A stretch of 64,000 bases of DNA from Octopus sinensis. Lineage: Eukaryota. The position numbers were made by a program, and so were the translations under genes. The stretch is from assembly GCF_006345805.1 (NCBI RefSeq), contig NC_043000.1, positions 32,922,001 to 32,986,000 of the forward strand. Direction: 5' to 3'. The notes below the pieces were generated by a model that worked only from the letters and a program-made list of their open reading frames with translations, made no database searches and had not been told where the DNA came from. Shown here piece after piece: positions 1 to 64,000 of the stretch (the stretch's first letter is position 1; the number at the start of each line of letters is the position of its first letter).

Positions 1-1141
1 TCATCATCATAATCATTTCCTTGTTTGTTTTTCTACATGGGCCCAGGGTGAATGACCCAGTGAGACAGCATTAACCCACTTATTAGATCATCGTAATTTA
101 ATGTCAGCTTTCCATGCTGGCATGGGTTGAACAATTTGACTGAAAACTGTTAAGCCGGTGGGCTGGGCTGCACCAGGTTCCATTCTGATTTGTCATGGTT
201 TCTATGGCTGGATGTCCTTCCTAATGCCAGCCACTCCGAGAGTGTAATGGGTGTCTTTTATGTGCCAATGATTTGAAATTGGCATCAGCCACGACTAGTC
301 TTATTTGGCTTGGTATGTCTACACAAATATGGTGTATCACCAAAGGTTTTGGTCACCTGTCACTGCTTCCATGAGGCCCAATGCATGAATGGTGCTTTTT
401 ATGTGCCACCGGCATTGGTGCCAGTCAGGTGGCACTGGCACCAGCCACAACTATGATTAAAATCCCCTACGTCCACGTAAACAGGAAACAGTCGTAACTA
501 ATAAAATAGTAATGACTATTTCATGGCTAACTTCCCATCACCAGCATGAACATACAAACCAGACTTGTATGCTTCCTACATGGTTCCACATTCAGTTCCA
601 CCACACGGCACCTTGGGGAATTGTCTTCTGTTACAGCACTTGGCCAACAAAACCTGGTGACTGGCCTGTTGTGCATGTGTGTGTGTGTGTGTGTGTGTGC
701 GTGTGTGCGCATCTCTTTGTCTCGACACTGTGTGACAGAGGCAAATGAGTGTCATTGCCACACAAAGAATGTCATTCGTTTTCAATATTCTGTGAAAGTG
801 TGTCTGGTTGTGAAGAATTATTACATTGCTTGGAAACAAGTGAAGGTCGACAACAAGAATGGCATCTAGCCAAAGAGAGACACCTTAGAATATTCCATCT
901 GACCCATGCAAGCAAGGAGAAGCATGATGATAATATACTCACAAACACATGCAGACACAAATATGCATACATACATGTGTGCGTGTATATTAATTCTTGA
1001 ACATCAGCGTCATGTTGTCAAGTTGGAATTTCTTTAAAGTTCTGTTAGTTAAGTGTTCAGTGAAACCCTATTTTAAAACACTGATTTTCACCAAACCTTA
1101 ACTAAATGATATGCATCCTAAATATATATATATTTATGCAG

Positions 1142-1177
<36 letters not shown>

Positions 1178-1732
1178 AAGGGCATCCAGCTGTAGAAACT
1201 CTGCCAGATCAGAGTCTGGTGCAGCCTCAGTCAAATCGTCTAACCCATGCTAGCATGGAAAGCAGACGTTAAACGATGATGATGATATATATATATTCAT
1301 ACATACACACACACGAGTGCACATAAGTATGTTCTACAGTTGTCAGCAGCCATCCATTATTAAAATTTACAAATCTGAATATTTGAAAAGAAGTTTTTGT
1401 GTCACTTGGATAGGGTTCTGTAAGCTACCAGCATTTTGATGCTAAGCAGAAAATACATCGCAAACCATATTTCCCATAAATTCTTTACTAGAAGTCTTCG
1501 ATTCATCAATTCCTGGCAGCATTTCTTCTCCGGTTAAATTCGTTACCAATTTTATAACAACGCAGTTATCTCCCTTACATGACGTTTACTTTCTTTCTCA
1601 GTTTTATTTTTCACTGTTCTTCAACTGAAATATTTTTGGGTCTGGACAGTTGGCTGAACTATTTGCAAACCATTTCGTTTTCGGATTTGGTTTGCAAGAT
1701 TCTTTATGTGAGTTCGCGTGTTGAAGCATATT

Positions 1733-2010
1733 CTGTTGTGTCTGGGGAGAGTCATTTTCTTTTTGTGCCTTATAATTTAACACACTCACCGGTAAAATTT
1801 CCACTTATTTCTTATTTTTATTTTCCTAAAATTTTCGTTGTGTCTTGCAACCTTTTCAATAGTTTTGACTATTGAAAAACTATCGAAAAGTTTGCAACAC
1901 GCAACGAAAACTTTAGGAAAATAAAAATAAGAAATAAGTGGAAATTTTACCGGTGAGTGTGTTAAATTATAAGGCACAAAAAAGAAAATGACTCTCCCCA
2001 GACACAACAG
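1733..2010. repeat. Long inverted repeat (fold-back), arms about 130 bp
   Basis: ctgttgtgtctggggagagtc... versus ...gactctccccagacacaacag; near-perfect until the centre. Confidence 0.92.
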
Positions 2011-3157
2011 TATTTGCAAACCAGTTTCACCAATATTGAAGTCAGCCTGCAACCAATAAAAAAGGCAACCTCTCTCTTGGCTGAAGTTTGCTGGGGTGTA
2101 GTACAAGACTGATTCCACAGCAACTGGGTGTCTGGAACTATTCATGGAAACTAGCTTCCTACATTTCTATTGGGGTTGCTTTAAAATAGCTGAAGAGTGT
2201 GGAGTGGGTGATGAGAGGTTCAGGTATGTGTTGGAGGGGTTTGAGTGTGAAAGGTTAAGAATGAGTGAAAGTTGGTCCCATTTGAGTAGAATCATGGAGA
2301 GTTTAAAACAAGTACCAGAAACTTCGTTTTGCAACATCTTACATTTGAATTTCTTAACATCTTCTCAAAGACTCCAGTGTACATTATATCCTATCTTACT
2401 CATAAAAATTTAACAAATTGTGACAGAAAAGGCTAACAGCCATCAATTGCTCACAGGTCCATAAATGTATTAAACTCAAAACAATTTTTTTAGAAAAGGT
2501 GTAAGATCACAGGGTACCCCAGTGACCCTGTGGGTCACTATCCACCTGTTACCTACCCCTGGTTTAGAAGGAACAGCGAAGAGGTGAGTATGTAAGGAAT
2601 AAATGTGATAAATAGATACATTCTACAATCCTGGTCATGTGTATCTGTACATTTGCCCACAAAAGTTTATAATTTCAAACTCCAGAATTTGGTTAATTTC
2701 ATTTCATGTCTTCATTATCATCGACATAGTGTATTACTGGTAGTTAACCATTGTCAATGAAATAAGCATCAACAAGAGTGACGCATCTATCATGTAGCAA
2801 TGGGTTCCACTGACCAACAGGATCAGACGAGACAGAGCAGTGCATTGAGCTCCAATATCACCTGTCATTTAGCTTAATTAAACCTTGTCCAATCAAGTGA
2901 AACCCTCGTTATAATTCCTGATCAATCTCACATTTGAAATAGTTGCAACAGTCACAGACAGTCCAAATGGACACGTCTTTTATTTCTCTTGTGTCAAGAA
3001 TTGTGGTAAAAAAATTGTCAAGGAAAACTGACAAAAACTTAAAACAAAATTGAGAAGAAGATAGAGGATGAAGGTGCTCCAACATGGCCAGAACCCCGTT
3101 GGAAGCTTATAAAAGGACAGTGTAATAAAAGAGAACTAGAAAATACACAAAACATAC

Positions 3158-3206
3158 CTTCACCATTTTTCAGGGGTTCTAAAAACTTCTCTAAGTTAAT
3201 GGAAGC
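3158..3206 (-). CDS. ORC5: ORC5 coding exon 7 (49 nt)
   Basis: Acceptor tttgttttccAG, donor GTATGT; ASINLEKFLEPLKNGE aligns to human AVLNFPKYCEPVVKGE as recalled. Confidence 0.88.
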
Positions 3207-6200
3207 CTGGAAAACAAACAAACAAAAACTATTGATTATAACTAAAACATTATTATAACTAGTATTGGTAGAAAAACTGTTGGTTCTAAGATTATTCCAT
3301 ATGATAACCATATATGCTTCTTAGAGCTAATGGGAGTTCATTGGCAGGAACAAAACATACAGCAGTCTTGGACAGTTGCTAACATACTTCATAACTTAAC
3401 TGTTGCTATTCCAACAGAAATTCTAAACATCTCAAACCATGATGACACACTCATCATCATCATCTTTATCAATTTCATGCCCACTTTTCCAAGAGTTTTC
3501 TATGGCTCGATGCCCTTTGTGTTACCAATCCTCACCTGTTTCCAAGAAAGGTAATTATTTCCTCATCATTCCACAGAAAATTGAAAATGGATGGTACCAT
3601 TTTGGTTTACTGCATACAATGGGCTTCTTTCAGTTTTCATTGACCAAATCAACTCACACAGCTGAGGTTAGCCTGGGGCTATAGTAGAAGACATTTGTCC
3701 AAGGTACAGCACAGTGAAACTGAATTCTAAACCATGCAAGCCGGGGAAAAAAAACACTTCTTAACCATACACCCAGTCATGCCTGCACCTATTAATTGTA
3801 AATCTGAGATCAAATACTTTACATGTGAAAACATAGGTGCTGGTATGGCTCTGTAGTAAGAAGCATGCTTAGTAACCAAATGGTTCTGGTTTCAGTCCCA
3901 CTGCATGGCATCTTGGGCAAATGTCTTCTACTACAGCCTGAGGCTGACCAAAACCTTGTGAGTGGATTTGGTAGATGGAAACTGAAAGAAGCCCATCATG
4001 TGCATGTGTGTTTGACCTCCCCACCACTGCTTGACAACCGGTGCTGGTGCGTTTACATCCCTGTGACTTAGCGGTTCAGCAAAAGAGACCGACAGAATAA
4101 GTACGAAGCTTTAAAAAAAAGTACTGAAGTTGATTCATTTGCCTAAGAATTCTTCAGGTTGGTGCCCCAACATGGCCACACACACACACAAACAAGCAGA
4201 CATTGAGTTTTGGCTGAATCTCCATGCCGGTGGCACGTAAAAAGCACCCACTACACTCTCGGAGTGGTTGGTGTTAGGAAGGGCATCCAGCTGTAGAAAC
4301 ACTGCCAGATCAGACTGGAGCCTGGTGCAGCCTCCTGGCTTCCCAGACCCCGGCTGAACCGTCCAACCCATGCTAGCATGGAAAACGGACGTTAAACGAT
4401 GATGATGATGAATTCAAGCTAAAACCAAAAAAGGCTGAGGTTTGTATGCCATGAGAAAAAGCAGAAGCTAAAATTTGGGGCAGAGTGTTTTCATAAAGAA
4501 ATCCATTTTGCCTTCAGATTCAGTGAAGGGCCTCACCCAAACCCTTAGTCCCCATTCCATTTCATGACGTAAAACCATAAACACTTTCCTTTCTATTTTC
4601 ACCACATGACCATCACTAACTTACCATTTTACTCTACTGACTCTGTGGAAAGCGCCATCCCTTAACAGTCTTTAGGGGTTTAAATGGTGTTGCATTACAA
4701 ACCACAACTATTCTTTGGTCTGAGTTTCATGGACTGTGATCCAGCTGGAGCACTTCCTTGTAGGGTTTTAGCTAAGTCAACTCCAGTACTAACCTGAAAC
4801 CATGTAGTTGTAAAGTGAACTTCACACAGCCATGCCTGAATATTGATTATTGATTTTGATAAATTATCGATTCCAAACAAAACAGAAATGTCTTTTATTT
4901 TAAATGATTGGAAGGAAGGTTAAAAGAATCAGAAAATCTTTTAAGTAATTTACGAACCAAATGTCGAAGCTCTTTCAGGTCTCGGCAGACATAATAAAAG
5001 ACACTTAACACCAAGCTGATGTAAGTGTCATACAATTCCTTTGGGTATTCCTTTGGATGGTCGAGAGACATAATTTCCAAGATCTCCTCTGTGGAAATAA
5101 AAACAAATAAGGAATTTGGAAGTTTGGCGGTTAATCATTAAATATTTTAGAAACAACAGAGTCTGGCAGTTAATTATTAAATATTTTAGAAACAACAGAG
5201 TCTGGCAGTTAATTATTAAATATTTTAGAAACAACAGGCGTAGGAGTGGCTGTGTGGTAAGTAGCTTGCTTACCAGCCACATGGTCTCGGGTTCATTCCC
5301 ATTGCATGGCACCTTGGGCAAGTGTCTTCTACTGCGTGGCACCTTGGACAGGTGTCTTCTACTATAACCTCAGCCCGACCAAAGCATTGTGAGTGGATTT
5401 GGTAAACGGAAACTGAAAGAAGCCCATCGTATATATGTGTGTATATATATATATATATATGTATATGTATGTGTGTGTTTGTGTGTCTGCGTTTGTCCCC
5501 CAACATCGCTTGACAACCGATGCTGGTTTGCTTACATCCCCGTAACATAGCAGTTTGGCAAAAGAGACTGATAGAATAAGTACTAGGCTTCCAAAGAATA
5601 AGTCCTGGGGTTGATTTGCTCAACTAAAGGCGGAGCTCCAGCATGGCCACAGTCAAATGACTGAAACAGATAAAAGAGTAAGAGTAAAGAGATGTAACAT
5701 TAAGTCCAACCTTTCTGAGAACATCCGTAGAGAGGAGTCACCATTGCACCAGAAACAGATTTCCTTAAATGGCAAGGGGGATTGCCAGAGGCAGCAGATA
5801 GTGTCTGTTACCTAGGTGACCAAATTAGCAGTGGAAGAGAATGCTCTGAAAGCATTAGTCACAAGAACGAGGAGAACCGACTGGAGAAAATTCAGAGAGA
5901 TATTATCTCTGTTGGTAACAGAAGGTCTCTGTCTCAGAATGGAAGCAGATTGTATGATGCTAGCAGAGAAATGGCAATGCTACATGGTAGTGAAATGTGG
6001 GCTGTGAATGCATGTTCCAGTGGATGTGCAACATCAGTGTGCATGTATGGCAAAGTGTAAATGTGTTGAGATAAAAATTGGTTATAAGAGGCATCAGATG
6101 TAGTGTGCAAGAGAGAAGACTGTACTGGTATGGTCATGTGATGCATATGGATGCAGTCAGCTGCATGAAGATGTGCCAATTTCTAAATGTGGAGGTGGCA

Positions 6201-9200
6201 TGTAAAAAGCACCCACTACACTCATGGAGTGGTTGGCATTAGGAAGGGCATCCAGCTGTAGAAACACTGCCAGATCAGACTGGAACCTGGTGCAGCCTCC
6301 TGGCTTCCCAGACCCTGGTCAAAATGTCCAACCCGTGCTAGCACGGAAAACGGACGTTAAACGATGATGATGATGATGATGCTGAACCTGTGGAAGAGGA
6401 AGACCCAGGAAGACATAGGATGAAATGGTGAGAAATGAACTTCAGATGTTGAGCCTCACAGAAGAGATGACAAACGCCTGCGATGATTGGTGATTGAGAA
6501 GACCCATCAAGCTAAATAAGACCTAGTGGGTTCTACTGAGAGTTGAACCTGAGACAGTAAAGTACCATATGTCTAAATGTTGGAGATGGGTTGTGAGCAA
6601 TCATCATCATCGTTTAACGTCCGCTTTCCATGCTAGCATGGGTTGGACGAATGACTGAGGGCTGGTGAACCAGATGGCTGCACCAGGCTTCAATCTTGAT
6701 CTAGCAGAGTTTCTACAATTGGATTCCCTTCCTAACGTCAACCACTCCGTGAGTGTAGTGGGTGCTTTTATGTGCCACCAACACAGGGCCAGTCAGGCGG
6801 TACTGGCAATGACCTCACTCGAATCTTTTACACATGCTACCGGCACAGGTGCCAGTAAGGCGATGCTGGTAACGATCATGCTTGAATGGTGCCCTTTTAC
6901 GTGCCACTGGCACAGAGGCCAGATAGACTCTCTGGCAACGATCACACTCGGATGGTGCCCTTAATACCCTACTAGCATGGGGCTTGAGTGCCAGTAATGC
7001 GACGCTGGTAACGATCATGCTCGAATGGTGCCTTTTAAGTGCCACTGGCATGGAAGCCGGTTAGCCGCTCTGTCAATGATCACACTCGTATGGTGCTCTT
7101 TGCACCTTGCTAGCATGGACGCCAGTCATCGAATTTGATTTTGAATTTTCTGGATTAATTATTTTAATTGAGAAATACAGGTCTTGAGTTAAAATCCAGT
7201 CAAGGACAATTTAGACATCCAAGATTAAGATAACTGATAACAATTTGAGTAGAAATTAATTAAAACCTTTGTAGACATGATATTTTGTAAATCTATGATT
7301 TAAAGAAGGATGTTTAAGGTGTGGGAAACTGTATGCCACCCTCTGAGTGTCTTGTTTCCCTGGGCATGGACACATTACAGCTCTGATGTCTGGCAACTAA
7401 CTTGGTAGACACCCACGAGATTATCCACCATCTTTTCAACAACAGCCCTGGACATCTTTTTGAATTCCATATGTCTAACTCTCATAGACATCATCATCAT
7501 CGTTTAACATCCGTTTTCCATGCTGGCATGGGTTTGATGGTTCGACCGGGGTCTGGGAAGCCAGGAGGCTGCACCAGGCTCCAGTCTGATCTGGCAGTGT
7601 TTCTACAGCTGGATGCCCTTCCTAACTCCAACCACTCCGTGAGTGTAGTGGGTGCTTTTTACGTGCCACCGGCATGGACGCCAGTCAGGTGGCGCTGGCA
7701 ACTGCCACGTTTGGATGGTGCTTTTAACGTGTTACCGGCACGGGTATCTTAACTACAATTTCCATTTGATTTTCATTTTCATGTTGGTGTTAACGTACTT
7801 GACTCAATAGGTCTCCTCAAGAACAGTGGGTCACTCTACGATCCAAGGTTAGCACAGCAGGCCGTCCTGCGAGCCATGGACTCACTTCATTTGTCGGGTG
7901 TTCGAAGTCAAGAACATGCTTACAAAATCAAAAGCAACACAGCAGACTTTTGGAAACATTTGTTGACACTCAGAATTGCTGAACCATGGAATAAACTATT
8001 TGCATCGCCTGTTAGCTGTTAGGATACTGTATCCTTCAAAACTTCCATGCTTCTCAAAATTCATCAAGACTACACCAGACATTCTTTTCCTTTTTTTTAT
8101 GATTCATTTACCGTTCCATTTCCTATCTTTCTGTGCATCATTCTATGTCCATGCACTTTTGGTTTCCTTTTCTGATGAGCTGTAGCACACCTGGGCACTG
8201 TATACAATAAGTTCATCATCATCATCACATTTCTCAGCCTGATTGTATGTAGATATCTTTTGATCAAAAGTGCCTTGACTATTGTTATTAATAATGCAGT
8301 CAGCTGGCAGTATCGTTAGCACGCCAGACAAAATGCTTAGCGGTATTTCGCCCGTCACTACATTTTGAGTTAAAATTTCACCAAGGTTGACTTTACCATT
8401 CATCCTTTTGAGGTTGATAAAATTAGTACCAGTTGAGTACTGGGGTCGATGTAATCAACTATCCTCCTCCCCTTAAATTTCAGGCCTTGTGCTTAAAATA
8501 GAAAGGATTATTATTATGATTATTATTATAATATAATTTTAGGGCAAAATAAATTCAACTGTTTAACTATCTTTAACAATAAGATTGGGTGGCAGATGAA
8601 AGGAGATTTGGTAAATGTAGAAACTTACCTCTTGAATAATCAGGGAAGTGGATAATATACGGCTCGTAGGTTCCAGTGTTGCAACGGAATTTTTCCCAAA
8701 CAATATCAGTGAGAAGAATAACAGAAATATTCAGATTGGTCTGAAAGATATCAAGACATACAGATCAGAAAATATAAAGCTTAAGGAACAGGACATGACA
8801 CACTTGCACAACAAGACAGGAACAGGGATCACCAGCTGATAGTCTCTAGTCTTCCGGATATTCATCTTCTTGTAGCTTGTGAGTAAAATCTAAGACCTCA
8901 ACACCACCACCTCTATCTCCATTGCAGCTACTCCCATCTACCCTCACACAGTGTGGGGTATCCATGTATCTCCTTTGTATCAAGACACCTATGCTTGTCC
9001 CTCAATACCTGGCATAAAGCCACCACTTTGCCATCTCTCAAATGCACTCCTACTCAGTCAAAGGCCCCCCCCTCTTCCTTTCCATTGTCTTGCGAGTTTC
9101 TTGGTGACCTCACTGGTGCTGGTGATAGGAATCAAATCACCCAGTACGTACTGGAAAAGTGGTTGGCATTAGGAAGGGCATCCAGCCATAGAAGCCATGC

Positions 9201-12200
9201 CACAACAGACATAGGGGCTTGACACAGATTCTGTGACTTATTGGACCCTGTCAGACAGTAGTCCAACCCATGCCAGCATGGAAAACTGAGGCTCAATGAT
9301 GATAAAGCAGACACATGGATCGTGTGTGTGTGTGTCTGTCTACATACACACATACATACATACATACATACATAATTATACATGAGATGTTACAGTATAC
9401 GAAACTTGGCCATTATTTGCCAATGTGTCTGACCTCAGAGAACACCTGGATGGAAAGCACCCAGCATACGAAAAAAAAAAAAGACTATGCATGAATATGA
9501 TGCCTGGAAGCTGGAAGAAGATAATAGAATTGATACGAAGTGCAGCCTCTCTTGGACATAAGACCAATACATCACATCAGACTATGAAGGCTGTGTGTTT
9601 GCAATCCAGGAACAGGAGATTCCCACAAAGTACCTGGTGAACAAGAGAGACAGTGATGCTCCTGTAATCTCAAGGTGCAACCGCATGTGTAGGCTATGTC
9701 ATGTTTCTGTGGAAGACATCACACGTGTGATTAGCAGCTGTCTTAAAATGTCGTCATGGTACTACTTCCCTATGCGGTACGATGTTGTTGCTAAAGCAAG
9801 TTACAATGCCATCTGCATGAAAGACTGTCCTGAAATATATTTAGAAAATCCCTCTGTTATGGAATACATTCATAAACCCCAGCTGGTGGAATATTCCCAT
9901 CAAGACTTCTGGTCAGATATTGTTATTTGGGACTGAGGGGCAAAGGTATGTACCATCATAGAGGTCAGCTGCTCCCCAGATATAAATATCTCTTTGAAAA
10001 TCCAAGATAAAGAGGATATCTATGGACAACTGCTTCAAAACCTCCAGCTTCTATATCCAGACTATGAATTCATATTTATACCAATAATAATTGGGGCACT
10101 AGGTTTTGTAAGTTAATGCTTAAACGAGAATCTGGATAAACTGGGATTTTCAGAAAGAGAAATCGACCGGTTAATATGTACATTACAAGTGCAATCTGTG
10201 AGTGGAACAGTAAAAATATGCAAGACTTTTCTCAAGTTCCAAATGTGAATTTGTCTGTTAAGTACATCTCAAAGATGGAGCCTTGTTTCTTGGAAACGAG
10301 CTCCCTCCTCAGTGGAAGAGCTATAATAATTAAAAAGTAGAAGAGACATACACACACACACACATACATACATGTAATAATATGAGAGCTTTTGGTATCC
10401 AGAAGACCCAAAAGGTAGGTAGGGCTATGTAAGTGCTGCGGAAGGACCACTGTTAAACACATGGTTCGATAACAGTATGAGTGAGGAGTCTAATGCGGGT
10501 CGCGTGTGAGCATCATTATCATCATCATTTAGCGTCCGTTCTCCATGCTAGCATGGGTTGGACGGTTCAACTGGGGTCTGTGAAGCTGGAAGGCTTCATC
10601 AGGCCCAGTCAGATCTGGCAGTGTTTCTACGGCTGGATGCCCTTCCTAACGCCAACCACTCCGTGAGTGTAGTGGGTGCTCTTTACGTGCCACCTGCACA
10701 GGTGCCAGACAGAGCTGGCAAACGGCCACGAACGGATGGTGCTTTTACGTGTCACCGGCACGGGGCCAGGCGAGGCTGGCAACGGACACGAACGGATGGT
10801 GCTTTTACGTGCCACCAACACGGGGGCCAGACAGAGCTGGCAAACGGCCACGAAACGGATGGTGCTTTTACGTGTCACCGGCACGGGGGCCAGGCGAGGC
10901 TGGCAGCAGGCACGAACGGATGGTGCTTTTACATGCCACCGACATGGGGGCCAGACAGGGCTGGCAAACGGCCACGAACGGATGGTGCTTTTACGTGTCA
11001 CCGGCACGGGGGCCAGACAGAGCTGGCAAACGGCCACAAACGGATGGTACTTTTACGTGTCACCGGCACGGGGGCCAGGCCAGGCTGGCAACGAACACGA
11101 ACGGATGGTGCTTTTACGTGCCACCTACACGGGGGCCAGACAGGGCTGGCGAACGGCTACGAACGGATGGTACTTTTACGTGTCACCTGCACGGGGGCCC
11201 TGATGTTGATAAAACGAGACACTACAAGATCCCTTTGAATGAACAGAACATGGAGTTAATATCCGCAAACTATCCATTTGTAATAGCAAAATACGAATTA
11301 CTGGAATTTACATACCATGGACCAAAAGCTTCTCTACCCTCTCTACACAGTGCAGCCAACATATACTTTCTTATCCTCATATTTCCCTTTAAACTTCCTG
11401 TATCTCTTCCTTTCCAGAATAACTTCTTATATTAAACTCTACTATTTCCTTCTATTTAACTCTCTCATATCGTCTCTGATGAAGGGATATCCTTCATATC
11501 CCTGAATCAGCTGTAAGACCACCTTTCTCTTTATAAATATCCTAGAAATATCACTTTGCTTTGGCCTTGTTATCTCATTTTATTTAACACATCTATCTAT
11601 CTACATATATATATATATATTATATATCTATGTAGATGGTGCCCCAGCATGGCCACGGCCTTCTGGCTAAAACATTTTTAAGGATTTAAGGATATATATA
11701 TAAATTAGGGTATCTACGAGATACCACCATGCTGAAAATAGCAGCCATGATCTGACTCTAAAACCACCTTAATTGTCCATATATCAACACGGAGAGAAAA
11801 CAAAGAGACATGATGAAGCTAGTAAAAAATTACTGGATAATTCTAGATCCCGGATTTCTGACTTTGCATTTATGAATGCTTTGCTTCGTCAGTAGAATAC
11901 ACACAGAAGAGAAACATAAATACATCTATATATATAAAACTGTAGTTGTGTGAGTGTCTGTCCCCTTCGATTTAGATTCCTAACTACTCCCACATTTTGC
12001 GGTGCAGTTTAACCAAATTCGGGTATCTTATAGTCGTGATTCATATCGAGCCCGTCTGAGTATTAGCGCGCGTCTACGATGAGTCTACGATTTTAAAAAT
12101 AATTTAACATCATTTTTTTATTCCATTTTAATGCATAATTTTTCGTGTGTCGATGGCGGCGGAGTTGGCGTCCATGGTCACACCTGCACCTGTTTGCTTC

Positions 12201-12663
12201 TCCCCCTTCTTCCCTCCCTCGTGAAGCTGTGGGGAAGGGAGTGTAAAGAAATCAACGTCGTAAAGCGTTGTCAAGGAGACCAGCGTTCTTTTAGAACAAT
12301 GACTTCATGGCTTGAAGAGACCAAAACAGAAATGGCTAAGAAAGCCCGAATTGGCATCTATAAGGGAAGTAACTCTCTAAAAATGCTTATATAGTTATTT
12401 CCCTTACAAACCCGAGCAACGCCGGGCAATACTGCTAGTATATATATATATATATATATATACTCTTACTCTCTTTTACTTGTTTCAGTCATTTGACTGC
12501 AGCCATGCTGGAGCACCACGTTTAGTCGAGCAAATATACCCCAGGACTTATTCTTTGTAAGCCTAGTACTTATTCTGTCGGTCTCTTTTGCCGAACCGCA
12601 AAGTTATGGGGACGTAAACACACCAGCATCAGTTGTCAAGCGATGTTGGAGGGACAAACCCAG

Positions 12664-12704
<41 letters not shown>

Positions 12705-15289
12705 AATACATATATACAATGGGCTTCTTTCAGTTTCCGTCTACCAAATCCACTCACAAGGCTTTGGTTGACCCGAGGCTATAGTAGAAGACACTTGCCC
12801 AAGGTGCCACGCAGTGGGACTGAACCTGGAACCATGTGGTTGGTAAGCAAGCTACTTACCACATAGCCACTCCTGCGCCAAATATATATATATATATGTT
12901 TATTTATTTATTATACAACAACAGGTTATATGCAATATATAAAACAATTTAGATGTGTTTCTTTCAAATAATTGAGCATTTTCCATTTTGTCAAATCAAG
13001 ATCAGAGAATTATAGTGACAGGGTGGAGAAACACAAAACGTTTATGCTGCACTGAGAATGGTATTATGTCATTCTGTAACTATTTTGAGAATGAACATGG
13101 GTGTGTCAATATCTGTGCGTTTGGGTGCACACACACACACACCACACACACACACAGGTAACTATTGCTTCATACAACTACCTGTAAAACTGTGCTGTAG
13201 ATTTAATAGTCCAAGTAGTTATACATACTTATAATAGTCATTGTGTTGATTTAAATATTTTTTCATAAGTAATTCCAAGCATACATTGTGTGTGTGTATA
13301 TGGGCATATACACATACACACATACAAAACGCCTATTTTCTAAATATGATATCAAAATTACATACCAGTTCTTGTAGTTTTAGCAAGCCCGATAAAATGT
13401 GTGGTTCCATCTGACGTAACTTTTCAGCTTTGTCAAGAACCTGTAAGAAATAAAACGCTAATTAAAAATGTATTAATAATAAAGTGTTTTGAGATCAACA
13501 ACAGAACATTTCTTAAGAAACAAAAGACACAGACATAGATGTGAAGATGGCACTTTGATTATTTACTTACCAAAACCATTTTTACTAACAACTATGAAGT
13601 AGGAAAGCCTAACTATAAGGAACATCATCATCATCATCATTGTTCAACCGTGGTCGAGACAATAGAATTTACTATGTACGCCAGACTTCACGGTCCATCA
13701 TAGCATTACGGAGGTCCTGTTGCTGGATGCCTGAATCCCTGGAGATTACATCAGGGTAGGAGTGTGTATGCCCTCTGGTATCACGAGCAGATGGCTTCCA
13801 GAGGAGAAGAGTAGAAATTACCTCGTTTTCAGCTCTACAACAATGTCCAGCAAACTGGACTCTTCTACCTTTCACAAGAGATGATACAGGTGGTAATTTC
13901 CCATATATTTGTACTTTGGTTGGATGATGCTTCCACGAGAGATTTTGAGCTCTCATAAGGAGGCGAGTGTAGGTTCCATCCAACCGCCTCTCAAGCTTCT
14001 TTGATAACATCCAGGTTTCTGAGCCTATAAGGAGCAAGTCTTCAGTTATAAGACATCTGGTACTGAACTCTTGCGTAATTGCCTCAAAAACTGTAGGGAA
14101 CAGAAAGGGTCTGAGAACAGACACTTGGGGAATATTTAAATGTATTCCCTGAATTAGTTTCCAATCCTCACTTTGCTAACAACACCCTCGTGTGTACCTT
14201 GGTACCCTCGTACACCAATATTACGAGGTGACTACAATACTAGGTTTCTGTAACTAATTATTATTAATTTCTGGGATTTCTTAACCCTCTACTGGGCTTT
14301 TCTGGGAAAAGTATGTCTCAAGAAAATATTTTACAAAATAGTCCGTCGACACGAATCATGTTTTTCCAAGTTGGCCAGATCGTTCTGACACACATGCGAG
14401 TTGCCTCATAAACCTTCTATGGTTGGACGTCAACAGTGATAGGCATGGATGGAACTTTTGGTCAGTTTCCACTTAACACTTAGAGTGCATGAATATTCAG
14501 CTTAGTGACCAGAGCTGTTGTTGATTTTATATTTGTTTTTATTACTTTTTGATCACCGTCTAATTAACAAAGAATAGTGAAGATGAATCGCCAGAGAGCG
14601 GAATATATTTTGCTAAAGTGGAAAACTTTAATGATGGCATCAACAGAGAGCAATACCATTTCCTCCGATGATGACAGATGCTGACAATTTGGATTGCAGT
14701 AGGTGAGGGTCTTCTGTTTCCAGCAAGAAGAAACAAAAAAAAAAAAAAATGGAAAATGAAATAATTTGTCTGGAAGGGGGTTAGAGTAATGAAGATAAGA
14801 TTTATTATTATATAAATAGAACTTGTGAAAACTATTCTTACAATATAAATGGTTTCCTCAGAATATCCAAGTTCTTGGACAGCTGCAGGCAATAAACGGC
14901 AAAAGTCGTTCAAGTTATCACATTTGGAATAGTCGTCAAATGACGGATGGTCTTCTTCCTCTTTGACATTTATTTTCAACAGAATCTGCTCATAAAGAAC
15001 TTTGGCACTGTAGCATTCTATACAATTGATCCACACAACTTTGCACTGCAAAACAAAGGGGAAAAACAAAAGAAAAAGATTATCTTTCATCTTTTACTTG
15101 TTTCAGTCATTTGACAGTGGCCATGCTGGGGCACTACCTTGAAGAATTTTTTATCGAATGTATCGATCCCAATACTTACGTTTTATAAGCCTGATACTTA
15201 TTCTATTGATCTCTTTTCCTGAACTGCTAAGTTACGGTGATGTAAACACACTAGCACTGGTTACCAAGCAGTGGCAGGGGTACAAATGC

Positions 15290-15337
<48 letters not shown>

Positions 15338-18300
15338 TCATCATCGTTTAGCGTCCGCTTTCCATGCTAGCATGGGTTGGACGGTTCAACTGGGGTCTGG
15401 CAATGTTTCTACGGCTAGATGCCCTTCCTAACGCCAAACACTCCATGAGTGTAGTGGGTGCTTTTTACGTGCCACTGGTACAGGTGCCAGATGAGGCTGG
15501 CAAATGGCCACGATTGGATGGTGTTTTTTTACGTGCCACTGGCATGGAGACCAGGCGAGGCTGGCAACAGCCATGATCGGATGGTGCTTTTTACGTGCCA
15601 CTGGCACAGAGGCCAGTCGGGGCGGAGCTGGCAACGTCCACATTCGGATGGTTCTCTTATGTGCCACCGGCACTGGTATATCGCAGCTACAATTTCCATC
15701 AATGTTGATCGATTTTGATTTTGATTTTCACTTGCCTCAACAGGTCTTCACAAGTAGAGTTTGGAAAGCAGATGTTAAACGATGACAATGATGATAATGA
15801 AAAGTTGGGAAGTAGCAAGATTAGGATTGGAAGTGAAAAGAATTAATAACTGAGCCTCAAAAGTGAAAGTGGTACCTATTGGGATCGGTGCACTTGGGAC
15901 CATTTCAGAAAGAGCAATATTCTGGCATGAATAGCTGCAAATACCAAACTTCACAGAAAGTACACACCTGGCAGCAATACTTGGAACAGCTCATGTGTTG
16001 AGAAAAGTGTCACATCTCTAAACTGCAGAAGGGAGCTGAGATGTGACATAGATAAATCAAAAGTTAGGTGAATAATAATAATAATAATTACAGAGATGTA
16101 CTTGCATAGCGAGTGACTTGATCTGAGATCGTGTGCTGAAACGAAAACAATTGCAGTGTGGAAGGTGTTTATAAGCCATTTAAGAAACACACAAAAACCG
16201 TTAGATTCACTTCAACATTTAAATTTAATTTGTCAAAATATTTTCGTCGCTTTGAGACCGCGACCTGTTTACTGACAAAACTTCGTGCTGCATCTGAGAA
16301 AGTTTTGTCAGTGAACAGGTCGTGGTCTGAAAGCAATGAAAATATTTTGACAAATTAAATTTAAATGTTGAAGTGAATCTAACGGTTTTTGTGTGTTTCT
16401 TAATAATAATAAAAATGATAATCAAATATAGCATGCAAGAGAGAAGACTACATTGGTTTGGAGATGTGATGCATATGAAAGAAGGTAGCTGCATAAAGAA
16501 GTGCTGGTCACTGAAAGTAGATAGTACCTGCGGAAGAGGAACACCCAATAAGACATGGGGTGAAGTGGTAAGGACTGATCTCAGGATGTTGGGCCTCACG
16601 GGGAAATGACAATGGACTGAGATGTCTGGTGATATGAAGTTCTTGAGAAGACCTGCCCACATCAGTGGAAGTGCTGTGTGTCCCACCCACACTTAACAAG
16701 AAAATTTCTCACACTCTACCACAACAAACCAAACTACATCTCTTTTCTTCCTCACATTTCTGCTTCATGTACTATGATTACCTCCCACTCCCCAATCCTG
16801 TCCTCTTGGCCCTGTCTCACTGTATCATTGCATATGGCCAACACTTTGCCACCACCTCTATCCTGCTTTCTCCCACTCTCTCTCTCTCTCCTCCTGCTCG
16901 TCCCTCTACCTGGGCAACCATGTATTTCCTTTATCAGCAGAACACCTGTTTCTATCTTCACTCCTGATCACTCTCTCTTTCCGGCCAGGTAACCTTGTAT
17001 CTCTTCTACAGCAAGATACCTGTTTCTGTCTTTCTGTCTCACTCTAACCTTTCATCATTTGACACAAGATCACCTCCTCCAATGCCCCTTCCCTTCTCCA
17101 AATGTTTTTTTTTATGTATCTTGCAAGTACTTGGTGACCCTGCCAGTGCAGGTGCCACTTAAAAGCACCCAGTCTTCACTGTAAAGTGGTTGGCGTTTGG
17201 AAGGGCATCCAGCTGTTAAAACTTTGTCAAAACTAACCTCATCTGTGCTTGTGCCACTTAAAAAGCACTCAGCCCACTCTGCTGGGTGGTTGGTGTTAGG
17301 AAGGGCATCCAGCTTTAAAAATGCTGCCAAAACAGTCACAGGAGTCTGGTGCAGGCTTCTGCTTGGCCAGCTCCTATCAAACCACCCAACCCATGGCAGC
17401 ATGGAAGACAGATGTTAAATGAAGATGATGATGATGATGAATGGGTTGAAATTTTGGCACAAGGCCAGCAGTTTCAAGGGAGCAGGTAAATCCAATTAGT
17501 TTGACTTCCCCTGCTCTCAACTGGTCCTTATTTTAATGACTCTGAAAGGATGAAAGATAAACAATAACAGCATTAGTCCAAGTATAGCCAGCAGAAACAG
17601 GTTGTAATGGTAAAATGGTAAAATGAAGACGCTAACCTGTAGTTCGTCCAGGATGCTCCTGACCGTTAAAGTCTTACCAGTTCCCGTGTGTCCATAGATG
17701 AATAAAGCTGGTGGCGAGATTTGAGATTTCTGGTAAAAAGATGGGAAGAGGAAAAAAATAAAAACATTTAAATGAATTTTGTGAAAAACTTAACAGATTG
17801 GTTTTTGTATGAGGTGGAGAAATATTAGAAGAAAGACATGACAGGGCATTGTCCACCTTGACCCTTTAGTTTTCAGAATTACTCAGCCAAATGTAAGGCT
17901 TGTTTGCTTCATATTACTCTTTACTCATTTACTTGTTTCAGTCATTTGACTACGTCCATGCTGGAGCACCACCTCTAGTCGAGCAAATCGACCCCAGGAC
18001 TTATTCATTGTAAGCCTAGTACTTATTCTATCGGGCTCCTTTTACCGAACTGCTAAGTTACGGGGACGTAAACACATCAGCATCGGTTGTCAAGCGATGT
18101 TGGTGGGGACAAACACAGACACACAAACATATACACACACATACATATACATATATATATGTATATATATACATACATATATACGACGGGCCTCTTTCAG
18201 TTTCTGTCTACCAAATCCACTCACAAGGCTTTGGTCGGCCTAAGACTATAGTAGAAGACACTTGCCCAAGGTGCCACACAGTGCGACTGAACTCGGAACT

Positions 18301-21300
18301 ATGTGGTTGGTAAGCAAGCAGCTACCACACAGCCACTTTGAAATTTTCATGCTAAAAGATTTTGATGATGTGATTGCCTATTTTTAGAATGGCATTGTAG
18401 GATAAGCGTGAGGGGCTGGATCGGATCAGTTTGAACATGAAACAAGGAGAATATTGGGGCTGGATGTGACTGGTTTAAAGGCTGAAAGGTTAAAAACTTG
18501 TTAATTCACTCGAGTCTCCTCACCACTACTATCACCACAGTTTATTGCAATAAACAACATCCAGTGGACTCTAATGAAACCAGTGACAGTTACGTTTAGT
18601 AGAGTCCACTTGATGGGTCGCCAGGTGTAAGGTATGAACGGATACTCTCCTCCTTTCAACCTATTAGCTATGGTGGAGGGGTCCCATACTGGCCATGGCA
18701 GCAGCCCTTCAGTTTTCCACCAAAACAGTTTAAATATGGAATAAATCTATTGTTGTGAGGAAGATGAAGTATAATATTTCAGCCAGTCCTTCTTACTACT
18801 CTCTGATGAATGGCCTCACCTGAAATGTGAGGCTGAGTGGTTCGGGTGTGGCACCGACACCCCTATCTAATTGTTAGATCAGTGTTTCGATTCATGGTCA
18901 GGATGGTGCCTTGTGTTCTTGAACAAAACACTTCCATTTCACATTGCTCCAGTCCACTCAGCTGTAAATGAGCTCCCCTGCAATGGACTGGCATCCCATC
19001 CAGGGGGAATGTCAGGATTTTGGCAACTTATAAGCCATAGAAACTGGGTAACTGGCCTGAAGAATCATAGAATTTGAGACAGTAAGGATAATGAAGATGA
19101 TGATGATGCTGACGATGAAATATTAGATTCTTTTCCCTTTCTTGTTCCAAACCAATCTATTCCGCTTTGGAAATGGTATGTATGTACGAAACATTCAGTC
19201 CAATTCTTCATTTGCAAAAGTGTATTGTTTCTGAAGTCTTTCCCCAATAATAAAGCAATAATAAACCAACCAACAGTTAACCTCATAAATTAGTTTAAAG
19301 CCTAAAATAATCATCATAAATATAGTTTTAATCATCAGTAAAAACTTTGCTTTCATAATCAATGAAAAATTTTAATGGCTAATGTAAAAAAAATTCAAGG
19401 GTCATTGTAAACATAATTTTAATGGCTATTGTAAAGTTTCCATGGCCATTGTAAACATAGTTTTAATGGCCATTGTATACAATTTTAATGGCCATTGTAA
19501 ACATAATTTTAATGGCTATTGTAAACACTTTTAATGGCTATTGTAAACATAGTTTAAGAGGTCACTTTAAATCTAATTTTAATGCCAATCAGTTCATGTG
19601 CTGAGAAAGAAATAAAAGCTGTACAACAAGAAAGCACAATGAAATAGCAGGAAGGTGACTACCATGGCAGGATGACGTCAGTCGGTGGGTTCGGCTGAGA
19701 GGATGGACTCCTTTACAGTAGTTGGGTTTATCCTACAAGGTCTTGCACTCAAATCTTACTGAGGTCAATTGTGCCATTTATTATTTATTCCTCTCGAGGT
19801 TATAAATATACAAACAAGAAAATTCTTTCAATTGTCTTAAGCAAATGAGATGGAATCTGTTTTAGCCGTTTCATTATCAGATTTCTGTAGAATTACACTG
19901 CTTTCGTTTAAATTAATTTTGAAAATTATGAAGAGTTTACCAAAATAACTGTCCTTATTAAGCTGGTATTTGGGATATAAATTAAAATGCAATTTTGAGG
20001 GAATATTTTAAATTTAGAGCAATTGTATACTATCAACATAATGTGACAGTCCCGTAAAGGGAATCACACCACCACTATTTAGCCCTAGGAAGCATCGACG
20101 CTTCCCGTCGGCTTTGACACATTTCTTGTGTCCTTATATTTACGAAGGGGAGACAAGCACCCCCAACAACAGGCCTAGCTGTTGGGGGTGCTTGTCTCCC
20201 CTTTGTAAACATAAGGACACAGGAAATGTGTCAAGGCCGACAGGAAGAGTCGATAAATAGCGGTGGTGTGATTCCCTTTACGGGAATGTCACGTTAAGTT
20301 GACAGTATACAACCGCTCTATCGCTCCACCACCGCTCATATCTCTCTGAGATATTTAGAAATTTGATATTTCTGATTTTAAATTTAGATCACTTTATAGG
20401 ATGAAATTTGTATCATAGAAACAAGAACAGTCTCAGATGGATTCGTGTCAAAAGGGTTAATTCCTTTTATCTTGCTTTCCGTGCTGTCGTCAAACACTGG
20501 AGAATCAATCTCTCTGTCTGTCTATATCTATATCTGTATATATGTATAGATGTGTGTGAGAGAAAATCGTGATGTCATAGGTGAGAAATGTGTCCACATG
20601 GATGACTGTGTACTTGCATTTAATGATTCTGCTAAGAAAGAGGCTTGGAGACGCCATTATGAAAGACTGCTGAATGTGGTGAATGAATGGGAGGAGGAGA
20701 TCCAAAGGTTGACCCAATTGAGGGACCAGCTACTTGAAGTGACAGTTCCTCGATAGATAAAGTAATTAAGGATATGAAGATAGGGAAAAACCCCAGCCCA
20801 TCAGGAATCACTGTCGAGCTGCTTAAAATATCTAGCAGTATGTGTTATGGTCTATTCACCTGTATTGTAAATCAGGTGGCCCATGAAGGAGTCATACTCA
20901 ATGACTGGTGTAGTAGCACCATAGTCAACTGCTACAAAGGTAAAGGTGATGCCTTAGATAGAAATAATTACAGAGGTATCAAATTATTGGATCAAGTGAT
21001 GAAAGTTACAGATAGGGTCACAGTACAACTAATTAGGGAGAAAGTTGGTCTAGATGAGATACAGTTTGGGTTTGTGTTAAGGGGAAGCACTGTTGATGCT
21101 ATATTTCTGGTAAGGCAGCTGAAGGAGAAATACCCAGCCAAAGATAAACCGCTGAACTTGGCTTTGGCTGAGTTAGAGAAAGCCTTTGACAGGGTCCCCT
21201 GATCCCTTATCTGGTGGTCAATGTGGAAACTAGGGATAGAAGAGTGGTTGGTGAGAGCTGTACAAGCCATGTACAGGGGGCTACCAGTAAGGTGAGGGTT

Positions 21301-24300
21301 GGCAACAGGTACAGTGAAGAATTCAGAGTACAAGCAGAGGTTCACCAAGGATCAGTCCTCAGCTCCTTCTTGTTCATTATAGTCCTCCAGACAATAACAG
21401 AGGAATTTAAGACAGGCTGCCCCTAGGAGCTCCTCTATGCTGATGACCTTGCTCTAATAGCTGAATCACTACCAGAACTAGAGAAGAAATTCCAGGTATG
21501 GAAGCAAGGTCTAGAATTGAAGGGCCTTAGAGTTAACATAGCAAAAATCAAAGTCTTAATCAGTAAGAAAGCAGATAAATCACAAATCCCTTCAGGTAGA
21601 TGCACTTGCTCAATCTGTAGGAAAGGTGTAGTTGGAAACTCCATAAGATGCACCTGATGTAAGCTTTGGACACATAAAAGATGCAGCAATATCAGAGGAA
21701 GGTTTACAGGGAAACTAGCTTTTGTATGAGGAAGATGCACAGGAACAATAAATGGTGAAAATGTGCAGAAAATAGACTCCATCAACTGCCAGGGAGACAA
21801 GAGGTAGTAGATAGCTTCCAATATCTAGGAGACCAAATTAGTAGTGGAGGTGGATGCTCTGAGAGATTAGCTGTGAGAATAAGAATAGGCTGGACAAAGT
21901 TCAGAGAGCTCTTACCTCTGCTGGCAACAAAGGGCTTCTCTCTCAAAGTGAAGGTAGATTGTATAATGCCTATGTGCAAACAGCTGAGGACATGCATAGG
22001 CTAGAAAGAAATGAATCCAGTATGCTTGGCTGGAAGTGCAATGTCAGTGTGCATGCATGACAGAGTGTAAGCATCTTGAGAGAAAAGTTAGGCATAAGAG
22101 GCATCAGATGTGGTGAGCAAGAGAGACCACTGCACTGGTATGGTCATGTGGCAAGAATGGACAAGGACAGTTGTCTAAAGAAGTGTCGATCTTTAACTGT
22201 GGAGAGAACCTGTGGCAAAGGTAGACTCAGGAAGACAAGGGATGAAGTGATGAAGCATAAACTTTGAACTCTGAGCCTCACAGAGGCAATGATTAGTGAC
22301 TGAAACCTTTGGTGATATGATGTGCTTGAGAGGACCTGTCAAATCAAGTGAAATTGTAGTCATGGCTGATGCTCGTGACACGTAAGTGGCACCCATGCCA
22401 GTGGTATGTGAAGAGCACCTTTTGAGCATTGGGCCTCATGGAGGCAAAGTGGTTGAGGTCCTTTTGAATGTCGGGGCTCACAGAGGCAAAGTGGCTGAGT
22501 TCCTTTCAAGTGTTGTGCTTCACGAAGGCAATGACCAAGACCTTTGGCATTATGTTGTGTTTGAGAAGACCCATGAAGCTGATTAAAGTTACAGTTATGG
22601 TGGCAGATACTGGTGTCACACAAATGGCACTTATGCCGGTGGCATGTAAAAGCACCTATTACACTCTCAGAATGGTTGGTGTTAGGAAGAACATCCAGCC
22701 GTAGAAAACCAAGCAAAATCAGACTGGAGTCTGGCATTGCTCCTCAGCTTGCCAGTCCTGGTCAAACCATCCAACCCATGCCAGCATGGACAACAGATGT
22801 TAAATGATGATGATGATGATGATAATGATATATATATTATATTCGTTGATGTGTTGGACTCTGACAATGAATGCATTCTAATGGTTGTTTATTATTATTT
22901 CAATCAATCAATTGATGAAATTAAACCATGAACGCACCAAATACATCTGAAACAGCTCTAAGTCTATAAATGTATAAAGCCCATTATTTATGATTACATA
23001 GTGCAATATATAGATTCAGAGAATCCTGCGGTAACCACTGAAAGCTCCTCTACGAGATCCAGTCTATGAAATTATTTCATGTAGAGTATATAGCTAATAA
23101 AATGTCAGAAGGTATGAGAGATGAATATATTTATTCAACCACTTGACATCCATAGGGTTACAGCTGTTTCGCAGTGTTCATCATGTAATAATAACTTGAG
23201 TGTATAATAAATTATTTTACATGCCTGCACCAATGTGCATTCCACACGTACAATTACAAATCAATGCAGATACAAAAGGCTAGCAAATCAGATCAGAAGA
23301 ACATCAAGGCTACTTCAATGCTTTAACTCGGTTGAATCACAGGTGTAATCATGATGTTCTGGCGATCTGAAGAGCTAACCTCTTGTATCTGCATTGATTT
23401 CTAATTTTATTGTGTAATGCATAACATATAAATTGGTGCAGGCATGTAAAATAATCTATTATGCACTGAAATTATTATTACATGATGAATGCTGAAAAAT
23501 GGCTTTAATCCAATAGATATCAAGTGATTAAACAAATATATTCACCTCTCATGCCTCCTGACCCTTTATGGTCTATATATAAGTGTGAGTGTATGTGTGT
23601 GTGTGTGTATTTATTATAAGAAGGCTTGAAAGAAATGAAGCTAGTATGCTTCACTGGATGTGCAATGTCAGTGTGCATGTATGACAGAGTTTAAGTGTCT
23701 TGAGAGAGAAGCTGGGTATAAGAGGCATCAGATGTAGTGTGCAAGAGAGATGAATGTACTGGTATGGTCATGTGATACGTATGGATGAGGACAGGAGGTA
23801 GTGAAGCATGATCTTTGAATGCTGGGTCTCACAGAAGCGATGGCAAGTGATTGAAACCTTTGGCGATTTGCTGTGCTTAAAAAGACTCATCAAACCAAGT
23901 GAAACTGTAGTGATGGCCAGTGCTGGTTTCATGCAGAAGACACCCATACCACTGACATATAAAAGGCACCCACTACCCTCTGTAAAGTGGTTGATGTTAG
24001 GAAGAGCATCCAACTGTAAAAACCAAGCCAAAGTCAGACTGGAATCTGGTGCAGCTCTCCAGTTTATCAGTTCCAGTCAAACCGTCTGACCCATGCCAGC
24101 ATGGAAAGTGGACACTAAATGACAGATAGATAGATGCATGAATACATATATACATAAGTGCAAGTGTGACCATAACCTTGTGGCCTATGCCAGGGGTGTA
24201 ACCAGCCCACTTATGCATGCCTTTTCTTCATTGGACACAAAACTCTGCTTGCGAAGACCAGTTGAGGCAAGTGAAATCGAAGTCAAAATCAAACTCAGTG

Positions 24301-27300
24301 ACTGGCATCCGTTGCTAGTGGAGCGCTAAGAATACCATACCAGTGAGATCGTTGCCAGAGCAACAAGGTGGCCTTCGTGCCGGTGGCACGTTAAGCACAC
24401 CATTCAAGTGTGATTGTTACTGCCTCACCTTACTAGCACTTGTGCTGGTGGCATGTGAAATATTCGAGCGAGGTCGTTGCCAGTGCTGCTGGACTGGCTC
24501 CTGTGCAGGTAGCACGTAAAAAGCACCATTTGGGCATGGTCGTTGCCAGTACCACCAAACTAGCCCTCGTGTTGGTGGCACGTAAAAGCACCCACTACAC
24601 TCTCAGAGTGGTTGGCGTTAGGAAGAGCATCCAGCTGTAGAAACTCTGCCAGATCAGATTGGAGTCTGGTTCGCCAGATCTCAGTCAAATCATCCAACCC
24701 ATGCTAGCATGGAAAGCGGACGTTAAATGATGATGATGATGATGATAATGATATCTATAAATAAAAAGGTAGGCAGATTTTACATGAAATGACATTTGTG
24801 GTTACTAAAGGCCAATTTTAATCAGTTGGCAATGTCAACCAGTGTAGATCAACTTTTTATCCATCATCATCATCATGTTGGCTTTGCTCTATATCTCAAG
24901 CGATTCACCAAAGGTCACACTAATATATATATATATATATATATGTGTGTGTAAGTCAATAAATGAATAACAATTCTTATACAATTGTCAAATATGCAAA
25001 ACTGGTCAACGCAAGTCAAGTAATTCAAAAAAATATTCTTAGTTCTCACTATGAATATTCCGGTTTAATGGCCAGCAGCTCTTTTGTCATTCATTCCAAT
25101 ATGTATGAGTAATGTTGACATTGTGAGAAATCTCTCAACAGCTCCACTCCCCACAGAAACGGTTTGTATACGTGTGTGGAAGTAGACAATCAAGAAGAGC
25201 ATTCATTAAGAAATGTTTAATTCATCCAGAAGTGCATAGATTTGCTTCATTATTCATAATTAAAAGTATCCATCTATGGGCGAGGGTTGCCTATTTCTGA
25301 GGTGGAAGAAATACATTATAACATCATAAAGTTGTATAAAATTGGCTGAAGAATAGTACCGAAAAAATTGGTCAGTTTAAATATAACTGGTTATTTATGG
25401 GTAAATATTAGTGAGAAAGCTGGTCAGTTGTGACTGACCAGTAATAAGTGAGTGAGTTGGCCAAACACATATTTCTCTCCCAGAACATTAAATCACCACT
25501 TGACTCCTTTCTTTTCTTTTTTTTTTTTTATCTCAAAATAATTATTAATTTAAGCAAAAAAATAGCTAAACATTAGCAACAATTATAATAAAAATACAAT
25601 AATCATAATTTTTATTGGGAATGGTGGGGCAAACTGGCAAAATTGTTAGCACTGTTGGAAAAAATATGCTTTGCAGCATTTGTTTCAGTTCTTGACATTT
25701 AGAGTTCAAATTATGCTAGCGTTAGCTTTGCCTTTCATCCCTCTGGGGTTGATGCAATGGACTAAACATCCTCCCCTAAAAATTTGCTGACCTTGTCCCT
25801 AAATTCAAAAATAATAATTCTTCTTCTTCTTTCAGTCTGGCAGCACTGGCAATAACCATACTCAAATGTTGTTTTTCACGTGCCACTGGCAATGATCACA
25901 CACAAATGGTACTTTTTACGTGCCACCGGCACAGGAGCCAGTCTGGCAACACTGGCAATGATCACGCTTGGATGGTGCTTTTAACATTCTACTGGCACGA
26001 GTGCCAATCAGGTGGTACTGTCATCAGCCATGTTAGTGGTTTTGATTTCACTTGCCTCAACAGGTCTTTGCAAGCATAGTTTATTGTTTATTGAACGAAG
26101 GATACTCCTAAGTGGGCTGGTTATACACCACTGGCATAGGCCACAGGTTATGGTCTCACTTGGCGGCTTGCCGAGTCTAGATCATCATCATCATTTAATG
26201 TCCGTTTTCCATGCTAGCATGGGTTGGACGGTTCGACCAGGGTCTGGGAAGCCAGGAGGCTGCACCAGGCTCCAGTCTGATCTAGCAGTGTTTCTACAGC
26301 TGGATGCCCTTCCTAATGCCAACCACTCCGTGAGTGTAGTGGGTGCTTTTTACGTGCCAGGTGAGGCTGGCAACAGCCACGATCGGTTTGTGCTTTTTAT
26401 GTACCACCGGCATGGAAGCCAGTCAAAGCGGCACTGGCATCGCCCACGTTCGGATGGTGCTTTTTACGTGCCACCGGCACAGGTGAGATAATTAAAAAAT
26501 GCAATGATGTGAATGATGTAAATGCAGAATGTCGAAAGCAGAAATTCTACTGGGCTGGACATGTTGCAAGGCTCACAAACAACAGGTGGACTCATGCAGT
26601 TGTTGAGAGGTATCCAAGGGGTCAGAAAAAGGTCTACTCAAAAGGCCTCCATGACAATGGGAAGACGATTTAAATGATTTGGGTTAAGATGGAAGAGAGT
26701 AGAGCAACCAAGGCCAAACTGAAAGCGCATTGTGACCAGTGGTGTACAACTGCATCTGATGGTCTGGTTGATACCATGATAATTCTGTTTTAAATAAAAT
26801 GTAAAGAAACTTCTTTATGGTTGAGAACAAACCTGACCAACGAGACAGTGGTTCATTTCTGGCTGAGAATTCAGAACAGTTGTAAAGCAAATCAGGAATA
26901 AAAGGCAGAGATTTATGGGGTCAAAGCAGGGTTACAAGTGGACTTTGATGGCTGTTGTAGTGTCCAGGGTTAAAACACTTAACTGCTGTGAGAGAAATGA
27001 AACTAGTATCAAAGAGGTGCTCTGGAGAGGTACAGTACAATGTCGTAAATAAGAGAAACTCCAATATATTAACAGCTGTTCTCTTAGCAGCATTTAGTCA
27101 AATTTTTGTGTAGGCCTTAGATGGGGGCAGGGATCAATTATCGAACTACATGTACCTTATATGGTACAAGGACTGGCTTGTACTGACGAATCAAACTTTG
27201 CTTGTGGTCACCCATTGTAGCCGATGGTTTGCCATGTTGAGGGGAGACCTATGACCAAACTATTTAGTCTACCCTGGATTGTCTCCTTAGGAAGAGTCAG

Positions 27301-28380
27301 TGTGATTTGCCAAAGACTTAGCTACTATTTCCAGCAAGTTGAATGACCACAAAAGGAGTGGCCTCACTGGGTTATCATCATCATCATCTACCATGTTTTC
27401 CACACTGGCATGGGTCTGACCAGAGCTGGAAAGTCTAGGAGCTGTGTTAGGTTCCATTGTCAGTTTTGGCCTGGTTTCTACAGCTGGATGCCTTTCCTGA
27501 TGCCAACCTCTTTGCAGAGACTACTAAGTGCTTTTTACATGGCATACATCACTGATGCTTTTTATGCGGCACCAGCACGATGGGGTCACCAAGTACCTTG
27601 TAAGACATGAACCTCTCAAGTGGGAGACGGGGGGGGGGGGGGGGGGCGGCGGAATAGTGACCCAGGTCATTGAAGATCTGTTTGGTTACAATGCTTAAAT
27701 ATGACATTGTTGCCAATTTACAACCAGTTAGTCTCTTGCTTTAAGGATTTCAGTGAAGATGGATTAAGTGAAGACAGAGAGGAGAATGCGAAGAAGTGTT
27801 TGTTAAGTTCAGCTGCCCAAAAGGGGGGTTCAAGCTTCATCTAAGAGGGAAAGAGAAAGAATGATTTATTGTGGCTTTGGTTGTAGGAAAGGATGTGATA
27901 AAGGATGGAGCGGAACACACGAAGTTCTCTATACTCCACGAGTCAAAGTTTTCCAATTCTTTGTCCAAGTTTGCTTTGAACTAAACATTACCATTCTCCT
28001 CTATAGTATCATCTATTTCTTTACTACCCACAAGGGGCTAAACACAAAGGGGACAAACAAGGACAGACAAACGGATTAAGTCAATTACATCGACCCCAGT
28101 GCGTAACTGGTACTTAATTTATCGACCCCGAAAGGATGAAAGGCAAAGTCGACTTCGGCGGAATTTGAACTCAGAACATAACGGCAGATGAAATACGGCT
28201 ACGTATTTCGCCTGGCGTGCTAACGTTTCTATCATCATCATCATCATCATGACCGCTGCCGCCACCGCTATTATCAATATTTTACTTTACCTTTCCAAAC
28301 AGATTGACAAGAAGCTGTATTTGCTTTGTGCGACAAGGCAGAGCGTTCTGAAGTTTGGCAACGGAGTCAAGAAATGGCAT
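3158..28380 (-). CDS. ORC5: Origin recognition complex subunit 5, spliced gene model (7 coding exons in window, 754 nt; 3' exons lie beyond window start)
   Basis: Joined exons give MPFLDSVAKLQNALPCRTKQIQLLVNLFGK|KSQISPPALFIYGHTGTGKT...|CKVVWINCIECYSAKVLYEQILLKI...CDNLNDFCRLL...TIYI|VLDKAEKLRQMEPHILSGLLKLQEL|TNLNISVILLTDIVWEKFRCNTGTYEPYIIHFPDYSR|EEILEIMSLDHPKEY...VFYYVCRDLKELRHL|ASINLEKFLEPLKNGE. This is collinear with human ORC5 as recalled (FIYGHTASGKT, NCVEC, VLDKAE, IVWEKF, VCRDLKELRHL). All introns are GT-AG and phases are consistent. Confidence 0.96.
4958..5088 (-). CDS. ORC5: ORC5 coding exon 6 (131 nt)
   Basis: Acceptor ttatttccacAG. Donor GTTCGT is weak but is required for frame with exon 7. 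Contains VCRDLKELRHL. Confidence 0.92.
5126..5238. repeat. Minisatellite, 39-bp unit x about 2.9
   Basis: ggcagttaattattaaatattttagaaacaacagagtct starting at 5126, 5165 and 5204. Confidence 0.95.
5237..5691 (+). mobile_element. tRNA-derived CORE-type SINE, full length (family 1)
   Basis: tRNA-like head (GTGGCTGTGTGG A-box-like; GGGTTCA B-box-like), CORE-like GGCACCTTGGGCAAGTGTCTT, internal (TA)/(TG) microsatellite, 3' end CAGCATGGCCACAGTCAAATGACTGAAAC. Other copies: 3835-4180(+), 15090-15290(-), 32440-32700(+), 54420-54580(-). Confidence 0.88.
5760..6382 (+). mobile_element. Old RTE 3' fragment joined to a terminal module
   Basis: DSVCYLGDQISSG...MLHGSEMWAV remnants, tail at 6363-6381. Confidence 0.8.
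8629..8740 (-). CDS. ORC5: ORC5 coding exon 5 (112 nt)
   Basis: Acceptor gatatctttcAG, donor GTAAGT; contains IVWEKF...HFPDY. Confidence 0.95.
9420..10248 (+). mobile_element. Degenerate 3' part of an RLE-type (R4/Dong- or NeSL-like) non-LTR retrotransposon
   Basis: One frame with two stops: CRLCHVSVEDITRVISSC (CCHC-type knuckle, His lost)...SDIVIWD*GAKVCTIIEVSC...YGQL...FIPIIIGALG...SVSGTVKICKTFLKFQM*. This is the PD..D/ExK restriction-like endonuclease pattern. Confidence 0.8.
10511..11200 (-). mobile_element. 5'-truncated young copy of the same RTE 3' end (terminal module plus 8 array units)
   Basis: Reverse complement nearly identical to about 52450-53139; (CAT)n tail at 10511-10528. 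Confidence 0.92.
11200..11530 (+). mobile_element. Probable Penelope-like element 3' remnant
   Basis: LIKRDTTRSL-like decayed C-terminus followed by a type I hammerhead motif, an arrangement typical of PLE termini. Confidence 0.5.
11472..11519 (+). ncRNA. Type I hammerhead ribozyme motif with one core substitution (GAAA->GAAT)
   Basis: GTCT-CTGATGA-AGGGATAT(ccttc)ATATCCCT-GAAT-C(AGCT)G-TA-AGAC: stem I 4 bp, stem II 8 bp, palindromic minimal stem III. Confidence 0.75.
11925..12438 (+). mobile_element. Non-autonomous Helitron
   Basis: A|TCTATATATATAAAACTG ... CCCGAGCAACGCCGGG hairpin ... CTAG|T: 5' TC, 3' CTAG, AT target, no TSD. Confidence 0.75.
12460..12879 (-). mobile_element. CORE-type SINE family 1, full length
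   Basis: Reverse complement of the 5237-5691 family. Confidence 0.9.
13366..13440 (-). CDS. ORC5: ORC5 coding exon 4 (75 nt, Walker B region VLDKAE)
   Basis: Acceptor ttatttcttacAG, donor GTATGT. Confidence 0.95.
13622..14040 (-). mobile_element. 3' fragment of a second RTE-like family
   Basis: GSETWMLSKKLERRLDGTYTRLLMRAQNLSWKHHPT...RRVQFAGHC...AMMDREVWRT*, then an (ATG)n tail at about 13622-13640. Confidence 0.8.
14842..15045 (-). CDS. ORC5: ORC5 coding exon 3 (204 nt)
   Basis: Acceptor ccctttgttttgcAG, donor GTAAGA; lies inside listed ORF 14560..15090. Confidence 0.95.
15855..16090 (+). mobile_element. Short RLE-type (R4/Dong-like) 3' remnant ending in (TAA)n
   Basis: KVVPIGIGALGTIS...AAILGTAHVLRKV motif followed by aataataataataat. 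Confidence 0.65.
16180..16403. repeat. Long inverted repeat, arms about 103 bp, TTAA at both ends
   Basis: ttaagaaacacacaaaaaccgttagattc... versus ...gaatctaacggtttttgtgtgtttcttaa. Confidence 0.92.
16428..17440 (+). mobile_element. Old RTE-subfamily 3' end with long pyrimidine-rich 3' UTR
   Basis: QERRLHWFGDV...CGRGTPNKTW remnant, a C/T-rich stretch similar to 8890-9130, then the terminal module and (ATG)n. Confidence 0.7.
17637..17729 (-). CDS. ORC5: ORC5 coding exon 2 (93 nt, Walker A GHTGTGKT)
   Basis: Acceptor tttttaccAG, donor GTTAGC; translates KSQISPPALFIYGHTGTGKTLTVRSILDELQ. Confidence 0.95.
17913..18336 (-). mobile_element. CORE-type SINE family 1
   Basis: Reverse complement of the 5237-5691 family. 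Confidence 0.9.
19402..19558. repeat. Degenerate minisatellite (about 22-25-bp unit x 6-7)
   Basis: cattgtaaacata(a/g)ttttaatggc repeated. Confidence 0.85.
20015..20320. repeat. Long inverted repeat, about 306 bp
   Basis: tcccgtaaagggaatcacacc...ggggagacaagcaccccc versus gggggtgcttgtctcccc...ggtgtgattccctttacggga. Confidence 0.9.
20536..22830 (+). mobile_element. Degenerate 5'-truncated RTE copy (RT, PHD-like finger, 3' UTR, (ATG)n tail)
   Basis: ORF pieces 20550-21426 align to the 48769 ORF (NDWCSSTIVNCYKGKGDALDRNNYRGIKLL); several stops and frameshifts; tail at about 22803-22833. Confidence 0.92.
23095..23570. repeat. Long, older inverted repeat (core 23172-23494)
   Basis: ttcatcatgtaataataa/ttattattacatgatgaa and tgcctgcaccaat/attggtgcaggca pairs; outer arms 23095-23155 versus 23513-23570. 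Confidence 0.85.
23612..24750 (+). mobile_element. Degenerate RTE 3' fragment with complete 3' UTR
   Basis: RT C-terminal remnants, post-stop conserved block (ataaccttgtggcctatgccaggggtgtaacc), divergent hairpin units, terminal module and (ATG)n. Confidence 0.85.
26500..26770 (+). mobile_element. Degenerate RTE-type RT C-terminal fragment (third family)
   Basis: RKQKFYWAGHVARLTNNRWTHAVVERYPR motif. Confidence 0.65.
28291..28380 (-). CDS. ORC5: ORC5 coding exon 1 (90 nt, MPFLDS...LFGK)
   Basis: ATG at 28380-28378 and donor GTAAAG at 28290. A polypyrimidine/AG acceptor at 28415-28414 implies an upstream non-coding exon. Confidence 0.88.
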
Positions 28381-28573
28381 CTTGTTTGAGAGTTGATGAC
28401 TGAAGTGGAAAACCTAAAAGAAAAAAAACAGAATTAAGAAAATTCATGTAAAAAGAATAATAATAAATAATAATTAACATGGTACCTTCACTGGTGTTTT
28501 CTATGTGGCACAATTTTATTGGTGAAGTTTGAGGTTTACGTATTCATTGTGACGAAGAGCATAGAAAGGACCC

Positions 28574-28649
28574 ATCAGACACTGAGGTACATATCAGACA
28601 CTGAGGTACATATCAGACACTGAGGTACATATCAGATACTGAGGTACAT
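28574..28649. repeat. Minisatellite, 19-bp unit x4
   Basis: atcagacactgaggtacat at 28574, 28593, 28612 and 28631. Confidence 0.95.
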
Positions 28650-31600
28650 ACAGGGCATCATAACTACACCATAAGTGATTAGGTGTGACTATAGTGAAGT
28701 GGCTATTCAGGTGTGTGTAAGTGTGCAAAAGTAGGTATACAGTTATGAAAAAAAAAAGAAAACATGTACAATACTCATTTATTTTTATCAAAATAATTAA
28801 AAGTTACGAAAAAAGTATTATTATAGTTATGATAAATATATTATTATGATTAATGACAATGAAAATATCAAAAATGAGGCTAACTTTTAATTTTTATTCA
28901 TATAAAGAAATGAGTAGTATACATCATCATCATCATTTAACGTCCGCTTTCCATGCTAGCATGGGTTGGACGATTTTGACTGAGGGCAGGCGAACCAGAT
29001 GGCTGCACCAGGCTCCAATCTTGATATGGCAGAGTTTCTACAGCTGGATGCCCTTCCTAACGCCAACAACTCCGAGAGTGTAGTGGGCGCTTTTTACGTG
29101 CCACGGGCACGGAGGCCAGTCAGGCGGTACTGGCAACGACCTTGCTCAAATCTTTTTACATATGCCACCAGCACAGGTGCCAGTAAGGCGACGTTGGTAA
29201 CGATCACGCTCGAATGGTGTCCTTTTACGTGCCACTGGCACCGAAGCCAGTTGGCTGTTCTGGCAATGATCATGCTTGGATGGTGCTCTTGGCACCCTAC
29301 TAGCACAGGCACAAGTGCCAGTAAGGCGACGCTGGTAACAATCATGCTCGAATGGCGCCTTTTATGTGCCACTGGCACGGAAGCTGGTTAGCTGCTCTGT
29401 CAACGATCATGCTCGTATGGTGCTCTTTGCACCCTGATAGCACGGGCGCCAGTCATCGAATGTGATTTTGATTTTACTTGCCTCAACAGGTCTTTGCAAG
29501 CAGAGTTTAGTGTCCAAGGAAGGAAAAGGTACGTTTTCTTTTTTCATAACCGGATACCTACTTTTGCAATCTGCTGTATATAACTAAGCCATTAGTATCA
29601 TCATCACCATCATTGTTCAATGTCTATTTTCTATGCTGACATGGGTTGGACGGTTCAACAGGAACTGGTAAGGCTGGGACTTGCACCATGCTCCATCTGT
29701 TTTGGAATGGTTTATATAAATGGATGTCCTTCGCAATGCCAACCACTTTACAGAGTGTACTGGGTGCTTCGTACAAGGCGCCAGCACTGACAAGATCACC
29801 AAGTACCATGGAAGACAAAAATCCCTTCTGATGGAAGGAGGGAGTAACAGTGAAGGGCTGGTAAGCGAGAAGAATGAATCAAGCACCAGTGTTTGTTTTG
29901 GCATGGCTTTTATATGCCTGGGTACTTCTCACCAAAATCATGACCACAAGTCTCCAGCAATGGTCCACAACAACTCATTGAGGATGTCTGGACCCTGTAA
30001 CCTGAAACTGGCCATCATGACAATTTCTGACCCCTGAGAATGTTTCTTTGTCTTGGCCCTAGTTGAGATGTTCCTGCCAGAAGACCCAACTCTTTCCTGC
30101 CCTAAACATAAGGGATCCAACCATATTCAAGAAGATGCAGAATCAATTTTCTGCTGCATATTCATTGCATTAAATCATCATCTATTTATGGTCTGCAGAA
30201 ATTCTTCACAGCTGCCGACCATTTTCCTATGCTTGTATGGATCAGGTGGAATTTGCGAAGGCAGATTTCTATGGTCAGATGTTTTTCCAATTGCCAGGCT
30301 TCACTTGTTTCAGGTAAAATTTCTCCAAGGCCAGACATGTTTTTCATGGATGATTGGAAATGAACAACATTGCTTGTATGACAGAGAAGCTTGTTTACAA
30401 CCATCACATGATGTCAGGACAAGGATACAAACACACACACGTATGTATTGAGCTTCTTTCAGTTTCTTTTTACCAAATCCATTCATGAGGCTTAGATTGG
30501 CCAGTGCTGTAGAAGACCCTTGTCCAAGAGCCAAATGGTGGGACTGAACATGAAACCACAAGGTTAGGAAGCAAACTTCTCATCTCCATAGCCACACCTG
30601 TGTGTCAGGTGCATAAAATACCTGGCACACCCTGCAGACCATTGTTTAACGTCAACAATTCACATTCCCTATGCTGAGTGGCAACAAACTCAGCAATCTT
30701 CGTCTGTTTCAACCTTTGTTTTGTTGATTTTCTTTTGGAAACTCATTTCTATAATTCTATGAATGGTTTCAGTGAATGTCAGACAACTTCCTCTTTGGAC
30801 AATCAAGTTCCACCTCCTCTTCTTTCACCATTTCCTTACTCCAAATAATCTAACATTCCATTCTATTGAGACAATAAGTTTACTCTGGGTTGATAGGTAA
30901 CAACGTATATATGCATACACACCAGAATAGCAACTAACAATGAGACAAGAAGGAAGCAACTATGTGGTTGTCCAACCTGCTAGAAATAGCAGTCAAATCT
31001 CCTTAAAATTACAGACCGGCCATCTGAAACAAAGACAGAACATATCAGATAATATAGTCCTACACACCTATATAAAAGAGAGGATGGTCATGGCTGGAAT
31101 GCCTTTGATCAGGAATGTACTTGATCATGTTAAGCAACAACAATAAACAAAATATATGTAATAGAAAAGTGTAGCCAATGTGATCTGGCACTGACATGAT
31201 CGTCACAAGTTCATTGTCTGTAGTAGTAGTAGTAGTAGCAGCAGCAGCAACAGTAACTTGTAACGCAATAAACATACAGGACAATAAAAATGTTACCTTT
31301 GGCAAGATCTAACCGGTTTCTAGTAATTCGTCAGGTAAATTTATAAGTCAAGGAACAACAACAATAACGACAGCATCAAACAGCACAAAGAATAACAAAG
31401 AGATTTTTTTTCTGCTTCTTCTTCTTCCTAAACAACAACAACAACAACAGACACAACAAAAGTATTTTTAGGAGAACTGGTCTGACCGAGTCGCTCTCTC
31501 TTTCTCTTGTAAACATCTCCACCTCCAGGAATCTTTCAGGATCAACTCACACCCAACACTTGATTAACAGGTTTTACAGGTGAAATAGGTCACCGATTAA

Positions 31601-32240
31601 GCAACAAAGGTCAGAGAAATTGTTGGAGACACACACACAATCAGGAAACTCAGATATTGTTCTTTAGGATTCAAAAAAAGCAAAAAAAAAAGCTCACATT
31701 TCCCATTTTCAAAAATTCATTATTATTATTATTATTATTATTGTTATTACTATTACAAGTTTGTAGGGAGGGGAAGCAATTCAAAGATGGCTGCAGTAAA
31801 AGCTTAGATAACATTTGTCGGCGGGAATAAGCTTGGATTTCAAGAAATATTATAACAATCTGGGATTGAATATTTTCAAGAATTTGAAGCAATCATAAAG
31901 GTAAGATGATCCAATTTTATGGAATGGTGAAAAGCTGATATATATATATATTTTTAAGGTGTATGGCATGGTGGGGTAAATTTAATTTCATGGATAAAAT
32001 GATTTCAGCAAAGTGTTTTATGAAACTGAAATATGAGAAGAGCAAAATTATACATGATCCCTTTCTGCCACTTTGGTCCTATCTATAGGGTTGAATGGGG
32101 TTTAACAGGCACATCATCTGGGGCCCAGGTCATGGAAATTCCCATGTATATGTGAAGGCTCCCACTTATAACACACAAACAACTTCACTCTGGGATCCTA
32201 AAATCAATCTTATTCCTCTTCACAAAATCTCTCATAGTGG

Positions 32241-32241
<1 letters not shown>

Positions 32242-32329
<88 letters not shown>

Positions 32330-32366
32330 ATACATACATACACACACACACACACATATATATATA

Positions 32367-32432
<66 letters not shown>

Positions 32433-32440
32433 CATACATA
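32242..32440. repeat. Compound (TA)n/(CA)n/(TACA)n microsatellite with repeated blocks
   Basis: Read directly from sequence; produces the YI/HT/CV ORFs. Other microsatellites: 33600-33730 (TA), 41543-41593 (GCC/ACC), 27629-27646 poly-G, 42315-42545 AT-rich tandem repeat. Confidence 0.95.
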
Positions 32441-33593
32441 GGCACAGGAGTGGCTGTGTGGTAAGTAGCTTGCTAACCAACCACATGGTTCTGGGTTCAG
32501 TCCCACTGCGGAGATGTGTCTTCTACTATAGCCTTGGGCTGACAAAAGCCTTGTGGGTGGATTTGGTAGACAGAAACTGAAAGAAGCCTATCATATATAT
32601 ATATGTGTGTGTGTGTGTGTTTGTCCCCACAACATAGCTTGACAACTGATTCTGGTGTGTTTGCATTCCCGTAACTTGGCAGTTCGGTAAAAGAAACCTA
32701 TGACCAGACTATTTAGTGTCACAAGGAGGTACATGTTAATGCAAGGAAGATTGAATCAAAATCAATAAATATCGCTTGGATATTTACCACTTCTGAGGTT
32801 CCGCTCGCTATGAAACATATATAGCCTGGATCTTATCTACTCCATTCCACAACTCTTGTATTCTTATCACATACCCCACAACCCTGGTTGCCTGCTGAGG
32901 AATATAAAAAGAATTTTTTTCAATTTATCGTACTTCGATGAGAAAAAAAATTCTACAACTTTCCATTTCAATAAACCACTAATGTCCCTGGAAGTTGTTT
33001 TTTTTATTATTTGCTACGGTTTGCTTGAAGCTAACTTTCATCCTACACCTTGATCCTTGGATCTTATATTTGTATATATAATCATTGGTTAAGCACAATG
33101 CGAGTTTTTGAGGGAGGTAGAACTGATAAAACTGCCCCTAGAATAATTGGTGAAAATAAATTAAGACAAAACAAATCTTGAAATGGATTTTTGAACAAAC
33201 AAATGAACACACACACACAGGAGTGTTTAATGCATTCTTTCATTTGGATGTCTATATTTAAATATTGATCTCTAACAAGGCTATGTGTGGATATGCACAC
33301 ACACACACATATGTGTACTGTAGAGTCCAGCGAAACTATTTTACACATACTTAAGGGCTTTATAAAATTAAAATATAGTTTATTGTACTGAACGTTGATA
33401 AAGTGATATAAGGGCCTGATGATTGGGTTACATTTTAAGAAAGGTTCCAGGAAAACACGGAGTGGTTTAGGAACCCGAGGATGTGCCTCATGAAACACGT
33501 GTTGCCAAGTAATGAAACAGTAGGTATTTAAAATAAAAATAAAAATTCTTTTTATATGGTGAGATGTAGGGGCCTACTATCTCTAAATTAAAA

Positions 33594-33672
<79 letters not shown>

Positions 33673-34560
33673 CATGTATATATATGTGTATATATATATA
33701 TATATATATGTATAATATATATATATAACTTAGTCACAAGGTCTGCAATTTAATATAGGGATTAGTTGGTTTATATGGGCCTCAGAATTTGGTTATAATT
33801 ATTTTTTTTTTTTGATCCAGGAATGATGAAAGGTAAAGTAGGCCCTTGTAGGATTTTAAATGAATAGAAATAGATAAATAAAATGGTTTCCGTAAGATTT
33901 TCTTTGTCTTCTTTATACAAACTTAAATTTGGGTTTAACGTATCCCCTTAATTAAACATCAGCACCTGGTCCTTCAGTGATTTGTAGTTTCTTTTAACAA
34001 AATTAATTTTTTGGAAGTATTCAGGCAAGGGTCTCCGTCAGAGGATAACTTGGTGTCCTGATGTGGCAGTGCTTCTTAGTGCAGCAGCCCAGGAATCATG
34101 GTTCTACTTCCCCAGCCCCACAACCCCTACAGTCTTGGAGACTTTATAAAAGGTTATGACTGCTGCTCTTGTCTCTCTGACACAGATAACTATAAGATAT
34201 TGCAGGACCCCTAAACCCACATCATTCAGACACTGTATTTTGGTCATTTCTTGCAAAGTTCTCTCACCTTAATTTCCATTCCCCACCTGCTTCTATTTTT
34301 CGGCAGTTCCTCTGAACATACAAGGTTCTCAAAATTTACATTATTTCCTCATTTAGATTAGAAAAGTGGGGTCTCACCTGCAGCTACTGTATTTAGAAGG
34401 CTAAGAAACAACCTTGAACTCAGGTGATTTATCAGACAGTGACCCAAAGAGACACTGTACAACACTCTTATTCTCCCAATCACAGACTTTGTCTTGGAAA
34501 CTTTGACCCTAAAATCTAAAGATAAACAAAAAGTAGAACTTTTTGAAATGTGCTGTTTAA

Positions 34561-34780
34561 CCCTTTCGTTACTGTATTTATTTTGAGATGCTCTGTGTTT
34601 CTTTCAATTACTTTAAATATAACAAAGAATTTAGTAAAACAACTTAGTTATCATTAAGCTAGTGTTAGGAACATAAATTGCGACTAAGGTTTGGTGGAAG
34701 ATTTTGATCCAAAATTTATGAAAACAAGACATTTATACTCAGAGCCAGAGCCAGTTTCAGCTGGATTGGTAATGAAAGGG
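34561..34780. mobile_element. piggyBac-like MITE
   Basis: TTAA|CCCTTTCGTTAC ... GTAATGAAAGGG|TTAA (11/12 TIR match, TTAA TSD). A related decayed copy at about 19850-20456 keeps only the right end. Confidence 0.85.
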
Positions 34781-35023
34781 TTAAGGCATAGACTAGAGAT
34801 GTTACAAGACATGTGCTTCCATAAGAGATTTCCACCTGACAGTTTCAAAGACTGGGAAAGAGATGAAAATGTAAGAAGACAGCCATACCAGAATTATGAA
34901 ATGCTGATAGTTTGTCAAGTCTTACCATATTCTAGACAACATGGAAGAGTGTCTAAGAGGTAGACGTAGGCAACAGTGGAGGACACAGTCCAGAGGTACT
35001 GAGACTAACTAGATGTCATTAAC

Positions 35024-35300
35024 GATACACGGATGGGATGCCAACTGCACTTTTGCCGAAGGACAAGAAGCCGAGTGGACACAATGCCAAATGGACATAA
35101 AGCCGAACAGACAAGATGCCGAAAAGACATATGAAAATTAAAATTTAATCTCATTAAATCTTAAGTGCCAAATTGGTGAATTGGTCATTAAACTGTGTAG
35201 GTAGGAATGTTTTTTTTTAATTATTGTGTCCATTCAGCATTGAGTCCATTCGACTCCTTGTCCTTTGGCAAAAGTGCATTCAGCATCCTGTCCATGAATG
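35024..35300. mobile_element. Mutator (MULE)-like MITE
   Basis: 9-bp TSD gtcattaac at 35015-35023 and 35301-35309; about 75-bp imperfect TIRs with repeated ggac..aatgccgaa submotifs. Confidence 0.75.
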
Positions 35301-35389
35301 GTCATTAACAGTCGCTTCTGATTGTAGTGAGAGAAAATTAGGTTTTGAGGGTTATTTTTGCTTTGAAGGTCAGTTTTATTAAGCTTTAA

Positions 35390-35614
35390 CCCATTAAACC
35401 CCAGAGTACTTAAATTTCTGAATATTATTTAAAAATTTTTACAGATTATTGAAAATAGGTTAAAATGAAAAAGTAGTTATTAAAACTCCTTTACTTCAAG
35501 TAGAAATGGAAATACTCGGTGTCCTACAAATAGGACACTGATATAACAATGTGATATAGCTCATTTAATGTTCTCATTTAGTGTCCTATTTATAGAACAG
35601 TGGGACTTAATGGA
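35390..35614. mobile_element. piggyBac-like MITE (second family)
   Basis: TTAA|CCCATTAAACCCCA ... TGGGACTTAATGGA|TTAA. Confidence 0.65.
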
Positions 35615-36439
35615 TTAATATCAAAAATATTATTAAAATCCACAAACTCAAAAGGGTAAACAAGAGTTACCATTGTTCTTATTGGAATAAATGTGGAGGT
35701 GGTGGTGGTGGATCTCTGTTGTTGAACAATGAGGATTCAATTATTTGATCTACTGAGTTAGCTGCCCCTGAATTAATGCATGACTGTCTGAGTATTCCAA
35801 AGACACAAGAAGTACTCCTTAATGTAATTCTCATGGGTGGAATCAGGGTGGCACTATGTGACATAAAGCTGCACCTTTTGAAATACAGCTGCAAGCCACC
35901 CTGGTTGCTTTCTTTTATACGGTTTCCCATCTGAGTGAGGGCTGTAGAAAGAAAGATAGTTGCCTAAGACGTGATGTAGTGGATTGAACCAGGGACCTCA
36001 AGGTTACAAAGTAAGACTTCTTAACTGATTACATCCTGTTGCATTTATTGAAATATATATAAATACCCCTAAAACGGAAACAGTTTTGTCCTAAACAACT
36101 GTTCTTTAGTTTGTTCCAGTTGTTACATCAAAAGCCATACTGGAGCACTATGGAGGTGTAGTTGATAGATGGAACCATGTGTAACAGGTTGAGAAGTTTA
36201 CTTTGCAATTATCAGGTCATGGGTTCAATTTTACTGACTGGCAGTGTTGGACAGTTGTGATTTTGACTACAGCCTTGGGTCGACCCAGGCTTTCTAAGTA
36301 AAACTGGCAAATGGAAACTGTGTGGAAGCCTGTCCTATGATACAGAACATAACATGATTTTAGGGGTCTCTCAAAGAAAACAACAAAAGTCTAAAGATTT
36401 TGGCAGATCAAAGCAATAACAACAACAACACTGCCATCC

Positions 36440-37990
36440 AATGGTGCATTGTGGTCAACAGAAACACAAGACCCTGACTAATAACTATTTGGTAAGCGTC
36501 ATCCTTAACATTTGCAGAGAAAAGTCAACAAGTCATTTATGGAAATAATTGTCCTGCCAGGTTCTCTGTAAGAGTGCTGAAGGCAGCAACTTGCAAATCT
36601 CTGAAGGAAATCACTAGATGCAAGTTTCATTCCCCAAAACTTCCTCTTCCAGTTGGCCATCCTAGTTTTTTAAAAAAGATACAAATTGCTCCTAATAAAT
36701 TACTATCCTATCTCACTAACCTCTTGTATCATCAAAATATTTGAGAGAGGGAGAGAGTGATGACATGAAGAATAATTGCTTTCCTAGAGGAAAACCATTT
36801 TCTACCATCACAGTTTTCATGGTGGCAACTGGGTGACATAACCACCACACCACTTTTGATGACCTTTTAAATGCCCTGAGTGAGGGCCCCAGCACCGATG
36901 TTACATCCCTTGATTTCAATAAAGCCTTTCACAGGGTTGATCACAATGTAGTGTTAAAGAAATTATCTGACAGTGGAGTCTGTGGGAAGCTGTTGCAATG
37001 GATTGAGTGTTTCCTGAAAAACAAAACCCTACACATGAATGACGGAATCCAGCCAAGAACTGCAAAAGTCATCAGTAGAGTCCCGCAGGGTACTGTGCTG
37101 GGCCCACTTTTTATTATTTATAGAAACGACATTGCAGATTTCATCAAACATAGCAGCATGAAAATCTTTGCAGTTGAGTCTAAGTTTTAGGAAGTCTTCA
37201 AAACAATGACCGAGTGAATGAAACTTGAATCAGATCTATAAGCAGTGACCCCAGTGGACATAAGAAAAACACAACTGACTGAGGGAAAATTCAAGCTCAT
37301 CCACTTTGGAAAAGAGAACATCTTCAAACCATATTCAGTACCATCAGGAGACCTATTTGTACCTATTTCTTTACTACCCACAAGGGGCTAAACACAGAGA
37401 GAACAAAGAAGGACAGACAAATGGATTAAGTCGATTATATCGACCCTGAAAGGATGAAAGGCAAAGTTGACCTCAGCGGAATTTGAACTCAGAACGTATC
37501 GGCAGACGAAATACTGCAAAGCATTTTGCCCGGTATGCTAACGTTTCTGCCAGTTCGCCTTAGGAGACCCATTTGTACCATTGAATAATATCAGAGATTT
37601 AGGTGTAACTGTCAGCAAAAATTTGTACAGCACACATTAACAAAGAAGTCGATATGGCCCTCAGAATGTGCTCATAGATCCTCAGAACTCTTCAGTCTAG
37701 ACATCGTGAAACCATCATGCTGGGTCTCACTTCAAATACTGCTGCCCATTGCGGTCCCTTTGCACAAAACAAAATATATTGTGGATTGAAACATTGCAGA
37801 GAGTCTTGCTTTATTCAACATCATCCTGAAGGAAATTAATGTAGAAAAAGACCCCACAACATTCAAATGGTACCTGGACAAATTCCTCTAAAAAGTACCA
37901 GACAAACCACCAACACATGTGGGTACGTCTCAGGCAGCAATAGCTCTTTGCTTGAATGGTCTACAGTGTCCCGAAGCAGAACTTAAAAGA
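36440..37990 (+). mobile_element. Degenerate CR1/L2-clade LINE RT remnant
   Basis: DFNKAFHRVDHNVVLKKL...VPQGTVLGPLFIIYRNDI...MKIFA; many disablements; interrupted by a SINE. Confidence 0.8.
37364..37561 (-). mobile_element. SINE family 2 inserted in a CR1-like remnant with an 18-bp TSD
   Basis: aggagacctatttgtacc (37346-37363) and aggagacccatttgtacc (37562-37579) flank the SINE. Other family 2 copies: 8302-8500(+), 25626-25810(+), 28014-28230(-), 38090-38295(+). Confidence 0.9.
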
Positions 37991-38902
37991 CCTCTCTAGG
38001 TACTGCTATTAAGTTAGTCATGTCCTGGGCTGATAATAGCTGAAATCAATTTAAGCTATTTAAGTGATGATAGTTGTAGAGAATTAAGTGGTAAGCTGGC
38101 AGAATCATTAACATGCTGGGTGAAGTGCTTAACGGTATTTTGCCCATCACTATGCTCTGAATTCAAATTCTGCTGAGGTCGACCTTGTCGTTCATCCTTT
38201 CAGGGTCAATAAATTAAGTACCAGTGAAACACTTGGGTTGATGTAATCGGCAAGTCCCCTCCCCCAAATTTCAGGCCTTGTGCCAATAGTAGAAAGGCTG
38301 TTTGTAGAAATTATGCATGGAATTTGTAGCAAAGTGTCTCACACAACCCAATAAAGAAATACCAAATGTTATGTGCTTAATTCAATGTTTTGTTTTGATT
38401 TTCTGTAATTCTTTCATCTAAAACAAGTCAGTTTGGTTGGAACTTCATTTGCTCTGTCCTCACAGAGTTGGAGGAAGAGATTAGACAATGGTAATGACAC
38501 AAGATTTCAGTTTCTAAGATAATTTATAACTCAATAATAACAATTTCTTTGTTTAGTAAATATTGAATAAACAAAAAAGAAAACCTCGTTAAGCATATAA
38601 TTAAGAAAATCATTAGAAAGAGGAGATACACGTTTCACTTATTTATTATTCAACATTTGCGGCGACAACGGTGGTGTGGTCACAAGTGTTGAAAATGGAA
38701 ATCTATGTTAGAAACTCTCGTGTTTCTATTAACATAAATTTCCCCATTATTTGTTTTGTAGTAGCAGTAGTAACATCTCTATTTAAATGACAATGTTTCC
38801 TTTAATGATAAAACAGCCAGCAGCTGAAAGCCTTTCCTACCATTAACTTGGAGAAATTCTTTCTGTATTTCAGAACGCAAACTTCAACCGAAACGAAACA
38901 AA

Positions 38903-39311
38903 ATGGATGTGAAATACACACAGGAAACTACCCAGGTTTACTACTTTAAATACATGAGAGAATATCGAGCTGTGGCCGTTCTTTGGGGGATTCTGACCAT
39001 AATCTGGTGCATCCTTACTGTTGTGGCTTTTGTCCAGCCACAATGGATTGGAGATACCGAGTCTAGTCCAGGCTATGGTCATTTCGGAGTTTATGCTTAT
39101 TGTTACCCAACTACAACAACATGGAGGTATGGCTGTAAAGGATCTTTCACCAATTTTGCTTCAATTCCAAATGGAGCATTCAAAGCAGTGACATTATTCG
39201 TCGGAATATCCGCTCTGCTCAGTTTGATTTGTGTGGCAACGCTTCTGCTCTTCTTTTGCTTCAAAAAGGTTATTGTGTTCAACCTCTGTGGAATCATGGA
39301 AATTATTTCAG
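38903..39311 (+). CDS. LHFPL3: LHFPL-like coding exon 1 (409 nt)
   Basis: ATG at 38903, donor GTAAGA at 39312 (phase 1). A candidate acceptor tttctgtatttcAG at 38872-38873 suggests an upstream UTR exon. Confidence 0.93.
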
Positions 39312-42300
39312 GTAAGACAGAAGTTTCATCATCATCATTTAACGTCCGCTTTCCATGCTAGCATGGGTTGGACGATTTTGACTGAGGGCTGGTGAACCAG
39401 ATGGCTGCACCAGGCACCTGGTGCATCTTAATCTGGCACCTGGTGCAGCCATCTGGTTCGCCAGCCCTCAGTCAAAATCATCCAACCCACCTAGAAATTC
39501 TGAAAACAAAAAAACTTTTATAGAATGGTAGTTCATTCTTGTGGTATTGAAGCTATGACCTTGCAAGTTAATTTCATGAGTAGGCTGTTCTGTTGATTGG
39601 ATAAACTGGAACCTTCATCATCATAACTGAAGAAGTGCCAATAGTATAAACTCACACACACATTACTATTTCTATCATGTCCACATCACATTCAGTGCAA
39701 TATATCTATATATATCTATATATTTCATCATCATCATCATTTGATGTCCATTTTCCATGCTGGAATGGATTAGACAGTTTGACCAAAACTGGTAAAATGG
39801 AGAGTTGCACCAAGTTCCAGTCTGATTTGGCAAGATTTCTACAGCTGGATGCCCTTCCTAATTCCAACCACTCCAAGAGTGTAATGGGTGCTTTGTACAT
39901 GCCACCATACAAGTCTATGTTCAGGTTTTAGTTTTTTAATTTTATATTTTTCATAATTCTTATTAGCTTTTTACAATTATTTTGGAACAATTCCTAAATC
40001 AATATCCAACATTTTTAGACCTCCTCAGTCTCAATATCAGGAACTGAATTGCATATATTTGGTCTTTGTGTTGTTTCTAATATACTGATAGAATCTGTGC
40101 AGATGCTCTCTCCAAATATTCTTTCACCATTAATTAGCATCATACATCATCAGACATGTGTTGATTTCTTTGATAGTCAAATTTTAACCATTACAGTTTA
40201 TGTTTTATGCCAGTAGCCATGCATTAAATATCTTTTGATGTGTGCAGTTGCACTAAGTTTGGAATTGTATGAGTATGGTTTCCATAATTAATCTTCTATT
40301 GATGTGCAAACTTTTATAATGCAAGTGTTCTCCTCTAGCATCTTTCTATTTAATTTTGTTTTGCGTTTTACATGTTACAAATGCATGATCCCACATGAAC
40401 ATGTTGTAATGTTTGATTAATCCTATTTGTGACAATATTTGTTCAAACTCGCTCCATGAGTCAGCGATAGAGGCACTTTCATGCCTGTTGAGTTTATCTT
40501 GAATTGGTAATGTTCCTTCATAGCACTACGAGCATTCAGAATTCTGGAAATTCTATTGCTTATTTTTCTGGGCCTTAAGTCCTCTGGAACAGATTAATCA
40601 TAGTTTCACTGAGATCATCATTACTCTTTCTTGCCATTAGTCCTCGGATTGTTAAAATGGAACTTTCACCAATTACAATATCTGACAGGTAGAGGATGGT
40701 GAGTACTTGACAACATTTTAGGAGATAGGTGCCCAGTCTTGGTCTTCTTTTAATCAGGACTGTAGCTTTGTAAAAGAGGTTGAGCTGCAGAAAGATAAGC
40801 TTTGCAAATGGAGACTACATCCATTGCCTGTTTAGCGATTTTGTCACTCGTACTGCGCCCTCAGTAGAGGTCTGTGTATCAACAGTTATGGCACACAAAG
40901 TAGTCTGCCCAAAAGATGTTGGCAGCAGATGGACCAACTAACCAGTAGCATCAATCCCTTCTACAGCAAAACAGATGTTGGTCAGCTGAAAGCTAGGGCA
41001 AGGCATGATGATCTGCCAGTAAATTATTATAATGGAGACAATGTATGCATTTGCCAGGTCTGTCCAACCTTTCAGAAATTGTTTTTCCTCAAATCCATTT
41101 CTGGGTGTGATTGCCCCCCCCCCCATTCCATAACTTTGTACCTGTTTCTATCCACCTGGAACATCTAGTACTAAACCAGATTCCTCCCGCCTAACTTAAC
41201 CAGTTGGTCGAATCAGTACTCCACAATGGTATGGACATGTCTCAACAGGAGCTGAGTTACAAGCCTCAATTTCCTTGGGTTAATTTTTGCATCCATCACC
41301 ATCTTGCATTCTTTTAGAAAAGTGCTGACCATGTCAACTTCTGTGGTGTCTGATGGCATGATGGTGACATAGTCCATGATGATGCTAACAAATAAGGAAA
41401 AAGGTGTAAAGCCTTACATCGTACAACTTCTTTGAAAGTCAAAATTATTTATCAACCATCTATCTTTGACCAAATGCATTGCGTTTACGTATCTGTTGTG
41501 GTACTACCACACAACTGCAGCCACTGTTGCACAACTAACAACTGCCGCCGCCGCCACCACCACCACCACCACCACCACCACCACTACCACCACCTACTCC
41601 TTTAACAATGTTCCAATTCTAGATTTATGCCAAATTCCAATTTACCAGTGTCTTCTTCAATCTTCATTCCAGCTGTGCTGCTGTTTCTGGCGTGTATCAT
41701 TTACCCAAGTGGATGGGACCTGAACACAGTTAAAGACATGTGTGGTCCCAATTCAGGTCCTTACAAACTGGGCAAATGTGGAATCCGATGGGCTTATATT
41801 CTAGCTATTCTTGGTATAATTGATGCTGCCTTACTGGCCATTTTAGCCTTTATTTTGGCCAGCAAAAGAACAAAACCTGATGACTACAGCGTGACAGGAA
41901 AAATCACAAGAGGTAAATATATATACAGGTTTCCTCTCTTTGTTTCTTTCATTATCCATTTATACTGATCTGCTCATCCACCCACTCCCCATCTTTAATC
42001 ATCTCTTGAAACGGCTACATTGGTTCCTGTTCTTTTTACCCCCACCCACCCACCAATTTACTAATATAAACATTTGATTAACCTACCTTAATTTAGAATA
42101 AAAATAAGGAATTTCATCCATTAAACTCTGTACTAAATAGTTTTTTTGTTTTTTTTTAACCAACCCTCTCTCTACACAACCAGGAACTTTTAGCACTCCC
42201 TCCTTGGCCATGTTTTCCTTCTATCCATCACATTACTAAACCAATCCATGATAAAATTATCTGAAGTCTGTAAGAGACACCATTCTTTAGTCCCTTCTCT

Positions 42301-42831
42301 CTTAGAACCATGACATACTCTTTAATTTAATGTTAATTTAATACTCTTTAATTTTAATGTATTTTAATGTATTAATGTATTTTAATGTATTAATGTATTA
42401 ATTAATTTTTATTTAATGTATTTTAATTAATTTTAATACTCTTTAATTTTAATTTTAATACTCTTTAATTTTAATTTTAATACTCTTTAATTTAATTTTA
42501 ATACTCTTTAATTTAATTTTAATACTCTTTAATTTAATGTTTATTAAATATATCATCTCACTTGCGACCAGTAATTAGGGTTGATATAAAAATAGAGAAA
42601 GTTTAGTAATAGTTTTTTTGGAAATCTGATGAAATTTTGCTTCTTACAAGTTTGTTGTGTTTTTTCCTATTTTCAGCTGAGCTGTATCCTAACTACAACG
42701 ACACAATGCGTTCACAGGCGACAATCATCCGACCCACCATGATGACCGTTCCTGATCTTGGAGATACATACTCAGAATATTCCCATATTTCAAATAAGAA
42801 ATCCCTTATCAATTCTAGCTTCCAGTTATAA
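38903..42831 (+). CDS. LHFPL3: LHFPL tetraspan family protein (LHFPL3/4/5, TMHS-like), 3 coding exons, 267 aa
   Basis: MDVKYTQETTQVYYFKYMREYRAVAVLWGILTIIW...QPQWIGD...GHFGVYAYC...CKGSFTNFASIPNGAFKA... and CIIYPSGWD...MCG...YKLGKCGIRWAYILAILGIIDA match the LHFPL3/4/5 family. The symbol is tentative: this is probably a single invertebrate co-orthologue. Confidence 0.93.
41673..41912 (+). CDS. LHFPL3: LHFPL-like coding exon 2 (240 nt)
   Basis: Acceptor tcttcattccAG, donor GTAAAT at 41913, phase 1 at both ends. Confidence 0.93.
42677..42831 (+). CDS. LHFPL3: LHFPL-like coding exon 3 (155 nt, ends ...NSSFQL-stop)
   Basis: Acceptor ttcctattttcAG, in frame with exon 2, TAA at 42829-42831. Confidence 0.85.
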
Positions 42832-45117
42832 AACAAACCTTTTCTTTTTAACAATTCCTCAACTTGAGACAACGAAAATCTTACTAACAATTTTTTTATA
42901 CAAGCTTCCCTTATAAATACTTTCAGAACATATTCCAAACTATTTACATTCTCAATAAGGTTTATATATTTGACTTGAGTAGTCATTTGTCTTCTTCATG
43001 TGTGTGTGTCACATGAATGCTCCAAGCTAACAATAAATGGATAGAGAAGGCCTGGTGGAGAAAGCTAGAGTGACACTCCTGTGTATATAATTGTATACTT
43101 TTCTATGTGAATGTTTAGAATTGTAATGTGTATGTGTGTACATGTATGTTGCTTTTTTATACCGAAACTAAAAGTTTGTATCACAATTTGAGTTTCATGC
43201 CCCTGCAATCTTCAGGTGAGAACACAGTGGCAAGAAACTTGAGTTGTCTGGAAAAACAACAACAAGAAAGAGCAAACCATGGAATAAAGGAGAAACAAAT
43301 CATCGACTTTTAGACAAAGAATTTACTATAATTGCAGTAAAGCTGCAATGGAACATAAAACACACACACACAAAACTTTAAGTAGGAAGTAAATACTTTA
43401 ATGTATATCACAATGACAATAAGAATATATAAATTACAATTAACAACTATTAAAAAAAATGCTATTTATAATTTTGCTTTTAATCTAAAATATTAATTTC
43501 TTGTTTTAGTTTTACATCCATTTTTCCATGCTAGCATGGGTTAGGGGAATTCATATTATTTGGGGCATCGTTTAACACAACCAAATGCCCTTCCTGTTAC
43601 TCTTACTGGTTTTTCAAGTTAGGAATATCTTTTTGTTCTGCATGTCTTTGGGAAGCTCAGACTTGAACAATCAGTTGACAAGGAATGACAACCAATTTCA
43701 CAATTTATAACTTAGCAGTTTTTTTTAATGTGAAACACAGATTGTAAACATTTATACACACACACACACACACGTTTGCATATACACACACACACACATT
43801 TGCATACACACACACACACACACAAACACATTCATCTGTACGTGTGTCTATATATGTATGTGCATATCATATATATATACCCACATAAACAGATTTTATA
43901 TACTTTCCAGTACATCATATGCTAAACATAGTAAGTGAAATAAAATCATTTGTTAAAATATCCCACACAAAGACCCTAAATGTAAAACTATTGCTGAAGC
44001 AGCCCTCATATAATGCTGTGGGGACAAAAATAAGTGTCATGCAGGAGTTTGAGTGCAAATAATGGAAACGGTACCACAAATGTATGAGGTACCTTTGCCA
44101 TATGATTACAACAGTGATAAATATTTGTGGAGACAAATGATGATAAAATTCACATTCTTATTCTTTTTGCCAATTATTAACAATAATAATAATAATAATA
44201 ATCATCCTAAATGTTTTTCGTAAAAGGCATCAATATTAATAATTGGAAAACTTATCTTTTTAAAAGTTTACAACTGCAAATGTTTAAATCTGATTTAATT
44301 TTCTAATAAATATTTACCATTTTCTATTGTTCTTTTTATGGGTGTATTTTTTTTTTGTTTTGCAAGATACTTGATGACCTTGTTGGTGATGCCACCATGT
44401 AAAATGCATTTGTGCTGGCGCCATGTAAAAAGCACCCAGTACACTTTGTAATGTGGTTGGCATTAGGAAGGCCACCCAGATCTAGAAGGCATGATAAAAC
44501 AGACAATAGAGCCTGGCATGCCCCCCTGCCCCCGCCTTGACATCTGTCAAAATGTCCAACCCATGCCAGCATGGAAAACGGAGAATAAATGACGATTTCT
44601 TCCTTTACAGTTTCGTTACACTATTATTCTCAACCATCAATGTCTAATCAGAAAATGATAGGGGCATTATCATCATCATCATCATCATCATCGTTTAACG
44701 TCTGCTTTCCATGCTGGCATGGGTTGGATGGTTTGACTGAGCCAGATGGCTGCACCAGGCTCCAATCTGATCTGGTAGAGTTTCTACGGCTGGATGCCCT
44801 TCCTAATGCCAACCACTCTGAGAGTGTAGTGGGTTCTTTTAACGTGCCACCAGCATGAGGTACTGGCATTGACCATGCTAAAAAGATGTTTTTTACGTGC
44901 TACTTGCATATCTGAACCACTTCCCAAACTTTCAGCACCTCTCCTCATCCACATACCAGCACTCTACCAGGACTACCACTGGAACCATGACTCTACCTTC
45001 AATATATATATAAATTTAAAATGAGGGTGAGAAATTAGATACTAATTTAATTAACATCGATTTCACACCAGTGGTCTAGCATAAAAAAGCTGAAGGTTCA
45101 GTAAAATAGTATATACA

Positions 45118-45207
45118 TATATTAGAGGGAAAACCACTATGTGGACAACGTAGTGGATCTATTTCTAGCATATGGGTGTCCACATAGTGGTTTTCCCTCT
45201 AATATAT
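45118..45207. repeat. Inverted repeat with about 29-bp perfect arms
   Basis: atattagagggaaaaccactatgtggaca ... tgtccacatagtggttttccctctaatat. Confidence 0.92.
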
Positions 45208-45688
45208 ATATTCAATATAAAAGCAATTAAGATTCAAGTGAGTTCCAATTAATTCACATGAATGCGGTACTTAACTTAGATGCACCAGAAATCTATATGG
45301 TATTAACCATAAAGTAATGTGGGGTGATTATAAACAAGAAAAAAGCAACAAGAATGGATTAGTTTTTCAGTACAATTGTTTCATACGAAGAACAGCTTTA
45401 TTAAAAGCTGTTCTATATATATATATACATATATATATAGGGAGAGTTTACGAAAAAAACAAAAGACGAAGACAAGTGGTGTAGAAAACAAACAGGTGTA
45501 TTAGTATAACGCTCAGGAATAGAAAAAGTCTTTTACGTTTCGAGCCTAAACTCTTCTACAGAAAAGGACACAGAAAAAAAAACAAGGAGAGAAAAAAATG
45601 TGTGTAGTGGCTACTGATCTATCATGGCGTCTGCCAGACAGAAGGGTCACACAGGAGAGCAAAGAAGTAGGGGAGATAAAGATATATA

Positions 45689-45720
<32 letters not shown>

Positions 45721-45987
45721 CTTTCGGAGTGGTTGGCATTAGGAAGGGCATCCAGCTGTAGAAACTTTGCCAGATCAGATTGGAGACCACTGCAGCCTTC
45801 TGGCTCGCCAGCCCTCAGTCAAACCGTCCAACCCATGCCAGCATGGAAAGTGGATGTTAAACGATGATGATGATATACACACACAGGTAAGCACGTGTAA
45901 AACAAGGTAGAAAAAATAGTACTTGACTACCAAAGGTAGAGTGATATTCTTTTTATTAAAGCTGCAAAATTATTACAGAACTGAAAA

Positions 45988-46182
45988 TATGTTTGTAAAT
46001 CTTCATAATCAAATAGGTGTACAGGGTATTATTGGACTCCAAAAATCCGTCCATACAGGAATGAACCCAACTGGAATCTACCCAGCATTCACTCTGTATT
46101 GAGTGAGAAAACGGTATGGACGGATTTTTGGAGTCCAATAATACCCTGTACACCTATTTGATTATGAAGATTTACAAACATA
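45988..46182. repeat. Inverted repeat with 69-bp perfect arms
   Basis: 45988-46056 is the exact reverse complement of 46114-46182. Confidence 0.95.
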
Positions 46183-46284
46183 CTTTCTCAGTGATACTCA
46201 ATTTACCTACCATTATAAATAATACCAATTGTTCTTTCTCAAACCTTTCATAATGTGATACAAGTCTTTGGTGTAGCAATTGCA

Positions 46285-46378
46285 TGCGGCTGAAGAGGGC
46301 TTTAAACTATCTGTTATGTCAATTATATATTGATGTAAGAATAAGTTGTTTTATAAAGCTCGAAACATGTGTACCGCA
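46285..46378 (+). ncRNA. Type I hammerhead ribozyme motif, core intact, enlarged stem II loop
   Basis: TGCGG-CTGAAGA-GGGCTTT...(51 nt)...AAAGCTC-GAAA-C(ATGT)G-TA-CCGCA; predicted cleavage 3' of A46373. Confidence 0.8.
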
Positions 46379-46496
46379 ACATCCTTTGTGTTCTGTTTTT
46401 TATTTTATTTGATACATATATCCTCTCACCTCTGCTACTAGCTGGCATATACAGGTGCTTATACTTATCAATTATTCACTCTGAATTTATTGTATC

Positions 46497-46546
<50 letters not shown>

Positions 46547-46627
46547 CATCTAATATAGGATAAAATTTTCGAAAAAATTTTATCAATGGCCAGCATATTA
46601 AAAAATACCTTTAAAGGTTAAATTTAT

Positions 46628-47060
46628 AAACAGCTTATAAACAAGGGCAAAAGAAAAAATTTCCAATGCCAAATATGCCAAAAATATACTTAATCGTCAA
46701 TAACCATATAATTTATCACTATAAGTACACGTCTCGAAAGCAAACCGATAGAAATTTCTAAAAAAATTCGTTATTATCAGATCGGTCCTAATTTTCTCGT
46801 CATCGGCGATAAATACGATGTACAAGTAAGTATCTCATTTATTTTCTTATCGTATTTATCACTGATGACGAGAAAATTCTAAATGAATTAACTCAGAAAT
46901 TGGGACCAATCTGATAACAAATTTTTTAGAAATTTCTATTGGTTTGCTTTCGAGACGCGTGCTTATAGTGATAAATTATATGGTTATTGACGATTAAGTC
47001 TATTTTTGGCATATTTGGCATTGGAATTTTTTTCTTTTGCCCTTGTTTATAAGTTGTTTA
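46628..47060. repeat. Inverted repeat with about 165-bp arms and a nested inner hairpin
   Basis: ataaacaagggcaaaag.../...cttttgcccttgtttat; inner ttttctcgtcatc/gatgacgagaaaa. Confidence 0.92.
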
Positions 47061-47066
47061 TCTATA

Positions 47067-48024
47067 TCTTTATATATATAAAACTGAGAATGTGTCTGTC
47101 TGTATGTCTGTTTGTGTGTTTCCCTAAAACTTGAGAACTACACAACCAATTTCATTCAAATTTTACCCATGCCTTACTTAGGGTCCATGTAGTTTCATGG
47201 GCAAAAAAAAAAGTTCAACTTCTTGCCTAGGGCGAGCCCATAGCAATATCATATCTTCTCCACTATTTCAGTATTACGTGTTAAAAATGAAACAAAAGCA
47301 TTTCTCTATTTTATGTCAGATATTTCACTTTAACAATAAAAATTAGAGATAATAATAACAATTGAGTTATATGTAGTAAGTAATAATTAAAACCAAACTA
47401 AAGTATAATATAATAATTAAATCGTAACATAACAAAAGTAAAAATAGCAATTGGTATAAAATTGCATCAATGACTTGAACTTGAATAAGTGGTTTCACAT
47501 GAATGGGAATAAATTAAAAATAAAATTAGTGTGCAGAAATGGAATAGTCCAGATGAATAATAAAAAATTAAATTAAAGAAAAGACTTTTGTCTATAAAGT
47601 ATACAATGTAGAGAAAAAAGATTTGAACACCTGGAGGAAAGCACCTTCGAAAAGTGTCTTGGTGCGACTATGAAAGATATCTAACCAGAGGCGGTAAATT
47701 CGTCACAATAGAAGCAAGGTTCAAGTCAACGGAGCGTGCAAGGGAGTACTCGACTCAAACTTACAAAGTAGAAATATTTTATTTTTACCTTTATATCTGG
47801 GACGTGGGACGTCCTGGATAAACATTAAACATGCCCCCCCTCCCCGAAGTAGAGGTAGGCTGGATTGTAGCCACACTTCTATACAAGAGGGAGGACAAGA
47901 TACAATTGATCGAATTGCAAGAAATGGGCTAACAATTCCAGTCTGTTATATATTTCGAGTAAAGTGTCAATATTTATCAAATAATAAATATTATCGACAC
48001 TTTCGTCTTGTTCCACTATGCTAG
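47067..48024 (+). mobile_element. Candidate non-autonomous Helitron (related 5' end)
   Basis: A|TCTTTATATATATAAAACTGAG..TGTGTCTGTC resembles the 11925 start; AT-rich hairpin 47961-48003, then CTAG|T at 48021-48025. The 3' end is uncertain. Confidence 0.45.
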
Positions 48025-48727
48025 TCAGAACCCATCGCACAGCTTCCGCACATGTGTTCCTTGACCATTCCCCCCCACCCCCTCCTCCCCAACTAACCCT
48101 GTCCCTCTCCCTATGTTTCTATATGCCCCCGTCTTCGATAACCACCATCGCCATATATAAACTAGCGATCGCAAATCGCTAAGCCCACTCACTTTCAACT
48201 CCACTACAAATGCACAGCTCATGAACGGCTAAAAGTTAAGATTTCTTCTTTCAACCTCGCTTTCTACTACCCTCTGCACGTATAATCACTATTCTTTCAG
48301 TTTCCTTAAATTTTTCTCTCATATTTTCCTTTCAATACCCTCTATTCATATTTTCTTTCAGTTTTCAACATACCATTCATGTAATGTTTTTCGTTTAGTC
48401 TTGTCTTGTCTCCCTATTTGCTCCCGTTTCATAGCCACTCATCGTCTCCCCTAAAATTTGACTTCTCTGATACTTTCAAACCTACTTTCTTGCTTTCACG
48501 ATTAACAGAATCCTCTTGCTAGTTTGGGGTTGACCCGCCCACCCACCCCCTCCACACATGCCGGAAGTTCCTATTCTTTTCATCCCTGGGTTGCTTCCCT
48601 TGAAGACTGCAAATGCTCTTTCACCATCCCTACCCCTAGTTTCGACCTAGGTAAGGTAATGATCATACAGTGCAAAATATGAATGGGTAGTGTTATGCAG
48701 GTTGAATTGAAGGCTACTGTATTACTT

Positions 48728-48825
48728 GCTCATGAATTCTGCCAAATGCGAGCTTTCTTTTCAGGTACATGAAGCTGCTCATGAATTCTGCCAAATGCGA
48801 GCTTTCTTTTCAGGTACATGAAGCT
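48728..48825 (+). repeat. Perfect 49-bp tandem duplication at the RTE ORF start
   Basis: gctcatgaattctgccaaatgcgagctttcttttcaggtacatgaagct at 48728-48776 and 48777-48825. Confidence 0.95.
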
Positions 48826-51800
48826 ACTGTCCACCGACGCAGGGTCTCTAGGGCCCATACCTCCCACACCCTCAACGTTGGCACACTGAAAGGTAGGTCT
48901 GGCGAGATAGTTGAGATGCTTGAACGGAGATGTGTGGATATATGTTGCATGCAAGAAGTAAGGTGGAGAGGAGGTTCTGCTAGGTTCCTCACAGGCAAGG
49001 AACACAGGTACAAGATTTTCTGGGCAGGGAACACTGACGGGGTTGGAGGCGTGGGTATACTTATCGCTGAGAAATGGGTAGATAAAGTAATTGAGGTAAT
49101 CAGAGTATGCGACAGAATACTTAAGATTAGATTAGCACTTCATCATAGTTTAGCAACCATTATATCAGCCTATGCTCCTCAGTCGGGGCTACCTGATGGA
49201 CAGAAAGACCGATTCTATGACACTCTACTGCAGACTACCTCGTTGACGAACGACAGAGACCTTCTCTTTGTGGCTGGTGACTTCAATGGTCACGTTGGAC
49301 GACATGCTGGGGGCTTCCATGGCGTACATGGAGGCTATGGCTCTGGTTCCCGCAACGAGGAGGGAACCAGGCTGCTGGAGTTCTGCGATGCAAATAATCT
49401 TATGATTTGCAACACTAACTTCAGGAAACCTCCCAGCCACCTAGTCACCTACCGATCGGGCCAACATACCAGCCAAATTGACTACATCCTTGCCAGGCAA
49501 AGGGAGAGATGGCTACTTATAAATGCCAAAACCTTCCCAGGCGAAGAATGTACCCCACAACATAGACTGGTAGTTAGTGACTTTAGGATCAGGAGTAGGA
49601 GGACAACCAGAAGACGACCAACATGGAGAAGAAGGATCTGGAAGCTTAAGGATCCTGTGAATGGACAGAGATTTAGAGACATGTTACTTGAAGCCTTTGA
49701 CGAAGTAGAAGGTGATAGAGTATCACATGGGGTAGAGGACAACTGGACGTTTCTAAGGGACAACCTGCTGAGAGCCACCGACCAGATCTGTGGCTGGTGC
49801 AAAGTCCCCTCTCGTCCCAAGGTAACGTGGTGGTGGAACAGTGTCGTAGACAGGGCTATTAGAGAAAAGAGACAGACTTGGAAGCACTGGAAGAATGGTG
49901 GTAGCAGGGAATTGTATCAGACTGCTAAAAGGGAAGCTAGGAGACAGGTCTATCTAGCCAGAGGGGAAGCAGATAACAAAAAATTTGTCAATGTTCTGCG
50001 CCGTGAGGACCAAAGACTGGAGGTGTTTCGCGTTGCAAGACAGTGTGTGAGAGAGAATTGTGATGTGGTGGGAGAGAAGTGTGTTCGCATGGAAGATGGT
50101 TCACTTGCGCTAAACGAGGATGCAAAGAGAGAGGCTTGGAGACGCCACTATGAAAGGTTGCTGAATAAAGAAAATGAATGGGATAAAGAGAGTCTGCCGA
50201 ACGTTGACCCAACAGAGGGACCAGCTATCAGGGTTGATAGTTCCTTGGTAGCTAAGGCAATTAGAAGCATGAAGACAGGGAAAGCCCCAGGCCCATCAGG
50301 TATCACTGCAGATATGCTCAAAATATCTGGTAGTGTCGGCTATAGCCTAGTCACCTGTATAGTTAATCAGGTGATATATGAAGGAGTCATACCCAATGAC
50401 TGGTGTAGCAGCATAATAGTCAACTGCTACAAAGGTAAAGGTGATGCCCTAGATACAAATAATTACAGAGGTATCAAGCTGTTGGATCAGGTGATGAAGG
50501 TTACAGAGAGGGTCATAAACCAACTAATTAGAGAGAGAGTTAGTTTAGATGAGATGCAGTTTGGTTTCGTGCCAGGGAAAAGTACCACTGATGCTATATT
50601 CCTGGTAAGGCAGCTGCAGGAGAAATACCTAGCCAAAGATAAGCCCCTGTACCTGGCTTTTGTTGACATGGAGAAAGCCTTCGACAGGGTCCCCCGATCC
50701 CTCATATGGTGGTCAATGAGGAAACTAGGAATAGATGAATGGTTAGTGAGAGCTGTGCAAGCCATGTACAGGGACGCTGCTAGTAAGGTGAGGGTTGGCA
50801 ATGAGTACAGTGAAGAATTCCGGGTAGAGGTAGGGGTCTACCAAGGCTCAGTCCTCAGCCCCCTCCTATTTATCATAGTCCTCCAGGCAATAACGGAGGA
50901 ATTCAAGACAGGATGCCCCTGGGAGCTCCTCTATGCTGATGACCTTGCTCTAATTGCTGAGTCATTATCAGAACTGGAGAAGAAGTTTCAGGTGTGGAAG
51001 CATGGTTTAGAATCGAAGGGCCTTAGAGTCAACCTAGCTAAAACCAAAGTCGTAATAAGTAGGAAGGTAGACAAATCACAAACGCCTTCAGGTAGATGGC
51101 CCTGCTCGATCTGTAGAAAAGGTGTAGGTAGAAACTCTATAAGATGCACCAAGTGTAAGCTATGGACACATAAGAGGTGCAGCAATGTCATAGGAAGGCT
51201 AACTAGGAAGATGGTTTTTGTATGTGGCAGATGCTCGGGAGCATTAACCTCTGAAAATCTGCAGAAAACAACTTCCGTCACTTTCCAGGGGGAAAAACTA
51301 GAAGTAGTTGATAGCTTCCGTTATCTTGGTGACCAAGTCAGTAGTGGGGTGGGTGTGCTGAAAGTGTAACTGCTAGAGTAAGAATAGCCTGGGCAAAGTT
51401 TAGGGAGCTCTTACCTCTGTTGGTGCCTAAAGGCCTCTCGCTCAGAGTAAAAGGCAGACTGTATGATGCATGTGTACGAACAGCCATGCTACATGGCAGT
51501 GAAACATGGGCTGTGACTGCTGAGGACATGCGTAAGCTCGCGAGAAATGAAGCTAGTATGCTCCGTTGGATGTGTAATGTCAGTGTTCATAGTCGACAGA
51601 GTGTAAGTACCTTGAGAGAAAAGTTGGACCTAAGAGGCATCAGATGTTGTGTGCAAGAGAGACGATTGCGCTGGTATGGTCATGTGGTGAGAATGGATGA
51701 AGATAGGTGTGTGAAAAAGTGCCACACCCTGGCAGTTGAGGGGACCTGTGGAAGAGGTAGACCCAGGAAAACCTGGGTCGAGGTGGTGAAGCACGACCTT

Positions 51801-51887
51801 CGAACTCTAGGTCTCACCAAGGAAATGACCAGAGACCGAGACCTATGGAAGTATGCTGTGTGTGAGAAGACCCGGCAAGACCAGTGA
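48769..51887 (+). pseudogene. RTE ORF (about 1039 aa if repaired) broken by one 1-nt deletion in the G-run at 51346-51349
   Basis: Adding one G restores SSGGGCAESVTARVRIAWAKFRELLPLL, matching the older copies at about 21838 (agtagtggaggtggatgc) and about 57503. No other stop or frameshift was seen. Confidence 0.88.
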
Positions 51888-51934
51888 GAACAATCAAAAT
51901 CAAATCATATATCAGAAAGCAGGGGTTAAGTGAC

Positions 51935-52975
51935 CCATCCGTTCGTGTCCGCTGTCAGCCTCGTCTGGTACCCGTGCCGGTGATACGTAAAAGCACCATT
52001 CGCTCGTGGCCATTTGCCAGCTCTGCCTGGCCCCCGTGTCGGTGGCACGTAAAAGCACCATCCATTCGTGTTCGTTGCCAGCCTCGCCTGGCCCCGTGCC
52101 GGTGACACGTAAAAGCACCATCCGTTCGTGGCCGTTTGCCAGCTCTGTCTGGCAACCGTGTCGGTGGCACGTAAAAGCACCATCCGTTCGCGTCCGTTGC
52201 CAACCTCGGCTGGCCCCCGTGCCGGTGACACGTAAAAGCACCGTCCGTTCATGGCCGTTTGCCAGCTCTTACTGGCCCCGTGTCGGTGGCACGTAGAAGC
52301 ACCATCCGTTCGTGTTCGTTGTCAGCCTCGGCTGGCCCCCGTGCCGGTGACACGTAAAAGCACCGTCCGTTCGTGGCCGTTTGCCAGCTCTGTCTGGCCC
52401 TGTGTCGGTGGCACGTAAAAGCACCATCCGTTCGTGTCCGTTGCCAGCATCGCCTGGCCCCGTGCCGGTGACACGTAAAAGCACCATCCGTTCGTGTTCG
52501 TTGCCAGCCTCGGCTGGCCCCCGTGCCGGTGACACGTAAAAGCACCGTCCGTTCGTGGCCGTTTGCCAGCTCTGTCTGGCAACCGTTACGGTGGCACGTA
52601 AAAGCACCATCCGTTCGCGTCCGTTGCCAACCTCGGCTGGCCCCCGTGCCGGTGACACGTAAAAGCACCGTCCGTTCGTGGCCGTTTGCCAGCTCTTACT
52701 GGCCCCGTGTCGGTGGCACGTAAAAGCACCATCCGTTCGTGTTCGTTGTCAGCCTCGGCTGGCCCCCGTGCCGGTGACACGTAAAAGCACCGTCCGTTCG
52801 TGGCCGTTTGCCAGCTCTGTCTGGCCCCGTGTCGGTGGCACGTAAAAGCACCATCCGTTCGTGTCCGTTGCCAGCATCGCCTGGCCCCGTGCCAGTGACA
52901 CGTAAAAGCACCATCCGTTCGTGGCCGTTTGCCAGCTCTGTCTGGCACCTGTGCAGGTGGCACGTAAAAAACACC
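51935..52975 (+). repeat. Tandem array of about 61-bp hairpin units (16 full units plus a terminal unit) in the RTE 3' UTR
   Basis: Core CGTGYC-GGT-GRCACG-TAAAAGCACC-RTCCGTTCGYG recurs every 60-62 bp. Two variants alternate, and a 427-bp higher-order duplication is present (ggcaacc at 52151 and 52578). Confidence 0.95.
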
Positions 52976-53285
52976 CACTACACTCGCGGAGTGGTTGGCG
53001 TTAGGAAGGGCATCCAGCCGTAGAAACACTGCCAGATCTGACTGGGCCTGACGAAGCCTTCCAGCTTCACAGACCCCAGTTGACCCGTCCAACCCATGAT
53101 AGCATGGAAAGCGGACGCTAAATGATGATGATGATGATGTTATCACTAGCGATATCAAGATATAACTTTGTATTTTATGTGTAGATGTATATATATAGAT
53201 GTACATGTAATATGTACACATATATACATGCACTAGCACTATGACCCGGTAACGATGGGTCATAATGCTAGTATATATATATATG

Positions 53286-54170
53286 AAAGTGTAGCTGCTA
53301 GAAGTGCGCTGAAAGTGCAGCTGCTAGAATAAGAATAGCCTGGGCAAAGTTCAGAGAGCTCTTACCTCTGCTGGCGACAAAGGGCCTCTCGCTTAGAGTG
53401 AAAGGTAGACTGTATGATGCATGTGTACGAACAGCCATGCTACATGGCAGTGAAACATGGGCCGTGACTGCTGAGGACATGTGTAAGCTTGCAAGGAATG
53501 AAGCCAGTGTGCTTCGATGGTTGTGTAATGTCAGAGTGCATGTTCGACAGTGTAAATACCTTGAGAAAAAAGTTGGACCTAAGAAGCTCGAGATGTGGTG
53601 TGCAAGAGAGACGACTGCACTTGTATGGTCATGTGGCGAGAATAGATGAGGATAGATGTGTGAAAAAGTGCCACACCCTAGCAGTTGAGGGAACCTGTTG
53701 AAGAGGTAGTCCCAGGAAGACCTGGGATGAGGTGGTGAAGCATAACCTTCAAACATTGGTCCTCACCAAGGCAATGACTAGTGACCGGGACCTTTGGAAA
53801 TATGCTGTGCTTGAAAAGACTCGGCAAGCCAAGTGAGATCATAACCTTGTGGCCTATGCCAGGGGTGTAACCAGATCACTTCTGCGTATCTTTCCTTCAT
53901 TGGACACTAAACTCTGCTTACGAAGACCTGTTGAGGCAATCGAAATCGAAAATAAATTCGTTGACTGGCATCTGTGCTAGTGGAGTGCTAAGAGTACCAT
54001 CCGAGTGTGATTGTTGCCAGAGCAACAAACTGGCTTCTGTTCCGGTGGCATGTAAAAAGCACCATTCAAACGTGATCATTACCTGCGTCGCCTTGTTGGT
54101 ACCTGTGCTGGTGGCATGTGAAAAAACATTTGAGCGAGGTGGCTGCCAGTGCCGCTGGACTGGCTCCTGT
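53286..54170 (+). mobile_element. 5'-truncated RTE copy lacking its terminal module
   Basis: ORF 53398-53649 MKGRLYDACVRTAMLHGSETWAVTAED..., then the post-stop block and about 3 hairpin units; breaks at 54170. Confidence 0.88.
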
Positions 54171-54649
54171 TTTTTTTGTAAACTGTTTTTAACATTTTGT
54201 AAACTGATTTTAACATTTTCTTATTATTATCAAAGTATGTATATATGTATTGTAATCTTTTGTGACAACCAGTACTAAACACAACAAAGCTTTTACATGT
54301 TACTTTTGACAATCTTTTTCTAAAAAAGTGAAACCGGTCAAATGAATTGCATTTTCAAATCTTCTTTCATATATAATTCCACTCGTGCGGTACCTTACAA
54401 TTTTACTTTGTTATACACACACACACAATGGGCTTCTTTCAGTTTCTATTGACCAAATCCACTCACAAGGCTTTGGTCGGCCAGAAGCTATAGTAGAATA
54501 CACTTGCCCAAGGTGCTATGCAGTGAGACTGAACTTGGAACCATGTGGTAGGGAAGCAAGCTTCTTACTACATAGCCATGACGGTGCCTCTGTGTGCGTG
54601 TGTGTGTGTGTATACAGATACATATACATACAAACATAAAATGCCCCAG

Positions 54650-55445
54650 TGGCTCATTAGAGATAGTGGATAATTTCTGCTACCTAGGGGACCAAATGTG
54701 CAGTGGGGAGAATGCACGAAAAGTGCAACAGCTGAAATAAGAATAGGATGGAGGAAATTCAGAGAGCTTTCACCTCTGTTGGCAACCAAAGTTTACTCTC
54801 TCTAAATGAAAGTAAGATTGTATGATGCATGTGTATGGACAGCAATTCTAGATGGTAGTGAGACATGGGCCCTGAATACTGAGGACATGTGAAGGCTAGA
54901 AAGAAATGAGGATAGTATGCTTTGCTGGACATGAAATGCTAGTGTTTTGAGAGAGAAGTTAGGCATAAGAGGGATTAGATGCAGAGTACGAGAAAGAAGC
55001 CTGATTTGGTCATGTGATGTGGATAGGCAGCTCCATAAAAAAGTGCTGATCTCTCAAAGTAGATGGAACATAAGGAAAAGAGAAACATCGGAAACCATGA
55101 GACAAAGTATTGAAGGATGACCTCGGGATGCTGCAGACAAAGGACCGTACTCAAGAAGACCCATACTCAACTCTCAAACAGAAGTGTTAAGGCTGCTCCC
55201 CCTGGTGGAGAGATTTGGCCTGCAAGAGTCTTGTGCTGGTCCCACATAAAAGCACTTGTGCAGTGCCATGTTAAAAGCATCCAGCACACACTCTCAGAGT
55301 GGTTGGCATGTTAGGAAGGGCATCCAGCCATAGAAACCCTGCTGAATCGTATTGGAACCTGGTGCAGCTGTCCAGTTTGCCAGCGCTGGTCAAACCATCC
55401 AACCCATGTCAGCATGGAAAACTCATGTTAAATGATGATGATGAT
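54650..55445 (+). mobile_element. Old degenerate RTE 3' fragment
   Basis: Decayed YLG/RLYDAC/GSETW region followed by the terminal module and (ATG)n. Confidence 0.75.
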
Positions 55446-55620
55446 ACACACACACACACAGGTGAAGGCATGGCTGTGTGATTAAGAAGTTCACTTTGCA
55501 GTCATTGATTTTAGGTTCAGGCCTAGTGTGGTGCACCTGGGACAGGTGTCTTCTACTATTGTCTTGGACTAACCAATACCTCATCAGTGAAATTTGGAGA
55601 TGAAACTTCAAAGAAGTTTA

Positions 55621-55662
<42 letters not shown>

Positions 55663-55904
55663 GGATTGATGCCAGGCCTGCCTGACTGGCTCCTGTGTCG
55701 GTGGAACATAAAAAGCATCCACTATACTTTTGGAGGGGTTGGCGTTAGGAAGGGCATCCAGTTGTAGAAACATTGCCAGATCAGATTGGAGCCTGGTGCA
55801 GCCGCTGGCTCTCCAGACCTCAGCGAAACCATCTAACCCATGCCAGCCAGGAAAATGAACATTAAACGATGATGATGATGATAATATATATATATACACA
55901 CACA

Positions 55905-56540
55905 CATGGGTGGCCACAAAGTCACACACCATGGGAGATACCAAGTATGTTATATAATAATGAAATAGGTAATCCATTACAAATGTTCAAAGTGGTGGCC
56001 ATGTGGCTCTAAACAAGTGTTCATACGGAATTTGAAATTGCAATGAACCCTCACAAATAGCTCTCCATTGCTGTTGACTCATTCACACGCTTCAACAATT
56101 CTTTGAAGATGTCTTTGGCCAGGAATCTTTTCAGAATACACAAAGGATTTAATGTAGCCCCAAAAGAAAAAGTCCATGGGAATTAAATCTGGTGACCGTG
56201 GTGCCCACTCAATTGGCCTGTGCACCGGAGCCATCTCCTTGGAAAATGTTCATTTAGAAAATCATAAAACTGTAATGCATAATGGGGTAGAACCCAATCC
56301 TGCTGAAACCAGACAGGATTTCCCCTTCCAAGGGAATGCACTTGAGGCATCATCTTGTTGCCAAACATGTCCAGATATGAATCACCTGTCACAGAACCCT
56401 CAAAATAAAATGGTCCAATTACTTGTTTGTGCCAAATCCCACACCCACACCATTACCTTGCCCCCACCTTGTTGATTATCTGCCTCCATCCAATGAGGAT
56501 TGGTTTGTGAGTAACATCGGCAGTTGTGAAAAGAGATAAA
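55905..56540 (-). mobile_element. Tc1/mariner (DD37D-like) transposase remnant with one terminus
   Basis: NPHWMEADNQQGGGKVMVW...WFQQDW...HYALQ..DFLNEHFPRRW...WAPRSPDL(I)PMDFFFWGYIK across frameshifts; terminal gggtggccacaaagtc. Confidence 0.8.
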
Positions 56541-57059
56541 AAAAGAGAATGGTTGCAATTTCACATACTGCAAGATAGTGCAATCAGTGAAAGCTAAAAC
56601 ATACACTTAAATAAACCTATGTATATGCAAGTGCATATGCATGAGTGTGTGTCCATCACACACTCTCAGAGTGGTTGGCATTAGGAATGGCATCCAGCCA
56701 TAGAAACCCTGCTGAATCATATTGGAACCTGGTGCAGCTGTCCAGTTTGCCAGCGCTGGTCAAACCGTCCAACCCATGTCAGTATAAAAAACTCATGTTA
56801 AATGATGATGATGATGATACACACACATTCACAGGTGAAGGCATGACTGTGTGATTAAGAAGTTCACTTTGCAGTCATTGATTTTAGGTTCAGGCCTACT
56901 GTGGTGCACCTAGGACATAGATGTACATTGACATTTCTGTATCTTGCATGAGATTGACTTGGTTAAGAAAAAAAAAAGATTCTAATGTTTAAGTTCCCAG
57001 TGTACATTACATCTCATAGTTCTGCATTCTCAAGTCGGAATAAAAACTCTCTTGCTTGA

Positions 57060-57312
57060 AGGTAAATGATAAGAAGGCTCTTTCCTGGGTCATATAAGCA
57101 CATGGGGCTGGTTTCCTGGTTTCTGTGGAGAATATATAATCTCCCATGGATGGGACACCGGTCTGTCACAGGATTCCTCATTTTTGCCAGCTGAGTGGAT
57201 TCAAGCAATGTGAAATGAAGTGTTTTGCTCAAGAATACAATGCATTGACTGGTTCAGGAACTGAAACCACAACTGTACGATCAGGAGCTTAACACCCTAA
57301 CCACTGTGCTAC
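57060..57312 (-). mobile_element. tRNA-derived SINE family 3 (V-domain-like), degenerate; second copy at about 18860-19060(+)
   Basis: Shared CTTGAGCAAAACACTTCATTTCACATTGCT..AGTCCACTCAGCTG and GGACTGGCATCCCATCCAGGGGG motifs; tRNA-like head. Confidence 0.6.
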
Positions 57313-57479
57313 ATGCCTCCACACCAGCAAAAGAAAAACAGGCAGAAAAGGAAGAAATGAATGAAAGAATGAATATAGAGTGTGTGTGTGAAGGAAGATG
57401 TGAAGGAGCAATGATCACTGAGAGCACAGAAGGAAATAGATTTTATCAAATGCTCAAGAAGTTGTAAATGGCTACTGTT

Positions 57480-57790
57480 AATTAATTAGGTGATGTAATT
57501 AGCAGTGGAGGAGGATGTTCTGAAAATATAGCTGTAAGAGGAAGTATAGGATGGAAAAAGTTTGGAGAACTATGACCTCTGTTGGCAACAAAAGCTTTTA
57601 GTCTCAGAGTGAAAGGCAGATTGTATGATGCTTGTAGAGAAACGGCAATGCCACATGGTAGTGAGATGCTGGGCCCTGAATGCAGAAGACGTGTGAAGAT
57701 TTGAAAGGAAAGAAGCTGACATATTCCGTTGGATGTGCAATATCAGTGTGCATGTATGACAAGGGTTGAGAGAAAAACTGGACATCTGAA
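57480..57790 (+). mobile_element. Old RTE RT fragment
   Basis: Decayed ISSGGGCSE...RLYDAC...HGSE segment. Confidence 0.7.
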
Positions 57791-59374
57791 GTTGCCCCCC
57801 CCCATCATTTCCAAGGCCATGGTGAGGAAACAAAATGGGGGTAATCCCCATCAAAATGAAGAAAATCCAACTTATGTGGGCGCCCTGATCCAAAATGCTG
57901 CCATTTATAATAATCTAATTAAAATTTTACAGAAATGTTGTCATGTTCCAAAGTCTCATGATTTACCTCCATACCTGCTACAAATGTGGCAAACCTCAAA
58001 TTCCTGTGACTTGTAGTTTTGGATTTAGCTAGGTCTGAAAACACTGCAAAAACCGGCCATTTGTTACACATAACAAAATAAGCTTTACATAAATACTTAA
58101 AATATTGCTAACAAAAAAAAAAAAAATGTTTTCTTTCTAAGAACCTGAAAAAAAATTAGGCAACTACTATACCTTGGTCACTATTAATTTGTGTAATTTG
58201 AAGCTGATTATCACCTCAGTTTCAAAGACATGACATTGCAAATATAGCTAATTATTCATTTATGTAAATTAGGCAAAATTTCAACCATTTCACTGACCAT
58301 TCCAATTTCATATTTCCTAAAATATTTATCCAAATTTCACAAATGAGGTATCGAATGTTTCTTTTTGGATGCTCTCTAAGAAAAAGTACAATAGAAATTA
58401 CATTTAAATATTTTAAAAAATATTTTAAAACTGACCCTCTCCACTCACATTTCACAGTGATTACTCCATCCCTCCTATGCTACCAAATTATCACTCCTCC
58501 ACCAAGCCACTTCCTGTTGATTTGTCTTCATCACTATACATCTCTCCATGTACTACATCTTTCTCTCTCTTCACACTCTTACATCTTATCCACCAACATT
58601 TCATTTCAATCTTGCTGCTCTTCATCTTCCTATACTGTCAATCAGCATCTACTCCCCAACTCATATGTAGCATTAATTACCCTTCCACCAGTCACCCCGA
58701 TACTCTTCCCAATTTCTAGTCATCGTCTTTCAACTACTTTCCACCCAATTCATATTTTATCACAGACTTCCCCCACTCACCTCAACCTTTGCACTCCTAC
58801 ACCATTTCTTACCATTCCTCACTCTCTCCAGATATTCTTGCTACTTCTACACAGCAATCTATCCTGTTCTTCTCCTCCAGATACTTTTTCCTCAGCTATG
58901 GTAGCAAAGTTAGTGGGGACCAAGTTCGATGGGTCCAGTACGGCTCCACTCTCCAGAGCTCCAGCCATGAAACTTTGCATGTCATTGCTTGGCCCCATCC
59001 AAACCAGTTTCCCTAGTGCTATACCCCTACACTCTTGTTGGCTCACACCTCATTCAAGATCACTGACTCACTGTCCCTTTCTTTCATCAAGTCATAAGAA
59101 GGTATTGCGCTGCTACTCAGGCCAGTTCAGCCAACACAATATGCATTAGTCAGGACTGCAGCTACAATGAATGGTCTCTGATTTTCTCCATTTTTATCCT
59201 CCCTTGACCACTTCATGAAAAAAAAACCCAAAAAAACTGAGATATTAAACTGAACTAAAAATATGTAAAATAGTCGAAACTTTCATGGGAGTTTCTAGAG
59301 GGAGCTAACAAGGGAGATAACCAACACACATACAGCTGGCTTCAGTGAAGTTTACAACCTCAATTTTTTTCTTT

Positions 59375-59702
59375 TCCTTGTTTCAGTCATTTGACTGTGG
59401 CCATGCTGGAGCACCGCATTTAGCTGAACAAATTGACCCAAATTGGTCTCTTTTGCTGAACCGCTAAGCTATGGGAATGTAAACACACCAGCATTTGCTG
59501 TCAAGTAATAGTGGGGGTGGGGGACAAACAGACACAAACACACATATATACAATGGGTTTCTTTCAGTGTCTATCTATCAAATCCACTTATAAGACTTTG
59601 GTCAGTCTGAGGCTATAGTAGAAGACACTGGCCCAAGGTGCCACACAGTGGGACTGAAACCAGAACCATGTGGTTGAGAAGCAATCTTCTTACCACACAG
59701 CC
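59375..59702 (-). mobile_element. CORE-type SINE family 1 (internally deleted)
   Basis: Same head and tail as family 1. Confidence 0.85.
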
Positions 59703-60929
59703 TGAATGGTCGCAAACTTAAATCATTTAGCATTTAAACTAGCCACACAAGGCACAAAGATTCTGTGAGAGATGCAACCTCTCACACCTACCCAGCACAA
59801 TTAATTTAAAACAATGTGCCAGTGGCACATAAAAGCACTATCCAAATGTGGTCGATGCCAGTCCCCTCTAGCCCCTGTGCCGGTGGTGTGTAAAAAGCAC
59901 CCACTACACTCTCGGAGTGGTTGACATTAGGAAGGGCATCCAGCTTTAGAAACACTGCCAAATCAAGATTGGAGCCTGGTGCAGCCTCCTGGCTTCCCAG
60001 ACCCCCAGTTGAACTGCCCAACCCATGCCAGCATGGAAAGCAGATGTTAAATGATGATGATGTGAATCAAAAAGCATCTGAGAGAGTATACCCTGGCACC
60101 TGAAAAGCACCATCCGTACGTGGCCGATGCCAGTGCTGCCTTGACTGGTTTCCGTGCTGGTGGCACGTTAAAAGCACCCACTACACTCACGGAGTGGTTG
60201 GCGTTAGGAAGGGCATCCAGCTGTAGAAACACTGCCAGATCAGACTGAAGCCTGGTGCAGCCTCCTGGCTTCCCAGACCCCGGTCGAACCGTCCAACCCA
60301 TGCTAGCATGGAAAACGGACGTTAAACGATGATGATGATGATGTGTGACCTTTAGGCAGAGCCAGGTCATTGTAGTGGACCTGGTATAAAGTGAATCATA
60401 GTGAACGAGGAAATAGTGTTCACAATGTGTTACACTGAATAAACTTTGACAAGGCATCGATGCAACACCGAGAACAAATGCGATTTTGTACCAGCAACTC
60501 CTGTGCTGAGCAACATTGTAGAACTGCAGAAAGTTCCAGCAGGTCCTGTCAAGCAATTTCAGATTCTTTGATAGCATCTATTGGAAATCATAAGGGAAGA
60601 TCACCTAAGTATGTGGTACACCCCAACAGTACCTCAGCATCTTCAAGAATCTGTACTAAGACCTTAGATTGTGTGTCAGGACAGATAATGGTAACCACAA
60701 GTTTAGCATCGTTACTGGCATCTGTTAAGGCTGCATCTAACTGAAGGCTCTTTTGCTTCTTGTTTGGTAGAAAGCAATGCAGGGCTGTAGGGGAGACTAA
60801 TGGCGTCAGCCTGTTTGCAGAAACAAGAGAGGAACAGCAAGATCAAAAGAGAAAAACTTGGGCCCCGAATCAGCTGTGGAAAGATTAAGATGATGCAGGG
60901 TTAATGCCACAATTAAATGTTCCATCTTC

Positions 60930-61252
60930 AGCAGTTGTGGTCGATGGAAGGCCATAGGTGTGGCTACAGGAATCAGCTCCTTGCCATTCCTCCAGAAAGA
61001 GTCAAAAGTGATTGTCTAAGAATTTCTATGACTTTACCAGCTCCAATTTCTGGACACCTAATTCCACCCCAATTGGAATCCCAAGGATTATTATATGTGG
61101 GATGCAGTTGAAAATGACACCAAGGCTGAAATGGTGATGAACATCAAGGAGGTGCTTGAAGATCTTCCCAGGGACACATTTATTTAGGCAGGGGCTATTG
61201 GAGTAGCTTTCCCTTTTAAGCAAACTGTCAAATTTAGCCTGAACACTCTGTG
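60930..61252 (+). mobile_element. Tc1/mariner transposase 3' remnant
   Basis: QESAPCHSSRKSQK*LSKNFYDFTSSNFWTPNS...DYYMWDAVE-like decayed motif. Confidence 0.65.
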
Positions 61253-61372
61253 TGTCTATATGTGTATGTGTGATATATATATATACAAATAACGATGACG
61301 ATGATACATACATACACACACACTATAGATGCATATATATTTATATGCACATATACATACTACACATGCATA

Positions 61373-61409
<37 letters not shown>

Positions 61410-61424
61410 CTTTTCTTTTTTTTT

Positions 61425-61781
61425 CATTTTACTTGTTTCAGTCATTTGACTGCGGCCATGCTGGAGCACCGCCTTTAGTCGAGCAAATCGACCCCGAGAC
61501 TTATTCTTTGTAAGCCCAGTACTTATTCTATTGGACCGCTAAGTGACAGGGACGTAAACACACCAGCATCGGTTGTCAAGCAATGCTAGGGGGACAAACA
61601 CACACATATATATATATATACACATATATACGACAGGGTTCTTTCAGTTTCCACCCATCAAATCCACTCACAAGGCTTTGGTCGGTCTGAGGATATAGTA
61701 GCAGACACTTGCCCAAGGTGCCACGCAGTGGGACTGAACCTGGAACCATGTGGTTAGGAAGCAAGCTTCTTACCACACAGC
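61425..61781 (-). mobile_element. CORE-type SINE family 1
   Basis: Same head and tail as family 1. Confidence 0.88.
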
Positions 61782-61934
61782 CTGAATAGTTGCAAACTTA
61801 ATCATTTAGCAGTTAAGCTGGCCACACCAGGCACAAAGATTCCGAGAGAGATCCAGCCTCTCACAATAAGGGGCCTCAAGACCAGACATCCATAGGACCA
61901 TTCACTGAGCTTGCAGTGATAGGGGCATACCTAC

Positions 61935-62590
61935 ACAATCAGGCCCCACCTCTGAATTTGCTTCCTCATAATTTCCAGAAGATTAGATATCTATTTTAAT
62001 GAAATTTTCTACAAATAGGCTTCAGACGGTTTTAATTCCTATTATATTGGAATTTGTGGTGAAAATATTTTTTTTCCGAGGGTGGGATGGAGTGTTTTTT
62101 AAAAGTTTACGTGTCAACTTTGCTCCCTCATAACTTTCAGAAAAATGGGTAATTATGAAATTTCCTACAAATACTTTTTTGTAGATTACGATTAAATCAG
62201 AATTTAATAGGAAAAATAAAATCTGGCTGGCTCGTATACATACATACTGACACACAACTCATATACATACCTATAAAATGAAGCTTGAAATTTCGAAAAA
62301 AACATAAACGTACTCTACACACTCTAAAAGACATTTGAAGAAAAATTCATTTAAAAATTCACATTTTCCTGAAAGATACGAGGAAACAAAGCCAACTCGT
62401 GTATATTTTCCGAAACTCGCTACCCAACCTTCGGAAAAAATAAATAATTTCACATTAAATTCTGATATAATCGCAATCTGTACCATCTGGAGAATATTTG
62501 TAGAAAATTTTATAAGTACCCATTTTTCTGGAAGTTAGAGGAAACAAAATCGGGAGTGAGGTGGGGTGGGGCGCCGTGTACGTACACCAT
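61935..62590. mobile_element. MITE-like element with long imperfect inverted ends
   Basis: 61940-62020 is the approximate reverse complement of 62495-62580 (cctc-taa-ttccagaa...aaattttctacaaata); a third internal copy of the motif lies at about 62120-62170. Confidence 0.55.
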
Positions 62591-63387
62591 GGTAGGCCCT
62601 GACTGAGCTTTTGACATGAGGGGTTTTGTTAGTTTGTATCTAAGTTGCACAGAGTAACACTGACGGAAGGTCTTGAACAAACAGGGACGTATTTTAAGCA
62701 TATATTTTTAAGACAACACAGGAGGGACAGATTTTAACAATATTTTAGTTTAATGCTATCGTACACACACGCATATATATTTATATTATAAACACATATT
62801 TGTTTACAGTCCTATCAATTCCTGCAAAGAGTGACCAGCGGTGGTTATACACTGGCATTAGCAGAATTGTGATGTACGACTTGTTTGAAATTGGGCTGAA
62901 GCGATTTCAGAAAGTTTAGCTCTAGATAAATTCTACAGAGAAGAAAAAAAACCCAACACCATTAAATAATTATTTCTGTGACATAAGCAACGAAAAGAGA
63001 CAACTAACCAAGAAATAATTATTTCAATTAAAATTCGAACAAATAACAACTTACCAAAGATTTTCGCGGAATTTTTACGAACACCAACTTCTGAGCTTTC
63101 TGATTGGTCAGAGTGATTAACGACTTTAAATAGAAGAAGTTAGTTTTCAAGGGAAGTAATATTAATCACGGTGGAATCCTCTTCATGGTTATTCAATATA
63201 GAAATAGCAGCCGAATCTTCCTTGAATAAGACGCCGTAATCTCTCTCTCTATATATAATCTTAAATAAAATACTATAAAAATAAAAAGGGAAGACTCGAT
63301 GGTTAAACTAGTCCTAGGTAGACTATGCACAGAAAAATAAAAAGAAGACAGTCGGGACTGGACAATGGCAAAGCGAGAAGTTTCAGT

Positions 63388-63818
63388 GACATCGAGCTGG
63401 CAGAATCGTTAGCGCACCGGGCGAAATGCTTAGCGGTATTTCATCTGCGTTACGTTGTGAGTTCAAATTCTGCCGAGGTCGACTTTGCCTTTCATCCTTT
63501 CGGGGTCGATAAATTAAGCACCAGTTACGCACTGGGGTCGATGTAATCGACTTAATACCTATGTATTGTTCCCTATGTTTGTCCCCTCTGTGTATTGTCC
63601 CCTATGTTTGTCCCCTCTGTGGGTAATAAAGAAATAGGTATTTCATCTGGCGTTACGTTCTGAGTTCAAATTCCGCCGAGGTCAACTTTGCCCTTCATCC
63701 TTTCGGGGTCGATAAATTAAGTACCAGTTACGCACTGGGATCGATGTAATCGACTTAATCCCTTTGTCTGTCCTTGTTTGCCCCCTCTATGTTTAGCCCC
63801 TTATGGGCAGTAAAGAAA
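63388..63818 (+). mobile_element. tRNA-derived SINE family 2 (Meta/MESC-domain-like), head-to-tail dimer
   Basis: Head GAGCTGGCAGAATCGTTAGC...GAGTTCAAATTC and central CCTTTCATCCTTTCGGGGTCGATAAATTAAGTACCAG; the second unit starts at about 63635. The Meta-domain assignment is from memory. Confidence 0.82.
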
Positions 63819-64000
63819 TATATATTTTGTTTAGGTTATTTCTACAGATATTCTATATTAATAAAGTTATGAAACTTAGGAGTCCACAAGCATTCATAAG
63901 ATTCTCACAATAATTAATTCCCATTTCTGTAATGTTGAATGGATCGAAAGTAAATGAGACGATACACTTGGCTACATTTAATAAATTCACCAGTTATTCT

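What the first reader, a model, noticed from the sequence alone, without database searches (positions are those of the whole stretch)
3158..42831. ORC5 and LHFPL3-like genes are head-to-head, as in human 7q22: candidate ancient bilaterian microsynteny
The sequence shows ORC5 on minus and an LHFPL3/4/5 gene on plus, start codons 10.5 kb apart, with no other recognisable host gene between them. From memory, human ORC5 (minus) and LHFPL3 (plus) are neighbours in the same divergent orientation. Coleoid genomes are known for extensive rearrangement, so keeping a replication gene next to a neuronal/hair-cell tetraspan gene suggests a regulatory constraint such as a shared promoter or enhancers in introns.
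Basis: partly seen in the sequence, partly recalled or inferred. Interest (0 to 1): 0.75.

Follow-up and report, generated by a model that had tools for sequence, protein, structure and literature searches.

The report
Ancient ORC5–LHFPL head-to-head gene pair
In this octopus DNA a DNA-replication gene (ORC5) and a neuronal/hair-cell membrane gene (LHFPL3/4/5 type) sit back-to-back as they do in limpet, mussel, acorn worm and human, so the pairing dates to early bilaterian animals, but it is one of several hundred such pairs and is already listed in a published synteny catalogue.

Summary
ORC5 lies on the minus strand: seven coding exons, 28380 down to 3158, encoding the N-terminal 251 aa. The rest of the gene runs off the left edge. 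A three-exon LHFPL gene lies on the plus strand (38903-42831). The start codons are 10,523 bp apart and nothing recognisable lies between them.

The interpretation as ancient microsynteny is supported. The same divergent ORC5/LHFPL pair is present in Octopus vulgaris, Argonauta, Lottia, Mytilus and the hemichordate Saccoglossus. Human ORC5 and LHFPL3 are neighbours. The pair was not seen within 10 kb in a tardigrade, rotifer, flatworm, crab or the annelid Owenia.

The LHFPL gene belongs to the LHFPL3/4/5 group (100% bootstrap against LHFPL1/6). It is, however, the more divergent of two mollusc paralogues. In Argonauta the second copy lies about 39 kb downstream on the same strand.

The pair is not new. 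Robert et al. 2022 list ORC5-LHFPL4-Poxn in Euprymna as bilaterian-age block 2322.

Why the pair is kept is untested. I favour entangled 5' regulatory regions. A long-range enhancer (GRB) constraint or neutral retention remain possible. Interest is low to moderate.

The parts
28291..28380 (-). ORC5 coding exon 1 (ATG at 28380; 30 codons)
   Evidence: tblastn. Donor GAAAG|gtaaag. A polypyrimidine tract plus AG acceptor at about 28415 just upstream of the ATG implies a further non-coding 5' exon.
17637..17729 (-). ORC5 coding exon 2 (Walker A, GHTGTGKT)
14842..15045 (-). ORC5 coding exon 3
13366..13440 (-). ORC5 coding exon 4
8629..8740 (-). ORC5 coding exon 5
4958..5088 (-). ORC5 coding exon 6
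3158..3206 (-). ORC5 coding exon 7 (start of the ORC5 lid domain); last ORC5 exon detectable in the window
28381..38902. Interval between the two start codons (10,522 bp). It holds no recognisable gene, only SINE-like copies, microsatellites and a short stretch that by eye resembles a reverse-transcriptase fragment (36951-37190; no Pfam match). By the O. vulgaris annotation the 5' ends of the two genes map to about 34929 (ORC5) and about 36360 (LHFPL).
   Evidence: No unique sequence is conserved with Argonauta.
38874..39311 (+). LHFPL exon carrying the ATG (38903). It follows a strong acceptor (ctgtatttcag|AACGC), so at least one non-coding exon lies upstream.
   Evidence: Pfam PF10242
41673..41912 (+). 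LHFPL coding exon 2
42677..42831 (+). LHFPL coding exon 3 with the stop codon

Best explanation
SHOWN: this is an ancestral bilaterian pair of unrelated genes, ORC5 and an LHFPL3/4/5-type tetraspan gene. They are transcribed divergently from adjacent 5' ends, and octopus inherited the arrangement.

INFERRED: the pair stays together because the 5' regulatory regions of the two genes are entangled. In the compact ancestral state the two promoters lay within about 1-2 kb of each other, so almost any breakpoint between the genes would damage one or both. This is the 'co-regulated 5'-5' pair' class of Irimia et al. 2012.

In octopods the coding starts have been pushed apart by repeat insertions, to 6.9 kb in Argonauta and 10.5 kb here. 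Both genes appear to keep upstream non-coding first exons, and the annotated starts of those exons are only about 1.4 kb apart.
For: Divergent adjacency was found in O. vulgaris, Argonauta, Lottia, Mytilus and Saccoglossus. Human ORC5 and LHFPL3 are adjacent, and mouse Orc5 and Lhfpl3 were both assayed in a study of the 5A3 interval syntenic to human 7q22.

In the compact genomes the called gene ends are close: about 0.7 kb in Saccoglossus, 1.2 kb in Lottia and 2.2 kb in Mytilus.

In the window, splice acceptors sit directly upstream of both ATGs. The O. vulgaris gene ranges map to about 34929 and about 36360, 1.4 kb apart.

Irimia et al. report that most conserved ancestral pairs are 5'-5', keep that orientation and have short intergenic regions. 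In Mytilus, Lottia and Argonauta the ORC5-adjacent LHFPL copy is the same paralogue (A) as in the window.
Against: No transcription-start, chromatin or expression data were available for any cephalopod.

CpG observed/expected is low (0.05-0.55) across the annotated 5' ends. It peaks instead at the two ATG exons, 1.04 at 28.0-28.5 kb and 0.82 at 38.5-39.0 kb. The real promoters may therefore be about 10 kb apart.

No unique non-coding sequence is shared between Octopus and Argonauta in the interval. No E2F motif lies in the interval.

In human, ORC5 is ubiquitous and LHFPL3 is brain-specific. From memory, their 5' ends are about 120 kb apart. A shared promoter cannot explain retention in vertebrates.
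Confidence: 0.45

Rival explanations
1. Genomic regulatory block. Tissue-specific enhancers for LHFPL, or for the nearby paired-box gene Poxn, lie inside ORC5 introns or beyond ORC5. ORC5 is then a housekeeping 'bystander' that cannot be moved away.
For: Human expression is discordant, ORC5 ubiquitous and LHFPL3 brain-specific, as in target/bystander pairs. ORC5 has long introns here (10.6, 4.6 and 3.5 kb). In Euprymna the catalogued block is HDAC11-LIN37-ORC5-LHFPL4-Poxn, and in Owenia an LHFPL gene lies next to a PAX gene. Retention across a human gap of about 120 kb (from memory) fits long-range elements better than a shared promoter.
Against: LHFPL is not a developmental transcription factor. 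No paired-box exon is in the window. Vertebrates keep the pair although, as far as I know, they lack Poxn. No conserved non-coding block was found between Octopus and Argonauta in the intergenic region, the proximal part of ORC5 intron 1 or the LHFPL introns. The distal ORC5 introns could not be compared.
Confidence: 0.2
2. Neutral retention. The pair is ancestral but under no special constraint. It survives because gene order changes slowly in molluscs, hemichordates and, at this scale, vertebrates, and it is one of the survivors among about 20,000 ancestral adjacencies.
For: Lophotrochozoans retain 93% of bilaterian-age blocks. Euprymna retains 275 metazoan microsyntenies. The pair is gone in every sampled lineage that I know to rearrange fast, namely tardigrade, rotifer and flatworm. 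No conserved non-coding sequence was detected.
Against: Orientation is identical in every lineage that keeps the pair. The pair survives in coleoids despite large-scale reorganisation and in vertebrates, which lost 84% of bilaterian blocks. Conserved pairs as a class exceed shuffled-genome expectation.
Confidence: 0.3
3. Convergent or artefactual adjacency. The genes are not true orthologues, or the neighbourhood arose independently, or it reflects misassembly.
For: The mollusc LHFPL copy next to ORC5 (A) is less similar to vertebrate LHFPL3/4 (43-46%) than the second copy B is (51-52%). A+B monophyly is not recovered.
Against: ORC5 identity is unambiguous. All LHFPL copies concerned fall in the LHFPL3/4/5 group at 100% bootstrap. 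In Argonauta, A and B lie in tandem about 39 kb apart, both next to ORC5. The arrangement is seen in independent assemblies of six species.
Confidence: 0.03

Closest known systems
Bilaterian microsyntenic block 2322 of Robert et al. 2022 (BMC Genomics 23:143, PMC8851819, Supplementary Dataset 3)
   Same: In Euprymna scolopes it lists ORC5 and an LHFPL gene (named LHFPL4) in one block together with HDAC11, LIN37 and Poxn, and it is labelled 'Bilateria novel'. This is the same gene pair, in a coleoid, with the same inferred age.
   Different: It is a catalogue entry only. No paper in the searched library pairs 'ORC5' or 'LHFPL' with the word 'microsynteny' in its text. Orientation, spacing, the tandem LHFPL paralogues and the link to human are not described there. 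The other block members (HDAC11, LIN37, Poxn) are not in this window.
Conserved ancestral microsyntenic pairs (CAMPs), 5'-5' co-regulated class, Irimia et al. 2012 (PMC3514665)
   Same: Two unrelated genes, divergent orientation, orientation conserved across phyla, and short intergenic distance in compact genomes.
   Different: Whether this pair is in their list could not be checked, because the supplement is not held. Co-expression, a prediction for this class, is contradicted by the human data.
Genomic regulatory blocks (Kikuta et al. 2007; Irimia et al. 2012)
   Same: A housekeeping gene with long introns sits next to a tissue-specific gene. A Pax-family gene is in the wider block in Euprymna and Owenia.
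   Different: No developmental transcription factor is in the window, and no conserved non-coding elements were detected.
Human 7q22 ORC5-LHFPL3 locus
   Same: The same two gene families are immediate neighbours. From memory, they are divergent in orientation.
   Different: From memory, the human gap is about 120 kb, against 10.5 kb (ATG to ATG) here. Vertebrates have three 2R-type paralogues (LHFPL3/4/5), of which only LHFPL3 is next to ORC5. Molluscs have their own two copies, A and B, tandem in Argonauta.

Membership tests
Ancient (bilaterian) conserved microsyntenic pair | Orthologues of both genes are immediate neighbours in species of at least two major bilaterian clades | tested here: met
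   Spiralia: Octopus, Argonauta, Lottia, Mytilus. Deuterostomia: Saccoglossus and human (paper).
Ancient (bilaterian) conserved microsyntenic pair | The two genes are not paralogues of each other | tested here: met
   One is an AAA+ ORC5 protein and the other a PF10242 tetraspan protein.
Ancient (bilaterian) conserved microsyntenic pair | Relative orientation is conserved | tested here: met
   The orientation is 5'-5' in all five invertebrate genomes. Human orientation comes from memory only.
Ancient (bilaterian) conserved microsyntenic pair | Occurrence above what shuffled genomes give | not tested
   I made only a back-of-envelope estimate, about 5e-5 per lineage for chance adjacency. Published pipelines did the shuffling for the class as a whole.
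Bidirectional-promoter gene pair | Transcription start sites less than about 1 kb apart | tested here: inconclusive
   Called gene ends are 0.7 kb apart (Saccoglossus), 1.2 kb (Lottia), 2.2 kb (Mytilus) and 1.4 kb (O. vulgaris annotation mapped to the window). The ATGs are 10.5 kb apart and CpG o/e peaks at the ATG exons. No TSS data were available.
Bidirectional-promoter gene pair | Correlated expression of the two genes | not testable with these tools
   No cephalopod expression data were available. In human the two genes are discordant.
Genomic regulatory block | A developmental regulator as target gene within the block | tested here: not met
   No paired-box or other transcription-factor exon is in the window. 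Poxn/PAX is in the wider block only in Euprymna and Owenia.
Genomic regulatory block | Conserved non-coding elements in the bystander introns or the intergenic region | tested here: inconclusive
   No unique Octopus-Argonauta blastn matches were found outside exons in window 26-44 kb. The distal ORC5 introns were not comparable, and blastn misses short elements.
LHFPL3/4/5 subfamily | Full-length PF10242 domain, grouping with LHFPL3/4/5 rather than LHFPL1/6 | tested here: met
   Pfam. PDB LHFPL4 at 3e-57 and LHFPL5 at 4e-54. The NJ split has 100% bootstrap. LHFPL2 and TMEM211 were not included.
LHFPL3/4/5 subfamily | One-to-one orthology with the vertebrate gene next to ORC5 | tested here: not met
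   Molluscs have two copies. A lies next to ORC5 and is 43-46% identical to LHFPL3/4. B is 51-52% identical and lies 39 kb downstream in Argonauta.
ORC5 | AAA+ domain, ORC5 lid and ORC5 C-terminal domain; best match to ORC5 among ORC/Cdc6 proteins | tested here: met
   AAA_16 and ORC5_lid are encoded in the window. Human ORC5 matches at 8.6e-74 against 1e-6 for Cdc6-like proteins. ORC5_C lies outside the window but is present in the O. vulgaris gene product.

The most novel reading that the evidence does not exclude
The ORC5/LHFPL pair may be held together by a specific, functionally required cis-regulatory coupling that has persisted for more than 550 million years. One form would be neural or sensory LHFPL enhancers embedded in ORC5. 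Another would be a divergent promoter whose ORC5 side keeps chromatin open for the tissue-specific LHFPL side. In molluscs the coupling would extend to a tandem LHFPL A/B pair, and it would survive the coleoid genome reshuffling.
Probability: 0.3. Interest if true: 0.45.

Novelty: already known. Interest (0 to 1): 0.25.

Why it matters
The finding is a clean, well-anchored example of deep microsynteny that survives in a coleoid genome. The orientation is the same from octopus to acorn worm, and the two genes are also neighbours in human. That makes it a convenient test locus for how conserved pairs are held together. The intergenic region is short enough in Lottia, Mytilus and Saccoglossus for reporter assays, and the octopus and human versions show how far such a pair can be stretched. 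It does not open a new question. Hundreds of such pairs are known, and this one is already in a published block list.

Tried and rejected
- **Octopus ORC5 protein.** A database search with the joined ORC5 exons returned no octopus protein. I built the exon model from orthologues and splice sites instead.
- **Possible eighth ORC5 exon at 2668-2609.** It is a weak tblastn match (E about 0.7). I rejected it because it has no in-phase acceptor and stop codons lie upstream.
- **Conserved non-coding elements.** Octopus against Argonauta by blastn across window 26-44 kb gave only SINE and microsatellite hits.
- **E2F motif as a marker of the ORC5 promoter.** There is one site in the window, none in the interval, and fewer than chance expectation.
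- **Paired-box (Poxn) exon to the right of LHFPL.** None is in the window.
- **Second LHFPL paralogue (B) in the window.** It is absent.
- **Published lists.** The supplements of Irimia 2012 and Touceda-Suarez 2020 are not held. The Schmidbaur 2022 supplements have no ORC5 or LHFPL entry in the stored text.
- **First bootstrap labels.** I discarded the Biopython clade-based labels because they are unreliable near the root after re-rooting. I recomputed supports by bipartition.
- **Vertebrate orientation and distance.** No vertebrate species had both proteins among the retrievable hits, and the 10-kb flanks are too short, so these could not be checked with the tools.
Full report
**What the window is.** The window is octopus genomic DNA. 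Its LHFPL protein differs by one residue from Octopus vulgaris P0001. Window 26470-53238 aligns at about 98% identity to the O. vulgaris chromosome OX597817.1 near 139.04 Mb. It therefore comes from another individual or a sister species of the O. vulgaris complex. About 38% of the window is repeated within itself.

**ORC5.** tblastn with ORC5 proteins from Mytilus, Arion, Dreissena and Latimeria marks co-linear minus-strand matches.
- Reading the splice sites gives seven coding exons: 28380-28291, 17729-17637, 15045-14842, 13440-13366, 8740-8629, 5088-4958 and 3206-3158.
- All junctions are GT-AG. The exons join into an uninterrupted 251-aa N-terminal sequence.
- That sequence matches Pfam AAA_16, AAA_22 and ORC5_lid.
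- It matches human ORC5 chains in the PDB at E=8.6e-74 over residues 9-251. Cdc6-like proteins score about 1e-6.
- A database search with the joined exons returned only ORC5 proteins, the best being Mytilus at 51% identity, E=9e-72.
- The C-terminal half, including the ORC5_C domain, lies beyond the left edge. A weak match at 2668-2609 has no usable acceptor and is taken as chance.

**LHFPL.** The gene has three plus-strand coding exons (38903-39311, 41673-41912, 42677-42831) encoding 267 aa with a full PF10242 domain. The ATGs are 10,523 bp apart.

**The interval between the genes.** The O. vulgaris annotation calls no gene there. The seven of its ORFs that I tested (79-138 aa) have no Pfam match, and Rfam finds nothing in the window.

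**Where the genes really start.**
- Both ATG exons are preceded by strong acceptor sites: ttttcttttag|gttttcc before the ORC5 ATG and ctgtatttcag|AACGC before the LHFPL ATG.
- Mapping the O. vulgaris gene ranges onto the window puts the ORC5 5' end at about 34929 and the LHFPL 5' end at about 36360, roughly 1.4 kb apart.
- Against this, CpG observed/expected is low (0.05-0.55) through that region. It peaks at the ATG exons, 1.04 at 28.0-28.5 kb and 0.82 at 38.5-39.0 kb.
- The sequence alone therefore cannot fix the start sites.

**Is the linkage ancient?** I looked up the genomic context of ORC5 or LHFPL orthologues, with 10-kb flanks.

| Species | Arrangement | Spacing | Call |
|---|---|---|---|
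| O. vulgaris | ORC5(-) / LHFPL(+), head-to-head | ~1.4 kb between called gene ends | 11 |
| Argonauta hians | head-to-head | 6.9 kb ATG to ATG | 40, 54 |
| Lottia gigantea | ORC5 832-8774(-), LHFPL 10001-11964(+) | 1.2 kb | 37 |
| Mytilus edulis | LHFPL 2176-7744(-), ORC5 10001-37588(+) | 2.2 kb | 12 |
| Saccoglossus kowalevskii (hemichordate) | ORC5 to 9306(-), LHFPL from 10001(+) | 0.7 kb | 14 (ORC5 exons confirmed) |

- In mouse, Orc5 is named among the genes inside the deleted 5A3 segment syntenic to human 7q22, and Lhfpl3 was among the genes assayed in that study (PMC4569895).
- The pair was not found within 10 kb in Hypsibius, Adineta, Macrostomum, Eriocheir or next to the one Owenia LHFPL gene retrieved.
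- The same two families, in the same divergent orientation, occur in molluscs and a hemichordate, and are neighbours in mammals. Convergence is not credible. Linkage in the bilaterian ancestor is the only reasonable reading.

**Orthology of the LHFPL gene.** I obtained verified LHFPL6 and LHFPL1 sequences. A memory-typed query was 95% identical to Manis LHFPL6. I also took an LHFPL4 sequence from the PDB alignment.
- In a neighbour-joining tree of 213 columns, bootstrapped by bipartition, all LHFPL3/4/5-like proteins including the octopus one separate from LHFPL1/6 in 100% of replicates.
- The octopus protein is 43-46% identical to vertebrate LHFPL3/4 and 22-27% identical to LHFPL1/6.
- Molluscs have two copies. 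Clade A (100%) contains the window's gene and the ORC5-adjacent genes of Argonauta and Lottia. The Mytilus ORC5-adjacent gene was not in the tree, but it matches the A proteins far better than the B proteins by tblastn.
- Clade B (100%) is closer to vertebrate LHFPL3/4 (51-52% identity).
- In Argonauta, B lies about 39 kb downstream of A on the same strand. The local order is therefore ORC5 <- -> A -> B.
- B is outside this window. In Lottia it is on another scaffold.
- The tree does not resolve whether the duplication is mollusc-specific with a fast-evolving A copy, or older. B plus deuterostomes gets 51% and A+B gets 1%.
- Either way both copies belong to the ORC5 neighbourhood, and the subfamily assignment stands.

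**Is it known?** No paper in the library pairs 'ORC5' or 'LHFPL' with the word 'microsynteny' in its text.
- The syntenic-density database of Robert et al. 2022 (PMC8851819, Supplementary Dataset 3) lists, for Euprymna scolopes, block 2322. It is labelled 'Bilateria novel' and contains HDAC11, LIN37, ORC5, LHFPL4 and Poxn.
- In Acanthaster the same block number holds SBP_bac_3-family genes and FBXO18. The Owenia LHFPL gene is flanked by an SBP_bac_3 gene and a PAX gene, which fits that block.
- The pair is therefore already catalogued as bilaterian-age in a coleoid, though never discussed individually.
- The general phenomenon is well described:
  - conserved ancestral pairs, mostly 5'-5' (Irimia et al. 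2012);
  - 256 bilaterian blocks, 93% kept in lophotrochozoans and 84% lost in vertebrates;
  - 275 metazoan microsyntenies kept in Euprymna despite genome reorganisation.

**Mechanism.** Nothing here demonstrates a regulatory constraint.
- I favour entanglement of the two 5' regulatory regions (confidence 0.45). The reasons are the strict conservation of divergent orientation, the 0.7-2.2 kb spacing in compact genomes, and the indications of upstream non-coding exons in octopus.
- A GRB-type constraint (0.2) fits the discordant human expression and the large human gap. It lacks a developmental target gene and lacks detected conserved non-coding sequence.
- Neutral survival (0.3) cannot be excluded. 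The pair is kept where gene order changes slowly and lost in the sampled lineages known to rearrange fast.
- Convergence or artefact is effectively excluded (0.03).

**Verdict.** The proposed regulatory cause is open. The finding is an already catalogued member of a well-known class, so interest is low to moderate.

Noticed in passing
L009/L010 (Argonauta hians BAAFZT010000053.1: 4,497,426-4,503,013 and 4,542,422-4,547,513): Molluscs carry two LHFPL3/4/5-type genes. In Argonauta they lie in tandem on the same strand about 39 kb apart, with the divergent copy (A) next to ORC5. The copy more similar to vertebrate LHFPL3/4 (B) is the distal one. B is not in this window, and in Lottia it is on another scaffold.
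   Followed up: partly
window 48769-51887 (+): An apparently intact non-LTR retrotransposon ORF of 866 aa with endonuclease, reverse transcriptase and a weak, below-threshold PHD/C1-like zinc-finger match, followed by a 155-aa ORF. ORF translations at 20774-21426 (inside ORC5 intron 1) and 53398-53701 look by eye like degenerate copies of it.
   Followed up: partly
window 10675-11199, 15457-15623, 51935-52969: Minisatellite arrays of a 61-64-bp GC-rich unit, 17 copies in the largest array. They create long spurious ORFs in several frames. By eye, a separate short ORF motif (...LQLDALPNANHS...), which I take to mark a SINE-like element, recurs in many ORFs across the window.
   Followed up: partly
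window 28000-28500 and 38500-39000, against 34900-36400: CpG observed/expected peaks at the two ATG-bearing exons (1.04 and 0.82). It is low (0.17-0.55) where the O. vulgaris annotation places the 5' ends of both genes. Either the annotated 5' exons are not at unmethylated promoters or the annotation over-extends.
   Followed up: no
L003 (Owenia fusiformis CAIIXF020000005.1): An LHFPL3/4/5-type gene is flanked by an SBP_bac_3-domain gene and a paired-box gene, with no ORC5 within 10 kb. This matches other members of published block 2322 (SBP_bac_3 genes in Acanthaster, Poxn in Euprymna).
   Followed up: partly
L002 (Mytilus edulis) 10001-10069 against 17287-17442: The annotated Mytilus ORC5 protein starts with a short exon that has no counterpart in other ORC5 proteins. 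The conserved N-terminal exon lies 7.3 kb further in. The 2.2-kb spacing to LHFPL therefore depends on an unverified first exon.
   Followed up: no
window 26470-53238 against L001: The window is only about 98% identical to the O. vulgaris reference assembly, with indels. It has one amino-acid difference in LHFPL (V for M in DDYS[V/M]TGK). This suggests another individual or a sister species of the O. vulgaris complex.
   Followed up: no
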